Shown here: piece by piece, positions 1 through 64,000 of the stretch
Numbering within the stretch: position 1 is the stretch's first letter
How the letters are laid out: each line of letters opens with the position of its first letter
Assembly: GCA_030390025.1 (NCBI GenBank)
Contig: CM059425.1
Coordinates: 68,882,001 to 68,946,000, forward strand
Length of the DNA: 64,000 bases
From: Squalus acanthias
Lineage: Eukaryota
Direction: 5' to 3'
Notes under the pieces: generated by a model
Databases searched by the model: none
What the model was told of the DNA's origin: nothing
Seen by the model: only the letters and a program-made list of their open reading frames with translations
Made by a program: the position numbers and the translations under genes

Positions 1-1900
1 TAGGCCAATCGGCCCCTCAAGCCTGCTCCACCATTCAATAAGATCATGGTTGATCCAATCTTGGCCTCAACACCACTTTCCCGCTCCCTCCTCATACCCC
101 TTGACTCCCTTGTAGTTCAAATATCTGTCAATCTCCGCCTTGAATATATTCAATGACTCCGCCTCCACAGCTGTCTGGGGTAGAGAATTCCAAAGATTCA
201 CGACCCTCTGAGAGAAGAAATTCCTCCTCATCTCTATCTTAAATGGGCGACCCCTTATTCTGAAACTATGCCCCCTAGTTATAGATACCCCCACGAGGGT
301 AAACATCCTCTCAGCATCCACCCTGTCAATCCCCCTCAGAATCTTATATGTTTCAATAAGAGCCCCTCTCATTCTTCTAAACTCTAATGAGTATAGGCAC
401 AACCTGCTCAACCTTTCATCATACGTCAACCCCTTCATCCCAGGAATCAACCTAGTGAATCTTCTCTGCACTGCCTCCAATGCAAGTATATCCTTCCTTA
501 AATATGGAGACCAAAACTGTACGCAGTACTCCAGGTGTGGTCTCACCAGCGCCCTGTAAAGTTGCATCAAAACTTCCCTACTTTTATACTCCATACCCCT
601 TGCAATAAAGGCCAACATTCCATTAGCCTTCCTAATTACTTGCTGTACCTGCATGCTAACCTTTTGTGTTTCATGTACTAGGACCCCCAGATCCCTTTGT
701 ACCGCAGCATTTTGTAGTCTCACTCCATTTAAATAATAATTTGCTTTTTCATTCTTCCTTCCAAAGTGGATAACCTCACAATTTCCCACATTATACTCCA
801 TCTGCCAATTTTTTGCCCACTCACTTAACCTATCTATATCCCTTGGCAGACTCTTTGGGCTGGATTTTCCAAGCCCCGAGGAGGCGAGTATGGAGGCGGG
901 ACATCCGGTAAAATCAGAGAAAGTGGGGACGGATGGCAAACCCGCCCCCATCCCGCCTCAGTGCCCTTTTGCCAGGAGGCGGGAAGATGTGCAGCTTCGG
1001 GTCCCGTCTCCTGGAGGCGGGAAAGGCATTTAATCCTTTTAACTGCCTGTTAACAGGTAGTTAACAGGCAAAAAAGGATTAGTGCCATTTTACCTTCACA
1101 GGTGAAGGCTTCCCGACCTCAGAAAACCCCTGCCGGGTTGGAGGAGACGTGGAGGAGGTCTGCGCTGGTCGGAGGCACCTGGAAGTAAGGTGTAGAGGTG
1201 AGTGATGGGTGCAAGTCTGGAGTGGTAAGTATGTAAGGTGAGTGATAAGTTTAAAAAAGTGTGCACTTACCTTGTTTTTTTTCTAAAGCCTTTAGCTGGA
1301 TGGTGAGAGCCGATATTCTCCTCGTCAATTTCACATAATGGCTGTTGGATCCTCCAATCTTACAGACATGTGAAATTTACAAAGTAGGAAGGTTTGATGA
1401 GTCCTCACCACAAAGGCTCATCAAACTAAAGAGAATGGCAGTGTTTGACAGCTTCACAGAGCTGTCAAACGCTATCATTTCTTCTTTCAAGAAGTCTTGA
1501 CAGATAGCATGTCTGACGTTGATGTGATCTATCAGTGACTTCCTCCCTAATTGGCCTGCTGAGCCCGCAGGGCGGGCTTAACAAGCGCAATCAGGGGGAA
1601 ATCCCTCTGATTGGTCAGGCGAGGATGGAGGCAGGATATTGACACGACAAGCAGCAGTCCCACCTCCAACTCACCTCCATTCACAAAATCCAGCCCTTTG
1701 TGTCCTCCTCACAACTTGCTAACTTACCTATCTTTGTATCATCAGTAAATTTGGCTACAGTACACTCGGTCCCTTCATCCAAGTCATTAATATAGATTGT
1801 AAATAGTTGAGCCCCCAGCACTGATCCCTGTGGTACCTCACTAGTTATTGATTGCCAACTGGAAAATGATCCATTTATCCTGACTCTCTATTTTCTGTTA
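1..1900 (-). mobile_element. CR1 LINE 3' portion (RT C-terminus and tail), split by a MITE at 857-1696
   Basis: ORF 67..951 has CR1 ORF2 motifs (WQMEYNVGNCEVIHFG, LVRPHLEYCVQFWSP, RRNFFSQRVVNLWNSLP). CR1 sequence resumes at 1697 (FADDTK-type region). Confidence 0.93.
857..1696. mobile_element. Harbinger-type MITE (840 bp)
   Basis: Perfect 12-bp TIRs GGGCTGGATTTT/AAAATCCAGCCC and TSD TTT (854-856, 1697-1699). Removing it restores the CR1 frame (CEEDTKSL). Confidence 0.9.
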
Positions 1901-2179
1901 GTGCCTGTCATTGCCCACAATCCTCAGTTATAGTTGCTGTAGTTAAAGTGCATCTCCCCTTTAAGAGGTGCAGGCTGCTTTCAAATGGCATCAGCAAAGC
2001 ACAATATTGGCCCCCACCCCACTTCATCCATTAGGTGAGCCACCAATGAACATGCAGCCTATTTTATTTAATCGGGTTGAGCAATTTGGGGACTGAGTTG
2101 TGTCCATGTGATAGGGTGCACACTTCGAGTGCGGTGCCCATTCGGCACCATAAAACAGACTTAAACCAATTTCTACCCC
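1900..2179. mobile_element. Harbinger terminal fragment (Myb-gene end)
   Basis: CCCCTTTAAGAGGTGCAGGCTGC...AATTTCTACCCC resembles the 13400-13617 terminus. Confidence 0.5.
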
Positions 2180-4283
2180 GAAGTGTTTCCTATGGTAGTA
2201 TATTTTGAATATTAATGTGTTGCAACTTATGATGCAATTTGAGAAAATCCATTAATTTACTCTTTATTAGAAAAATAAATGATGCAAAAAGGCAGATTTT
2301 CCTGCCTGCAGACTGCTCCGGCAGTGGACAGGAGCAGCACACTTGAAGTGAAAGACGCAATAAGATGCTGTATAAATACAAGACTTTTTACCTTTGCATT
2401 AGTCACAGTGTTGAGGAGGGGGGAAACTTTTCACAAATATTTGCACAGATTTTATAACTATAAAATATCATATTTGAAAGCGATGCAGTCGGTGACACAA
2501 TTTGAGGGTTCAGATAATGTTTATAACCGGCTTAAGCTTTGTTTTTATGGTTTTTGTCATTTGATTTCCATGATTTCTACCTGCAGTATTTCTAACTGCA
2601 GCTTTTACTTTGACAGTTGCAGGAATAGGCTGCCATTACCAGCTATAATAGATTTGATACCAGGTGAGCACATCGTTGTGGGAATAATGGTCGCTTCAGG
2701 GCTGTGAGCTGTGCTTGTTAGTGATGAACAGTGCTCAGCACTGGAATGCTGAGAGACTTCTTTAATCTTTGTGAGCAAAGAAAATGTTGAACTTCCAACT
2801 ATGGATACAAGATACTGTCAACTGCCTTTCGAACTCTCTCTTAACTTTTGTGAGGTATGTAGACCTCTCTGCTATTTCTTTCTTAATTGTTTTCTTAATT
2901 CAACTGCCCCAGGCTCCTTTTTTCTTTTCAGTAGCTACCCTCTGAGCCAGGCTATTAATTTTGACTCCTGTCATAGACCGCAACATATTTTTCAGCCAGA
3001 TATGCTGACTGGCCTGTCTCATCTGCCTTTTTTATCTTTTGATTTGTGCCTTTTTTTTTCCACCTGTGGCCTTGTTTCCTGTTATTTTTCAAATCTTTGG
3101 CACTCTTTGGCCCACTTTCCACATAATGCCTCCTGTGTTTGCCCTCAGCCTGTTTGTGCCCTCCATGCAGCCAAAAATGTCTCTGAATCTTTAATAACAC
3201 AATTGGGCAGGAGCCACTGGCCACAAATAAATCTCCAGTGTTTTTCACAGTGGATCCAGTCTGCAAGTGAGATTGAAACCAACCAAGCCAAGCAATACAC
3301 TGATTGATGTTGGAAATGGGAGGAAATAGGTAATATTGTTTTTCTGTTTCCTTTAAAATACACAGACAAATCTTCAACCGAGTACGTCGCAGATTGTTAC
3401 GACATGGGTTTGTGTCTGTAATGTTCCACAGTGAGTAATAAAACTCAGCCATGGCAATGTGGCTGGGGCACCAAGCACAGGTCCCCAGGGAGGGATGAAA
3501 CTAGAATTCCAGTCATCACTTGGCTACATTGGGGAAACCTGTGAACAGATTGGTCCTTTTCTCGAAGGTTAACGATGCAGTGAAACTCCAGAAGAGGACA
3601 AAGCTGCAATCCGTTTGCAAAATACTTACCATGCACAAGTACGTAGTAGACATTTATATATTTTCTAGCTGAAATCCCATTTAATTTCTACACGTTTCAA
3701 ACCCCTTTGTTGTCTGCTTGAGAGTTGGTAGTAAATTCATTTGTAGCAGGTTTTCAAGGTTGTCCAGGTTGATATTTTGGCAGCAATTCTGGGTTTTTGA
3801 CAGTTAGTTTTAAAGTTGTAAGTTTGTTCCTGCATTTTATTTGGCAAAGGCTGTGCTTTTTTTTCCATTTGAAGATCCTTATCCTTTAAGCCTAGAAATG
3901 TCAGTGTAAAGAATTACACCACTGGTAGGGTCCATAAATCTTAGAGAAGCAACTGCTTTATTCATGCCTACTCATTCCTGCTGCTGCGCCCTCTCTATGT
4001 CTACGGATCTGAATGGGAGCAGAACTCTAAGCAGCAATGAGGGCTTCAAAGCCTTGCATAATGGCGCTCTCCATCCAATCCCCCAACATGTTGAAACCAG
4101 GCAACACAACTTCTTGGAGATTGTACCCTGAGCCTCTATAGGAGTAGTGTGAGCATTCACATGAGATACTCCCACTGGGATTAGGACTTCTGGCGTTGGG
4201 GCCTTCGCTATAGGTGATCTTGGAGTTGCCAATCACTCCATGTAATTTTGTTAAGCAGCCATGCATGACTGGCCAGATTCAGG

Positions 4284-4505
4284 TAGAGCAGGGGAGTTCT
4301 GGCCAATATTTATCCCTCAACCAAACATCACTAAAAACAGATTATCTGGCTATTGCCGTTTGTGAGATTTTGCTGTGCACAAATTGGCTGCCGCGTTTCC
4401 TACATTAAAACAGTGACTACACTTCAAATGTACTTCATTGGCTGTAAAGCACTTTGGAACATCCTGTTGTCATGAAAGGTGCTATATAGCTGCTAGTCTT
4501 TGTTT
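4284..4505 (+). mobile_element. Deu-domain SINE (SacSINE1-like) 3' half
   Basis: Aligns by eye to the 3' half of the copy at 34005-34450. Confidence 0.75.
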
Positions 4506-4774
4506 ATTTATTTTTCTTTCAGTCATCACCAGAACTTGTAGGGCCCTTGGCCCACCCTCTAATGACTAGTGAAAACAACGGTGATCAGATAGCATCCTTA
4601 TTTTAAATGTAGGCCCAATGAGGTCTGGATCGCAGGGCACTGCGGCCTCAGTCAGCAGGTTCATGCTCCACCTGTGCCTCCAGTGGCTATTTTTGCTGGT
4701 TTGTGTTCTGTGTTTCACCTGTTGTATCCACCTCAAACAGGCTATCCAGATCCCCGGGATGGAATATACTTTTG

Positions 4775-4893
4775 CTTTTGGGGAATCAAGGGATATGGGG
4801 ATCGGGTGGGAAAGTGGAGTTGAGGTCTATTGAGTGGCAGAGCAGGCTCAAAGGGCCATACGGCCTATTGCTGCTCCTAATTCTTATGTTCTT
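4775..4893 (+). mobile_element. CR1 3' tail fragment
   Basis: GGGGAATCAAGGGATATGGG...GGCCTA..CTCCTAATTCTTATGTTCTT matches the tail at 28260-28400. Confidence 0.75.
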
Positions 4894-5989
4894 TTGCTTG
4901 CTACAGGTGAATTGAATAATGTTGAGTGCTGTGAGGGGCTGGCGTTGTGGGTACTACTCAGGCTTGGGGACTTATTCTTTGAGGACATGTATAGAAACAG
5001 AAAAACAGATGTTGAAATAGTGGCTGTAAAGCGCCTCCAAAACAGAGTTTGCAGAGCAAATAATATGAGCTCTGGTGGTTTCCTTTAACGTATGCAGGTG
5101 TGTGTATGTGTGGTGGAAAATTATCCAAAAATCTCCAAATTATTCCAAAAGGAACATCCATTTGCTCATGTTGACAAAGTTAAGCTGCTACTGTCTAAAT
5201 ACTGGAATGTGATTAACTGCAGACTGGGATTCATATCCTGACTATGGTTGCTTGATGTTCATGTCCTCCCAAATTAGCAGGGAAACTGTATTTTTTTCTG
5301 GTGCACTGTCAGCCCTGTTTTATGTTAATCTGATGACTGCTGGCAGTCCTGGATAATGAAATGTTGTTGCAGTACAAAATTTATCTGATGACAGTACTAT
5401 ACTGTATATCATCTGGAAAGCATGAAGCACACTTTACATTTGGTCTTATACCCCAGTTGAACAACAGTGGTGATGCATGCTTACTGAGAATCTTACAGAT
5501 TGCCAAAGCTCAAATGACTGATGCGTACAGATATTGCATGAACTCCACCCTGCTCTCCAGGGCATCATGTGTTCTTAATGGTTGTTCTGTTACACTGAAA
5601 CATTTCAATCCCGGATCTGCATGAAAATCACATTATCTTCAAATTAAATATTCTATTTTGAACAATAATTAGGAAAGTTAAAATATTCAAGTGGTTTGTC
5701 TCAATGGCTTAACGAGATTTTTTTGAGATAACATTGTTATTTGTTATCACTTTGTTTATATGTTCATTTATAAGTTTTTCACAGATCAAGACCCAAACTT
5801 GATCGTTTTTTTAAGTTGATAGTCTCAAAAAATGGGCACAATTTTCCCACTGTTAACAGTAGAATAGAGTTTCCAGCCTCTGGGATTGTTTGCAACTGCT
5901 TGGAATAGGCTCATGAGGGCTGAGAAATCGGGTGGAAATCCATATCAGCAGATGCCCATCTAAATTGTACAGTGCTTAATGTGCAGGCC

Positions 5990-6700
5990 AGCCTGGAGTG
6001 CTCTTGCACATTTTGTACCCTGAACTTTTATGCTTTCGGCTCATTCCAAGCTACTACAGGGGAATCAGCAACACCAGTCAATCTCCAGTGCAAAGAAGCA
6101 TTAAGCAGGTCACTGATGTATTGTCCACCAGGGCAAGTCCTTCATCACTTTCCCCTGAGAAAGCTCGCAGCAACATAAGATGCCATTGCAACTGTTCTAC
6201 ATCAAAATATTATGCAAAGTTCAGGGTGGGGCCCATGTGGCTATCTAGGCCCCTACATCTCCTTGAACTGCAAATGATTTAATTTCATTTATTTCCAGTT
6301 GATTAATGACCTAAACACAAGATTATGTAGGAGAATGCCTGGTTCCCAACCACTGGTCACAGATCCTTAATTTTAAGACTGTGCTTGTTCTATTTGCAAG
6401 AGAAACACGATTGAAAGGATGGCTTCTGTAAGACAAAGGCTATCCTCTTCAGCCCTGGCTCACGACAGCCTTGCAACAGCCAGGAACACTGGCTGAGCAA
6501 AAGTACAAGATGCGTGCAGCCACCAGAATAATTACTGAGTATATTATAGGCATCATGAAGCAACACTTCTGATGCCTGGACAGATCAGGGCTTGCATTAC
6601 CATACAGTCCTTCCAGGTCTCCAGGATTATCGTGGTTTGCTGCATACTGCACAACCATCCAAAGGGGTCCAACCATAAAGCAGGTAGAAGAGGAGGAGGC
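5990..6700 (+). pseudogene. Highly decayed Harbinger transposase remnant
   Basis: Motifs LNFYAFGSFQATTG, SIKQVTDVL, GWLL*DKGYPL and IIGIMKQHF*CLDRSG match the transposase at 47537-48616. Confidence 0.8.
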
Positions 6701-6756
6701 CCAGGCTAACATTCCCTCATTTGTTTGCTAATTTATGCATTTTCACCACAAATTCT

Positions 6757-7371
6757 GGGCCTGAATTTGCGGTCGGAGGCTTCCCGCGGGCAGATGCCTC
6801 CAAACGGTAAAAAATCTACCTGATGGTCCTGGATCCACGGAGACTCGCGCTCCTGGGCCTCTATGCGTAAACCTGCGTAGAGGCCCATGTATCCCGGGGC
6901 GCCTGCTGTTCGCAAGCACCCCATGGATCACGTGGGCCGGCCCAACCAATGAAAGAAGGGGGATCCCCATTCATACTTATGAATCACATAAAAAACACTA
7001 AACAAATTTTTAAAAATTACATATTTAAAATTAATTAAAATACAATATAATTTATATTTTATAATCATTTAAAACAAATTTAATTTTTAAAAAAAACTTT
7101 AAATGTTTTAAAGGGGCTAAAAATAGCCTTACCTTATTTTACAGATGTTTTAATGTTTAAATGATTGAAAAAAAATTATTTTTATATTCATTTAAACTCT
7201 TAAGCTGGTAAAAGCTAGCCTTACCAGGCGTAGGAATTTTACAGGCATTCGCTGGGCAGAATCTCCGCCCGCGGATGCCCTTTTCCCGGGGATGCTTTGC
7301 ACGTGAAAACCCGGAACTTGCGCGGCCCCTATGGGCACATACGCACCTGTAGGGGCCGCAAAATACGGGCC
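6757..7371. mobile_element. Harbinger-type MITE with GC-rich ends and AT-rich core
   Basis: Imperfect TIRs GGGCCTGAATTTGCGG / CCGCAAAATACGGGCC. Same architecture as 21213-21975. TSD not clean. Confidence 0.7.
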
Positions 7372-7489
7372 ATTGTTAAGTTTCAATGCAATGGTCAATT
7401 TTGTTGTAAGTAACCTGTGGTCTCTTTCAAGAGATGGTTTAATAGGGGTATATTTTCCACTTTAACAATCTCAGCATGGAGCTTTACAC

Positions 7490-8190
7490 GGGGTAGAGTT
7501 TCCAGTAGGTTGTGCAGGTATTTCTAGCGCAATTCTCCCAAAATCGGCCAAACCAACACAAAAGATAGAGGAATTTAAGGCGCAAATTACGTCCAGCGCA
7601 AATAGAGTTTCTGCGATCTTTTGTGCTAGTTTGTGGAATACGGCCCCGCCCACAAAACTGGCCATGCCCCCAGATCGAATTAATCACCATGGCGAGTTTC
7701 CGCTAATTGCACCCATTTGCGGGCCTTTGAGAAGGCTCTTAAATTAAGCTGTTTTAGGTGCAAGGACACTAATAAGCACTTTTGAAAAGCTGTTTAAAAA
7801 AAAAAATTTAATTTACTAAAACTGACACCAATGAAACTAGTAAATGGTTCTGTATAGTTTTTTTAAATCATTGAGTTATTTAAAATCAGGTTACTCACAG
7901 GTGATGGACTAGACATTCTGATTAAAAATGCTTATTCACTTTCAGCTACGTTAATTATACTGCACCAGGTTACCACTCTTAAATATGTCAAGGAATAATT
8001 TTTAATTTTTTTTAATTATGTTCTAAAACAGTGCCCGATTGCCCTGGTTCATGGCAGATTTTATATTTAGCAATATGCAAATGAGTTTGAGCGGAAACTT
8101 GGGCAAAAAATTCGATTCAGAAAACTAGTGCAATTTTGAGTGCAATTTGCGCCCGGATTGCCAATTGCGCCCAAAGCGGAACTGTACCCC
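7490..8190. mobile_element. Harbinger-type MITE
   Basis: Termini GGGGTAGAGTT / AACTGTACCCC, subterminal GCGCC repeats and an AT-rich core. Confidence 0.6.
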
Positions 8191-9094
8191 CAGGAATGCA
8201 TAATGAGAATTTGGGTACATGCAAGATTCATGTTCCAATAGATGGAAAATTGTAGGCCTGCAAATAAGACATGCACCCACAAATCAGCCTTGTGCCTGAA
8301 CTCCCAATATATACTCCTGGTGTGTAAGATTTTTGCCAGCAACCCTAAGGACAAAAATTTACACCACATTTTTCTTCAAGTCCAATTCTAGGTATTCTTT
8401 GTGTTCACTAGAAATCTTGTTGAGGTAAACTTTCCTGTTCTTCATTACAAGGCAACAAAGGGTGTTTGGTGTTCATGGAACCATACCCCATAGTGTGGTC
8501 AATGTCTTCAGGAGAGGAGACAAAACAGGAAGGTGGTTAAAAGAATGAATAGGTTAACTATATTGAATGTAATTAGTAGTACAATCACATTCATTCTTCA
8601 TATAAAAATGATTGTCTTTTGAAAGATCTATTATGATAGCCACAATCCCCTTTAAGTTTTTCAATCTTTTGTGTTATGATAACAATTCCCAATTATTTTG
8701 CTTAATTATAGATGTTCATGCTATTTTTTTCTGATGTGGAGATTCTGAAATCTTTCCCATTCTGTCAATGTTGGTTATCTCATAGGAGTATTCAGTGGAT
8801 CTTTGATGCCTTTTCTTGTCCTTTAACATTTTTTTTAAATGTTCTTGCGAGATTTATTCTACTTCATTCAATGTTTTCATTTTTATTGTTAGAATGCTTC
8901 TGTATTTTGTTCATGCACAATTGGACTTGTTTTTTTTTCTTTTTCTTCCAATTTTTAATCTATATTTTACCCCCCACCCCACCCCCCCCCTCCCCTAAAT
9001 TCTGATGTGCTCTTCTTAACTTGAGGTAATGTGTGGGCAACCTACTCTCTGGTTATGCCAATCCTGATCTCATAATGGCTGTTAGAACGTGCAC

Positions 9095-9285
9095 AAATTC
9101 CTTCATCAACAGTGAGTCAAAATCCTGGAATTCTCCACCTAAAAGCACTGTGGGAGTACCTTCGCCTCACAGACTGCAGTGCTTCACATAGAAGGCTCAC
9201 AACCACTTTCTCAAGGGCAACTAAGGATAGACAATAAATGCTGGAATTGCCAGCAATGCTCGTTTCCCAAGAATGAAATTTTTAA
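9095..9285 (+). mobile_element. 3' tail fragment of the CR1-clade LINE family at 37805-40215
   Basis: AAAATCCTGGAATTC...AGCACTGTGGGAGTACCTTC...CAAGGGCAA..AATAAATGCTGG matches 40040-40210. Confidence 0.8.
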
Positions 9286-9889
9286 AAAGTGTGTGGGTAA
9301 CTTACCCTCGAATTTTCCCATTCTGCTTGGGAAATTTTATGGGGGTTAATTTGGGCTGCTTAACGCCTGTATTTTAGCTGCTACATGGGCACTTTAAGTT
9401 TCAAAATGAGGTCCAAGATGTGCACGCACACTTCTGATGGGAAGTGCGCAGGGCGCCATCTTGGTATTGGGGCTTGCGCACGCCCACCTCACAACCGCCG
9501 GCAGCATGCAGAGCAGGCAGATCCTGACACGAATCAGAGTACATCGCCGATTTTAAGCTACCACTGCCATTTTGAAACTCCATGCACCAGCCAATGCTGT
9601 CTTAACCTCGTACAGCTGAACATGACGTTAAATGGCATGAAGGACCACCCCGCCAGTACTATATAAAGGGATTATGAAGTATATATAAGTTAGTTGCTTG
9701 ATTATTTCTTCCAGTTGCTGGTGCAATTGTACACACTTTTGGAGGTTTCCTACACTTGGCTAAAGTTTAAATACTCTACAGGGAATGGTCTGGTGGGTCT
9801 TTCAGTCCTTTTGTGTCATTTAAAATATTGTGGTGAAAGAAGTTGCTTCCACACATGGGTGGTCTGGTAGGTCTTCCTCTGGGAATTGA

Positions 9890-11300
9890 ACATGACTAGG
9901 AGAATGAAGAGCGGCCTCGCAGAGCAGGACAAGCTGCTAGAAGAGGGAGGAGAAGGATGGGGAGAAGGGCACTCAGAAGGTGGCCATATCTGCCGAGGGT
10001 CTTCAGGGAGCAATTCTCTCATCTCAACTTCAGCGAGGACCGGTGCAAGAGACATCTTTGCATCACAGAAGAGGCTGCAACTGTAATCTGTCAACTGCTG
10101 CAGCCACACATGCAACCTCAAAACAGGGCAAGGATAGCATTACCTGTGGCTATCAAGGTGACAGTGACTCCAATTTTTATGGCTCTGGCTCCTTTCAGAC
10201 TTCTGCTGGAAATATAAGCAACATCTTGAAGTTTGCAGTAACTGTTGCATAAGAGAGGTCACTGAGGCTCGCTATACAATGTGGGATATGGTAGCAGCTG
10301 TGGAATTTAAATTCAGTTGATTAAATAAATCTGGAATAAAAAGCTAGTATCAGTAATGGTGACCATGAATGGTGACCATGAAACTACCCATCTGGTTCAC
10401 TAATGTCTTTAGGGAAGGAATTCTGCCAGAAGGAAGTCTGGCCTATATGTGATTCCAGACCCACAGCAATGTAGTTGACTCTTAACTGCTCATCACCTTC
10501 TCGAGGGCAATTAGGGATGGGCAATAAATGCTGGCCTTGCCAGCGATGCCCACATCCCAGGAACGAATTAAAAAAAAAAAACACTTTCATCTCATTCTTT
10601 CTTGCCAGAGACCAGCAGGAGGAACAAGCATGAAGTTTTGCAAGGATTGCAGGCTTCCCCATGGTGCATGGTGCCATTGTTTGCATGCACATTGCTTTGC
10701 ATGCTCCTCATCTGGACTTTGCTATATTCTTCAACAGAAAGGGATTCCACTCCCTCGATGTGAAGCTGGTGTGCGACCACAAGCAGCGCATCATGCAGGT
10801 GAATGTCTGCAATCATGATTCTTTCATTTTGCAGCAGTCCTCTGTTCCATGGGATTTAAACCAGCATAGCAAATCAAAGGCTGGCTATTTGGCGACAAGG
10901 GTTATCCACTCACAACATGGCTTATGACTCTGGTCCTGAATGCAGGCACACGTGCACAGCAGGCCTACACTGAGAGCCCATGCTGCCACAAGGAACATTA
11001 TAGAGCACACCATCAACATCCTCAAGCAACGCTTCCACTGCCTGGACCGCTCTGGAGGAGCCCTGCAGTACTCAGCTGAGCAGGTATCACGATTTGTGGT
11101 AGTATGCTGCATGCTACACAACCTGGCCATTATGAGGGATCAGCCTTTGCCACCACCTATCAGGTGAGAAACTGAGGAGCAGGAGCACAAGGAGGAGGAA
11201 GTTGTGGAGGAGGAAGTGGAAGAGGAAGGGGAGCTACAAAGTAGACTGTCCCCTTCTGCCAGGGCTCTATATGATCAGATTATTCATGAGCGATACCAGT
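9890..11300 (+). pseudogene. Harbinger DDE transposase pseudogene, interrupted by a SINE
   Basis: Fragments YLPRVFREQFSHLNFSE, ALPVAIKVTV, FFNRKGFHSLDVKLVCDH and ATRNIIEHTINILKQRFHCLDRSGG lie in shifting frames. Confidence 0.88.
10288..10581 (+). mobile_element. 5'-truncated SINE with CR1-clade tail and poly(A)
   Basis: Body matches 63030-63285 and the tail matches the LINE end at 40140-40212. Transposase sequence continues on both sides. Confidence 0.8.
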
Positions 11301-11499
11301 AACCTCAACTACACCTCTCCATTCACCAACAGTCCCACACTTCTTACCTTTCCTCTCTCACTGAACATCACATTGTCTTCTTTTGACAACACTTATTGGT
11401 TCCTTGCTCAGTTCACCACAGAAATATAAACCACCACCAAATGCAAATTAAAATCCAAATTTATCTATTCAATCACTAAATAACACATACAAAATGAAA

Positions 11500-13340
11500 C
11501 TAATCACCCTTGTGCCTTCCCTTAGTGTTTGTCTTCTGTGTGCCTTTGTCTGTCCTAGTGCTCCTACGAGTTGCTTTCCCAGTGACTGCAGAATGGGTGG
11601 TGGAAGGCTGCTGAGCTTCAATTGAGGAGACTGCAGATGGCCTTGGAGGGCGACCTCAGCAGCTCTGGGCCTAGAAGGCCCGGCTTCAGACCGCACCACC
11701 TCGGCCTGGGCTGCAGCAGTCTGGGCAGGCTGGCTGGCTGACAGACAACAGCAAGTGCACTAGCGGAGTGACAGGAGTGGGAGCAGGAGAGAGGACAGCA
11801 GGTTCATGCTCCGTGGAGCCACTGCCACTCTCCCGGGGAAGCGCCTCAGCAATCCTATTGATCTGTTGGAGAACAGATTGATGGACTGCTGTGACACCCT
11901 GGAAGCCCCTTTGAACAGTGGCATCCAGAGCCACAATGGCAGCATTCTGAGCTTCCACTGTAGCACTCAGGCCTTTGAGGGAAGCTATTTGTGCTGCAAT
12001 GGAAGCTGTATTATTGGTCATCAGATGCTGCATCATGGTGGGTTCCACAGGTGTGCTCATGGAGGTGACCACCCATTTCATGTTGGAAAGAATGGGCTCC
12101 ATGCTCTGCGCAAAGCTCTGTGCCAATTTGGAAGTGGACTCCTCCATACTTCTTGACATTGTGCAAAGGCTTTTCAATGGACCAAGCATTTGGTTATATA
12201 CGCCCATCAGCCTTGTTCTATAGCCTGGCCATCGAAGTCCTCATCTGATTCCTCTGCAGCAGAATTAGTGTGTGGCCTTGCCCTCCGGTGAGCTTGCACC
12301 TGCACTATTCTTTCCCCTCACCCTGGCTCCTGCATACTTGTGCCCAGTGTCGCACCACTTGCAGATCCCTCCTCTATCCTATTCTCTAAAGTATGCGCAG
12401 TGTCAGTCTCTGAGCTGGTGGCTGTGAGTGTAAGATTGAGTGATGGCGTCTCTTTGCCACTGTCTTCTTCCTCTTCGTCCTCTGACTGTGAAGGTTCTAA
12501 TTCTTGGGTATCTGAAATGAAAAAGGGACAAGGGTTAGGTTGTGGTGAGGAGAGAGGAGAAAGTAAGAAGTGCATGTTTACACCATCTGCAGCTTATGAG
12601 TCAGCAGAGATTGTGGGGTGAGGGAGAAGTGTGAAGAGAGAAGGAGGATTAGGTATGCAGATACTCTCGTCATCGATCCCTCCATTCCCGCCAGTGGTCA
12701 CGGCCTCAGCGATACCCCTTCCCGTGATGGCCAGCACTGTCTCCTCCATGGGGGTTAAAACATCCAGCCACTTGTCCTCCTCCAGTTCTTTCCAGCTGCC
12801 TCCTGTAATGCTCCACCTTCTCCTGCAAAAAAGAGGGAAGTGTGTTAGTGAGTGTCGTGAAATAGTTTGGGCGATGTGGCTGTCTTGGTTGAATAGCTGC
12901 CAGTGTGTGTGAGCCATGAGTTGTGGGTGCGAGACTTGCAACAGTGCTAAGTTTGTGAGGCTGAGGTAAAGTATGTGAATTGAAGGGTTGAGTAATGATT
13001 GATAGAGATTGTTGGTGGGTGAGTGAAGTGGGTGTAGTGAATTGAGCAGTGGATGAGGCTAGTGGTATAGTTGGTAGGATATGCCATTTGATGATTGAAC
13101 TTCCTCACCTTGACAACTTGTGTCAAATCATTAAACGTCTTCCTACACTGCATGCATGTTCTAGGAGCAACACTCCTGGCATTGACCTCCATTGTTACTT
13201 CCTCCCACTGCCTCCTGAGCATATGTCTGCAGGACCTCCTGCCTCCCCGTGGATACAGCATGTCTCCTTCTCTCCACCTCCTACACCAAGGCCTCCAGTG
13301 CATTATCAGAAAAACTTGGTGCACATTCTCTTGCATGTTC
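11500..13340 (-). pseudogene. Harbinger Myb/SANT-like DNA-binding protein pseudogene (3 exons)
   Basis: Exon 1 has RRQWEEVTMEVNARSVAPRTCMQCRKTFNDL with a donor near 13105. Exon 2 has LTPMEETVLAITG. Exon 3 is acidic then helical. Confidence 0.8.
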
Positions 13341-14444
13341 AGCCATTACTCAAAGTATCACAGCACAGATTTAGTTTTCAAACAACTCCCACCACAATTC
13401 ACCTCCCCTTTTAAAAGGTGCAGGCTGCCTTTAAGTAGCGCAAGCCACTCGCGATATCGAGCCCTCTGCTGATGCATGCAGCCAATGAACAACGCAGGTA
13501 GTGCTGGTTGCATGCAGCAATCATGTAAAACAGCAGGCAGAACGAATGTAACATTTTGCCTGCATGGGTACTGTGATCCCCATCACCCATTTTCGGTGGT
13601 TATCTAATTTAACCCCCTTGCTCTCTGCACCTCTCCCTGACAGCACAGCCAAGATCAGGAAGCTGCTAGCTGAGAATTCGGGGGATTGAGCCGGTATCCC
13701 TCCTTCATATGACATACTGCATGGAAGGAATAATATACAGTGTACAGACTCTTCCACACAACCCAATCATTGGAAAACTCACGTAGAAATCACACAAAAA
13801 AATAGTGGCAAAGCCTGATGGGACACCGTGCATTTAAGAGGTATAAAGTAAAGTCACAAGTCCAAATTAATGTAACTTGCACAGCAAATGCTTCCTTGTC
13901 CACCTGAATGTATCTATTGAGTCATAATTCTTACTAACTCCTTGCACTAGCCTGCCAACCGCTGATCAGGTATCCAGTGAGCTGTTATCATATTTTTCCA
14001 GCGTTTCATTATTTAGGCTCCACTGGCTGTCTACATTTTGCAACTCTCAAATGGAGATATGGTAAACGTGAGAAATATGATAAGCCTCTGTGGCATGTTG
14101 ATGTGCGTTTGTAATCTTGGACTTCAGGCGACATGAAACCAGGTTTTCCTTGTTAAAATCAAATCGAGTTCACTGAGCCAAGTAGCTCCTGCCAAAAAAT
14201 TGCAAGTTCAATCCGTTTTGTTTCTGAGATATTAAAATGGAAAGTAAACTGAATTGGCAGACTCAACATTGCTGAGTTGACCCCCTGCAGGGAGTAGGTC
14301 ATAGAGCAGATTGGGAGGCACTCTGCACTAGCCATAGGAGATAGCAGGATTAGTGAGATAATGCAGGCTGAGGGTTAGTGGATGCAGATGTACAAAATCA
14401 CCATGGCATCCCTGTAAAGCAGCAGATAGCCAGGAGCTTCCTTA

Positions 14445-14867
14445 CACATCTTCCGTTCTCCTTCCTGCATTTCGAAGGGACCGTTCCCTCCACAACACTC
14501 TAGTCCACTCTTCCATCACCCCACCACCCGCTCACCATCCCATGGTACCTTCCCATGCAAGTGTAGGAGATGCAACACCTGCCCTTTCACCTCCTCCCAT
14601 CCCACTGTCCAGGGCCTCAAACATTCATTCCAGGTGAAACGGTGATTTACTTGTACCTCTTTCAATTTAGTATAGTGTATTTGCTGCTCACGATGCGGTC
14701 TCCTCGACACTGGGGAGACCAAACGCAGATTGGGTAATCGCTTTGCTGAACGCCTCTGTGCAAGTGTGACCCTGAGCTTCCGGTCGCTTGCCACTTTCAA
14801 TTCTCCATCCCACTCTGACCTCTCTGTCCTCGGCCTCCTACACTGTTCCAATAAAGCTCAATGCAAG
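14445..14867 (+). mobile_element. Penelope-like element, GIY-YIG endonuclease region (left part)
   Basis: Translates to GTFPCKCRRCNTC...FTCTSFNLV*CICCSRCGLLDTGETKRRLGNRFAE, typical of the PLE GIY-YIG domain. Confidence 0.85.
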
Positions 14868-14938
14868 AGTCATAGAGTTATACAGCACAAAAAGAGGCCC
14901 TTCGGCCCATCGTGTCCTTGCCAGCCATCAAGCCCTGT

Positions 14939-17910
14939 CTATTCTAATCCCATTTTCCAGCACTTAGTCCGTATGCTATGGCGTTTCAAGTGCTCATCTA
15001 AATCCTTCTTGAATGTTGTGAGGGTACCTGCCTCTACCACCCTTTCAGGCAGTGAGTTCCAGGTTCCAACCACCCTCTGGGTGAAAAAGTTTTTCCTCAA
15101 ATCCCCTCTAAACTTCCTGCCACTTACCTTGAAACTATGCCCCCTGGTTATTGACCCCTCTACTAAGGGGAAAAGTTCCTTTCTATCTATCCTATCTATG
15201 CCCCTCATAATTTTGTACACCTCAATCAGGTTCCCCCTCAGCCTTCTCTGCTCTAAGGAAAACAACCCCAGCCTGTCCAGTCTCTCTTCATAGCTGAAGC
15301 GCTCCAGCCCAGGTAACATCCTGGTGAATCTCCTCTGCACCCTCTCCAATGCAATCACATCCTTCCTATAGTGTGGCGACCAGAACTGCACACAGTATTC
15401 CAGCTGTGGCCTAACTAGCGTTTTGTACAGCTCCATCATAACCTCCCTGCTCTTATATCCTATGCCTCGGCTAATGAAGGCAAGCATCCCATATGCCTTT
15501 TTAACCACCTTATCTACCTGTCCTGCTGCCTTCAGGGATCTATGTACATGCACACCAAGGTCCCTCTGATCCTCTGTCCTTCCTAGGGTCCTACCATTCA
15601 TTGTTTATTCCCTTGCCTTGTTAGTCCTCCCAAAATGCATCACCTCACACTTTTCAGGGTTAAATTCCATTTGCCACTGTTCTGCCCATCTGACCAACCC
15701 GTCTATATCATCCTGTAGCCTGAGGCTTCCCTCCTCGCTATTTACCACTCCACCAATTTTCGTGACATCTGCGAACTTACTGATCATACCTCCTACATTC
15801 ATATCTAAATCATTATTGTACACTACAAACAGCAAGGGACCCAGCACCGATCCCTGCGGTACACCACTGGACACAGGCTTCCAGTCACAAAAGCAACCTT
15901 CGACCATCACCCTCTGCCTCCTGCCACTAAGCCAATTTTGGATCCAATGTGCCAAATTGCGTTGGATCCCATGGGCTCTTACCTTCTTGACCAGTCTCCC
16001 ATGCGGGACTTTGTCAAAAGCCTTACTGAAGTCCATGTAGACTACATCAACTGCATTACCCTCATCCACACACCTAGTCACCCCCTCAAAAAATTCAATC
16101 TAATTGGTTAGACATGATCTGCCCCTGACAAAGCCATGCTGACCATCCTTGATTAATCCTTGCCTCTCCAAGTGGAGACTAATTCTGTCCCTCAGAATTT
16201 TTTCCAATAATTTCCCTACCACTGATGTTAGGCACACTGGCCTGTAATTCCCTGGTTTATCCCTACTACCCTTCTTGAATAATGGTACTACGTTAGCTGT
16301 CCTCCAGTCCTCTGGCAGCTCCCCTGTGGCCAGAGAGGTTCTGAAAATTTGTGTCAGCGCCCCTGCAATCTCCTCCCTTGCCTCACACAGCAGCCTGGGA
16401 TACATCCCGTCAGGGCCTGGGGATTTATCCACTTTTAAGCCCGCTAAAACCGCTAGTACCCCCTCCCTCTCAATACTAATTTGTTCAAGTATATCACAAT
16501 CCCCCTGCCTGATTTCTATGCCTACATCGTCCTTCTCCATAGTGAACACAGATGCAAAATATTCATTTAAAACCTCACCTACATCTTCCAGCTCTACACA
16601 CAGATTGCCACTTTGGTCCCTAATGGGCCCTACTCTTTCCCTGGTTATCCTCTTGCCCTTAATATACTTATAAAACACCTTGGGATTTTCCTTTATTTTG
16701 CCCACCAGTGTTATTTCATGCCCCCTCTTCGCTCTCCTAATTTCTTTTTTAAGTACCCCCCTGCACTTTCTATACTCCTCTAGGGCTTCCACTGTTTTTA
16801 GTCCTTTGTATCTGCCAAAAGCCTCCCTTTTTTTCCTAATCCATTCTTGTATATCCCTTGACATCCAGGGTTCCCTGGGCTTGTTGGTCCCACCCTTGAC
16901 CTTTACGGGAACATGTTGACGCTGTACTCTCTCTATTTCCTTTCTGAATGACTCCCACTGCTCTGATATGGATTTTCCTACAAGTAGCTGATCCCAGTCC
17001 ACTTTGGCCAGATCCTGCCTTATCATATTAAAATCGGCCTTCCCCCAATTTAGAACCTTTATTTCCAGTCCATCTTTGTCCTTTTCCATGACTACCTTAA
17101 ATCTCACCGAATTATGGTCACTGTCACCAAAATGCTCTCCTACTGACACTTCTACCACTTACCCGGCTACATTCCCTAGAATTAGGACCTCTCTCTTGTA
17201 GGACTTTCTACATGCAGGCTCAAAAAGCTCTCCTGGATGCACTTTAAGAATTCTGCACCCTCTAAGCCTTTCACACTCTGACTATCCCAGTTAATATTGG
17301 GGAAGTTGAAATCCCCTACTATTATTACCCTATTATTTCTACACTTCTCTGAGATTTGCCTACATATCTGTTCCTCTATCTCCCCATGACTGTTTGGGGG
17401 CCTATAGTACACTCCCAGCAAAGTGCTTGCCCCCTTTTTGTTTTTAAGTTCTACCCATATGGCCTCATTAGAGGAACCTGCTAAGATATCATCCCTCCTT
17501 ACTGCAGTAATTGACTCCTTGATTAATATTGCGACACCCCCTCCTCTTTTACACCCCCCTCTGTCTCGCCTGAAGATTCTATACCCCAGAATATTAAGCT
17601 GCCAGTCCTGCCCCTCCCTCAACCATGTCTCTGTGATAGCAACAATATCATACTCCCATGTGTTCATCAACACCTTCAATTCATCTGCCTTACTCGCAAG
17701 ACTCCTTGCATTAAAATAAATGCCATCCAGCCTTACCATACTCCCTTGTGCCGTTACATATTTGCTCTGCCTTCCAGACTGACTTGTTTTTTCCTCTATA
17801 TTTGGCTGTGCATCACCCCCTACTATAGCTCCACTCCGTATCCCATCCCCCTGCCAAGTTAGTTTAAACCGCCCCCCCCCCCCCAACAGCACTAGCAAAC
17901 CTCCCCGCAA
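14939..17910 (-). pseudogene. CR1 ORF2: APE endonuclease plus reverse transcriptase (several frameshifts)
   Basis: YFNARSL, AITETW, GVYYRPP, GDFNFP, SDHN, KSPGPDG, YMDFSKAFDKVPH, GVPQGSVLGP, KFADVTK. Confidence 0.93.
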
Positions 17911-18782
17911 GGATGTTGGTCCCGTTCCGGTTCAGGTGCATCCCGTCCGACTTGTACAGGTCCCACCTTTCCCAGAAGCAGACCCAGTGATCCAGGAAAC
18001 TAAAGCCCTCCCTCCTGCACCAACTCTTTAGCCACGCATTCATCTGCTCTATCCTCCTATTCCTATACTCACTAGCACGTGGCACCGGGAGTAATCCACA
18101 GATTACAACCTTTGAGGTCCTGCTTTTCAATCTGCTACCTAGCTCCCTAAATTCTTGTTGCAGGACCTCATCCCTCTTTCTACCTATGTCGTTGGTACCA
18201 ATGTGAACCACGACCTCTGACTGTTCGCCCTCCATCTTCAGAATGCCCTGCAGCCGTTCAGTGACATCCTTGACCCTAGCACCAGGGAGGCAACATACCA
18301 TCCTGGAGTCACGTCTGCGGCCGCAGAAACGCCTGTCTGCACCCCTCGCTATTGAGTCTCCTACCACTATTGCCCTTCCACTCTTACTCCTCCCCCCTTG
18401 TGCAGCTGAGCCACCCACAGTGCCGTGAACTTGGCTCTGACTGCACTCCCCAGAGGAACCGTCACTTTCACCGTTTTCCAACAGAGAAAAACGGTTGTTG
18501 AGTGAGATGCACTCTGGGACTTTCCTGACTACCTGCCTGCCCCCCTTCTTCTGACTGGTGGTCACCCATTCTGTCACTTTCTTAAGCTGCTATCCATGTA
18601 ACTCTCAGTCTCGCGGATACACCACAGTGCCTCCAGCTGACGCTCGAGCTCCGAAAACTGGATCTCAAGTTGGCCAAACGTTGGCACTTACTGCACATGT
18701 GGTCATCCTGACTGCAAGAAGCGTCTAGGAATTCCCACATGCTGCAGGCCGTGCAACGCATGGGACTGAGGTCCCCTGTCAT
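17864..18782 (-). pseudogene. CR1 ORF1: Cys-rich N-terminus plus SGNH/GDSL esterase
   Basis: CTACSMWE...CSKC, IVVGDSIARG, VVHIGTND, DGMHLN. Frameshift near 18600. Confidence 0.88.
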
Positions 18783-18874
18783 ACTTTTAATTAGAAAACT
18801 CTTACCTTAAATTTAAACTCTCAGATTCTCGCTCTCCCGAACTACCTTAACTATGAACTACCTTTAAAGAAATT

Positions 18875-19010
18875 TGTGAGAAGTCGCACAACACCAGGTT
18901 ATAGTCCAACAGCTTTATTTGATTTCAAATAAAGCTGTTGGACTATAACCTGGTGTTGTACGACTTCTCACATTTGTCCACCCCAGTCCAACACCGACAT
19001 CTCCACATCA
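18875..19010. repeat. Penelope terminal fragment forming a 48-bp-arm inverted repeat
   Basis: Arms 18875-18922 and 18925-18972 have one mismatch. The same unit occurs at 42782-42835 and 63630-63720. Confidence 0.8.
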
Positions 19011-19158
19011 TGCTTAAAAGAAATAGACTTAAAATTGAAAAAAAAAGCACTCACCCACTACTCACCAATCAGCTTCTTCCCCTGCGCCGGCGTCACTTTG
19101 GAACACGTATATCTTTTAATCTACACCAAGGCACTTAAATTTAGACGCAGAAGTTTAG

Positions 19159-19600
19159 GCTCAAGGAATAGCACCTTATGTTTCGATAAGGCACTTTACA
19201 GCTTTCCAGCCTCAACATTGAGTTATACAATTTCAGATCATAACCACCACTCCCATTTTTTTTCGGACAGCAAGTGTTGGTAATGGTTCTGCTGTTGCCA
19301 TTTACTCCTCCTCTGGACCCATCTTTTGTTTCTTTATTGTCCCATTACCACTCCCTTTTGCCCTGCACCATTATCACCTTTGTCACTTAATCACTTCTGC
19401 CTTCCACCCCATCACAGATCATCCCTTTTGTTCTTCCCTCCTCCCCCTCCCCCCTACTTTCCTTGGCTCTGTACTTAGAAACTGTTAAATCTCTAACTTC
19501 TTCCAGTTCTGATGTAAGTTCATTGACCTGAAACATCAAATCTATTTTTCTCTCCATGGATCTTGCCTGACCTCCTTTTCTGCATTTTCTGTTTTTATTT
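19159..19600 (+). mobile_element. Penelope-like element right part (ORF end and pseudo-LTR with decayed hammerhead motif)
   Basis: LKE*HLMFR*GTLQLSSLNIELYNFRS* continues the 14867 frame. CTGATG..GACCTGAAAC at 19509-19534. Confidence 0.75.
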
Positions 19601-19724
19601 TGCTTCCTTACTCTAGCCTGCCTACATAATGAATAGGGGCTTTGATCACCCATTGTTTCCTGCAGATTCATCACAGGAACAGATGGGAGGGGGGTGGAGG
19701 AAGATGAAGAGAAGGAACATGATG

Positions 19725-19992
19725 ATGTTGCGCATCCCAGATTTTAATCGCTCCACCATTGGCGGCAAGGCCTTCAGCTGTCTAGGCCCTAAGCTCTGGA
19801 ATTCCCTCCCTAAACCTCTCCGCCTCTCTACCCCTCTCTCCTACTTGAAGACACTCCTTAAAATCTACCTCACCTGTCCTAATGTCTCCTTATGTGGCTC
19901 GGTGTCAAATTTTGTTTGATAATGCTCCTGTGTAGCACCTTGGGATGTTTTACTATGTTAAAGGCGCTATATAAATGCAAGTTGCTGTTGTC
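19725..19992 (+). mobile_element. L2 LINE 3' end
   Basis: RSTIGGKAFSCLGPKLWNSLP, and tail GGCGCTATATAAATGCAAGTTGCTGTTG. Confidence 0.85.
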
Positions 19993-21212
19993 GACAATGA
20001 GGAGGTGGGGACAGTGGCAGCAGAGGCGGAAAGAAATATCTTTCTTGTAGACTACAATGATGATAACAATGAGCCCGATAATGGGAATAATCAGTGGCAG
20101 GCCACACAGGAGTCCTAAATTAATAAGCAGAACCTCAAGGGTAATAATCTCTGGATTACTACCTGAGCCACGTGCAAATTGGCATATGGTCAAGCAGATC
20201 AGAGAGTTAAATGCGTGGCTCAAAGAGTGTTGTGGGAAGGAGTTTCAATTAATGGGGCACTGGCACCAGTACTGGGGAAAGAGGGAGCTGTTCCGTTGGG
20301 ACGGGCTCCACTTAAACTGGGCTGGGACCAGCGTCCTGGCGAATCAAATAATTAGGGCTGTAGACGGGGCTTTAAACTAAAAAAGGGGGGGGGGAGGGGT
20401 CAGGAGAGGGGAAATTTAGAAATCTAAAGAGAAAGGTCAAGGCAATAGAGCAGTGTAGCGATTTGGGTAAAAATAAGCAGAGTGTGACAGGAAGGGACAG
20501 AGAGTTTAACCGTAGCAGTGCAGCAGAGAATAAGGTCAAAGCAGGGAATAATGGTAAAAAATTTAAATTAAAGGCCCTTTATCTGAATGCACGAAGCATT
20601 CGTAACAAGATAGATGAACTAGTGGCACAAATAGAGATAAATGGGTTTCATCTAATAGCTATTACAGAGATTTGGTTGCAAGGTGACCAAGGTTGGCAAC
20701 TAAATGTTCCAGGGTACTTGACATTTCAAAAAGACAGGCAGAATGGAAAAGGAGGGGGAATAGCCCTGATAATAAAGGATGACATAAGGACAGTAGAGAG
20801 AAAGGATCTCGGCTCGGAAGATCAGGAAGTAGAATCAGTATGGATGGAGTTAAGGAATAACAAGGGGCAGAAAACACTGGTGGGATTAGTATATAGGCCC
20901 CCTATCTGTAGCTATACCGTTGGACAGAATATTAATCAAGAAATAGTAGGAGCTTGTAAAAAAGGTAATGCAATAATCGTGGGGGACATTAATCTTCATA
21001 TAGACTGGACAAATCAAATTGGCAAAGGTAGTCTGGAGGACGAGTTCATGGAATGCATCCGGGACAGTTTCTTAGAACAATACGTCATGGAACCAACCAG
21101 GGAACAGATTATTTTAGATCTTGTATTGTGTAATGAGACAGGGTTAATTAGCAATCTCATAGTAAAAGATCCTCTGGGGCAGAGTGATCATAATATGATA
21201 GAACTTCACATT

Positions 21213-21975
21213 GGCCCAGAAATTCGCCTCTCCGGCTTGCCGCGGGGGTAAGGATCGCGCGCGCTCTTTCCTACCGCGCCTGCCGTTGTGTTTTGGGCCC
21301 ACGGGAACTTCAGCTCCTGGGCCTCTCCCAACTGCCGGCGCGCAGTGCTTGCGTGTCCCAGGGGCGCAGTTAGTGCGATGCGTCCCCTGGGATCACGTGA
21401 GGGCCATGGAGAGCCAATGGCAGCAGACCATCTTTCATTCATAGATTTGACAGGAGACCTGTCAAATCTGTGAATTGAAATCGGCCCCAAAACAACACCT
21501 AAACTTAAAATAATTTTTTTTAAAAACCATCACATTTATAAAATAACTATAGTTAAATAAATTAACTACTTTAAACAAAAATTTAAATTTTTGAAGAAAT
21601 TAAAATACTTTTTAAGTGATAAAAATAAACTTACCTTTCTTTAAAGTATCTAAAAAAGATAACCCTGTTGAAAATTTTTTAAATTATACTTAATTAACCA
21701 CTTACCTTGTTGAAAATGGGTCTTGCGCCTCCTTTTTAATAGTGTAGTTTCTTCGATACTTACCCTCACGTAGAAACTTAAAAAAAAATCTAAGTTTGCT
21801 TCGTGCGCGCAGCCACTACCACGCACGCGGTTCACCTAGGAACCGCCCCCTTCACCATACCGGAAGTTCCGGTTTCCCGCGCATGCGCAGTGCATGCAGG
21901 AAACCGGCACTTCGGGAAGCATTACGGGTGAGTACAGAGCGCGTACTCACCCGGGAAGGGCCAAATTTTCGGCCC
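21213..21975. mobile_element. Harbinger-type MITE (763 bp)
   Basis: TSD ATT (21210-21212, 21976-21978) and imperfect TIRs GGCCCAGAAATT / AATTTTCGGCCC. Excision restores CR1 ELHIKFESD. Confidence 0.9.
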
Positions 21976-22596
21976 ATTAAGTTTGAGAGTGACTTGCCTA
22001 AGTCCGAAAACTAGAGTCTTGGGGGGAAAAATTCGGTTGATTAGCGCCTCCCGTTAGCGCCCTAGAGGGCGCTAATGGGGCGTAAAGCAACTAGCGCCCG
22101 GGTGCGGCGATGTTTGCGCTGCTCGCGAAATTGACCAGACATTTTGTGGCGCGCTAAACACTACCGCCACGATCTCCTGTGCTCACAGATCATGACGTTA
22201 GTCAAGCGTGCAACGCCCCAGTAGTGCCCTGGATTGGATACTGAGTGGTGCCCCCTGCCTTTCCGCCTGTCGCTAGCAACGACAGGTAGAGGGGAATGTT
22301 TTGCAGTCAGGTAGGGACTGGGGGAGCGCTATTTAAAGTCAGCCTCTTCCTGCCTTTTTTTGTCAGCGACATTTTTGCACCACGCATTGAGAGAGAGAGA
22401 GAGAGAGAGAGACTTCTGGAGAGATTCAACGCTGTGTGAAGGAGTTTTGGGTACTGAGCATCATTTTGCAGGTTCTTTTTGATTTGACCTTCATCGCATC
22501 GATTTACAAGAGACTGTGAGAGCTGCACTGATTTGGGGTGTCGTCCTGCACCTGCAGAATCGGAGGCATCAGAGGCGCAGAGAGAGAGTGGCAAAC

Positions 22597-23684
22597 ATGG
22601 CCAGAGGGAGGAGGGCCAACAGGCCTCTGCACAGGAGACCTTACCCTCCCAGGGTATTCCGGGAGCAATTCTCCTACATTCATTTGTCTGAGGAGCAGTG
22701 TTTGCGCAGGCTGCGCTTCAGCAAGGAGGTGGTCACTGAGCTCTGCCACCTGCTGCAACCAGATCTGCAGCCTCAACTGAGGACCAGGGCGTCTCTGTGT
22801 CGGTGGCAGTGAAAATGGCTCTGAATTTTTATGCCACCGGCTCCTTTCAAGCATCTATTGGGGACATCGCCAATATCTCCCAGTTCGCTGTCCATTGCTG
22901 TATCTGGGAGGTGACAAATGCCCTGTATAAAAGGAGATGGCAGTACATCTCTTTCCCCATGACCCGGGCCAAACAGCATGAACGCGCATGTGGCTTTGCT
23001 AGGATAGCAGGCTTCCCCATGGTGCAGGGCGCCATTGACTGCACACATGTGGCATTGCGGGCACCGCATGAAAATGCAGAGATTTTCCGAAACCGCAAGG
23101 GCTACCACTCCTTAAATGTGCAGTTGGTCTGTGACCACAGACAGCTGATACTCGCCGTCAATGCCCGCTATCCTGGCAGCAGCCACGATGCTTTCATCCT
23201 GCGCCAGACTGGTGTGCCAGACCTTTTCCAGGCACCGCATCACCCAAGTGGATGGCTCCTCGGGGACAAGGGTTATCCACTCTGCACCTGGCTGATGACA
23301 CCGCTCCGTAACCCCAACACCCCTGCCAAGCTGTGGTAAAATGAGAGCCATATCGCCACCAGGAACATAATTGAGCAGACTATCGGCGTGCTCAAGCAAC
23401 GGTTCCGCTGTCTGGACCACTCAGGAGGAGCCCTGCAGTACTCTCCTGAGCGAGTCTCCCTCTTCATAGTTGTATGCTGCATGCTTCACAACCTGGCAAT
23501 CCTGAGGACCCAGCCAATGCCACCAGGGATTGGTGCACCACCGGAGGAAGAGGAACAGGAACAGGAGGATGAGGAGGAGGAAGAGGAGGAGGATGATCAG
23601 CAGCGGCACCAAGGTGGGAGGGAGGCCCACAATGTTGCCACTGCAAGGGCCGTCCGTCAACGGCTGATAACAAGCCGCTCCTAG
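22597..23684 (+). pseudogene. Harbinger transposase with a +2 frameshift (~22796) and premature TAA (23337-23339)
   Basis: GAIDCTH, LGDKGY and RNIIEQTIGVLKQRF DDE motifs. Lesions are defined by comparison with 47537-48616. Confidence 0.92.
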
Positions 23685-23980
23685 GCCCCTACTCAGAAGA
23701 TGGCTTCTGGCATGGAGAACAACATCATGGAAAGCAACCCGCACCCCCTATAGCCGGCCAAAGCTGCAATGATTCCAAAGGCCAAAAATGTTAATTTTGA
23801 ATACAACTTTTTTATTTAACAAACTCTGTGTGTGTCATTTATTCAGGACAAACAATTAGAAACAAAGACAACAAATCATGAACTAACAGAACTGGTTCTC
23901 ACAAGCTGGAGAAAAACACCAAAACAGTAAACAAATGTAATCAGACGAACCTCGACCTTTAGTACAAACATTCCCACCAT

Positions 23981-25844
23981 TTATTTAGACCTCCTACTGT
24001 TTGCCCTTTGAGGGTGATCTCCATCCCCTGCGCATTTCCCCCCTTCCCACCCAACTGCTCCTCCATAATGGGCCCCAGTGGCTGCAGCAAGGTTGGTGGA
24101 AGGCTGCTGAATGTCAGATGCTAAGACTACAGATGCCCTTGAAGGACGCCCTCGACCAGCTCTGGGCCTGGAGGCCCCGGCTGCAGACTGCACCAACTCT
24201 GCATGGGCTGGCTGTGTTGCAGGTGGTGGCAAGTGCAATGGGGAAGTGACAGTGGTGGGAGCAGGAATGCTGTCCTCCTGAGAGAGGACAGCACCTTCCT
24301 GCTCGACTGGCACTCCCATGGGGTAGTACCTCAGCATCCAGAGCAATCTGCTCGAGCACAGATTGCTGGCCTGCAGCGGCACCGTGAGAGCCCCGGGGCA
24401 ATGTGGCCGAACCAGCGACAATGGCAGCAGTCACTGCTTGTGTTACATCAATCTGAGACTGCATGAGAGCAGTCTGAGATTGGATGGCAGCAGCCAGTGA
24501 CTGAATTGCAGCACTAAGCCGTTGCGTTGTGTCGGCCTGTGCTGCAGCGGAGTGCTCCACACTCCTTGCCAGTCCATCAATGCTTTCGGGCACCCTTGCC
24601 ATTGCACCCATGAGCTCAGTGTGCATGCTCAAGGCCTGGCTATTCATTTCCACGATGACGCATTCCTCCTCTGCGTCCAGTGCAGCAGGACTCGCTTGCC
24701 TACTCTCCCTCCGGGGAGAATGCCCCTGAGCTTCCCTACCCCCATGGCATTGCTGCAGCCCGCTGGGTCCCGGAGCTTCACCCTCATCAGACCCTTCCCC
24801 CCTGCTCCCCTCCATGGAAGGCGTGGTCCCAGTGTGTGCATGGGCTCCCTCGGGAGACGCAGGCGCTGAGGCTCCGGCTTCCTCTTCCTCCTCGCCTGGG
24901 GTGTCGCTCCCACTGGTTGGTTGAGGGACAGGTTGCTCAGCTGGTGGTTCACTATCTGAAAGCAGGGAGGTACAAGGGTGGCTTTAGCGTCAGGACAGGG
25001 GGGCAGTAAGGGAGTAAGGACTGGAGACATTTAGTAAGTTGGATTGAAAGTGTAAAAGGCTGGTGTTGTGAGGGACAAGTGGAATGAGAGAGGAGAGAAA
25101 GCTGATGAACTTACCATTGCTGTCCCCAAGGGGGTCGATCTCTCCAGCGGCCGCGGCACCTATCACCTGGCTGGCAACGATCCTGTGGACGCGCGCCTCC
25201 AAATCGCTGAGGGTCTGCAGCTGAGCCGGCCTTCCACCCGTCCATTGCTGCTGCCGCCTATTATGAGATAGCTTGGCCTGCAAGAAAAAGGACGGCGTCT
25301 GAGTAAATGTGCAGCCATGGTCTTGCCTGATGTGCCTCCCATAGTTGAATAGCCCTTAATGTATACAGCTATGTGCTTGCCTGATGTGCCTCCCATAGTT
25401 GAATAGCCCTTAATGTATGCAGCCATGTGCTTGCCTGATGTGCATCCCATAGTTCAATAGCACTTAATGTATGGAATGTGCGTGCATGTTTTATGAGATG
25501 GCCATAGGTCTTGGATGAGTGTTGGGCATTTGGGGTTTTTAAACCCTCTGGGCACAGAGTGAGGTTGAGATGGAGGGATGTAGAGGTATTGAAAAGCAGC
25601 CACTCACCCTGACCACCCGAGTGAGGTCGTTGAACTTCTTCCGACATTGTGTGTGGGTCCTGGGCACCATGCTCCTGGAGGAGACGTGCTGAGCCACCTC
25701 CCTCCACATTCTTCTATATTCGCGTGGCACTGGCCTCCTGCCACGCTGTGGGTACAGTATTGATCTTCGGCGCTCCACTGCGCCAACCAGAGCCACCAAA
25801 GCCCAGTCGCTGAAGCGCTGAGCTCGTTCCCTGGGCCTCTCCAT
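23981..25844 (-). pseudogene. Harbinger Myb/SANT-like gene; exons 25844-25608, 25277-25115, 24955-~23981
   Basis: MERPRERAQRFSDWALVALV...WREVAQHV...QCRKKFNDL. Canonical GT-AG introns in phase; frameshift near 24310. Confidence 0.87.
25311..25472. repeat. Tandem repeat, 3 x 54 bp, in intron 1 of the Myb-like gene
   Basis: CTTGCCTGATGTGC recurs at 25322, 25376 and 25430. Confidence 0.9.
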
Positions 25845-28800
25845 AGTTCTTTCCAGCAGAATTGAAGTACAGGTCTGTCCAGGCCGAGATTCAAGGCTGC
25901 AATGACCAGGGTGTGGGTGGAGAGCAAGATTGACCCTCCCCTTTAAGAACTGGCCACGCCAGTGTGTCTGTGTTCCATTGCTAACTGACATCACCTGAGC
26001 TTCGCCAGCGCTCTGAGGTAGCGCCTCGCTTCTCGGCGTTAGTGCCTTAAGAGAGGTGTGTAGCGCCTGATTTAGCGCTCAAATCACCTCTAGGGGCGAT
26101 AGAGGCCAAGTTTGCAGTCGGAGGCGATAATTAGTGCCAGGCGCTAAACTTTGCGCCCAGCCGATAATTGCGTCCCAAACGGGGCGATACCGAATTTCTC
26201 CCCCTTAAACTTAAATAAAGCCAATTACATAGGTATGAGGGGTGAGTTGGCTAAGGTAGATTGAAAAAATAAATTAAAAGGTATGGCGATAGATAAGCCG
26301 TGGCTAGCATTTAAAGAAATATTTCATAATTCTCAACAATAATACATTCCATTGAGAAACAAAAACTCCACAGGAAAAGTGAGCTAACTAAAGAAGTTAA
26401 AGATAGCATTAGATTGAAAGATGAAGCTTATAATGTTGCGAAGAATAGTAGTAAGCCTGAGGATTGGGAGTTTGAGAAACCAGCAAAGGATGACCAAAAA
26501 ATTGATAAAACGGGAAAAAATAGAATATGAGAGAAAACTAGCAAGAAATATAAAAGCAGATTGTAAGAGCTTCTACAAGTATGTAAAAAAGAAGAGAGTA
26601 GCAAAAGTAAACATTGGTCCCTTAGAAGCTGAGACAGGAGAAATTATTATGGGAAATAAGGAAATGGCAGAAACGTTAAACAAATATTTTGTATCTGTCT
26701 TCACAGTAGAAGACACAAAAAGCATACCAAAAATGATGGGTAACCAAGGGTCTAATGAGGGTGAGGAACTTAACTTAATTAATATAAGTAGAGCAAAAGT
26801 ACTAGAGAAACTAAAGGGACTAAATGCCGACAAATCCCCTGGACCTGACGGCCTACATCCTAGGGTTCTAAAAGAGGTGGCTGAAGAGATAGTGGATTCA
26901 TTGGTTTTGATCTTTCAAAATTCCCTAGATTCTAGAACGGTCCCAGTGGATTGGAAGGTCGCAAATGTAACACTGCTATTCAAGAAAGGAGGGAGAGAGA
27001 AAACAGGGAACTACAGGCCAGTTAGCCTGACATCAGTAGTAGGGAAAATGCTGGAATCCAATGTTAAGCAACTGTTATCAGGGCATGTAGAAAATCATAA
27101 CATGATTAGGCAGAGTCAACATGGCTTTATGAAAGGGAAATAGTGTTTGACAAATTTATTAGAGTTTCTTAAGGATGTAACTAGCAGGGTAGATAAAGGG
27201 GAACCAGTGGATGTAGTATATTTGGATTTCCAAAAGGCATTCGATAAGGTGCCACATAAAAGGTTATTACACAAGATTAGGGCTCATGGGGTTGGGGGGT
27301 AATATGGATAGAGGATTGGTTAACAGACAAAAAACAGAGAGTAGGGATAAACAGATCTTTTTCAGGTTGGCAGGCTAGTGGGGTACCGCAAGGATTAGTG
27401 TTGGGGCCTCAGCTATTTACAATCTATATTAATGACCTAGATGAAGGGACCGAGTGTAATGTATCCAAGTTTGCTGATGATACAAAGCTAGGTGGGACAG
27501 TAAGCTGTGAGGAGAACACAAAGTGTCTGCAAAGGGATGTAGATAGACTAAGTGAGTGGGCAGTAAGGTGGCAGATGGAGTATAATATAGGGAAATGTGA
27601 GGTTATTCACTTTGGTAGGAAGAATAGAAAAACAGAATATTTTTTAACTGGTGAGAAACTTTCAAATGTTGGTGTTGAGAGAGATTTGGGTGTCCTCATG
27701 CAAGAAACACAAAGCTAGCATGCAGGTACAGCAAGCAATAAGGAAGGCAAATGGCATGTTGGCCTTTATTGCAAGGGGGTTGGAGTATAAGAGTAAGGAA
27801 GTCTTGCTACAATTGTACAGGGCCTTGATGAGACCACACCTGGAGTACTGTGCACAGTTTTGGTCTCCTTATCTAAGGAAGGATATACTTGCCTTGGAGG
27901 CAGTGCAACGAAGGTTCACTAGATTGATTCCTGGGATGAGAGGGCTGTTCTGATGCAAGATTGTGTAGAATAGGCCTATACTCTCTGGAGTTTAGAAGAA
28001 TGAGAGGTGATCTCATTGAAACATACAATATTCTGAAGGGGATTGACAGGGTAGATGCTGAGAGGTTGTTTCCCCTGGCTGGAGTGTCTAGAACTAGGGG
28101 GCATAGTCTCAGGATAAGGGGTAGGCCATTTAAGACTGAAATGAGGAGGAATTTCTTCATTCAGAGGGTTGTGAATCTGTGGAATTCTCTGCCCCAGAGG
28201 GCTGTGCATGCTGAGTCTTTGAGTATATTCAAGGCTGAGAAAGATAGATTTTTGGACTCTAGGGGAATCAAGGGATATGGAGATCGGGCGGGAAAGTGGA
28301 GTTGAGGTCGATGATCAGCCATGATCTTATTGAATGGCGGAACAGGCTCGAGGGGCCGTATGGCCTACTCCTGCTCCGAGTTCTTATATTCTTATGTTCT
28401 TATGGAGCAAGATCCTGCCCCATGTTCCTCTGCCCTAACCCCGCTTGATATCACCCCTTGTATCACTTGCTTCCTCAGTTCCATGCACCAGCACAGATAT
28501 TTTCGCCTAGGAGTAAGTAGATAGTCTAAGTGGGGTTGTGGCACCAGCTGATTCACGGAGCACAGGGGTACTGGAGGAGTGAAAGTGTAACCATCCCAGT
28601 GGAGGCTATAGAGATGGCTGCCCTTGGCTCGGGAGTCATGGGACTCAGATCTCATGGGTACTCATCTGTGAAAAAGAATGTTTGAGCAACTTCATACCTA
28701 AGTGCAGGCACTGAACTTAGTGTCTGAGGATGTGTGGCAACTGACAGGAGTGACACAGGAGTATGCATCTCTCATTTGCAGCAATATCATGGCAGATCTT

Positions 28801-29289
28801 ACCTTTTCCCAGTCATCAATGGAGCATCTGGCACCTTCATTGGAATCTGCAACATTTCTCTACCTCACGGGTGGCCCAGGACCAGTAGGTGCCTCCTCTT
28901 CCATGGAAGTACACACAACAACCCTGGAGGCTATAGGGAATAGGTTAGACAGAAGCCACCATACTTGCTTTCAGCCATTTGGGGCTAGGATAAAGGCAGC
29001 TGTCTCTCAGGGTTTTTAGGATTTGATAGCAGCCATTAGACTAGACATCATACTGAGGTGTTATGGGAATGTGCCTGCCATAGTAGAATAGTTTGTATGT
29101 AGTGTGTAAGATGTGAGCAGTAGAGAAGCGAGGGTTGCAACAGTGGTGTGAGTAGTAGGAAAAGAAGGTGGCGTGGTGTGGTGCAGAGATTGTACGAGAG
29201 TGAAGGGAAGCGGGGAGGGAAGTGTTGTGTATAGTGAGGCTGCAGGGGTTGCAGGTGTGAAGAGAGATTAATTGAGGTAAGATTCTAGG

Positions 29290-29680
29290 ATTCTTACCTT
29301 GATAACTCTGGTGAGGTCATTGAACTTGCCATATCCTGGGAGCTATGCTCCTGGCATTGACCTCCTCTGTAACCTCTTCCCACTGACAGCGGAGGTCAGG
29401 ACCTCCAATGCAGCATTGGAGAATCTGGGGGCCCAATCTGCAGGTCTTGCGGCCATTTGTTTGTTCAGCCGCCTTCCTTATTGTCTGCAGCCAGAGTGCA
29501 CAACCCCTTTAAGAGGTGTTCACTGCCTTTAAGTGGCATCAGTGAAGCCCAAATTTTCTGCCCCTCCTCAAACAGATACACAGCCAATGAATAGCATGGG
29601 TAGCGCTGGCTGCACGCCGAACTCATGATGATGAACAGGCGCGAGCAGTGCACCCATTATTGGACACGATCGAATTTCTG
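29290..29680 (-). mobile_element. Harbinger end fragment with Myb exon-1 remnant
   Basis: Minus strand APRFSNAALEV and KFNDLTRVIK|GTAAG. Upstream region resembles 13400-13560. Confidence 0.65.
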
Positions 29681-29999
29681 TTTGAAACGCTCCATTGAAA
29701 GTCCAGCAATCATTTTTCAAAGCTTCTCCAGGCTGCGGCTGTAAAGACCTTTGTGAGTATCATCTGGTGCTGCCAGTATGTATGCCTCTTTTATCTCATC
29801 GTGAATTACCCTTAGTGCCATGAAGGTGTTAATCATGAGATTTGGACAGTCCTATGCCATTCCAAGTCATTTAAATACATACTCCCAGCAGTGTCGGCCT
29901 GCATGCACACTGTCAGAAGGCCCTACACCCAACTGGATATGGTAGCGCAGCCATTACAGGGTAAACAATTGCATTCCGCGGGCCTCAGTGAGTACAAAC

Positions 30000-30175
30000 A
30001 CCTTTTAATGGGATTCTGGATAAGCACATGAGGGAGAAAGGAATAGAAGGTTATGTTGATGGGGTGAGATGAAGAAGGGTGGGAGGAGGTCCCCCTAGAG
30101 GATAAACACTGGCCTAGACCTGCTGGTCCAAATGGCCTGTTTCTGTGCTGTAAATACTATGTAATACTTTGTACT
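30000..30175 (+). mobile_element. CR1 3' tail fragment
   Basis: CTGGATAAGCACATGAGGG...AAATGGCCTGTTTCTGTGCTGTAAATACTATGTAA. Confidence 0.6.
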
Positions 30176-30379
30176 TTCTAGTACCAAACATACACTGCAA
30201 AAATTAAATTTGGGGTCAATGTTTTTAATATAATAGATAGATGTACAAGAAAAGGTCACTTTTTTTAAACTTTTCTATAGCTTTTAATTTCAGAAATTGT
30301 GTTTGTAACTTTGTTCATTGTGTATCCTTGAATCATTTGCCTTGTTTTAAGTATGCATACATGTAGAATACATATAAAA

Positions 30380-30765
30380 GAAAGAACTTGCATTTATATA
30401 GTATCTTTCACTTCCTCAAGACGTCCTAAAGCGCTTTACAACCAATGAGGTACGGTTTTTGAAGTGTAGTCATTGTTATAATGTAGGAGGCATGGCAGCC
30501 AATCTGCGCACAGCAAGGCCTCACACACAGCAATGTGATTATAACCAGATAATCTGTTTCAGGTGTTGATTTGAGGGATAAATATTGGCCAGGACACTGG
30601 GAGAACTCCCTTGCTCTTCTTCGAAATAGTGCCATGGGATCTTTTACGTCCACTTGAGAGGGCAGACGGGGGCCTCAGTTTAATGTCTCATCTGAAAGAC
30701 GGCACCTCCGACAGTGCAGCACTCTCTCAGCACTAGATTTGTCTCAAGTCTCTGGTGTAGGACTT
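30380..30765 (-). mobile_element. Deu-domain SINE (SacSINE1-like)
   Basis: Reverse complement of the 34050-34450 sequence. Confidence 0.85.
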
Positions 30766-31354
30766 CAAATGCAGATATAAGATACCATAAAGTTAGAATA
30801 CTGTGCCTGCAGCAACGTTAGTGGGTTCATTAATATGTTTGTCAGACCATTAAAGCCAGGAGACATGTCAATAAAAGATAATAAACAGTAGAGGAGCTGA
30901 TTATGACATCTACTCTCCCCTCTGAATGACAAATAAATTGAGATCCAAATCAATTCACAAAACTACGTATTATATTTGAGTTGCAAACAGCATGCTTAGT
31001 AAGCTACATTTTTAAGTGCTCCATGTATTAGTATAAATGGGAACTAACAGTTCCTTCCTCTTGCGAGAGATTGTATGCCTGAAGAGATCATTGAAAAGTA
31101 ATAAGTCCAACCTTTGTAACACAGAGACAGGCCATAGATTCACCAAACATCACTGGCGTCAATTTTTGCTGCCGATAGCAGAATATTTCAGGCATGAATA
31201 ATTTGTTTTCCTACTTCTTAAGCTCCACTACACACCGCAGACATTTAAAATTATTTAACGTGAAGGGGTGGATCTCCTGTGGCGTTGCTCAGGGGACAGC
31301 AATGCCAGGAGATGGATCTGGATCAAGTCAGCAAGGATTAGCAATGTCCATGCT

Positions 31355-31930
31355 ACAGAGCCCTGGTTAGACCACACCTGGAGTACTGTGAGCAGTTCTG
31401 GGCACCACACCTTAGGAAGGATATAGTAGGCTTGGAGGGAGTGCAGCGTAGATTTAACAGAACAATACCTGGATTCCAAGGGTTAAGTTACGAGGAGAGA
31501 TTACACAAACTAGGGTTGTATTCCCTGGAATTTAGATGGTTATGGGGTGATTTGATCAAAGTTTTCAAGATATTAAGGGGAACTGATAGGGTAGATAGAG
31601 AGAAACTATTTCTGCTGGTTGGGGAGTCTCGGACTAGGGGGCAGAGTCTAAAAATTAGAGCCAGACCTTTCAGGAGTGAAATTAGGAAACACTTCTACAC
31701 ACAAAGGGTGGTTGAAGTTTGGAACTCTCTTCCGCAAACGGCAATTGATGCTAGATCAATTGTTAATTTTAAATCTGAAATTAATAGATTTTTGTTAACC
31801 AGAGGTATTAAGCGATATGGGGCATAGGCAGGTATATGAAGTTAGGTCACAAATCAGCCATGATCTAATTGAATGGTGGGACAGGCTCGAGGGGTTAAAT
31901 GGCCTACTCCTGTTCCTATGTTCCTATGAT
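31355..31930 (+). mobile_element. CR1 3' fragment
   Basis: ALVRPHLEYCEQFWAP...RKHFYTQRVVEVWNSLP, with tail ending (TTCCTATG)n. Confidence 0.9.
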
Positions 31931-33309
31931 CCATGTGAAAAGTAGCAGTGAAGCGTGTTGATGGCTGGTATGCGCACACAGTCATCCCAAAATAGGCAAT
32001 GAGGGCAGTGAGCTTGTGCATGGGCTGATCCTAAGAGGTATTGGGAACATACTGGAGGTGATGATAGCTAGCAACCAAGAACGAAACAGGACACAAACAG
32101 CAGGCCCAGAGAGGGAGACAGGCTTAGACAAGAGAAAGTTGTGCTACAAAAAATTCAGTGAATTTTTTTTAAAGGAGTATTATGTGATTTTTTTTTTAAT
32201 GTAGTAGTGGTTTGTAAGTTGGAGGATATAATCTCTTTCTTAGCTGTCTTTGTCGTCTTTGTATTGTTGCTTCTTTCTTATGTATTGCGTGTCTCCCTTC
32301 CTCTCATTTCCCTCTATTTCATTTAGTTTCTACTTGTTTCTCCATTTCCTTTCTCTTGCAATTCTCTGTTGTATTTTAGGTATCTGTCTGTGCCTTTTTT
32401 TTTCTATTGTTTGTCTCTGTCCTCTTCTGGTTGTCTGTTTCCTTGTCTTCTGTCCTTTCAGATGGGAGGGTGTGGGGTGGAAGACAGCATTTTGGCGATG
32501 ATGTGCTGACTGGGAAGGAATGTTGCTGTGGCTATAAGCTGGTGGGTTTTTGGTTGTATGTCATGGCTGTCAGGAAGGATTGGAGGCACGGAACATATTT
32601 TTGATGGTGAGCGTGGGATCCAGTGGGGAACGGATGTGGTTAAGGCAGGAGGCGGTAGGAGGGAAGGGAAACCAGCAATGAGTGGGAAGGAATGGGATGT
32701 CAGGGTGCCTGGGGTGGAGGTGTTTAGGAGGGAGAGGGAAAGGCCGGGAGCCGAGAAGAAATGGGCATTTGGGATAGAATGTGCCAGGACAGTGAGGGAA
32801 AGGATGAGGGGTGAGAAGCAGTGGGTGGTTGTGGTGCTTGGGATGGGACAAGGTAGGGGCAAGGTAAAAAGTAAGAGGAGTGGGGAATGGATACATGCTG
32901 AACGGCAAACAGCATGCCGAACTGAACAGATAGTGGTTATTTAAGCCAATCATAATATTTTGCCCAATGATGTGTGTGGCCCTTTTGAAATGTGATGCAA
33001 CAAGTTGCATTAGATACAAGATAGATAAAGTAAATCTGAAGCAGTGCTTCGAGATACTTCAAAACTATAGAGAGTATATCTACAATCCATGCTCCTGCAA
33101 TGACACTTTTCCCATTGAGGGTCATTATCAGGAATTTGGAGTTGGAGGGGGCAGTGAGCTCGGGGGAGAGAGAGCAACAGACTTTTTTACCCAAATTTCC
33201 GTTATGTGCTCCCTGAGGGTGAATCTGCACACTGGAGCACAAATTCGTAAAACATGCCAATACATCGAGAGGCACATGCTAAAACTGGTGAAAGGTCAAT
33301 TTAGGACTG

Positions 33310-33823
33310 TGTTGGTGAAAAATGAATTCACTCGAGTCTGTCTCAAAGCAGAAGATCACAGTTTATTTAACAGAGCGCGCTGGGAGAAGAGCCATAGACC
33401 CCGTGGTCTAGTGATCCACTTCTCATCATTACAGTGGTATCGGAACTTCTTTTATACATTATAGGGTCGGATACGCAATTCATTACATACAAATGTCTCC
33501 ACCCAATCACATTCCCCCAGCAACAAACTCCTTAATTATAATCTGCACTTTAAGCTAAATTTTTCTTGTTACTTCCCCATCGAAACTATAAACATAGAGT
33601 GTTGCGTCACCTCTGGTCATGCGGTGATTGGTTCTCAAGTGTAACCGTTGTACTATTATTGTCTTAGTGGGCCTCCTTGGTGCCTCGCATGTACGCATGT
33701 TGACCACAGACATTACTCATCGCACTGTCAGCGAAACCATTCTGTATTTACGAATTTACCTTTTACAGCACATTCTTTAACTTTTACGTTGCTGCTTTAA
33801 GCCCTATAATTTTTACCCTAACA
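33310..33823 (-). mobile_element. Solo LTR (514 bp) inserted in an old CR1 fragment
   Basis: TG...CA inverted ends (TGTTGGTGAAAAAT / ATTTTTACCCTAACA) and 4-bp TSD ACTG. Minus-strand TATAAA (~33455) precedes AATAAA (~33367). Confidence 0.82.
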
Positions 33824-34004
33824 ACTGATGTCAGTAAGAACCTCTTCATGCAGATTGCTCAACCCTTGGAATGGTCTGCCAGACCTAGGCAAGATACAGG
33901 AGTCAAGAGCCTTAGATGCATTCAAGATTCAATTAGTTGATGGGGATGGGAAAGCTATCGGGTTTTTTCCAGGTTGCATGAGCTAAGATGGACCAAATGA
34001 TCAG

Positions 34005-34450
34005 CCGGGGCTCAGTGATAGCACTCTTGCCTCTGAATCAGAAGGTCATGGGTTCAAGTCCCACTCCAGAGACTTGAGCACGTAATCTAGGCTGACAGTA
34101 CAGTGCTGATGAGTGCTGTACTGCCAGAGGTGCTGTCTTTCAATGAGATGTTAAACTGAGGCCCCCATCTGCCCTCTCAGGTGGACTTAAAAGATGCCAT
34201 GGCACTATTGGAAGAAGAGCAGGGGAGTTCTCCCGGTATCCTAGCCAACATTTATCTCTCAACCAACACCTAAAACAGATTATCTGGTCATTATCTCATT
34301 GCTGTTTGTGGGAGCTTGCTGTGTGCAAATTGGCTGCTGCGTTTCCTACATTACAGCAGTGACTACAATTTTTTTTTTAAATACTTCATTGGCTGTAAAG
34401 TGCTTTGGGACGTCCTGAGATCGTGAAAGGTGCGATTGAAATCAAGTTTT
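34005..34450 (+). mobile_element. Full-length tRNA-derived Deu-domain SINE (SacSINE1-like)
   Basis: Box A (GGCTCAGTGAT) and box B (GGTTCAAGTCC). Core GGTGCTGTCTTTCAATGAGATGTTAAACTGAGG...AAAGATGCCATGGCACT resembles the Deu domain; L2-like tail. Confidence 0.85.
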
Positions 34451-35069
34451 TTTACTCGCTATCTAGCATGTGATCTTGTGAGGTCAATTGCAGTTGTCAT
34501 TTAAGTCTTTTAAGCGCTAGTATAATAATAGGCTATGGTTGCGGCTACCATAACAGAGGGTAAAAGCATGCCTTCCCCTCTGCTCTACTGAGAGTGCAAA
34601 AGCCATGTCAATAATCAATATTTGGGGTGCAAGGTGCAAACAGTTAACAAGCGATTGCATGTGGTGACCTGCCTTTCAACACTGAAAACAGTTCTACTTA
34701 CTTATAATACAATTTTAGTCTTCTTCAATGGCAAGACATTCCAGTGAGTCAATTTGGCAAAAATGCTTTAAAAAAAAGTTAAAGGAACTAAAGTAGAAAA
34801 TTTTATGGAAAGTGTATGCAACTGAAAAAGTTTGTGAACAATGCAAAGTCAGCAACCTCACATTCTTTCCCAACTCATCTATGGTGCAACACAAGTTAAA
34901 AATTCATTTATTTTTGCTGCAGTTGCACTGCACGCCAGCAGATGACAGCTTCACGTCTTTGTCTCTGTTAGCATTCAGCCTTTTGCTGTCCTTGTGTTAT
35001 TTCCACTATAAGAAACATAAACATAGGCTAAGAGGTTTTAACTCAAACAAACAAGTCCAGATATCCTCA

Positions 35070-35640
35070 TTCAGACCAGAAATCGGGTTTAAAATGAATG
35101 GGCTCAGCCCGTTTTTGGGGCACAGAGCGGTCGGCGCGCTGGGAACGTGCGCCAGAGGCCGGAGGCTCGACCGGAATTGGGCCTCGGGCCTCATCAGCCT
35201 ATTTCTGGGGAGCTGCGGATACCAATTGGGCATCCAGAGGCAGCTCGCAGGACCCCAGAGCACCACGTTGGGCCGGCTGCCTTGCTGGCAGCAGCCCTCA
35301 GGTAGGTCTGCGGGGGTGGGGAGAGGAGAATAGGAAGGGCGAGGGTGAGGGCGGGCCGGCAGTGGAACGCAGTAGTATTGTGGAGCTGAGAGGAGCACAT
35401 CTGCTCATCTGGGCGCCACATAGAGGTAAGTTAAAACATAAATCTTTTTTGGTGGCAGCCACCAACGGTCCCTTTTGAGGACAAACTGATTAGTTCCACT
35501 CAGCGCTGACAAATTTCCAGGAAAGGTTATGAAACAGGTGTTAGACCCCCTCATTAATATATGCAAGGGGCCTAATGCCTGTTTTAGGCAGCCGTCAATG
35601 ACACCTGACTATCGTCTGCCCCTATATGGGTTTGGGGTAA
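35070..35640. mobile_element. Degenerate Harbinger-type MITE
   Basis: GC-rich island starting CCAGAAATC, with motifs shared with 54650-55215. Ends unclear. Confidence 0.45.
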
Positions 35641-36510
35641 TGATGTGCTGAATCATGTTATTTTATTGCAACTTTATTGAGTTCAAATTTACCGTCAAAC
35701 CCTTTTACTTTATAAGGGATTGTTGCACACAATTACAATTGTTTTTGGTCAGGTGCCAAGTCTGACCCCATCTTTGCTCCAGGACTCCCTGGTCGCTAAG
35801 GATATTTCTGGTAGTTGTTGATTCTTGATAAGCATTATTAATGTTATTCCTTTGCAGTCAGTGAGCTCCAACTTCCATAATTCCCTGTCATCATACCTTC
35901 TAATTCTCTTGTACCATGTCACTATTTCAATAATAAATCAGACATATGACTGTCTGAACAGTCAAATCCATTGAAAATAACACATTTGCAGCAATTTCCA
36001 AGTGTACTACATCACAACGAGAAAGGCAGAACAACTGGAATACTTCAATGACTTGAAAATTAGTCGTGCCTCTGATCACCATAGGTTTTCATAGCACTCT
36101 GCAAAAATGCCAATGTCCTTTAAAACTCTATCCACTAGGAGGAGCTGCAGATTCTTGAATTGTCCCGAAGAATGAGTGCGAGGGAGATTAGTACATACTT
36201 TAAATGACAGCATTCACGGTATTCATACAGTTAAGGGCTGTTCTGTATGAAAGTGATTTCTAATTTGATACCAAACTAACTGCCTATTTTTTTTTAATTT
36301 GTGAGTTTAAATCATGAATGTCTTTATTTTTTAAATTGTTCCAATAATCTTTATAGATTTATTTTTCCTTACCGTCAACCTTTTTGCATTGTCAAGAGTT
36401 CTACAGTATTGTTGAAACAGATAAACTGCGTTTGAATCACAGATTTGCCTGCTGCTATATTTGAACATTCTGGTGAACAATATGAGTTTCTATCCCTGTA
36501 AAGAGACCAT

Positions 36511-36696
36511 GGCCTAGAAATGCGTCTCGGGCGGTGGCGAAAAGCGGGCGGTAGCGGCTCGGCCGCCCGTTACACACCGCGCCTGATCTTCAGTTCCATT
36601 GACTGCAGTGGAACTGAATATCAGACACTGCGTATAACGGTCGGCCGAGCCGATACCGCCCGATGTGCCCCACTGCCCAGGACAAATTTCTAGGCC
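36511..36696. mobile_element. Short Harbinger-type MITE (186 bp)
   Basis: Perfect 11-bp TIR GGCCTAGAAAT/ATTTCTAGGCC, TSD CAT, and an internal hairpin. Confidence 0.88.
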
Positions 36697-37804
36697 CATG
36701 ACATTTAGTTGATTTATTTGATGAATTGTTGCAGCAGGAATCTTGAAACAGCAGTAATAAGCAAGTGTTAGTCAGCAAGTTAGGAGCTAAATCATGGGTC
36801 ACACAGTGAACACGCAAGTGAAACAAAGCGTGAACAATTACACAATCAAAACCTGAGAGCCCAACATTTTAAGGAAGCTGAAATATCCTCGTACTGTTAG
36901 TGGGATGTCAGAAACCCAAACAAGGCCAAATTGGCTAAAGGTTAGTGAAAAAAATCATATGATTGAAATGTCTTATTATCTTGGCTTTGTTGCTCTTGGA
37001 GATTGTCAATTTTGCCTTTCCAGAATATGGTTATATAATTTTAGGATGGCATTACAAAGCAAGCACAACAAAGTAACACTAAACCATTGTTACAGGAACT
37101 GAGAACCAGTTTGGCAATAATTAAAAACAATACAAACTTCTGAAGTAGCTAACAAATGATGCATGGAGCAATCAGCAGAGTTTGTGACAATGGAGACATT
37201 CTCCAAAGGAAACATTCCTAGACCCTTCGACCCTGATATTTACTGGGAGGTGATTAGTGAGCGGAGGCACGCAGGGCGTGGGGGCGGGGGTGGCAGTGGG
37301 GTTGTAGCAGCCAAAAACCTGGTAATATGAGTAATGCGGAGGTCATGCCAAATTTAACTGCAGGACCTCATTTGGATTTTTTTCCTCCACTTCCCAGCTG
37401 GCAGCCAGCCAGATAGAGAGGTTGGCTGTCAGGCGGGAAGGCCCGTGCTGCAAGGCCACAGCCGGAGAGTGGAGTGGAGAGGAGAGAGAGAGGGAGGGAG
37501 AGATGGGGGGGATGTGGGGTAAAGACATCACGGAGGGGGTTGATCGCCGACCGAGGGGGAGATCGCGGGTCAGGGGAAGATGAAAGCAATTTTCAATTTA
37601 CCGTAGACGTTTGCCTTTATTTATGCCTTCTAAAAGTTTGCCTTTATTTATGCCTTCTAACTTGTAAACTAATCGTTTATATGGTACAGTATCAAAAGCC
37701 TTGCTGAAACCTAATCACAGAATTACCATTGTGAACATGGTCTGTCATTTCTTCAAAGAACTCTAGTAAATTTGTTAAGCAAGATCTCCCTCCCATAAAT
37801 CTAT

Positions 37805-40215
37805 TGCTGATGTCAGACCGAGTCCTGAAGGACATAACTGCCAGTCTGGGCTTGCGACAGGTGATGAGAACACCAACACGAGGGAAAAACCTACTTGACC
37901 TCGTCCTCACCAATCTACCTGTCACAGATGCATCTGTCCATGACAGTATTGGTAGCAGTGAACACCGCACATTCATTGTGGAGACGAAGTCCCGTCTTCA
38001 CACAGAGGACACCCTCCATCGTGTTGTGTGGCTCTACCACCGTGCTAAATGGGATAGATTCAGAACAGATCTAGCAGCTCAAAACTGGGCATCCATGAGG
38101 CACTGTGGGCCATCAGCAGCAGCAGAATTGTATTCCACCACAATCTGTAACCTCATGACCCGGCATATCCCTCACTCTACCATTACCATCAAGCCAGGGG
38201 ACTAACCCTGGTTCAATAAGGAGTGTAGAAGAGCATGCCAGGAGCAGCACCAGGCGTACCTAAAAATGAGGTGCCAACCTGGGGAAGCTGCAACACAGGA
38301 CTACGTGCATGCTAAAAAGTGGAAGCAACATGCTATAGACAGGGCTAAGTGATCCCACAATCAACGGATCAGATCAAAGCTCTGCAGTCCTGCCACATCC
38401 AGTCGTGAATGGTGGTGGACCATTAAACAACTAACGGGAGGAGGAGGCTCCATGAATATGCCCAATGATGGTGGAGCCCAGCACGTGAGTGCAAAAGACA
38501 AGGATGAAGCGTTTGCAACCATCTTCAGCCAGAAGTGCCGAGTGGATGATCCATATTGGCCTACTCCTGAGGTCCCCACCATCACAGAAGCCAGTCTTCA
38601 ACCATTTCGATTGACTCCACGTGATATCAAGAAATGGCTGAGCGCACTGGATACAGCAAAGGCTATGAGCCCCGACAACATCGCGGCTATCGTGCTGAAA
38701 ACTTGTGCTCCGGAACTAGCCATGCCTCTAGCTAAGCTGTTCCAGTACAGCTGCAAAACTGGCATCTATCCGACAATGTGGAAAACTGCCCAGGTATGTG
38801 CTGTCCACAAAAAGCAGGACAAATCCAACCCGGCCAATTACTGCCCCTTCAGTCTACTCTCAATCCTCAGCAAAGTGATGGAAGGTGTCATCGACAGTGC
38901 TATCAAGTGGCACTTACTCACCAAAAACCTGCTCACTGATGCCCAGTTTGGGTTCCGCCAAGACCACTCGGCTCCCAACCTCATTACAGCCTTGGTCCAA
39001 ACATGGACAAAGGAGCTGAATTCCAGAGGTGAGGTGAGAGTGACTGCCCTTGACATCAAGGCAGCATTTGACCGAGTGTGGCATCAAGGAGCCCTAGTAA
39101 ACCTGAAGTCAATGGGAATCGGGGGGAAAAAACGCTCCACTGGCTGGAGTCATACCTAGCACAAAGGAAGATGGTTGTGGTGGTTGAAGGTCAATCATCA
39201 CAGCCCCAGGACATCGCTGCAGGAGTTCCTCAGGGCAGTGTTCTAGGCCCAAACATTTTCAGCTGCTTCATCAATGACCTTCCTCCAACATAAGGTCAGA
39301 AATGGGGATGTTCGTTGATGCCTGCAGAGTGTTCAGCGCCATTCACAACTCCTCAGATAATGAAGCAGTCCATGCCCGCATGCAACAAGACCTGGACGAC
39401 GTTTAGGCTTGGGCTGATGAGTGGCAGGTAACATTCGCGCCACAGAAGTGCCAGGCAATGACTATCTCCAACGAGCGAGAGTCTAACCACCACCCCTTGA
39501 CATTCAACGGCATTACCATCGCCGAATCCCCCACCATCAACATCCTGGGGATCACCATTGACCAGAAACTTAACTGGACCAGCCACATAAATACTGTGGC
39601 AACAAGACCAGGTCAGAGGCTAGGTATTCCGCAGCAAGTGTCTCACCTCCTGACTCCCCAAAGCCTTTCCACCATCTACAAGGCACAAGTAAGGAGTGTG
39701 GTGGAATACTCTCCACTTGCCTGGATGAGTGCAGCTCCAACAACACTCGAAGCTCGACACCATCCAAAACAAAGCAGCCCGCTTGATTGGCACCCCATCC
39801 ACCACCTTAAACATTCACTCCCTCCACCACCGGCGTACCGTGGCTGCAGTGTGTACCATCTACAAGATGCACTGCAGCAACTCGCCAAGGCTTCTTCGGC
39901 AGCACCTCCCAAACCCGCGACCTCTTCCACCTAGAAGGACAAGGGCAGCAGGCGCATGGGAACACCACCACCTCCAAGATCCCCCTCCATGTCACGCACC
40001 ATCTTGACTTAGAAGTATATCGCCGATCCTTCATCGTCGTTGGATCAAAATCCTGGAACTCCCTACCTAACAGCACTGTGGGAGTACCTTCACCACATGA
40101 ACTGCAGTGGTTCAAGAAGGTGGTTCATCACCACCTTCTCAAGGGTAATTAAGGATGGGCAATAAATACTGGCCTTGCCAGCGACGCCCACATCCCATAA
40201 ACGAATTTAAAAAAT
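37805..40215 (+). mobile_element. 5'-truncated CR1-clade LINE of a second family, inserted in an older minus-strand CR1 (37690-37804 and 40216-40410)
   Basis: PTRGKNLLDLVLTN, ALDIKAAFDRVWH and GVPQGSVLGP motifs, with a 3' tail and A-run. Flanks read SCLTNLLEFFE and ITPIFKKG on the minus strand. Confidence 0.9.
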
Positions 40216-41049
40216 ACCATACCTTTCTAGGTGTTCCATTATCCACACGTTCTGGATGCCTTCTAATACTTTACCCAAAACAGATGTTAGGCTTGTAGTT
40301 TGCCGGTCCCATACCCTTTTTTAAAGATTGGTGTGATGCTAGCTATTTTACAATCCTTGGGCACTACCATTTCTAATGACACTCTAAAGATAATGGCAAG
40401 GGCATAATCGATTTTTTTTTTTTAATTCGTTCCTGGGATGTGGGCATCCAAATAGATACCAAGGATGCATGAAGGTACACCAGATAGATTAGAAAGTCTA
40501 GTTATTATATACATTATTATTAACTCAGTTTAAATTAATGAAATAAGATTTAGCAAATATATCAATGGTTCTGGTACAAGATTTTTTTAAATTCTATTAA
40601 TAAATCTATAAATGCATAATTTTTAGATGGAAGTCAGATAGGAAATAATTATGTATGTTGTGAGTTTTTTTTTAAATTGTGTGGGATATTTTTCTCTGTG
40701 TAAAATCTGATGACTGGTGACAAAGAACAGTTATGTCTTTTTTTCCACTATTACCATTAGCTTCAGTTTTCCTTACAGTCCAAAAATGCATGTAATGAGA
40801 GTAATGGAAAAAAGGGAAACAAATTCTTGACAATAACAGTATCAAGCATGTAAAAGGCCTCTGTTAAGAAAGACTCCCTCTGTTGTGTAATATAAAGAAA
40901 ATTTTATAATTCGCAATAGAAGTAAATTGTGCAAAGCATTTTGTTTTCCTAACAGAATGGGTTCAATGACAATTGTCAGCTGTATTATAGTGCTGCAGCA
41001 GCTACAGGAGGTGGTTACCCAAGATGGTATCGAAGGCAAGACAAACTAT

Positions 41050-41390
41050 CCCAGGAAGTGAATGTACTGCACCAGAGATTTCTACCTATCTGTGACTTAG
41101 CACCAGTTTATGATGATGTCCTGGATCCTCTCTGACGACTATTACCAAGGTGTGCTACTTTGTAGTTGAAGACTTGCAAGCACAATCGGCCAGCTTCACT
41201 GCGCTACCAGTGGCACTGAAGGTCACCACTGCCCTGAGCTTTTATGCCACAGGCACCCACAAGCGACACTGCAGGGTCAGTCACTGTGCCACCCACTGCT
41301 GCATTAAGCACATTACTAAAGCCATCTTTCACCATATACCCACCTACATAGACTTCAGCTGACTCCAGCAGCAGACCAAGCAGTCTAGGC
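41050..41390 (+). pseudogene. Harbinger transposase N-terminal remnant
   Basis: TALPVALKVTTALSFYATG...HCCIKHITKAIF. Confidence 0.75.
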
Positions 41391-41906
41391 AGGGAGATGG
41401 ATGTTAGAGGGTCTCATTGTCCATTTCTTGTCCCAATCCCAGCGAGCTCTACAATTGGACACTGGTCCAGAAATTCGGTGGGCCGCAATCTCCACGGTTA
41501 AACCGAGAGCGTGCCTACAGGGGTCTGACCTCGCCAGAGTTTTTACAGGGTCAGTGAGAGAGTGCCGAACTTGCATAGAGCTTGCGGGCTTATCTCTAGT
41601 GCCCACCTGCCGCATGCGGACAGGAAATCCAGCACCTGCCTGCCATTGCGGGGAGGGTTGCCCAAGCTTCACCCCTCCAGACTTCATTGAGTGCTCACTT
41701 AGCCCCCTATATAAGGGGGCCAATCCAGATAGAAAAAAAACTAGTTTTCAGGACTCCAGGCCATATCCCTGGTAGTGTACCCCCTCCCCCCAATTGGGCC
41801 CACGCGTACCCATCTGGAGGCCAGTGCGCCTCATTTTTCTCAGTGAAACAGCCTCCAGTCCTACCCCGAGTCCCACAGAAACAGTCAGCATAGGAAGCCT
41901 CCAACC

Positions 41907-42544
41907 TGTAAGCTTTTTATTTTGACTGGCATTAAATTGACAGCAAGACCAATTCTTTTGAAACAATTTGGAATAAGTTAATTCAACACACACACCCATG
42001 CACATCAAAACAATAGTCTACTGGTATCCTATGACTCTACTCGATTACAACAGGTAAGGTAATGGGTTAGATTTAAACAGACTTGTACTTCCCTGAGTCA
42101 AGCAATGCATGTGGCCTTTTTACTTGCTTCTTGGTCTGGTCTGTAGAGGGAGGGCTTCCTGCTTTTCCGTGTGGTCATCCAGAGAGAGAGCAAGAGCCTT
42201 TGGGTTCCTTGTTTTACATCTTTTTAAGTCCATTGTCTCTAGTCTAAATTGCTGAGACCCCAGGATTGGGTCTTAGTTTCATGGCTGTTCTTGATTGACT
42301 TTCCTTTGAACATGTGTCTGTCTGCAGTGGCTGGTGCCATTTCTTGATTAAGTTAGTTGTTAACACCTTTTAATGGCTCTTGAGTTTCGATGGGTTTTCG
42401 ATGGGGGTTATCCTGTTATGCAGGTTTCCTTTGTTAAGTTTCGCTGGGAGATCCATACACATCAAGTTCATCTTTATTACATACATCTTATATTAATAGT
42501 CTCAAGTCCATCACTCATCATAAACATATATTTTTATTCTTACA
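41907..42544 (-). repeat. 3' LTR (638 bp)
   Basis: 41997-42544 is repeated at 44874-45111 plus 49189-49518. Minus-strand AAGGCGGGGAA polypurine tract lies just upstream. Confidence 0.92.
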
Positions 42545-42592
42545 GATTCCCCGCCTTGAGGGAGAAATATTCTTATTGACCCCTCATTTGGT

Positions 42593-42940
42593 TTATCTCC
42601 TCAGGGTTCGCATATGGTGGTTCAGTTTCCTAAGGAGTTTTCTCAGGTAGCAGATCATGATGATCCCCACCACTACGATTATGGCTTGTGCCAGTATCAT
42701 AAGCATTGAGAGGGTTCTGAGCCAGGGGTGTTGTCCTACATTATATAACAGGTTAACGTAATCCTGGACCTGTTTAAACAGTGATTTCAAATAAAACTGT
42801 TGGACTATAACCTGGTGTTGTGCGACCTCTCAATTCTGTTTAAACAGGCCAGCCTCCTCTCTTATGGACAAGAGGTTCTGGGGCAGTTCATGTATTACAT
42901 CCCGTCCCTCTTTATTTATTCCTGTCAGGATCCCCTTAAG
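42593..42940 (-). pseudogene. env-like C-terminal remnant (helical segment, transmembrane anchor, basic tail)
   Basis: After removing the 42782-42835 insert and one duplicate: LKGILTGINKEGRDVIHELPQNLLSIREEAGLFKQVQDYVNLLYNVGQHPWLRTLSMLMILAQAIIVVVGIIMICYLRKLLRKLNHHMRTLRR*. Confidence 0.6.
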
Positions 42941-44870
42941 CTGTTACTCTTTGGCAGTTTTTGAACTGGTTAATATGATACCATTTCTTGTACTTAACGC
43001 CCTTTTCCCCCGGTAACTGAATCAAATAAACCGCGGGGTTCAATCGGTCTATAATCGTATGCGGTCCCCACCACCTGGGCTCAAAGGCAGGCTTCTTTTT
43101 CCCATAATTTGGAATCATTATGGTGTCCCCCACCTGATACTCAAAGGGACGTACTTTCTTGTCAAATTACCTTTCAATTTGTCTTTTTGACTTCTCCAAT
43201 TTCGTGGCCACAAATCGATTCATCTGATCGGTGTGATCTACCACTTGTTCCAGCCACTTGGAACTACATGGTTCCATTTTCAAGGGGCTCATCCCCGTTA
43301 GTGTTAGCTGGCCTGGCGTTCTCATGAGTCTCCCCGTCATGGCCTGATATGGGGAGACTCCTGTTGTTTTATGAGGTGTGGACCTCATTGCCATTAAGCA
43401 CATTGGCAGCATGTTAGCCCATTGAGTGGGGCGGTCCGCACACAATTTTTTTAACATTAACTTGAGGGTCCTGTTCCCCCTTTCGACCCCTCCAGACGAC
43501 TGGGGGTGGTGAACAATATGTAGTTTGTGTTTTATCCCCAACATTTCCTGCAGGTGGGTAAAAATCTTACTGGTAAAGTGCGAACCTTGATCACTGTCCA
43601 CTTGTACCGGTACTCCCCACCTACAAAACACATGATTTAATAGTGTTTTGGCTGCCGTGATTGCGGTGTTGGAGCGGCAGGGGAATGCTTCGATCCATTT
43701 AGTGAATTGATCCACCACCACTAGGGCATGCTGAAAATTGCCTTGCGCCTGTGGAAGTGGCCCAATGAAGTCTATCTGGAGGTGAGTCCATAGCCCTTGA
43801 GGTGGGGGCTGTTTTGGAAGTGGGTAATTGCAGTCGCTGTATTATCTCCACCTTGTGGGAGTCGGGGGACGATCCCTCTGGAGAAATGGACACTCCCAGA
43901 AAGGTGACCCGTTCTTTTACCAACTGAGCCTTACGAGGATTCACCTTTAGTCCCGCCTCAGCCAACAATGTCAACAGTTCATGCAAAAGGGACAGATGCT
44001 CCTCCATGTTATCAGTTGCCAGCAGTAGATCGTCTACGTACTGTAGCAAGCAGGTAGGGCGGGAAAAGTCTCAAAACTGCAGCCATTCTTTTGTGGAAGA
44101 TCGTGGGGGCATTGTGGAACCCCTGAGGCAGGCATGTCCAGGTGTAGCTCTGGTCCTCAAATGTGAATGTGAATTTGTACTGGTCCTCCTTTTTAACAGG
44201 GATACTCCAGATCCATTGGCAATGTCGAGGGTCGAGAAGTACATGGAAACAGCAGGAATTTGAATATGGCGGGAGCTTCTCTTACTACCGGTGAGCAGGC
44301 TGGCGTTACAGAATTTAACTTTCTGTAATCAATAGTCAGTCGCCTGCTGCTATCAGGCTTTTTAACCGGCCATGTGGGTGAATTGGTTGTGAAGGTGCCT
44401 GTCCTAACAACACCCTGCTCGACTAGGGATTTTATGGTGTCTCGGATGTAAGGGTGACTCTCCCTTGGGATGGGGTATTGTTTAGTGAATGAGTGGGGGG
44501 GTCCCTCAATAAACTCTTCGCCTGCCATTTTTCCACAATCATGCTTGCATGTGGAAAACACCACTAGGTGTTCCTGAATTAGTTTTGCCACAGCTTCGTT
44601 TTCGCTCCCCGGAGGGTCATACTCGGATGGCTTTTTAATAGCAAAAACCGAGTGAGCATCTGAAATTTCTATCACTCTTGCATTATTTCTCAATCCCATC
44701 CAAACACAGTCCCGATTGTAATCTATTACCACGCCATACTGATCCAACACATCAGTCCCTAAAATTCCCCTTCCGTCGGGGGTGGTCATCAGCATCGGTG
44801 CTGGGACCTTACAGGTGAGGCCTCCCAACTGAAGTTCAGAGGCCTTCCCTGTATATGCGGTGGTTGTATC
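42936..44870 (-). pseudogene. pol: pol remnant: protease C-terminus, RT, integrase core and C-terminal module; RNase H deleted
   Basis: GILGTDVL, KQYPI, NSPTWPVKKPD, LTIDYRKLN, LQYVDDLLLA, VVDQFTKWIEAFP, DSDQGSHF, HPQSSGGVERGNRTLK, PRWWGPH. Confidence 0.92.
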
Positions 44871-45472
44871 TCACATGCACATCAAAACAATAGCCTACTG
44901 GTATCCTATGATTCTACTCGATTACAACAGGTAAGGTAATGGGTTAGATTTAAACAGACTTGTACTTCCCTGAGTCAAGCAATGCATGTGGCCTTTTTCC
45001 TTGCTTCTTGGTCTGGTCTGTAGAGGGAGGGCTTCCTGCTTTTCCACGTGGTCATCCAGAGAGAGAGCAAGAGCCTTTGGGTTCCTTGTTTTACATCTTT
45101 TTAAGTCCATTGGGGGAGAAATTCAGTATCGCCCCGTTTGGGGCACAATTATCGGCTGGGCACAAAGATTAGCGCCTGCCGCTAATTATCGCCTCCGACT
45201 GCAAACTTGACTTTTATTGTCCCTGGAGGTGATTGGAGCGCTAAATCAGGCGCTACACATCTGTCTTAAGGCGCAAAGGCCGAGGAGCGAGGCGCTAACT
45301 CAGAGCGCGGGCGCAGCGCAGGTGCTGTCAGTTAGCGATGGAACACAGACACACTGGTGCCGGACAGTTCTTAAAGGGGAGGGTCGATCTTGCGCTCCAG
45401 CCATACCCTGTTCATTGGAGCCTTGAGTCTCGGCCTGGAGAGACCTGTGCCTAAATCTTCCAGCCAAGGACT

Positions 45473-47294
45473 ATGGAGAGGGTGAGAGAACAAGCTCAGC
45501 GCTTCAGCGAGCGGGCCTTGGATGCTCTGGTTGGCGCGGTGGAGCGCAGAAGATCTATACTCTTCCCTGAGAGTGGCAGGAGGCCTTTGCCACGTGAGTA
45601 CAGAAGAGAGTGGAGGGAGGTGGCTCAGAGCGTCTCCTCCAGGAGCATGGTGCCCAGGACCCACATACAATGTCGAAAAAAGTTCAACGACCTCACTCGG
45701 ATCGTCAGGGTGAGTGGCTTTTTTTCAATACCTCTCCATCCCTCCATCTCAACCTCACTCTATGGCCAGAGGGTCTTAAAACCCCAATGCCCAACACTCA
45801 TCCAACACCTATGGCCCTCTCATGAAACACACACGCACATTCCACACTTTGCATACAGTAAGGGCTATTCACCTATGGGAGGCACATCAGGCAAGACCAT
45901 GGCTGTATATTTACTCAGACGCTGTCCTTTTTCTTGCAGGCCAAGCTATCTCATAATAGGAGACAGCAGCAACGGACGGGTGGAGGGCGGCCTCAGCTGC
46001 AACCCCTCAGCGATCTTGAGGCGCCGTCCACAGGATTGTGGCAAGCCGGGTGATCGGTCCCGTCGCCACTGGAGACGCCGACCCCTTTCTGGACAGCAAT
46101 GGTAAGGCCATCACCTTTTTGTCCTCTGTCGTTCCACTTGTCCCTCACACCAGCCTTTGACACTTTCAATCCAACTTACTAAATCGCTGCACTCATTCCT
46201 CCCTTACTGTCCCCCTGTCCTCACGCTAAAGCCACTCTTGTACCTCCCTGTTTTCAGATGGTGATTCACCAGCTGAGGAGACGGGCCCTCAAGCTGCCAG
46301 TGGGAGTGAAGCTGCAGGCGAGGAGGAAGATGAAGGCGGAGCATCAGCGCCACCCTCTCCCGAGGAAGCCCATGCCCACACTGGGAACACGCCTTCCCTG
46401 GAGGGGAGCAGGGGGGAAGGGTCTGATGAGGGTGAAGCTCCAGGACCCAGCGGGCTGCAGCAACGCAATGGGGGTAGGGAAGCTCGGGTGCCTTCTCCCC
46501 GGAGGGAGAGTATGCCAGCGAGTCCTACTGCACTGGACGCAGAGGAGGAGCGGCTGATCGCTGAAATGAACACCCAGACGGTGGACATGCACACTCAGCT
46601 CATGGGTGCAGTGGGAAGGGTGCCCAAATGCATTGAATCACTGACAAGGAGTGTGGAGCACTTCGCTGTAGCACAGGCGGATGCCACGCAAATGTTTAGT
46701 GCTGCAATTCAGTCACTGGCTGCCGTGACCCCATCTCTGACTGCTCCCATGCAGACTCAGATTGAGGCCACGCGAGCACTGACTGCTGCCATCCTCGCTG
46801 GTTCGGACACATTTCCCCGGGGCTCTCACCGCGCCGCAGCAGGCCAGCAATCTGTGCTCCAGCAGATTGCTCCGGATGCTGAAGTGCTGCCCCATGGGAG
46901 TGCCAGTGTGTCGGTCGAGCAGGGAGTTGCTGTCCTCTCTCAAGATGACAGCATTCCTGCTGCTACCACTGTCACTTCTCCACTGCACTTGCCACCGCCT
47001 GTAGGACAGACTGCTGCCGCCCATGCAGAATTGGTGCAGTCTGCAGCCGGGCCCTCCAGGCCCAGAGCAGGTCGAGGCTGTCCTTCAAGGGCATCTGCAG
47101 TCTCAGGTTCTGACAATCAGCAGCCTTCCACCAGCCTTGCTGCAGTCACTGGGGTCCCATTACGGAGGAGCAGAAGGGGGGGAAGTGCGCAAGGGAAGGA
47201 GATCACCCTCGAAGGGCAAAAAGTAGGAGGTGTGACAAAATGTTGGTCATTTTTTTTATTAAAGGCCGAGGTTCGTGGTCAAACTTTTGTTTAG
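45473..47294 (+). pseudogene. Harbinger Myb/SANT-like gene; exons 45473-45709, 45940-46101, 46258-47294; 1-nt deletion in exon 2
   Basis: MERVREQAQRFSERALDALV...WREVAQSV...QCRKKFNDL. GT-AG sites are conserved with copy A; exon 2 is 162 nt versus 163 nt. Confidence 0.87.
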
Positions 47295-47536
47295 TGTTTT
47301 GGACATTATCTCCAGGTTGTGAGAACTAGTTATGTTAATGACTTTTTTTGTGTTTCTTTCTATTAGTTTGTCATGAGGAAATGACACACACAGAGTTTGT
47401 AAAATAAATAAGTTTTTGTATTCAAAATGTACATGTTTGGTCTTTGGAATTATTGCTGCCTTGGCCGGCTTAGGGGTTGCAGGTTGGTTTCATTCATGTT
47501 GTTCTCAATGGCAGAAGCCATTTCCTCAGCAGGGGC

Positions 47537-48616
47537 CTAGAAGCGGCTTGCTATCAGCCGTTGACGGACGGCCCTTCCAGTTTCTACATTGTGGGCCTCC
47601 CTCCCGCCTTGGTGCTGCTGATGATCATCCTCCTCCTCTTCCTCCTCCTCTTCCTCCTCCTCCTCTGGTGGTGCTCCAAGGCCTGGTGGCATTGGCTGGG
47701 TCCTGAGGATTGCCAGGTTATGCAGCATGCAGCACACAACTACGAAGTGGGAAACTCGCTCAGGCGAGTACTGCAGGGCTCCTCCAGAATGGTCCAGACA
47801 GCGGAACCGTTGCTTAAGCACGCCGATTGTGTGCTCAACGATGTTCCTGGTAGCTTGATGGCTCTCGTTGTACCGCAGCTCAGCAGGGGTGTTGGGCGTA
47901 CGGAGCGGTGTCATCAGCCAGGTGCTCAGTGGATATCCCTTGTCCCCGAGAAGCCAACCAACTGGCTGATGCGGTGCCTGGAAAAGTTCTGCCACAGTAG
48001 TCTGGCGCAGGATGAATGCATCGTGGCAGCTGCCAGGATAGTGGGCATTGACAGCGAGTACCAGCTGTCTGTGGTCACAGACCAACTGAACGTTTAAGGA
48101 ATGGAACCCCTTTCTGTTGCGGAAATCCTCGGCATTCTCATGCGGAGCACGCAAAGCCACATGCGTGCAGTCAATGGCGCCCTGCACCATGGGGAAGCCC
48201 GCTATCCTAGCAAAGCCCATTGCGCGTTCTTGCTGCTTGTCTGGGGTCATGGGGAAAGAGATGTACTCTCGTCTCCTTTTAAAGAGGGCATTTGTGACCT
48301 GACGGATGCAGCAATGCACCGCGAACTGGGAGATATTGGCGATGTCCCCAGTAGCTGACTGAAATGAGCCAGTGGCATAAAAGTTCAGAGCTACTGTGAT
48401 CTTCACTGCCACCGACAGAGACGTCCTGGACCTCAGTTGAGGCTGCAGATCTGGCTGCAGCAGGTGGCAGAACTCAGTGACCACCTCCTTGCTGAAGCGC
48501 AGCCTTCGCAAACACTGCTCCTCAGACATGTTAATATATGTGAATTGTTGGCGATATACCCTGGGAGGGTAAGGTCTCCTGTACAGAGGCCTGTTGGCCC
48601 TCTTCCGTCTGGCCAT
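47537..48616 (-). CDS. Intact PIF/Harbinger DDE transposase (359 aa from the first in-frame ATG conserved in copy A)
   Basis: Stop-free ORF with GAIDCTH, NRKGFHSLNVQLVCD, PGSCHDAFIL, LGDKGY, RNIVEHTIGVLKQRF and an acidic tail. Confidence 0.93.
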   Translation of the reverse strand: MARRKRANRPLYRRPYPPRVYRQQFTYINMSEEQCLRRLRFSKEVVTEFCHLLQPDLQPQLRSRTSLSVAVKITVALNFYATGSFQSATGDIANISQFAVHCCIRQVTNALFKRRREYISFPMTPDKQQERAMGFARIAGFPMVQGAIDCTHVALRAPHENAEDFRNRKGFHSLNVQLVCDHRQLVLAVNAHYPGSCHDAFILRQTTVAELFQAPHQPVGWLLGDKGYPLSTWLMTPLRTPNTPAELRYNESHQATRNIVEHTIGVLKQRFRCLDHSGGALQYSPERVSHFVVVCCMLHNLAILRTQPMPPGLGAPPEEEEEEEEEEEEDDHQQHQGGREAHNVETGRAVRQRLIASRF

Positions 48617-50712
48617 GATTGCCACTCTCTCTCTGCGTCTCTGTGTCCTCCGATTCTGGTGGTGCAGGACGACGCCCCCAATCAGTGCAGCCCCCACAGT
48701 CTCTTGGCAATCAAAGTTATGAAGGTCAAAAACCAAAGTACCTGCAAAGTTATGATCAGTAGCCAAAACTACCTCACACAGCGTTGACTCAATGCAGAAG
48801 TCTCTCTTTCTCTCTCTCCGAACGAGTGGTGCAAAAATGTCTACCACAGAGAAAGACAGGAAGAGGCCCCCTTTAAATAGCGCCCCCCCATCCCCACAGC
48901 GACTGGGGAGCGTTCCAGTCTTCCGGTCGTTGGTTGCGCCAGGCGGAAAGGATGGGGGCGCCACTCAATTTCCGCTCCGGGGCGCCACAAGGGCGATGCA
49001 CCCTCGTATGACGTCAAGAACTGCGTGCGCAGGAGATCGCGGCGGTAAAGTTTAGCGCCGCCGCAAAATGTCTAGTTAATTTCGCGAGCGGCGCAAACAT
49101 CGCTGCGCCCGGGCGCCAGTTGCTTTGCGCCCCATTAGCGCCCTCTTAAGGCACTAACGGGAGGCGCAACCAACTGAATTTTCCCCCCATTGTCTCTAGT
49201 CTAAATTGCTGAGACCCCAGGATTGGGTCTTAGTTTCATGGCTGTTCTTGATTGACTTTCCTTTGAACATGTGTCTGTCTGCAGTGGCTGGTGCCATTTC
49301 TTGATGAAGTTAGTTGTTTGTTAACACCTTTTAATGGCTCTTGAGTTTCGATGGTGAGTTTCGATGGGTTTTCGATGGGGGTTATCCTGTTATGCAGGTT
49401 TCCTTTGTTGAGTTTCGCTGGGAGATCCATACACATCAAGTTCATCTTTATTACATACATCTTATATTAATAGTCTCGAGTCCATCACTCATCATAAACA
49501 TATATTTTTATTCTTACAAACCCTACGACTGCCCTCCGACATAATTGGCCACATAAGATGTCGGAGGAGGAGGATTCTCTGCCCTACAAGGCTGACAGGA
49601 AATTCCCAGAAATTGCGGTAACCTGTGGCCTATTAAATGAGGCAACCACCAAACAGCAAGAACAGTGTCCACACAAGGTACCTGTCTGCTGTATGCTCAC
49701 AAACTCTCAGGAAGTGGCTGCTGGTCTGGGCACTTGGGTGACAGAGTGAATGAATGATTAAGTAAGGAGGTAAAGAATGAGAGTTCAAGGGATGATGCAG
49801 CAGCAGCAGACCAGGCATTTTAGGCAGACACACATCTTCTCTCATGTTACTTTTTCCAACATATGTCCATTTTTTAAATCTGTTTGCAGGAGAAGATGAC
49901 CCATAACAGGCAGCAGCCATGCATGCAGCTAACTTGCAACCCTTCACTCCTTATAAGGGGAGGGCCCTGGAGATCCTGGGTATAGAGGCAATGGGTGAGG
50001 TTGAAGGCCTCTCCCCAGTTTATAACTGGCATCATCCCTTGATTTCTCATACTTTACCTCCTTACGTAATCATCCATTCACTCTGTCATACATAGGCATA
50101 CACTGCAGCACTGAGGTATAGCATACTAGAATATGTTGCCATGTAAGCTCTTTCTCAAGGAGTGTCACAGCAAACATTGTAAAATCTGTTGTGCTTCTGC
50201 TCCCGTAGGTTCCTAAGAGGAAGAGGTGTCAGAGCCCAATGCTGAGCCTTAACGGAGTGTCTCACAGCACCCTGTACCATCCCCTCCTACAGTGGCAAAC
50301 ACACACATTCATTCTGTGGGGGTCAGTTGCTACATTGCAGGAGGAAGCATTTGGTGAAACACAGAACACGAGTGAAGAGGAGCAATTACATATGCAATTG
50401 GAGGGTCAAGAGCTCCTTCAGTTACTGGACCTAACAGGACGTGCCTACTGACACAGTTTGGTCATTTTAGTCTGCGCTTATGAGTTTGGGATACCTATGG
50501 AGGAGTCCGCACCCCACAATTGTGTAATGCTGCATGACCACCGGACCAAGCTGCAGACCACCTTTGAAAGCATAGCCTCTTCAAAGCCCTTGGCTGAGGT
50601 TCAAAGCTCAAATTTGGCTTCTTTAATAAGTACTTTGACTGGCACACTCGAGACCCTAAGTTCCATTTTGCAATCATTTGTTTTTTCTGCATTCAATATA
50701 TTAACAAACCAG

Positions 50713-51454
50713 GGGGGGAAGAATTCGGTTGCTTTGCGCCTTCTGTTAGCGCCCTCTTAGGGCGCTAATGAGGCGCAAAGCAACTAGCGCCAGGGCGCGG
50801 TGCCGCCAACGCCTCCTGCAAAATTCAGCGGGCGGTTAGCGGTGGCGGTAACCATTAGCGCCCGCAGCGCTGTGCCGTCGGCGATGACATCATCGCCATG
50901 CACAGCGCCCCTCTCACGCCCCGGCCGCGATCTTTGGTAGTGTCCCCTGACTTACTGCCGGACGCTATGTCCAACGGGGTCAGGGGGGCCTACCTGCGGC
51001 CGGGGCGGCGCTAATTAAAGGCGAGGTGCCGGGCAGCCATTTTTGTTGCTGGCCGCCTGCCAGCACCTGCCCCCGTTGCCTTCCCCGGCCCCCGTGAAGC
51101 CCCCCCGTGGGGTGCCGGCTGCGCTCCGTGAGCCCGGCACTTCTCTTGAGTGCCGGGCTCTTTTGCCGGCACTCCGATCCCTGGTGGCCCTGCTGGGCCC
51201 CGGATCGCGCTGCGCAAGGCCCCTCCCCTTTAAGAAGGGGAGGAAGGACTGCAGTACCGCGGCGCGACATGCCGCAGCGCCATTCCCTCGCAGCGCCCCA
51301 AGAGGGAGGCGGGGTGCTTCCAGTAGTGCCCCGCTTATCTCTTGGGGCGCTACTAATGAATTTCGGCCACGGGGGCGCGAATTTTTTCGGGGCTCTAAAA
51401 GTAGCGTCCCAGCGAAGTTAGCACCCAAAGGGGGCGCGACTCAATTTTTCCCCC
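50713..51454. mobile_element. Non-autonomous Harbinger derivative (MITE) related to copies A and B
   Basis: First ~100 bp match 22022-22130. TIRs GGGGGGAAGAATTCGG / CTCAATTTTTCCCCC; probable TSD CAG. Confidence 0.85.
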
Positions 51455-53009
51455 CAGGGCTTTCGTAACCTCACTGGGGCTAGCCCCTTATTTAAATTAA
51501 AACTGGATCCTTAATAAGCCTAACCCAAGGGGATATTTTCTGCTACTGAGCTCCTAGAAGGAAATTGCAAGCTCCCAGCCCGTCATTTTCTGACCAGTAA
51601 AATTAATGGATGGAAAATCACAAGCTGGAGGTGTGCGTCCAGTGTATGTCAGAAGTGCCAAAGTGGAAAATTTCCTCTGTAATTAAACAAAAAAGGAACC
51701 ATATCTGGCCCAACAACTATCACCCTGCAAGGGGTTTCATTTACTGTGTGCACTATGGGTTAATGTTAGCATTAAAATAGTGCAGACAGGAATATAACTT
51801 TAAAAAGAAAACTTGCATTTATATTAGCGTCTTTCACAACCTCAGGATGTCCCAAAGCGCTTTATAGCCAATGAAGTACAATGAATGCAATAACCAGTGC
51901 ACTAAAAATTGTACATATAGGGAATTAAATCTCTTGAAATGCAGATTCACTCATTTGAAAAAATTAAATAAAAAATATAATTGTATCCTCTTATTGTGGA
52001 AAACTGAAATATTATTTTGTCATGGTATGCAGTATTAGCAGTAAAATTAAGATATATGACAGCAAGTTAATTTTATGATGCCACCCCTTTATCAAATTCC
52101 TGTTAATATTTCAAGCAATACCACTCACTCTCCCATCAATAAAGATAGCTTCAAATATAAATAGAACGCAATCTTTATGGCTTAAAACCTATGAGCAACT
52201 CTGTATTCATCCAGTCAATAAGCCAGTGCTGAACCTAAATTGACAGTAGATAATTTAGTAGGCAGCTTAATGACTTCACAGCAATGCTGTAGTGAGAATG
52301 CTGGCCATTGCCACTATATACAATTCACTTAATACACATCTTGCATAGCAAAATGAAAGGTCTTTCACCAGTAAATTTTAATGTAATTAACTAATGAAGC
52401 TTCAATAAATACAGATAAAAGTTTATTTGGCTTTGTTCACATGAACAATGAAAGCCAAATAATGGGACTGATACTACAGACCTGCAAAATGTTGTCCATG
52501 ACGTTCTGGTCATGATACTGAGCTACTTAGATCATGAAGGTCTATATAGGTAAGTCCAGAACTGACAATTCCTGTCCTTTTCCTCAGAATTTAGCCGATA
52601 CCATTGCCAACACTTTATTGTGCATGAAGCTGATCCTCATCTGTCAGTATATAGCCATTTAAATGGTTTGTGTGTAGACAGTGTATAGCTGATGAAGTCT
52701 CTGTCAGTTCTGGGCTTACTAGTAAAGAAAGAAGGAGGATTCTTTCTTTTAAACAATTGTTGGCAAAATGAACATTAATATTCAGGCAAGATTTCTGAAT
52801 TTTTTGGGAGTTTGATTGAGTGGACAGACAAGTGTTCAACTGGAAACCTCATCTGTCCAAAGTGCGAGAGAAATTCAGCTGTGGCACATGTGGCAGTCTC
52901 GTGAGGTCCTGGGGATCAATCAGGTGTGGATGTATTGATGCACCAATCAGTACATTGGTGCAGTCAAGCCATAGACTATGTGACTTGCACTTCTTGTTGG
53001 AAAAGAGAC

Positions 53010-53572
53010 GGGTAGGGGGAGGGGGGGAGGTGGAATTTTAACTCTTCCCGCTTGGCGGGAAAGGATCAGGCGAAAAGTTAAAATGGAGCAGTTCCATTTC
53101 CCCTCCATCCTCACTGATCTCTGATCTTAACGCCGTTGATTTTGGCGGTGGATGAGGCGCCCACTGGACTCGGGCAGAAGCCTCATGCATGAATACTAAT
53201 TGGGGTCCTATGATGTCAATGGGACCTCCACGGCCTTTTAACTGGGGCCTGAGGGGGAGGCAGCCGCGGATTACCCACCAGGCTGAAGCAGGTCGGCAGC
53301 TGGTGGGAAGGACTGAGAGGCCCCCCAAGCGAGAGAAAACATTTCTTTTGTGGGGCCAGGAGAAGCAGCTCCTCGGGTCCCACAAGGAGAGCGCAGTCTC
53401 CAATGCTCCGGACTCTTTCTGCCCCCCCACCCCCGTTCCTGCCCATGTGGGCCGCCCAAAACACCCCTTCTCGCCATTTACCTGCTAGCCAAGGTCCACC
53501 TGTTCTGCCCCTGCTGGCAGCCACTCGGCACCCTCTTCCGGCTCGAAACCCGGTCGGGGTTAAAATCAAGCC
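53010..53572. mobile_element. Degenerate Harbinger-type MITE
   Basis: GC-rich island ending GGGGTTAAAATCAAGCCC, similar to the terminus at 1685-1696. Confidence 0.55.
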
Positions 53573-54654
53573 CAGGGAGTCTGCAAGCTTATTGGTTGCT
53601 CACAGGCTGGCGGTGACTCCTTCCTCATGAATATGGAGAGCTTCAGCATGGGAGCCATGAATTTTAATTGTGCCCCTTCTGCCAGAAGCTGCTGGGTGAG
53701 GATGCCAGCAGAGTTTTATGAGGACCTGCTGATGTGTGTCCTGTGCAACTTACAGAATTTCCTGTGTGTTGTCAAAGGGTTAGCACAGTCAAAGAAAATA
53801 TGGACACATGGCAATTGTGTTGTTTGCTGAACAATTAATAAGTATTCCAAAGTAGCTATTATTCATAGTTAATTTACATTACAGAATACACAATTAAAAA
53901 TACACAGCTAAGTACAAACAAAATTCAGAACAAAGTAACAGTAAAAATGTTAATACGATTAATAAAAAAATTCTCAGGCTGCCCTCATCCACTCATTTGT
54001 GAAATTATGTTTTTTTAATTTTTCTCCCTTGTTGTCCTGATTTTTCTCACCATAAAATTAATTGTATTTGTGAAAATCAACCACTAACACATACCCACAA
54101 CAACAAGCAAGAAAAGAATGATAAATCAAAACAGTGTTAAACAGTTTAAAGTCTTATTGCCAGTCACATTGCTACAACAGAATACGAAGCCACATCAAGA
54201 AAAAACCTGTTTTAAATCTTACAAAAAACAAAATGTCAAACATCATCAAAGAGAATAATGATGCACCAATGAGGCTGCAAATATTTCTGAGAAATCTTTA
54301 TTTGAACTAGTGATGTGTTATTCGGATCTGGATTTGTCCTCTTTTGATCTAATATTTTTATATGCCCTGGGCAACGAACTCCTAACCTAAATCTGCAACA
54401 ACAACAACAAATGTAACAAATGTCCCAAAACACTTCACAAATAGACGAGAGGAAAACTATTTTTCCATCTATGAGTATGATAAATAGAAATGTAGAGAGT
54501 TTGGTAAACAGAAAGGGCCACTACTAAAGGTCGCAGGAGGCATAGATAGGTTAACGGAATGGGTAGAAAGGTGGCAGATGCAATTTAATGTGGACAGGCA
54601 TTAGGTAAGGCATTTATGGAGGAAATCCCAGGAATGGGATCTGCTCCTGAAGTG

Positions 54655-55215
54655 TGCTGGACGCGATATTGACTCAGATGACTTTTAGTCATTCTTAGCC
54701 TGCCTGAAACAGGTGTTAGGCTCCGTAAATATGCAATTCAGGGTCCTATGCCGGTTGTAGGACTCTGGTTGCAAAATTCAGGTACAAATGGGCACCGTGT
54801 ACGCTCTGTCTAGTTGTATCAGGCATTCAGCGGCCCACCCAGAAGTCCTTCAAGAGAGTGCAGAAGGCCGCTCAAAGAAAGGCCCAGGAACTTTTGAGTT
54901 TTTTTTGTGGGCCTAGGAAAGGCAGGAGTGCTCCTCCTGGACCTCCAAAAATCTTCGCCCGCCACTGGTCCATTTCAGGTCGTCCCCAGGATCGCCTACT
55001 CTGCCGCTCCCCCCCACACCATCAACTCAACCTGCAAGCTGGCTCAGCATAGGAGCCGCCAATTTCCCACCATCCCCAACTGGGCTCACTGGCAGCATTT
55101 AAATGAGGCCTGGAACTGAATTTGGCTCCGTCCTCGTGTCGGCACGGACCAGCAGCGAGAGCAGACGCTCCGCTGACTTTGCACCCGTTATGGACGCAAG
55201 TCGAATTTTTCCCCC
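54655..55215. mobile_element. Degenerate Harbinger-type MITE
   Basis: GC-rich island ending GTCGAATTTTTCCCC. Internal motifs are shared with other MITEs here. Confidence 0.55.
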
Positions 55216-56689
55216 ATTACATCCCTTCTGGAATACGGTCCTCCGGATGCTGGAAAACTTCTGGTTTTGTCATCCAAAAGTGTCCATTATTCACATTTGA
55301 GCCTTCTAAGTGTGTGTCGGCAAGTTATTCAATTACAAGGGAATCGCAACCAGCCCATTCACCTCCAGCATGAGTCACTAGATAGCAATCAGAAGCACTG
55401 CTATCTAGTGATCGATATTTTTCCCTCCCTAACTCAGGGGTGCGAAGACCAATTGTAATGACCCTGCAGCTGCCCCAACTGAGATCAACTAACTGAGCAC
55501 CGACCGAGACTAAACTTGGGCTGATCAGTATTGCTCATCTATTCACTGACCATCAGCCATCTTGTCACTTTATAATGAATAATGCTGTTTCAAATCACTA
55601 ACATAATTACATATTGGATTTTTAGCTGGACCTAGACAAACTGAGGAACTAAATTGCATACAATGGATTACTTCATTGCTTCACTATAGATTAATTCAAT
55701 TATTCCATTTTCATAATTTACTTGTTAATTCATGAATTAAATATGAATTGATCTGTTCTTAAAGTAAAGTCATTACAATAACTAGCAACAGTTATTATGA
55801 AAAGTAAATTATGTATTCAATTATCACGTATCACTGTGTGTGTGGGGGCAAAAGTGACAGGGCCCAACACAAAAAAAAGTCAGAATATGTATCAAAAGCT
55901 AATTTACAAAATGTAAATTAATTTAGTTCAGTAGAATTTTTAACAGTAGTACTGAATAATGTTTAACAAAAAGGATTGGCCTTCGCTGTGATATCTCAAG
56001 TTGCAATACCCGCTGACATTGTTTAGAAGGTTTGTAGCCACCATCGAGGCAAAACAGGCAGTTACTTCTAATATTTTGTTGGCCTCCGTTGTCAGGAGGA
56101 CTGAAGGCCAAAAGGTTGCAGGGAAGACTAAAAGTAAGTGCCTAAAAGAACATTTGAATGAAGAAAATTAGAATTATGAATCTTTTGGAAGCTGCAACAT
56201 CAGTTGGTAGATTATTATAATCAAATTCGCTTTGGAAAGACAGAATTATACACTAACATTAGCTTTATTCCTACGAGTTTATTTGTTTTAGCAAATTTTT
56301 CATAATATTCATTGGTTCTAGTTTAAAAAGTGGTTGGGATTTGAGACTGACTCTGGGATCTAGATTAGGGTTATATGACTTGGCCTATTTGCCACAAAAA
56401 TGTATAAAATAGGTGTGTATCCAACAGACCAGAAAAAAATAATTGTGTGATGTGAGCTGGTTTGCACATTAAAAAGCAATCATTTTTTAATTTTTAGAGG
56501 TTTTAACTTCTAAGCCTTGTTACCCAATGATTCCACTTTAAGGAATTAGAATTTCTTTAAAAGATGAAGTTGACCAATTTGCATTCTGAGTACTGAGTGA
56601 TTGAAAGTAAAACTGAAATATGAAGTTAGTGGCAAAGCAACAATTGAAGACCAGATTAGAAGAGATTATTTTCTACTTGCTTTATTCTC

Positions 56690-57195
56690 TCTTAGGCAGG
56701 CAGTCCCTCGGAACCGAGGATGACTTGCTACACATTAAAAATGAGTTCTCAAGTGACTGATGAATCCAATGCGGGACCTACAGTCTCTGTCACAGGTGGG
56801 ACAGACGGTGGTTGAAAAGGCGGGTGGGTGGGGTGCTTGGGTTGATGTGCACTCCTTCCGCTGTTTGTGCTTGGCTTCCACTTGCTCCCGGCGAAGAGAC
56901 TCGAGGTGTTTGGTGCCTTCTCAGATACTTCTCCTCCACTTTGTGCGGTCTTGGGCCAGGGATTCCCAGGTGTCGGTGGGGATGTTGCACTTTTTCAAGG
57001 AGGCTTTGAGGGTGTCCTTGAAGCGTTTCCTCTGCCCACCTGGGGTTCTCTTGCCGTGTCGGAGTTCTGAGTAGAGCGCTTGTTTTGGGAGTCTCATATC
57101 GGGCATGCGGACGATGTGACCCGTCCATCGGAGCTGATCGAGCGTGGTCAAAGCTTCGATGTTGGCCTGAGCGAGAACACTGACGTTGGTGCACC
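56690..57195 (-). mobile_element. RTE-clade LINE 3' fragment
   Basis: QLRWTGHIVRMPDMRLPKQALYSEL..GKRTPGGQRKRFKDTLK..WESLAQDRTKWR is the RTE ORF C-terminus. Confidence 0.9.
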
Positions 57196-60100
57196 TTTAT
57201 TGTGATTATTATGTCATTACTGTAAATACATGTTTGAACATCTTCCTCTGATATGGATCTACATTTATTAATTATCTTGCAGATCAGTATATACATATCT
57301 ATCAATAGTTAATGTTTGATTGTTGCCATCCAGTTTGTACAGTGTACCCACCATGGACTGGAAAAAGAGTCCTAGGCTCTTCTAACATTAACAAATGAGC
57401 TACTCACCAAATTGTGATTTCTTGATCTTGGCTAGGTTGCCACGAGCAACAGCAAGTCGAGTTTTGGTACAGAACCAATGGAAGGGCATTTAAATGGGCC
57501 TGTCCATAATGTACTTACACTGAGGGAGGGGTGTTAACCAAAGTATACAAACATTTTTGTTGAAGCTACAATCTGGATTTACTTTGTGAAGTCTATGGAG
57601 AAATGATTTGTGTACAAAAAACACAAAGGTCTTTCATTGCTTCTAAAAGTGAGTCAGTGACAGTTCCAAAATCACAGCCCTTAAAAATCTCACCACCGTG
57701 GCTTTTCAGACGCACACCCAGGGAGAGAGTGCCACAATAATAAGAAAGCAAGCAACACTCCCTGTAATATATTCAGGATACAAACTATCACCACCGAGGC
57801 TCTCCCTGGCTGCTCTCTCACTGTAACTGAACCATGTTCAATCCACGCTCTGGGACTGACACCAAATCTCCATCCTGCTCTCAATCCACTTCTCATCCAG
57901 GAGGTTCTGGCTGTCTCAAATAAACAAGCTCAGACAACAGATTTGACACTAGTGGCCGGTTCAGATTTTGAGTACCCAATGCAGCAGAAGTCTGTTCAAG
58001 TCTGGGCCTTATGAAAATCGGTTGAGAGTGGACCTGGAATGGAACAGATTAAACCCATGCCAGTTACACAGAGAGCAAGAGAGAGAGATAAAACAGTGGC
58101 CCTAGAGTGGGAGAATCATAGTGGTGTGGGTTTACATATCCTTCTCCACTTTGGTGCATTGTTAACATTGCCTGCTTAATTTTTCGGTCAGTTTGTTATT
58201 GTTTATGACACTCATTCCACTGGTAAGGGTGGCTGTGGTCCAGCACAAATGTGTTGGACACAGGCCTGTGGCTGCAGACCCAACTCCCTGTCGATACCAC
58301 CTGCCTTGATATCATGATTCACAGGGCACTGTACCAAGGAGCAGATTTGAGAGCCAGCAGTGTCTGGGCACCCATGTTGTCACCTTCACAGTCAAATGGC
58401 ATTTGGCTTGGTGCGGCCGCCTACATGTTAAAGCTTGAGCGTGAGTGAGAAATAGGAGCTGTCTGCACCGATAGATAGAGTGAGACCAAATCCAAGAATG
58501 AGCAACGCTGACTGACTCCCTTTTCTCATGGATAGAATGGAGGAGGTAGGAAATAGTCAATGTATATGTATTAGGGAGGGAGGTTCTCAAAAGCATATAA
58601 TTGGAAATGGGGAAGGTCAGGAAATGGGGAATTTTGGAATGCGTATTTTATGGACAGTTTCAGGAGAAATATTGTGTTTCTCTTTTCTCTTTTCCCCAAA
58701 ACCACCCCTCCCCCATCAGCACTGAAGCTCAACAGAACAGCAGGAGTACTTGGAGTGGGTAGGGGCACTCGACAACAATAAAAGCATCCTGCATATAGCC
58801 TGATTGATTAAAATGCTGCAAATGATTTATAACTCCAATTACTACTGAGAATTAGAAATTTACAGAGAATTATTTTCTGATATTTTATTAAACAGCATGG
58901 ATTTTTTAAGGAGAGATAACATAATTTAGAGAGCTGAAAATCACACACAAATGAATCACAACTGAGCATTTTGTGCTTTTTCAGCATGTTTTGAATCATT
59001 GTCTAATATAACTTTCAGAAACCTTAGAATTTCATCCTTATTAACAGCAAGAGTGGGGCCATTTGCTGTTCATTTTGTCACATACGTTGTCTTATAAGAT
59101 GGCCAGCGATCCTAATTTAATTGGGATTGTGATGTTTTAAATTGCCTCTCCTGGTATTCTGACAAACCAATTCAGGACTGTTTTAATTGTGCAATGCTTT
59201 ATATGTCTGTGTGTTATTAACAGAGTTGAATTGGGGCGGGGGGGGGGCATTGGCCTTGCTGGGGCTCTGTGCAAAAGTTCATTTTGCAGCCCCTGCACTA
59301 TACTATACTAGATATTGATACTAAATACTATCTACTTTAGCTAGTGTCAAATCTGTAGTCTGATCTTGGTTTATTTGTCAACTTTTTTAAAATAAAAAAC
59401 AAAGGCAAACAGATGAGCTAAAAGAAAAGAATAAAAATAGAGGTAAAAAGGAAATGACTGACAGCTCGGTCAGCATCTGCCTCTGCAATGCATTTGATTT
59501 AATTTGTAATTCTATGCATTACCCATTATCTTATATTCAACTCTTAAATTTTAGGGACTTCTATTCCGTGCCTCATTCAGCACCTGGGAAGCGCAACTAC
59601 CATTTTCCAGTATCATTTGGACATTACACTTATGGCAAGAAATAAGAATTTTTTTAACAAGCTATAATTAGGAGAGGTATTTGCTCAAGAGTAACCTTTG
59701 GGACAGGAGTGACATCAGAAAAAGGGCCTTCTCTATCCAAAAAGGGAGCTGGACAACAGAATTAAATATAAGAATGTTAAGAGTCAGAGCCTGTATTGTC
59801 TAAGATTGAGAATCAGGCTGGAATGCAGAGTGTGTGGGAAGGAGTTGGACAGAGGATTGTTGAAACCCCAGCAGAATTTTAAACATGATTAAGACAGGAC
59901 GGCTATTGTCAGGAGCAGTCAGTGACTCCTTTATTATGACATACATTGAAAGGCAATGGTTTGTTCAGCGAAAATTCACTAAGGTATGAAAATAATTAGG
60001 CACAAACCTATTTTATTATCAGACAAGATGGGGGCCAATGACTGATTTATTTTTCTCTAAGTAGCACTGTTTATCATTGTTTTGAGATGTGAAAAATTAT

Positions 60101-60689
60101 TGTTTTGATTTGCAAAAATGAATTCATCTCTGAAATCGAGTAGATTAGGGAAAAGGAAACAGTTTGCATCTATTCTCCTGATTTCAAACTCATCTCAAAT
60201 TGTAAACTCCTTGGAATATTACTGGATGAAAATAAAATAATTAATATTTTGATATGTATTTTTAAAATGTTAATGAGATCTGTGCATATTTTATTTTATA
60301 TTTATAAATAAGCACACTGGATCTGCTTGGGGCCCTTAACTGGCTAGGGGCCCTGTGCTATTGCACAGGCTGCATGATCCTAATGCTAAGGAATGCCACA
60401 ACTTTATTTTCACCTAAGCTGCAATAAGAGCTAAAGAATTAAAACTCATTTCAAAAGGTCACACAGCAACAGACATAGCATCTACCACAGCACACGCTAG
60501 CCATTGCTGGTGTTCAATGTGCTTTCACAACAGGTTGTCCTAGGGTGGCCGCTAATTTCAAGTCCCAACTGGACAGGACTAGGCTTAAGATGATTATCAG
60601 CAATCACAAGCAAAAGGTAAACCACAGCAAATGGATAAATGCTTTCAGGCAGCTGAATTTTGATGTCAATAAATTGCATGAGTCACTTA

Positions 60690-61280
60690 CAACAACAACA
60701 ACAACAACAATAGCTTGTATTTATATAGCGCCTTTAACGAAGTAAAACGTCCCAAGGTGCTGCACTGGAGTGTTATCAAACAAAATTTGACATTGAGCCA
60801 TTTAAGGAGATATGAGGATAGATGACCAAAAGATTGATCAAAGAGGTAGGTTTAAGGAGCGTCTTAAAGGAGGAAAGAGAGGTAGAGAGGCGGAAAGGTT
60901 TAGGGAGGGAATTCCAGAGCTTAGGGCCTTAGCACCTGAAGGCACAGTCGCCAATGGTGGAGCGATTAAAATCGGGGATGCTCAAGAGGCTAGAATTGGA
61001 GGAGCGCAGATATCTCAGAGGGAGGAGATTACAGAGCTAGGGAGGGGCAAGGCCATGGAGGGATTTGAAAACAAGGATGAGAACTTTAAAATCGAGGTGT
61101 TGCTTAACCGGGAGCCAATGTAGGTCAGCGAGCATACGGGTGATGGGTGAACGGGACTTGGTGCGAGTTAGGACATGGGCAGCAGAGATTTGGACGACCT
61201 CAAGTTTACGGAGGGTAGAAAATGGGAGGATGGTCAGGAGTGCCTTGGTATCGTCAAGTCTAGAGGTAACAAAGGCATGG
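60690..61280 (-). mobile_element. L2 LINE 3' fragment with (TTG)n tail
   Basis: Reverse complement matches 19725-19992 and extends further 5'. Confidence 0.88.
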
Positions 61281-61749
61281 TGTCAAACTTTCAAAATCTT
61301 TGTGGCGTTTTCTTTTGAAGTTGAAGGATTTGGTTTTGAATTTGGTCATATTTAATACATGTTCCATATTTTGTATTTTTATACTGCTTCAAATATACAC
61401 TGCTCACCTTCCTAGTAAAAAATAGTCCTGCATATGTGCAGTGTGATTGCCCTTCCATGTAAGATCCCCCAACACTAGATTTAAAAACCCTGTCTGGTTT
61501 TTAAATGGGCTGGTTACTGGGGAGCCAGCTTGAAAAGCAGCTAAGTAATCACTCTAGCATGGTTTGGGAAATAATCGTGTACAAACTACTCACTGAAGCA
61601 TGAACATATCTTTAAAGAACCCAAATGAAATGCTCTGTTATTGGAAGAACTTACATTTATATAGAGCCTATTACATCCTCGGGGTACCTCAAAGTGCTTC
61701 ACAGCTAATCAATTGCTTTTTAAGTGTGGTCAGTGTTGTTATGTACACA

Positions 61750-62990
61750 AGCTCTGACCTGCTCTTGTAACCACAGTATTTATGTGGCTGGTCCAGCTAA
61801 GTTTCTGGTCAGTGGTGACCCCCAGGATGTTGATGGTGGGGGATTCAGCGATGGTAATGCCATTGAATGTCAAGGGGAGGTGGTTAGACTCTCGCTTGCT
61901 GGAGATAGTCATTGCCTGGCACTTGTGTGGCACGAATGTTACCTGCCACTTATCAGCCTTAATGTTGTCCAGGTCTTGTTGCATGCGGGCACGGTCTACT
62001 TCATTATCTGAGGAGTTGTGAATGGAACTGAACACTGTGCAGTCTTCAGCGAACATCCCCATTTCTGACCTTATGATGGAGGGAAGGTCATTGATGAAGC
62101 AGCTGAAGATGGTTGGGCCTAGGACACTGCCTTGAGCAACCCGAGTGGTCCTGGCAGAACCCAAACTGAGCGTCAGTGAGCAAGTTATTGGTGAGTAAGT
62201 GCTGCTTGATAGCACTGTTAACGACACCTTCCATCACTTTGCTGATGATTGAGAGTAGACTGATGGGGCAGTAATTGGCCGGATTAGATTTGTGGACAGG
62301 ACATGCCTGGGCAGTTTTACACTTTGCCGGTTAAATGCCAGTAGCTGTACTGGAACAGCTTGTCTAGAGGCACGGCTAGTTCTGGAGCACGATAGCCGGG
62401 ATGTTGTCAGGGTCTATAGCCTTTGCTGTATCTAGTGCGCTCAGCTATTTCTTGATATCACGTGGAGTAAATTGAAAAATTGAATTGGCTGAAGACTGGC
62501 TTCTGTGATGGTGGGGGCCTCAGGAGGTGGTTGAAATGTATCATCCACTCAGCACTTCTGAGTGAAGATGTTTGTAAACGCTTCAGCCTTGTCTTTTGCA
62601 CTCGCGTGCTGGGCTCCGTCATCAGTGAGGATGGGGATGTTCATGGAGCTTCCTCCTCTCGTCAGTTCTTTAATTGTCCACCACTGGATGTGGCAGGACT
62701 GCAGAGCTTTGATCTGATCCGTTGGTTGTGGGATCGCTTATCTATAGCATGCTGCTTTTGTTTGACCTGATGCCACGAATTGGTGGGACAGAACATACCC
62801 AGGGAGGGTGAAAGGTATGATTCTATGAATATGACTATGTCAGGCTGTTGCATGATTAGTCTGTGGGACAGCTCTCAAGTCCCCAGATATTAGTGAGGAG
62901 GACTTTGCAGGGCTGGGTGTGCCTTTGTCATGTCCAAATCCAGTGCCTAGGCCAATGCCGGGTGGTCCATCTGGTTTTATTATTATTATT
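61750..62990 (-). mobile_element. Deleted copy of the CR1-clade family at 37805-40215
   Basis: QGSVLGPTIFSCFINDLP, WQVTFVPHKCQAMTIS. Confidence 0.88.
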
Positions 62991-63029
62991 GTTTTTTATC
63001 GTGGTTTGATGCAACCGAGTGGCTTGCTA

Positions 63030-63285
63030 GGCCAGTTCAGACAAGAATAGCAGATTTCTGCCTAAAGGGAAGGAAATCCTAAAGGACATCAGTGAACCAG
63101 ATGGGTTTTTAACGACAATCCAGTAGTTTACTGATACTAGATTTTTACTTCCAGCCTTATTTAATTAATTGAATTTAAATTCCCCAGCTGCTGTGGTGGG
63201 ATTTGAACTCATGTCCCTCCAGATCATAAGGCCAGGCCTTTGGATTACTAGTCCAGTAACATAACCACTTTGCTACCGTACCCCC
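63030..63285 (-). mobile_element. tRNA-derived SINE (same family as 10288-10581), 5' part
   Basis: Minus-strand GGTAGCAAAGTGGT (box A) and GAGTTCAAATCCC (box B). Body is shared with 10290-10420. Confidence 0.8.
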
Positions 63286-63629
63286 AGTGTAAGAGAAATG
63301 CTAGAAAAGCCTCTCCTGGTATGGAAGCAGATTTCATGTTAAACAGTTATGGGTCTTGTTGGGAGTGCGAGTGGTTGAGAGGAAAGTAAATAATTGAAGT
63401 ATATTTGTTGTAGAGAACAGTTGTTTTCCCCTCCCCGCAAAATAGGAAATTTTCACAACTCTATTGAAGTGCTTATATCACAAAAGCATTAAAACAATTT
63501 AGATCAGCTGGGTGTCTGACCCACATGGAAAACCATCACCATGGATATCCAAACCAAGATACTGAGAAATCCACAAGTAGAGTTTGTTAGTTTTTTAAAT
63601 GGTGAGAAACTATTAAATGTTGGTGTTCA

Positions 63630-63757
63630 GAGATGCGGAGATGCCGGTGTTGGACTGGGGTGGACAAAAATGAGAAGTCGCACAACACCAGGTTATAGTC
63701 CAACAGTTTTATTTAAAATTACGAGCTTTCGGAGCTGCTGCCCCTTTGTCAGGTAGA
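63630..63757 (-). mobile_element. Penelope pseudo-LTR fragment with a degenerate minimal hammerhead ribozyme
   Basis: Minus strand CTGACAA-AGGGGC..GCTCC-GAAA-GCTCGTA, followed by the unit seen at 18925-19010. Confidence 0.7.
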
Positions 63758-64000
63758 GGTACAGTGAGGGAATCTAATACACAGTATATATACACAGAGA
63801 GCGACTTGTCTGCAGAGATACAATCCGTCAGGAAGGCACTACATCAAAGACACATCAGAGCACAGCCAAGACAATGAGGTGGGTCACAGGGGGTCCAACG
63901 TGTCAAATGCTGCCGTCTGCAGTTGAGCTCCTAACTTTTTTTTGGTTTTTTTTTTTGTGTTTTTTTTTTAAAACTGTAAAGACAGACAACGATGTCGAGT

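Follow-up and report, generated by a model that had tools for sequence, protein, structure and literature searches.

Six insertions, identified as PIF/Harbinger elements and MITEs, were present in the window, a 64,000-nucleotide stretch of the Squalus acanthias genome (contig CM059425.1, positions 68,882,001 to 68,946,000). E1 (857-1696; 848..1705 with flanks) was an 840-bp Harbinger MITE with a TTT/TTT target site duplication (TSD) and target flanks; E2 (21213-21975; 21204..21984 with flanks) was a 763-bp MITE of the family with an A-N-T core (TSD ATT/ATT); E4 (36511-36696; 36502..36705 with flanks) was a 186-bp fold-back MITE (TSD CAT/CAT); and E6 (50713-51454; 50704..51463 with flanks) was a 742-bp MITE with ends of the E3/E5 type (TSD CAG/CAG). 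E3 and E5 were elements of the autonomous type. E3 (22022-26204, plus strand; 22013..26213 with flanks) was 4183 bp long, with TTG as the left and TTA as the right TSD copy, and contained a broken transposase gene (22597-23678, plus strand) and a Myb/SANT exon (25599-25844, minus strand). E5 (45112-49188, minus strand; 45103..49197 with flanks) was 4077 bp long (TSD ATT/ATT), with an open DDE_Tnp_4 transposase ORF (47540-48616, minus strand, 359 aa) and a Myb_DNA-bind_5 exon (45473-45718, plus strand). The DDE_Tnp_4 transposase and Myb_DNA-bind_5 genes were convergently oriented in both elements. The E5 proteins matched PF13359 (E 6.8e-41) and PF13873 (E 1.4e-08), the E3 proteins did likewise, and the best-scoring relatives of the E5 transposase, with identities of up to 69%, belonged to sharks and rays.

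Paired TIRs were located at the expected places in 6/6 insertions, in agreement with the six start positions proposed by an earlier, sequence-only reading of the window, and the 3-bp duplication was clean in four. The same reading had indicated a 1-bp ambiguity of the ends at 22022 and 50713, which corresponded to the unequal TSD copies of E3 and to an additional G in the G-run on the left of E6. TIRs started with GGG in E1, E3, E5 and E6, and at least one end began with GGC in each of E2, E4 and F7 (an autonomous family, see below). In the NuwaI group (see below) GGG is the usual start. A 13-nt profile built over six families described short, G-starting TIRs that were common to the MITEs too. 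E3 and E5 shared 83% identity over their full lengths, and E6 had the same ends, so that the six insertions, proposed as independent, were indeed independent events but covered about three TIR lineages, not six unrelated families. For the E1 family, 29 held-out full-length copies with 93-95% identity were recovered.

The reconstructed empty sites were compared with the collected DNA, the window included, in search of spanning paralogues. The E1 site had 25 (23 gap-free), the E2 site 10 (all gap-free) and the E3 site 6, with gaps just outside the 15-mer and either TTA (3) or CTG (3) as the triplet. The target triplet of E3 had been given as TTA, while its left copy reads TTG; TTA was likely the original triplet, since it is carried by 3/6 paralogues. 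In an LTR element with an integrase, E5 interrupted one LTR (split into 44874-45111 and 49189-49518). The empty site of E5 had one match, which covered 87 nt with 100% identity (window 42190-42276), in the other LTR of the same element (41997-42544), where the natural target remained unoccupied at 42226-42240; the boundaries and the 3-bp duplication of E5 were thus fixed directly. No empty paralogue of E4 or E6 was found among the DNA compared. Mis-calling of element ends was ruled out by the empty paralogues.

Target preference was analysed in held-out copies from the 3.7-Gb assembly, where six own-genome searches (the best 29-30 of 36-40 scored loci per search, among 647-28,707 candidates) yielded 179 loci, of which 6 were the copies in the window itself; the copies sampled were old genomic insertions, not de novo events. 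Both ends were available in 162 of the 173 held-out rows. Left and right flanks of these 162 were identical at k=3 in 97 copies, at k=2 in 17 and at k=4-7 in 0-1, with 33 further copies showing a 3-bp duplication with one mismatch and 65/162 having no perfect TSD. When grouped by flank homology, the 130 sites whose TSD copies had no mismatch or a single one formed 102 clusters, and one site per cluster was taken for the logo (n=102).

The logo was a symmetric 15-bp motif with the consensus A-R-A-S-A-Y / H-W-D / R-T-S-T-Y-T. The most frequent bases in the left half were A at -6 (56/102, 55%), A or G at -5 (53% and 29%), A at -4 (76/102, 75%), G or C at -3 (35% and 26%), A at -2 (68/102, 67%) and C or T at -1 (50/102, 49%, and 36%). 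The right half mirrored the left: G or A at +1 (50/102, 49%, and 42%), T at +2 (60%), T at +4 (75/102, 74%), T or C at +5 (45% and 35%) and T at +6 (56%), against background base frequencies of 20-29% at the positions compared. All 12 flank positions were informative (p 5.5e-3 to 5.8e-22), positions +/-7 to +/-12 carried no information in the 102 held-out sites (p >= 0.03), and the central base was A/T in 78/87. The extended target recognition proposed for this window was therefore borne out, the information spanning -6..+6 in the 102 held-out copies instead of being confined to the 3-bp TSD. The flank tallies reported for the six window sites (C at -1 in 6/6, A/T at the centre in 6/6, G at +1 in 4/6, T at +4 in 5/6, A at -6 in 5/6) were recounted correctly, but C at -1 did not hold as a rule genome-wide, this position being C or T. 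No position exceeded 0.7 bit, and the whole-site information was 5.6 bits (75 perfect sites), a preference far too loose for site-specific engineering. The -1/+1 pairs among these 75 sites were CG (16), TG (15), CA (15) and TA (11), and the two half-sites looked uncoupled, as expected from two independent half-site readers.

When scored with a matrix derived from 69 singleton sites of the held-out set, the window sites E1 to E6 ranked in the top 0.007%, 1.3%, 0.07%, 0.04%, 0.16% and 0.4%, respectively, of 100,000 random 15-mers, indicating that the likeness was not due to chance. In an independent set, obtained by pairing TIRs de novo in evenly spaced stretches of the genome that totalled 600 kb, 12 pairs with perfect TSDs scored 4.0/6 per half-site and 18 hand-picked pairs 3.7/6, against 1.76 in the background.

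The frame formed by the flanks was found in each family tested separately, as the sequence-only reading had anticipated for distinct TIR families. Taken singly, the E1 to E6 families had 2.98-4.19 of 6 half-site matches (background 1.75). Three further autonomous families gave similar scores: F7, with a transposase 52-57% identical to that of E5 (3.76/6 in 25 left ends from 30 loci; perfect TSD in 9/14 paired copies); F8, an older element at about 9.7-13.5 kb of the window, with a transposase 53% identical to that of E5 (3.71/6 in 17 ends from 30 loci); and F9, with a transposase 48% identical to that of E5 (3.4/6 in 35 left ends after deduplication, left ends being called in 38/39 copies). 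Among 12 end clusters, positions -6, -3, -2 and T2 were homogeneous (permutation p 0.18-0.75), T1 and T3 were the most heterogeneous (permutation p 0.0005), and -5, -4 and -1 were also heterogeneous, though less so (p 0.001, 0.003 and 0.03). The outer frame was thus common to lineages with transposases 48-57% identical, though not fully uniform. One candidate “end” cluster, with 21 members and invariant flanks, proved to be an internal transposase segment and was excluded from this heterogeneity test. Genome matches of an old fragment at 5900-6761 were partial (65-84%).

The core was A/T-rich and loose (HWD) in the E1, E3/E5/E6 and E4 lineages, and A-N-T in the E2/F9 lineage. The 97 perfect TSDs included 4 of the CWG type, 11 TWA, 14 TNA and 76 HWD. 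A-N-T was present in 15/21 E2 sites and 5/76 sites of other families (p 3.8e-9), in 11/17 and 4/58, respectively, after deduplication, and in 26/35 F9 left ends. The proposal that the TSD itself is relaxed consequently applied to most lineages, but not to E2/F9. Decayed CWG duplications were ruled out as the origin of the loose core, the two TSD copies being identical and non-CWG in 93/97 sites, young families included.

F9 is a very young family: 40 copies were 99-100% identical over 877 bp. One copy contained an open 383-aa transposase ORF together with a Myb exon (PF13873, E 3.5e-14); of four other copies taken whole, three had a transposase gene shortened by a shared deletion, and in the remaining copy the ORF was split. 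Right ends were found at the expected distance in only 6/39 copies because of this deletion, and F9 counts were therefore based on left ends. Both ends of F9 weakly resembled those of E2 (71% and 79%), and a likewise weak similarity between MITE and autonomous ends was seen for E1 and F7 (68%, E 0.002); for E4, no autonomous partner was found by end similarity.

The zebrafish element Harbinger3_DR was one of the closest known systems. The consensus given for it in the sequence-only reading was the one printed in PMC3016246, AAACAC-CWG-GTCTTT (15 bp), and the likeness claimed on that basis stood: the 102 sites matched its flanks at 6.85/12 positions, versus 3.47 for 20,000 A/T-centred background positions (p 9e-52), and the majority base in the shark agreed at 12/12 flank positions (S at +/-3). 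Both systems have a 3-bp TSD, a length of about 4.2 kb and DDE_Tnp_4 and Myb_DNA-bind_5 genes; over the printed DDE blocks (Fig. S3, compared by eye), 50/92 residues were identical between E5 and Harbinger3_DR, which is listed as NuwaI-2_DRer in Table S5 of PMC4482050 (Han et al. 2015), a classification with groups defined by TSD. The differences, which refer to published zebrafish consensus strings, were the scarcity of CWG among shark TSDs (4/97), Y/R instead of C/G at -1/+1, A or G at -5 and the existence of one A-N-T lineage.

Other systems shared part of these features. According to PMC2836001, plant PIF and Ping/mPing have, like the shark elements, a preference beyond the 3-bp TSD, two proteins and Tourist-like MITEs, but their preference spans 9 bp on TTA/TAA, compared to 15 bp and 11/97 TWA in the shark; the same source describes an extended preference as a trait of the superfamily, covering 9 bp for plant elements and 15 bp for those of vertebrates. 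NuwaII targets (C|TNA|G, PMC4482050 Table S7) resemble those of the shark in favouring C and G next to the TSD (at -1 and +1, respectively), and 46/92 DDE-block residues of NuwaII-4_XTro were identical to E5 by eye; however, TNA was present in 14/97 shark TSDs, C at -1 in 50/102 sites, and the NuwaII tables list mostly Myb_DNA-bind_4. Pangu elements (ANT TSD, PMC4482050) agree with the E2/F9 lineage in the core (15/21; 26/35) but form a separate clade whose second ORF has no known motif, whereas F9 encodes a Myb/SANT protein (PF13873) and a transposase 48% identical to that of E5. The shark elements are thus PIF/Harbinger in the broad sense (3-bp TSD, DDE transposase plus Myb/SANT, short G-starting TIRs, extended preference) which work like Harbinger3_DR, and they lie outside the TSD definitions of narrow PIF/Harbinger (Han et al. 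2015; TWA), NuwaI (CWG, even though the DDE_Tnp_4 plus Myb_DNA-bind_5 pair of this group is present) and NuwaII (C|TNA|G).

The PIF/Harbinger elements and MITEs of the shark insert with a 3-bp stagger in the middle of a degenerate 15-bp palindrome, probably owing to a two-fold symmetric transposase complex. Such a complex would read each 6-bp half-site and cut 3 bp staggered, with the transposase, not the Myb partner, as the putative main reader of the target; recognition might combine contacts to a small number of bases (A at -6, -4 and -2) with bendability at the pyrimidine beside the cut. The frame may have been inherited from an ancestor common with zebrafish Harbinger3_DR, the core drifting faster.

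Reading of the flanks by the Myb/SANT partner, or by a Myb-transposase interface, would leave the motif and the 3-bp cut unchanged and is an unlikely competitor: Myb is the sole recognisable DNA-binding domain, and “one or both” proteins were considered responsible for the preference in PMC2836001. The element proteins carry their target preference across hosts, and Myb binds the TIRs (PMC2836001), its reported place being on the element ends (PMC2836001, PMC9179366), which argues against a role at the target. The frame was, moreover, common to families despite strongly different subterminal sequences. In other DDE transposases the target is captured by the catalytic dimer, which also speaks for the transposase. 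Conservation cannot tell which protein reads the target, since the Myb domains (about 44% identical between F9 and E5) and the transposases (48%) have diverged similarly. No solved relative was found by sequence search (best E 0.14).

Somewhat less credible still is a preference for DNA shape alone, without base reading, for A/T-rich DNA that bends easily and has flexible steps, in which the zebrafish likeness would be convergence on deformable DNA. The absence of any position above 0.7 bit would suit such a preference, as would the frequency of T-A (37/150) and C-A (22/150), both of which rank in the top three of the steps that span the cut; however, C-T steps were common too (32/150), A was preferred over T in a strand-specific manner at -4 (75% vs. 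16%) and at -6, G/C was enriched at +/-3, and the motif stopped sharply at +/-6. The last alternative, a logo created by multiple insertions into a small set of abundant repeats or by mis-called ends, could draw on the 36/130 sites with flank homology to another site (including one cluster of 18 members) and on the 8/130 at CR1-type 3' tails. It was refuted by the 94 singleton sites, which alone gave the same logo, and by the natural empty sites, and we regard it as extremely improbable: the singleton-only matrix placed 26/28 repeat-cluster sites in the top 5%, a spanning paralogue was found for 46/97 held-out perfect-TSD sites and was mostly gap-free in 39 of these 46, and the target of E5 is preserved, exact and empty, in the twin LTR.

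The extended 15-bp target of vertebrate Harbingers is already in print (PMC3016246, PMC2836001). What is added here is the lineage-specific core on a shared frame, the hot spot at CR1 tails and a pair of young families, and a target rule known from one zebrafish element now extends to several lineages of cartilaginous fish. PMC9179366 reported the elephant shark to lack Harbingers, other cartilaginous fish being untested. A search of the literature by title, outside subscription journals and Repbase, gave nothing on shark Harbinger targets or on the Harbinger target complex. A further reading, for which we consider the chances evenly balanced, is that target choice is modular, with the 6+6-bp frame conserved between cartilaginous fish and zebrafish and the 3-bp core switching between CWG, A-N-T and loose A/T-rich within one transposase lineage. 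If so, the TSD type that defines Pangu, NuwaI and NuwaII would be a labile trait and not a clade marker. Classifying PHIS elements by their TSD string alone can go wrong. A core that differs by family likely allows testing which transposon protein picks the site, and F9 (A-N-T core) and E5 (loose core), both with an open transposase ORF, lend themselves as a natural pair to mapping the protein and residues that set frame and core.

The target preference also explains why CR1 tails and other host repeats are struck recurrently. Among 135 sites, six pairs had inserted at an identical nucleotide of paralogous repeats, four of them in opposite orientation and three between different families; the pair of E1 and the held-out copy L041 (same family, same orientation) could be a duplication. 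The sites at CR1-type tails, a label based on translations and on similarity to the RT ORF of the window, not on a family scan, were located just past the 3' marker (8/130, compared with 0.18% of positions in the background; p 1e-10), and the microsatellite of the tail can by itself score in the top 0.06%.

The microsatellite of the CR1-type 3' tail was a recurrent Harbinger landing site (genomic pieces L003, L005, L124, L130, L133, L136, L141 and L144), used mainly by the lineage of E5, an autonomous-type Harbinger, and E6, a 742-bp MITE with similar ends (8 of 8 marker-positive sites). A single CR1-like LINE copy took both E2, a 763-bp MITE, and the autonomous-type E3, with 43 bp between the insertions (window 21213-26204). 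E5 lies in one LTR of an LTR element (window 41997-49518; rve integrase ORF at 43170-43841, reverse strand) and arrived there later than the landing of that element itself, whose LTRs were ~98% identical (one indel region excepted) and whose interior was short (~2.3 kb).

Two older Harbinger remnants, not listed in the sequence-only reading, were located at window ~9700-13500 and 6020-6704 (transposases 53% and 33% identical to that of E5, respectively); a Myb exon was at 13106-13273 on the reverse strand. F9, a Harbinger family outside the window (L330:564-4333, that is, G000:C7:119660963-119664732), was also present at no fewer than 39 other genome places with 99-100% identity and is very young. 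Its transposase ORF was open in at least one copy, a deletion derivative had an internal deletion common to its copies, and F9 is, from these sequences, a candidate for a currently active family.

Sixteen of 18 paired Harbinger elements selected by hand from evenly spaced stretches were in 200 kb of contigs C1-C2 (L180-L199) and just 2 in 400 kb of C3-C12 (L200-L239), an excess which may reflect regional clustering.

Other inverted repeats in the window were a near-perfect 48-bp hairpin (18875-18972; 98% complementary, 2-nt loop) and a 60-bp repeat (49739-50088; 92%) around 230 bp of enclosed sequence, possibly a MITE from a different superfamily.

Follow-up and report, generated by a model that had tools for sequence, protein, structure and literature searches.

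Which branch of the retroelements left the copy found in this window, a stretch of 64,000 nucleotides from Squalus acanthias, and is the insertion recent? The original prediction described a fairly recent insertion with a retrovirus-type pol, related to spuma-, class III or lokiretroviruses and belonging to a lineage poorly sampled in cartilaginous fish.

A heavily deleted provirus with a nested transposon

An endogenous retrovirus copy of ~7.6 kb was found on the minus strand (41907..49518), of which only ~2.3 kb is true retroviral internal sequence. Like canonical Retroviridae, it has two LTRs and ends in TG...CA, met directly by both copies of a 4-bp target site duplication (TSD), AACC (41903..41906 on the left and 49519..49522 on the right, no strand); the TSD and the 638-bp LTR were thus read correctly from the start. 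The intact 3′ LTR (41907..42544, minus strand) carries a TATA-like TAAAAA at ~42226 and AATAAA/AATTAA close to its downstream end, the presumed roles of which follow from their sequence, and a run resembling a polypurine tract (PPT; 10/11 purines, 42547..42557, minus strand) stops 2 nt short of it. The 5′ LTR is present on the minus strand as an inner part (44874..45111) and an outer, U3 part (49189..49518), and has lost its final ~90 bp, with the PBS, gag and the start of the protease deleted alongside. Three deletions were identified, of U5/PBS/gag, of the tether, RNase H and N-terminal integrase (IN-N), and of most of env; related contigs continue beyond 44870, 43806 and ~42950, indicating that the sequence is missing from this copy. 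The copy is dead and heavily deleted; it would make no functional viral enzyme and should not be mobilisable, because the PBS and packaging signal are gone.

The two parts of the 5′ LTR are split by a nested PIF/Harbinger DNA transposon of 4,077 bp (45112..49188, no strand), which makes up more than half of the flagged stretch. It has 15-bp terminal inverted repeats (TIRs; 13/15 match), a 3-bp TSD (ATT), a Myb/SANT gene on the plus strand from 45455 and a DDE_Tnp_4 transposase frame on the minus strand (47537-48964). With the same gene pair, short TIRs and TSD as HARBI1-type PIF/Harbinger elements, it is an ordinary member. The original prediction mentioned neither this nesting nor the ~90-bp LTR loss, the gag, PBS, RNase H and env deletions, or the env-like remnant described below.

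Remnants of pol and a probable env

The C-terminal part of the protease (PR) and the reverse transcriptase (RT) polymerase domain lie at 43807..44870 (minus strand), with three frameshifts at ~44260, ~44210 and ~44070. RT is fused straight to the integrase (IN), and the counterpart of residues 390-895 of P0001, a Xenopus tropicalis Pol from UniRef, is missing; this deleted part would have held the tether and RNase H, both of which are present in the nearest relatives. The integrase, at 42936..43820 (minus strand), retains its core, with a D,D35E signature and an rve match at E 5e-16, as well as an SH3-like C-terminal domain that contains a GPF/Y-like motif (WWGPH); it has a premature stop at 43167, and its N-terminal zinc domain is deleted. 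All four motifs of the original prediction are present on the minus strand, namely KQYPI (~44483), NSPTWPVKKPD (~44384), LQYVDDLLLA (~44046) and HPQSSGGVER (~43508). The use of YVDD as an argument against Gypsy is weak, because Drosophila Gypsy and Loki rows carry YVDD too; at the level of motifs, a better retroviral sign is the combination of LPQG and QYVDD.

Downstream of the integrase, a remnant at 42593..42943 (minus strand) is probably the C-terminal end of env, judging by its position and hydrophobicity. It runs from an amphipathic stretch through a 19-residue hydrophobic anchor (~42650-42706, Kyte-Doolittle 2.9) to a basic tail. No significant match to it was obtained in Pfam, PDB or 299 fetched proteins, and the ESM Atlas search returned one unnamed match at 0.78, none significant. 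Pfam also gave no match to a paramyxovirus F-type Env (PF00523) in this C-terminal remnant, which is all that survives of the probable env. No accessory gene of the foamy tas/bet kind follows the env-like remnant, as only ~35 bp separate the env-like stop at 42593 from the PPT, where a deletion is possible. Inserted in the remnant are 54 bp of a host repeat with a very high copy number (42782..42835, plus strand); the insert is flanked by a 12-bp duplication (42770-42781 and 42836-42847) and missing from related contigs in three of four read sets. Rfam gave no match over 41000-50500, and the host repeat produced chance matches only.

Closest relatives in frogs and coelacanth

The closest relative of the provirus is P0001, which is collinear with it (57% over IN and 46-48% over PR-RT by tblastn), bears the tether and RNase H Pfams, and is its sister in both the RT and IN trees with a bootstrap of 100. 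Collinear over PR-RT-IN as well are the 'NYNRIN-like' Pols P0040-P0043 from Latimeria, Pyxicephalus, Aquarana and Rhinophrynus. P0001 and these four have intact Pol frames in amphibians and the coelacanth under automatic names only, whereas that of the provirus is broken; NYNRIN itself was not among the proteins retrieved. Over ~218 columns, RT identity to the provirus was 65.6% for P0001, 54-57% for the coelacanth and frog Pols, 45.0% for snakehead retrovirus (SnRV), 35.0% for feline foamy virus (FFV), 34.7-37.5% for five Loki rows and 28-34% for six Gypsy rows, making SnRV the closest named virus by this measure. Two fetched sequences anchor these names, since P0051 agrees with the published SnRV RT row and P0288 with the published FFV row. 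The integrase core gave another order, with 63% for P0001, 48-54% for Loki rows, 38% for FFV and 36% for SnRV, and in the P0001 IN search Loki-type Pols ranked immediately under a frog relative.

Copies related to the provirus are abundant in the sequencing runs of three organisms, and the family is high-copy. By summed depth, LTRs are in excess over internal sequence, which suggests solo LTRs. The metagenome contigs searched held one weak related locus (27%), and the viral contigs searched held none.

Phylogenetic placement of the provirus

Tree rows were picked from 156 to 391 fetched proteins, mainly by dropping redundant Gypsy rows, and the subsets comprised 68 (mixture-model quick RT), 65 (RT), 32 (first AU), 39 (RT+tether) and 60 (IN) rows, none of them Odin, FLERV, class II or CmiERV. 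The 65-row RT tree united the provirus with canonical retroviruses (100/98), apart from Loki (100/99) and Gypsy (100/99), and the mixture-model quick tree concurred (SH-aLRT 96, 100 and 97). Loki and Gypsy together were likewise split from the rest in the RT+tether tree (96/100), where backbone bootstraps were 25-51, SnRV was placed elsewhere and the frog/coelacanth group was not monophyletic. The link between SnRV and the provirus received 75/62 in the 65-row tree and 80 SH-aLRT in the quick tree. In the IN tree, for which the bootstrap had not settled, Loki formed its own clade without the provirus (100/100).

An initial AU test, which used only RT, quick trees and a sub-optimal free tree, rejected none of the placements tried (Loki 0.12, Gypsy 0.20, FFV 0.49). 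With RT+tether, the provirus was rejected both from Loki (p 0.0006 and 0.00003) and from Gypsy (p 0.001), while an SnRV sister (p 0.17) and a foamy sister (p 0.09) were not. The tether signal in these tests is that of P0001, because the provirus provides only 218/395 columns. Taken together, these results bear out the claim of a retrovirus-type rather than Gypsy pol, and RT does not nest within Gypsy.

Probable assignment to the SnRV-related group and its alternatives

We consider it quite likely that the provirus is a germ-line copy of a canonical retrovirus of the loosely defined class III/SnRV-related group (clade Huo), nearest to frog and coelacanth Pols. It has LPQGFH, LLQYVDD, a GPY/F-like IN motif and the env position in common with SnRV and SnRV-like ERVs; the GPY/F-like motif past the IN core, a trait of some SnRV-like/Huo members, is WWGPH in the provirus and WEGPY in P0051. 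Compared with SnRV, the provirus is dead, has lost gag, RNase H and the larger part of env, and shows no accessory 3′ ORF from the env-like stop to the PPT; the IN of SnRV is only 36% identical and its sister relation is weakly supported. According to the available text of the sources, clade Huo hosts are fish, amphibians, coelacanth and reptiles (PMC6001957, PMC4977317, PMC12193657), which include the host groups of the named relatives of the provirus, and clade Huo as defined broadly by Xu et al. 2018 infects all vertebrate lineages (PMC6001957). ERV3/ERV-L and ERV4 resemble the provirus in a retroviral RT that is neither class I nor class II, but as described in the part available of PMC4299795 their TSDs measure 5 bp and a GPF/Y motif is absent, whereas the provirus has a 4-bp TSD and the GPF/Y-like WWGPH; on these two features it falls outside them.

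The order of integrase identities fits a separate, unnamed basal canonical lineage of a shark-type genome, frogs and coelacanth, with a Loki-like integrase and with SnRV no nearer than ERV-L or foamy viruses. We regard such a lineage as possible but rather unlikely. The poorly supported backbone of the 65-row RT and RT+tether trees and an RT just 45% identical to SnRV agree with it, and SnRV- and Ovex1-related ERVs are still unclassified in the available account of Chong et al. (PMC4299795). However, the IN tree leaves the provirus outside Loki, the SnRV sister stands in the AU test, and the identity pattern may mirror rate, because SnRV and FFV are long branches in the IN tree; the lineage may also be the broad clade Huo under a finer name, going by what is available of PMC6001957. 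A foamy-like ERV (clade Tu/FLERV) seems improbable. Foamy viruses make 4-bp TSDs, as did the provirus, the best PDB matches were all foamy Pol/IN in searches that showed no SnRV or Loki entry, and an FFV sister survives AU (p 0.09-0.10, or 0.49 with RT alone) with a single foamy row. Against this, RT identity to FFV is not above that to Loki, the free trees with that one row never united FFV and the provirus, and the provirus has neither the NTPVYPV/LPQGFLNSP pattern of foamy rows nor the TNSPIQAV..GGWR..N.KALN pattern of three fish FLERV rows, a set without XtrFLERV and CmiFLERV.

Loki and Odin elements (PMC7947760, PMC9040795) resemble the provirus family in several RT motifs, in the integrase and in the dual RNase H of its relatives, and the provirus has HDCG, NSP.WPV, RLTIDYR and DIANG in common with Loki rows. 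A Loki/Odin relative would be the first in cartilaginous fish, as lokiretroviruses were reported from 0/3 such genomes in the available text of PMC7947760, and we hold it to be very improbable. Dual RNase H is common to all retroviruses, and the provirus RT has LPQG instead of the PFG of published Loki rows or the LPFG of Odin rows (Odin being compared by motif only) and lies outside Loki in every RT tree and the IN tree (AU p < 0.001 with RT+tether). A lokiretrovirus identity was rejected on these trees and because the P0001/provirus motifs are missing from the available Loki supplement (PMC7947760) and the published Loki-Xtr row is unlike P0001. The least credible reading is an env-less Gypsy/Metaviridae retrotransposon, for which there is a negligible chance. 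P0001 is automatically named 'Gypsy retrotransposon integrase-like', and 4-bp TSDs and GPF/Y-like motifs occur in Gypsy too. RT identity to Gypsy rows is the lowest, the provirus falls outside them at 97-100 support, the nearest relatives have a PF00075 RNase H beside the tether, and the provirus retains the env-like remnant; a Gypsy identity is refuted by the RT and RT+tether trees. The originally proposed lineage with the best fit is class III, broadly taken to cover SnRV-related viruses; foamy is disfavoured but stands in the AU test (p 0.09), and Loki is rejected with RT+tether.

On the favoured reading, the class III/SnRV-related ERVs gain in the provirus a further member, a defective one; such ERVs have been described before and occur commonly in cartilaginous fish. 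The view of a poorly sampled lineage is only half right, as 2,843 clade III RT loci are reported in six chondrichthyan genomes (PMC11089739) and an SnRV-like lineage is known from the elephant shark in the available text of PMC4422223. There, CmiERV lineage I is a cartilaginous-fish ERV that clusters with SnRV, shows similar LTR divergence and is dated to tens of My; it is likened to the provirus by description, not by sequence.

Age and history of the insertion

As predicted, few differences separate the LTRs, with 8 substitutions (6 transitions and 2 transversions) at 548 aligned sites and indels of 4 bp and 13 bp. This divergence corresponds to ~3 My at a mammalian rate and ~34 My at the assumed shark rate; the latter leaves a fairly recent insertion unsupported, and the provirus is probably not young. 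An X1 contig that matches the flank and 26 bp into the LTR, an overlap under the 31-base threshold, hints that the insertion is shared. In hosts with a slow clock, low LTR divergence does not equal youth.

The parent virus would have carried PR-RT-tether-RNase H-IN and env, as suggested by the relatives and the anchor remnant. Reverse transcription made use of the PPT, and the viral DDE integrase inserted the copy, leaving the 4-bp TSD seen here. One deletion then presumably removed U5, the PBS and gag after integration, because U5 persists in the 3′ LTR, and two further deletions, to which no order is assigned, removed RNase H and most of env. Frameshifts, the 54-bp host repeat and the Harbinger, inserted just upstream of the TATA-like box, followed.

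Significance for retrovirus evolution

An RT 66% identical to that of a frog element suits the cross-class jumps of non-foamy fish retroviruses described in the available text of PMC6001957. In sequence comparison, the one oddity is that the provirus integrase resembles that of Loki above that of SnRV; if this RT/IN mismatch is real, it is relevant to the scenarios of integrase replacement and env origin that Wang and Han left open, as far as the available text of PMC7947760 sets them out. It is conceivable, though doubtful, that the shark-type genome, frogs and coelacanth hold an unnamed, earliest-type canonical branch distinct from SnRV, combining a canonical RT with a Loki-type integrase and possibly an F-like env. 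Such a branch would adjoin the Loki/Odin split, and the Loki integrase (and env) would then be ancestral retroviral states rather than Loki-specific replacements. The locus itself is a ruin with function unlikely; what makes it useful is that it points to an ERV family, high-copy and present in several species, in the least resolved region of the retrovirus tree.

Structure of the provirus and its surroundings

The element occupies 41907-49518, reads on the minus strand and is bounded in the sequence by the target-site duplication (TSD) AACC. The 3′ LTR (41907-42544, 638 bp, minus strand) has TG...CA ends and is separated by 2 nt from the purine run that precedes it, and the 5′ LTR lies on the same strand in two pieces, 49189-49518 and 44874-45111. 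We thus recovered the 4-bp TSD and 638-bp LTR of the original prediction, and located all four of its motifs (KQYPI, NSPTWPVKKPD, LQYVDDLLLA and HPQSSGGVER). Aligned over 548 sites, the two LTRs show 8 substitutions (K2P 1.5%, Poisson interval 0.6-2.9%); the few substitutions judged by eye were borne out, and the two small length changes, described as duplications, were counted as 4-bp and 13-bp indels. On the plus strand of the LTR, antisense to pol, strong splice-donor-like CAG/GTAAG sequences occur at 42030-42050 and 44920-44935.

A PIF/Harbinger DNA transposon (4,077 bp, TSD ATT, 15-bp inverted repeats) is inserted between the 5′ LTR pieces and carries a Myb/SANT gene as well as a transposase matching DDE_Tnp_4 (E 7e-41). 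A second, near-complete copy at 22010-26204 is ~85% identical and in opposite orientation, and older remnants lie at 6020-6660, 10008-13340, 50713-50862 and 41129-41356. The last, a degraded transposase piece, forms the left flank of the ERV, which makes this a Harbinger-dense region. Just outside the element, two 60-bp inverted repeats lie 230 bp apart (49739-49798 and 50029-50088); these and a 190-bp palindrome at 36508-36700 are possibly MITEs. Several degraded non-LTR retrotransposon frames, presumably CR1/L2-like, lie at 14900-18600 (minus), 26400-32000 (plus), 37700-39950 (plus) and 61700-62750 (minus), and account for the GC-skew blocks of the window.

Only ~2.3 kb of the internal part survives. 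A search with the integrase piece gave 37 matches from 497 candidates, the best being P0001, a Pol from Xenopus tropicalis that carries tether and RNase H domains. The protease end and RT correspond to P0001 residues 40-389 with three frameshifts, and the integrase core, an unbroken frame, and C-terminal domain to residues 896-1184 with one premature stop; residues 390-895 have no counterpart. After the integrase comes a 350-bp remnant whose last part is a hydrophobic anchor (Kyte-Doolittle 2.9 across 19 residues) followed by a basic tail. Its position and shape suggest that it is the end of env; no database search returned a match to it. It is split by 54 bp of host repeat, with a 12-bp duplication. 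This short, very high-copy repeat (summed depth 1e5-1e6) occurs at 18875-19009, 42782-42835 and 63632-63719. Two copies form an inverted pair at 18875-18972, and in other copies the repeat is preceded by a CTGA..GA...CGAAA motif reminiscent of the hammerhead ribozymes of Penelope-like elements; an Rfam search of the repeat did not find a hammerhead.

Phylogenetic placement of RT and integrase

Reference Pols were drawn from search results and identified against published RT rows, which showed P0051 to be snakehead retrovirus (SnRV) and P0288 feline foamy virus (FFV); the NSPIWPVLK/CPFG pattern marked the lokiretrovirus (Loki) rows, and rows resembling HERV-L were labelled ERV-L-like. The RT of the element shared 65.6% identity with P0001 and 54-57% with the coelacanth and frog Pols; its identity to SnRV was 45.0%, to Loki 35-38% (five rows), to FFV 35.0% and to Gypsy 28-34% (six rows). 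In a 65-row RT tree (bootstrap/SH-aLRT), it fell within canonical retroviruses (100/98), outside Loki (100/99) and outside Gypsy (100/99), as the predicted retrovirus-type pol implied; nesting inside Gypsy was not seen. The element and P0001 shared a four-row clade (100/99) within an 18-row frog/coelacanth clade (94/87), which SnRV joined at only 75/62. A quick mixture-model tree agreed.

In the integrase-core tree, the element again paired with P0001 (100/97) and Loki formed a clade that excluded it (100/100), with an unsettled backbone and long SnRV and FFV branches. Its integrase-core identity was 48-54% to Loki rows, compared with 36% to SnRV and 38% to FFV. The RT+tether alignment had 39 rows and 395 columns, with residues of the element in 218; the resulting tree split off Loki and Gypsy at 96/100 (SH-aLRT/bootstrap), with no resolution in the backbone among basal retroviruses, where SnRV moved away. 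AU tests on this alignment rejected union with Loki (p 0.0006 and 0.00003) and Gypsy (p 0.001), and did not reject union with SnRV (p 0.17); a separate run of the tests was similar. Against this, no union was rejected in an AU test made earlier with quick trees from RT only.

Loki identity is largely ruled out by the RT trees, the integrase tree and the RT+tether AU test, and Gypsy identity is ruled out by the RT trees and the same AU test. Of the proposed spuma-, class III- and lokiretrovirus-related options, class III in the wide sense fitted best, with SnRV the nearest named virus, and Loki failed; union with FFV was not rejected by the RT+tether AU test (p 0.09).

Related copies, decay and age

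Parts of the element were present in 20 of 24 listed sequencing runs, and no run reached half of its sequence words; among the 16 best (share 0.29-0.39), seven organism codes and six studies were represented. Contigs from four runs (organisms A, B, D and A) were compared along the element. Summed contig depth in run X1 was 8-11 in the flank, ~950-3,100 across most of the internal region and 7,300-18,800 in the LTR, values that are not copy numbers and are read only as a high-copy family with LTR excess; X5 and X9 gave the same pattern. Related contigs run beyond 44870, 43806 and ~42950 into sequence without counterpart here, and three runs have contigs that pass over the 54-bp insert. Neither the three deletions nor the insert is therefore common to the whole family.

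The copy retains LTR-bounded integration with its 4-bp TSD, a D,D35E integrase and a retroviral RT, and has lost every intact viral frame. Its parent was probably an enveloped retrovirus with PR-RT-tether-RNase H-IN. Because the 3′ LTR retains U5, the deletion of U5, PBS and gag would post-date integration. Lying just upstream of a TATA-like box (within ~10 bp), the Harbinger insertion would uncouple U3, and with PBS and leader missing, the copy would not be mobilisable in trans.

The LTR pair was dated by t = K/2u with three rates: the mammalian rate of PMC7947760 gave 3.4 My (1.4-6.5), the shark rate that PMC4422223 assumes gave 34 My (14-65), and the pedigree rate of the epaulette shark in PMC10587355 gave ~11 million generations (4.5-20). 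The two shark rates presuppose a cartilaginous-fish host, as did the original prediction. Any gene conversion between the LTRs would bias all three estimates downwards. Both the amount of later damage and the distribution across several organisms lead us to infer that the older figures fit better. The insertion originally considered young is probably old.

Comparison with described lineages

In the accessible text of PMC7947760, lokiretroviruses are recorded in 0 of 3 chondrichthyan genomes, an absence that the element does not change; Odin, as described in part of PMC9040795, differs by motif. Excerpts of PMC4422223 describe an SnRV-clustering ERV lineage in elephant shark, likened to the element by description, not sequence, and those of PMC6001957 place hosts of the SnRV-related clade Huo in every major vertebrate lineage. 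Most RT loci in six chondrichthyan genomes were clade III (2,843 loci) in the portion available of PMC11089739. In the accessible part of PMC4299795, ERV3 and ERV4 lack the GPF/Y motif and have TSDs of 5 bp, and SnRV-related ERVs are left unclassified. No name for the shark/frog/coelacanth subgroup was found in the literature searched; Hayward et al. 2015, Repbase and the Xu et al. 2018 supplements may contain it.

Taken together, the element represents a known kind of retrovirus, and this copy is dead and probably old; its remaining interest lies in its unsettled basal position and its Loki-like integrase. The intact retroviral Pol frames P0001 and P0040-P0045 (frogs, coelacanth) are automatically named 'Gypsy integrase-like' or 'NYNRIN-like', names that hide this ERV group in databases.

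Follow-up and report, generated by a model that had tools for sequence, protein, structure and literature searches.

Copy B, a two-gene Harbinger transposon in a 64,000-nucleotide window of the Squalus acanthias genome (contig CM059425.1), is best explained as a decayed daughter copy of a large family that forms a ladder of successive subfamilies, was propagated by working founders and has a mutational hot spot at the transposase start codon. We put the probability of this reading as a whole at about 0.78. B was likely inserted by the proteins of an intact source copy into the LTR of an already integrated retroelement and afterwards gathered private lesions in both genes. By analogy with Harbinger3_DR, the Myb-like protein would bind the element ends and bring the DDE transposase into the nucleus, where the transposase would cut and insert the element with a 3-bp duplication. 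New subfamilies were presumably founded by copies with both genes working, rather than by broken copies acting in pairs. The first base of the start codon appears to be a clock-like hot spot, likely mutated after insertion at some 20 times the background, and this would tend to silence ageing copies.

Features of the window
22022..26204, no strand assigned: Harbinger copy A, of an older subfamily and in the opposite orientation to B; neither gene intact; start codon GTG (22516-22518)
41999..42544, minus: host retroelement LTR, uninterrupted, holding the empty site (ATT, 42232-42234)
42545..44875, minus: internal region of the host LTR element, reduced by deletion; broken reverse transcriptase and integrase fragments (RVT_1, rve)
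44876..49518, minus: the other LTR of the host retroelement, split by B
45109..45111, plus: left TSD, ATT (empty site 42232-42234)
45112..49188, no strand assigned: Harbinger copy B, full length, decayed
45112..45127, plus: left terminal inverted repeat of B (14/16 bases match the right repeat)
45473..45709, plus: Myb-like exon 1, SANT/trihelix domain (PF13873, E 2.9e-09)
45940..46101, plus: Myb-like exon 2, private 1-nt deletion at 46024; spliced frame ends after 116 codons
46102..46257, plus: intron 2, GT-AG, spliced out in contigs from probable RNA runs X2, X5 and X9
46258..47226, plus: Myb-like exon 3, up to the stop codon of the family; another frameshift at about 47176
47537..48697, minus: DDE transposase frame, 386 codons counted from the family start, with D176, D252 and E288; internal ATG at 48616
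48695..48697, minus: start codon of the family (GTG in B), with the highest homoplasy of any column at its first base
49173..49188, minus: right terminal inverted repeat of B
49189..49191, plus: right TSD, ATT
50713..51454, no strand assigned: 742-bp non-coding element with termini of the same kind and a CAG duplication

Copy B is a genuine insertion in one LTR of a retroelement

The element ends at 45112 and 49188, with terminal inverted repeats and a clean TSD, had been proposed from the sequence alone and held up: the terminal 16-mers match in inverted orientation at 14 of 16 bases, and ATT stands on both sides. The window also contains a paralog of the flanks that lacks the insertion and has a single ATT (42232-42234), so the duplication around B is not due to chance. 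B is thus a genuine Harbinger insertion in one LTR of a retroelement. The repeats compared here (16 bp) are shorter than the 25 to 50 bp given as usual for PIF/Harbinger elements in the accessible part of PMC9179366. The two LTRs differ at 8 of 551 columns, or 0.73% per LTR (95% range, 0.31 to 1.43%), compared with 31 private changes over 4053 positions (0.76%) in B.

An exact 3-bp TSD flanks 74 of the 92 family copies whose ends passed our filter, and the family inserts into the palindrome W-A-R-A-N-W-Y-[WWW]-R-W-N-T-Y-T-W. The 742-bp element downstream of B is likely a passenger of the same family. The ends of B itself might still be mobilized by the proteins of intact copies.

Both genes of copy B are decayed

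B has the hallmarks of PIF/Harbinger elements, namely, a DDE_Tnp_4 (HARBI1-like) transposase, a Myb/SANT-like second gene, terminal inverted repeats, and a 3-bp TSD. The identification as a two-gene Harbinger is borne out by both domains: the minus-strand frame 48964-47537 matches DDE_Tnp_4 (E 6.8e-41), and Myb exon 1 matches Myb_DNA-bind_5 (PF13873; E 2.9e-09, above the cut-off). A sequence search of solved structures gave no match (best E, 0.1).

The sequence-only reading had described this system as near-intact, with a stop-free transposase and one visible lesion in the Myb-like gene. The transposase frame is indeed free of stops and retains the three DDE motifs (IDCTH, GDKGY, and IVEHT), but it is not intact. 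The family start codon, 27 codons upstream of the first usable ATG in B, reads GTG, and B has a private Leu-to-Phe change at a site where all 65 other copies have L. In the Myb-like gene, the 1-nt deletion at 46024 is present in the assembly, and none of 31 other copies carries it; contigs of DNA runs over this position, at 99% likeness, are pieces of only 44 to 60 bp from many copies. There is a second frameshift, a net loss of 8 nt at about 47176 that removes the family's basic C-terminal tail. The sequence at this deletion occurs once genome-wide, and its breakpoints differ from those in copy L055, which led us to reject a loss inherited in common by the two copies. With two frameshifts and a GTG start, B cannot be called near-intact, nor is it an autonomous copy in the sense of two uninterrupted genes with start codons present.

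Copy A very probably does not complement copy B

The transposase of A is broken, as had been noted, by a +2 shift near 22800 and a stop at 23337-23339. Its Myb-like gene, previously taken to read through exons 1-2 and much of exon 3, is frameshifted as well (losses of 8 nt near 24308 and of 1 nt near 24072). The flanks of A are TTG and TTA, with one mismatch. A and B are 86% identical (13.7% difference; 66 of 79 residues in Myb exon 1), and they belong to different subfamilies of different ages, with terminal branches of 0.036 for A and 0.015 for B. A is dead, belongs to an earlier step in the succession of subfamilies and stands in no particular relation to B.

It had been suggested that the lesions of A and B are complementary, so that A might supply the Myb-like protein and B the transposase. 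B does keep an open transposase frame with all three catalytic residues, A keeps about 350 correct Myb codons including the DNA-binding domain, and a Harbinger family of Caenorhabditis inopinata with the two functions physically apart has been described (PMC13668399, in the portion available). However, the Myb gene of A is frameshifted and lacks the family C-terminus, the start codon of B is GTG, the two copies are 13.7% diverged, thirty intact copies exist, and the lesions of B are absent from probable RNA contigs. Because the Myb gene is broken in both copies and the transposase start reads GTG in each, their lesions are not complementary, and trans complementation between them is very improbable. 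Nor does a working pair have to be rebuilt from the window, since no fewer than 30 natural copies retain open frames for both genes; with dozens of relatives whose two genes are unbroken, mutual rescue of A and B is not needed.

Intact relatives are numerous, and copies other than B are probably transcribed

The B family comprises roughly a thousand or more copies, with about 970 exact motif matches genome-wide. Of 105 near-full-length copies, 30 had canonical splice sites and both frames open; the sample is biased toward copies near our probes (best 40 per list), and 16 of 121 had been dropped from it as interrupted or truncated. The 30 included 23 of 38 copies in the youngest sample but 0 of 14 B-age and 0 of 14 A-clade copies; the Myb frame was open in 47 of 105. 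One copy, L054, has both frames open and no private transposase change.

The exon model proposed for B was upheld. GT-AG boundaries are found in nearly all copies, and the junction 46101/46258 that had been sought in RNA is spliced in three of four probable RNA runs, in copies other than B. The intron 1 junction (45709/45940) was not among the joints listed in the RNA contigs, and one X2 contig runs unspliced through the exon 1 boundary. The probable RNA contigs carry the bases that B lacks at 46024 (four of four runs) and at 47176 (three of four) and mostly have ATG at 48697.

The family has low-divergence copies, as anticipated; the nearest independent copies are 0.6 to 0.8% apart, and the genome sample contained no near-identical ones. 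Because no independent copies are closer than this, the description of the family as recently active stands in sequence terms and goes no further. Open reading frames as such are no proof of activity. Transposition today from intact copies would fit the thirty copies with both frames open, L054 among them, and the spliced transcripts in probable RNA runs. Against it, the nearest independent copies are 0.77% apart over full length, or about 0.6% over 2001 bases (estimated from bit scores). An excerpt of PMC10587355 gives a rate of 7e-10 per generation for the epaulette shark, and at this rate, which is another species', even 0.27% would correspond to millions of generations. We therefore regard ongoing transposition as improbable.

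Subfamilies form a ladder with signs of purifying selection

The tree of copies is a ladder of successive subfamilies with shrinking terminal branches, and intermediates lie along it on both the A side (L108 to L090) and the B side (L041, L068, L064, and L040). Between the A-clade and B-age copies, the ratio of nonsynonymous to synonymous changes, derived from alignment column counts with raw site counts as to transition bias, was 27:43 (0.20) in the transposase, compared with 414:212 (0.61) for private changes (P = 1e-5). The corresponding values for the Myb domain were 5:11 (0.15) and 152:53 (0.92; P = 7e-4), and the Myb C-terminal part showed no constraint (0.80). The signal is weak at the younger steps: B-age versus Y1 copies gave 15:15 in the transposase (P = 0.08; with the Myb domain added, P = 0.02), and Y1 versus Y2 gave 5:2. 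These counts indicate that the transposase and the Myb domain were under purifying selection between subfamilies, while private changes are near neutral. We observed that the private ratio for the transposase is 0.61 rather than 1.

Disabling events are mostly private to one copy (73 of 85 in the Myb gene and 62 of 72 in the transposase), and those found in more than one copy are scattered across distant clades; few shared lesions would be expected anyway from star-like bursts. A domesticated gene of the HARBI1/NAIF1 type was rejected given the roughly 970 exact motif matches and the near-neutral private changes.

A DNA transposon would not be expected to show purifying selection between ladder steps unless it had reinvaded several times. 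The ladder and its selection could reflect repeated horizontal re-entry of related elements from other hosts, each wave followed by the neutral spread in trans that is expected of vertebrate DNA transposons. The text available from PMC7070016 describes DNA transposons as neutral within genomes and under purifying selection at horizontal transfer, selection here is strongest along the A-to-B branch, the longest, and weak between young steps, and the sequence is present in runs carrying five organism labels as well as in one metagenome. Yet intermediate copies fill the ladder on both sides, the closest protein relatives all come from sharks and rays at no more than 69% identity, and horizontal transfer of Harbingers is possibly rare in vertebrates (PMC9179366, in part). 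We consider re-entry a possible source of the pattern, though we lean against it. A literature search at the title and abstract level returned nothing relevant on ladder-like DNA transposon subfamilies, which is weak evidence of absence.

The transposase start codon is a probable mutational hot spot

The A of the transposase ATG has changed 21 times, compared with a mean of 1.66 over 4064 columns, and is the most homoplastic column; it is not a CpG site. Unresolved forks in the tree of copies can inflate the homoplasy of this column. Genome-wide, the young subfamily has 300 copies with ATG, 38 changed at the first base, 3 at the second, and 2 at the preceding base. Some of these 38 are one locus duplicated, as L087, L089, L159, L162, and L168 share a flank. 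The first 100 of 627 matches to the older class have 46 A, 23 G, 22 T, and 9 C at this base, and the changed fraction climbs with subfamily age from about 11% to 54%. On the tree, the 43 variant copies require 31 changes, compared with 39.6 in shuffles, indicating some clustering.

Several causes of the hot spot were considered and set aside. The G-run context was discounted, as no comparable excess is seen at this offset in other G runs. Selection for a plain start-codon knock-out does not fit with only 3 copies changed at the second base. Mutagenesis at true insertion junctions was likewise rejected: single TSD mismatches (9 of 92) are not clearly above divergence and are not confined to the center base. 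A title- and abstract-level search for transposases with a hot spot at the start codon found nothing relevant, again weak evidence of absence.

GTG, TTG, and CTG are the usual near-cognate starts, and the three variants seen are exactly these. Source elements might have switched repeatedly to such weak starts, with a lower output that was inherited, in which case the GTG of B would be tuned and not a lesion. The rarity of second-base changes (3 versus 38), the clustering on the tree, and the frequency of GTG among B-age copies are in keeping with this. However, the nearest neighbors of most variant copies are ATG copies, the changed fraction grows with subfamily age, and most probable RNA contigs have ATG; we judge tuned starts unlikely.

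Selection and hot spot might also be combined in a LINE-like vertical master lineage, with both genes under purifying selection without horizontal re-entry and a built-in start-codon off switch. The start codon would then sit in a mimic of the flank-duplication-terminus junction (target half-site, TAT, and GGGGG), the element's own machinery would mutate it at about 20 times the background, and young intact copies would continue the line. The site ranks 11 of 4179 in the target matrix. Because TSD mismatches are not clearly above divergence, the junction mimic amounts to resemblance only, and we hold this combined scheme to be doubtful.

Comparison with known systems

Copy B by itself is ordinary; the interest lies in the family. 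The hot spot at the start codon is a well-defined anomaly that can be counted, and the purifying selection along a within-genome ladder runs contrary to the neutral evolution reported for vertebrate DNA transposons in the accessible text of PMC7070016. If both stand and horizontal transfer plays no part, they would show how a transposon acting in trans avoids being worn down by its broken copies. The same source describes the human LINE-1 master lineage, which, like the ladder here, passed through one subfamily after another under purifying selection; LINE-1, however, works in cis via its own RNA, a route that DNA transposons are said there to lack.

The part of PMC9179366 available reports no Harbingers in elephant shark and calls for examination of other cartilaginous fishes; in the cartilaginous-fish genome studied here, they are abundant. 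Shark and ray proteins named "putative nuclease HARBI1" (Pristiophorus, Heptranchias, Narcine, Mobula, and Carcharodon) have the DDE_Tnp_4 domain at 55 to 69% identity and share an MGA-type N-terminus and an acidic tail with the B family transposase. These names are automatic labels without element structure, whereas the family here is a multicopy transposon and not a single-copy domesticated HARBI1. Harbinger-1M_cIno of Caenorhabditis inopinata, from the same superfamily, is a published case of the two functions acting in trans (PMC13668399, in excerpt); its DDE gene is kept at a single locus, whereas many copies here keep both genes.

Harbinger3_DR of zebrafish, as far as described in the available parts of PMC9710019, PMC3016246, and PMC9392472, likewise has a DDE transposase, a Myb/SANT-like gene, terminal inverted repeats, and a 3-bp duplication. 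Its target, likened to ours by description, is also palindromic with A-rich outer arms (AAACACCWGGTCTTT), with a CWG center where that of the present family is W-rich (TAT, TTA, and ATA). Harbinger3_DR, the vertebrate Harbinger that has been tested, is a reconstruction, whereas 30 of the 105 sampled copies here naturally have both frames open, and this genome offers dozens of natural two-gene Harbinger copies for direct assay.

Copy B, a decayed copy from a new Harbinger family

The window contains two related copies, A and B, of a Harbinger transposon, a two-gene DNA element encoding a DDE transposase together with a Myb-like protein, along with several other mobile elements.

About 9800 to 13500, third Harbinger element, more distant and decayed (DNA identity with A and B of about 68% across the transposase part), with a Myb_DNA-bind_5 match at 12950 to 13345
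14939 to 18589, minus strand, LINE with an esterase-type (GDSL) ORF1 and endonuclease and RT fragments
22022 to 26204, Harbinger copy A, inverted relative to B and 86.3% identical to it, flanked by TTG/TTA
41999 to 49518, deleted LTR retroelement hosting B, with LTRs 98.5% identical and an interior with RT and integrase fragments
45112 to 49188, Harbinger copy B, with terminal inverted repeats matching at 14/16 bases and ATT at each side
50713 to 51454, 742-bp noncoding element lying 1.5 kb from B, with a CAG duplication and termini of the Harbinger-family kind

A sequence-only reading had described B as near-intact, with one visible lesion in its Myb-like gene. Its account of the transposase (minus strand) as stop-free held: the frame is open and retains all three catalytic residues (D176, D252, and E288). 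The Myb-like gene (plus strand), however, has a second frameshift. The exon model valid across copies (exons of 237 nt and 163 nt and a phase-1 exon 3, with GT-AG splice sites) yields a product of 447 to 464 residues with a basic tail at its C-terminal end. In B, a 1-nt deletion at 46024, present in 0 of 31 other copies, ends the spliced frame after 116 codons, and a net 8-nt loss at about 47176, a deletion sequence found once genome-wide, removes the basic tail. At the family start codon of the transposase, 70 of 105 copies have ATG, and both B and A have GTG; homologs have MGA-type N termini, and their start aligns 27 codons upstream of B's first usable ATG. Because the Myb-like protein is described in PMC9392472 as importing the transposase via its N-terminal end, this loss may matter. 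Codon 76 of B carries a private Leu-to-Phe change (leucine in 65 of 65 other copies, phenylalanine in 0 of 16 homologs). B is thus not near-intact but a decayed copy from a new Harbinger family. The closest relatives of its transposase are all shark and ray proteins, at no more than 69% identity, which points to an elasmobranch host.

The proposal that A and B could complement each other in trans is not supported either. The A transposase is indeed broken, by a frameshift and a stop, and its Myb-like gene stays in frame through much of exon 3, but that frame is lost near codon 350, with a stop at 413, and the A transposase shares the GTG start of B. A falls in an older clade of the copy tree, with terminal branches of about 0.04. 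Together with a small element with inverted ends (about 21213 to 21974), it splits the endonuclease from the RT part of one LINE ORF2 (20376 to 27143). Within Myb intron 1, a 54-bp unit is present in three tandem repeats in A (25312 to 25473) and once in B (45850 to 45903); its number varies between copies, and young copies are longer overall.

Insertion and age of copy B

The intact ends and clean target site duplication attributed to B were borne out: beyond the inverted termini and paired ATT, B's flanking sequence recurs uninterrupted at 41997 to 42544, with a single ATT (42232 to 42234). The interrupted and the uninterrupted stretch are the two LTRs of one deleted retroelement, in which no gag was seen between 41999 and 49518 and whose RT and integrase fragments we take to mix Gypsy-like and retrovirus-like motifs. 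Since B lies in one LTR and the empty site in its sister, B inserted after the retroelement integrated. The LTRs mismatch in 8 of 551 columns, or 0.73% per LTR (range, 0.31 to 1.43%), in agreement with the 31 private changes of B in 4053 columns (0.76%).

At the epaulette shark rate of 7e-10 per generation given in PMC10587355, which is for another species and has a wide interval, 0.76% corresponds to about 1e7 generations. The family had been called recently active; copies of low divergence do exist, but low divergence here does not imply a recent date. The nearest independent copies are 0.77% apart (about 0.6% over 2001 bases in a second comparison), and the only closer pairs have common flanks and are duplications. 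One insertion amplified with its flanks by segmental duplication (L087, L089, L159, L162, and L168, copies from elsewhere in the genome) is located on small contigs as well as close to chromosome starts.

Copies with both genes open occur naturally

In the 3.7-Gb genome, the family numbers at least about 970, a lower bound obtained by exact matching of 26-letter patterns where the transposase begins (young form, 300 + 38 + 3 + 2; older form, 627). We sampled 119 loci from the best 40 matches of each of five probes, a sample skewed to relatives close to the probes; of these plus A and B (121 copies), we kept 105 of near full length and left out 16 as interrupted or truncated. Both genes were open, with ATG starts and canonical splice sites, in 30 of the 105 (youngest sample, 23 of 38; B age, 0 of 14; A clade, 0 of 14). 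The expected spliced junction 46101/46258 appeared as a GT..AG joint in 3 of 4 runs (three studies), as seen in assembled contigs from runs taken as RNA by guess, which are silent on strand and expression level; among the joints listed, none matched intron 1. These contigs contain the bases missing from B, which points to transcribed copies other than B, and mostly read ATG at 48697, the first base of the transposase start codon. The interest lies in the Harbinger family and not in copy B, with natural intact two-gene copies as one of three points, beside selection along the subfamily ladder and a start-codon hot spot.

Selection along the subfamily ladder

The copy tree forms a ladder from the A clade through intermediates to a B-age burst (terminal branches, 0.015 to 0.025) and younger steps (0.005 to 0.01). 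Counting each column against its commonest codon, A-clade and B-age copies differ by 27 amino-acid-changing to 43 silent differences in the transposase (dN/dS-type ratio, 0.20) and 5 to 11 in the Myb domain (0.15), compared with private changes of 414 to 212 (0.61) and 152 to 53 (0.92), respectively (p = 1e-5 for the transposase and 7e-4 for the Myb domain). The signal was weaker in the younger steps (p = 0.08 when only the transposase was counted and 0.02 once the Myb domain was added), and these counts revealed no constraint on the Myb C-terminal part. Disabling events were confined to a single copy in 73 of 85 cases for the Myb-like gene and 62 of 72 for the transposase, a weak test given the star-like bursts. 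Vertebrate DNA transposons are described in PMC7070016 as evolving neutrally within genomes, with selection only at horizontal transfer. Set against that neutrality, selection along the ladder implies either that its steps are reinvasions of the genome or that the family has some route favoring working copies.

Recurrent change at the transposase start codon

Column 48697, which lies outside any CpG site, changed 21 times on the tree (mean, 1.66; 99.9th percentile, 12; 4064 columns). Genome-wide, the young subfamily has 300 ATG starts, 38 with the first base changed (22 TTG, 15 GTG, and 1 CTG), 3 with the second base changed, and 2 with the preceding base changed. Among 20 variant loci fetched, 3 had the flank of a known duplicate cluster and the others each had distinct flanks; about 20 independent first-base events against 3 second-base events gives p = 5e-4. 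In the older class, where the remaining 25 of 26 letters matched exactly, the first base was changed in 54 of the first 100 of 627 matches, to all three other bases. The changed fraction thus climbs with subfamily age, which fits a hot spot at about 20 times background. Its context, with a full target half-site, TAT, and GGGGG, resembles a true junction and ranks 11 of 4179 by target matrix, but no excess of change comparable to that at the start codon was found at true element junctions; inheritance of weak start codons from source copies remains a rival to the hot spot. The second most homoplastic column, B position 46467 (18 changes, C or G), lies three bases before a GGGGG run and is partly a CpG effect.

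Element ends and target site

The youngest subfamily (L065, L080 to L086, L124, and L131 to L149) has an altered right terminus (…TTTTTAGCCC), which L081 has at both ends; element ends appear to have been swapped between subfamilies. Short derivatives, 80 to 85% identical to the element ends, lie about 100 bp or less from full copies L034, L037, L041, L045, L059, and L084. Independent copies are interrupted at shared internal positions near B 46947 (L039, L059, and L075) and 48529 (L039 and L117), which suggests internal insertion hot spots. Many copies (L032, L051, L054, L056, L110, L116, and others) are flanked by a ATAGAGTC-type octamer repeat. From 74 exact duplications, the target is a palindrome, W-A-R-A-N-W-Y-[WWW]-R-W-N-T-Y-T-W. 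It is akin to the Harbinger3_DR target consensus as quoted in PMC3016246, differing from it in a W-rich center.
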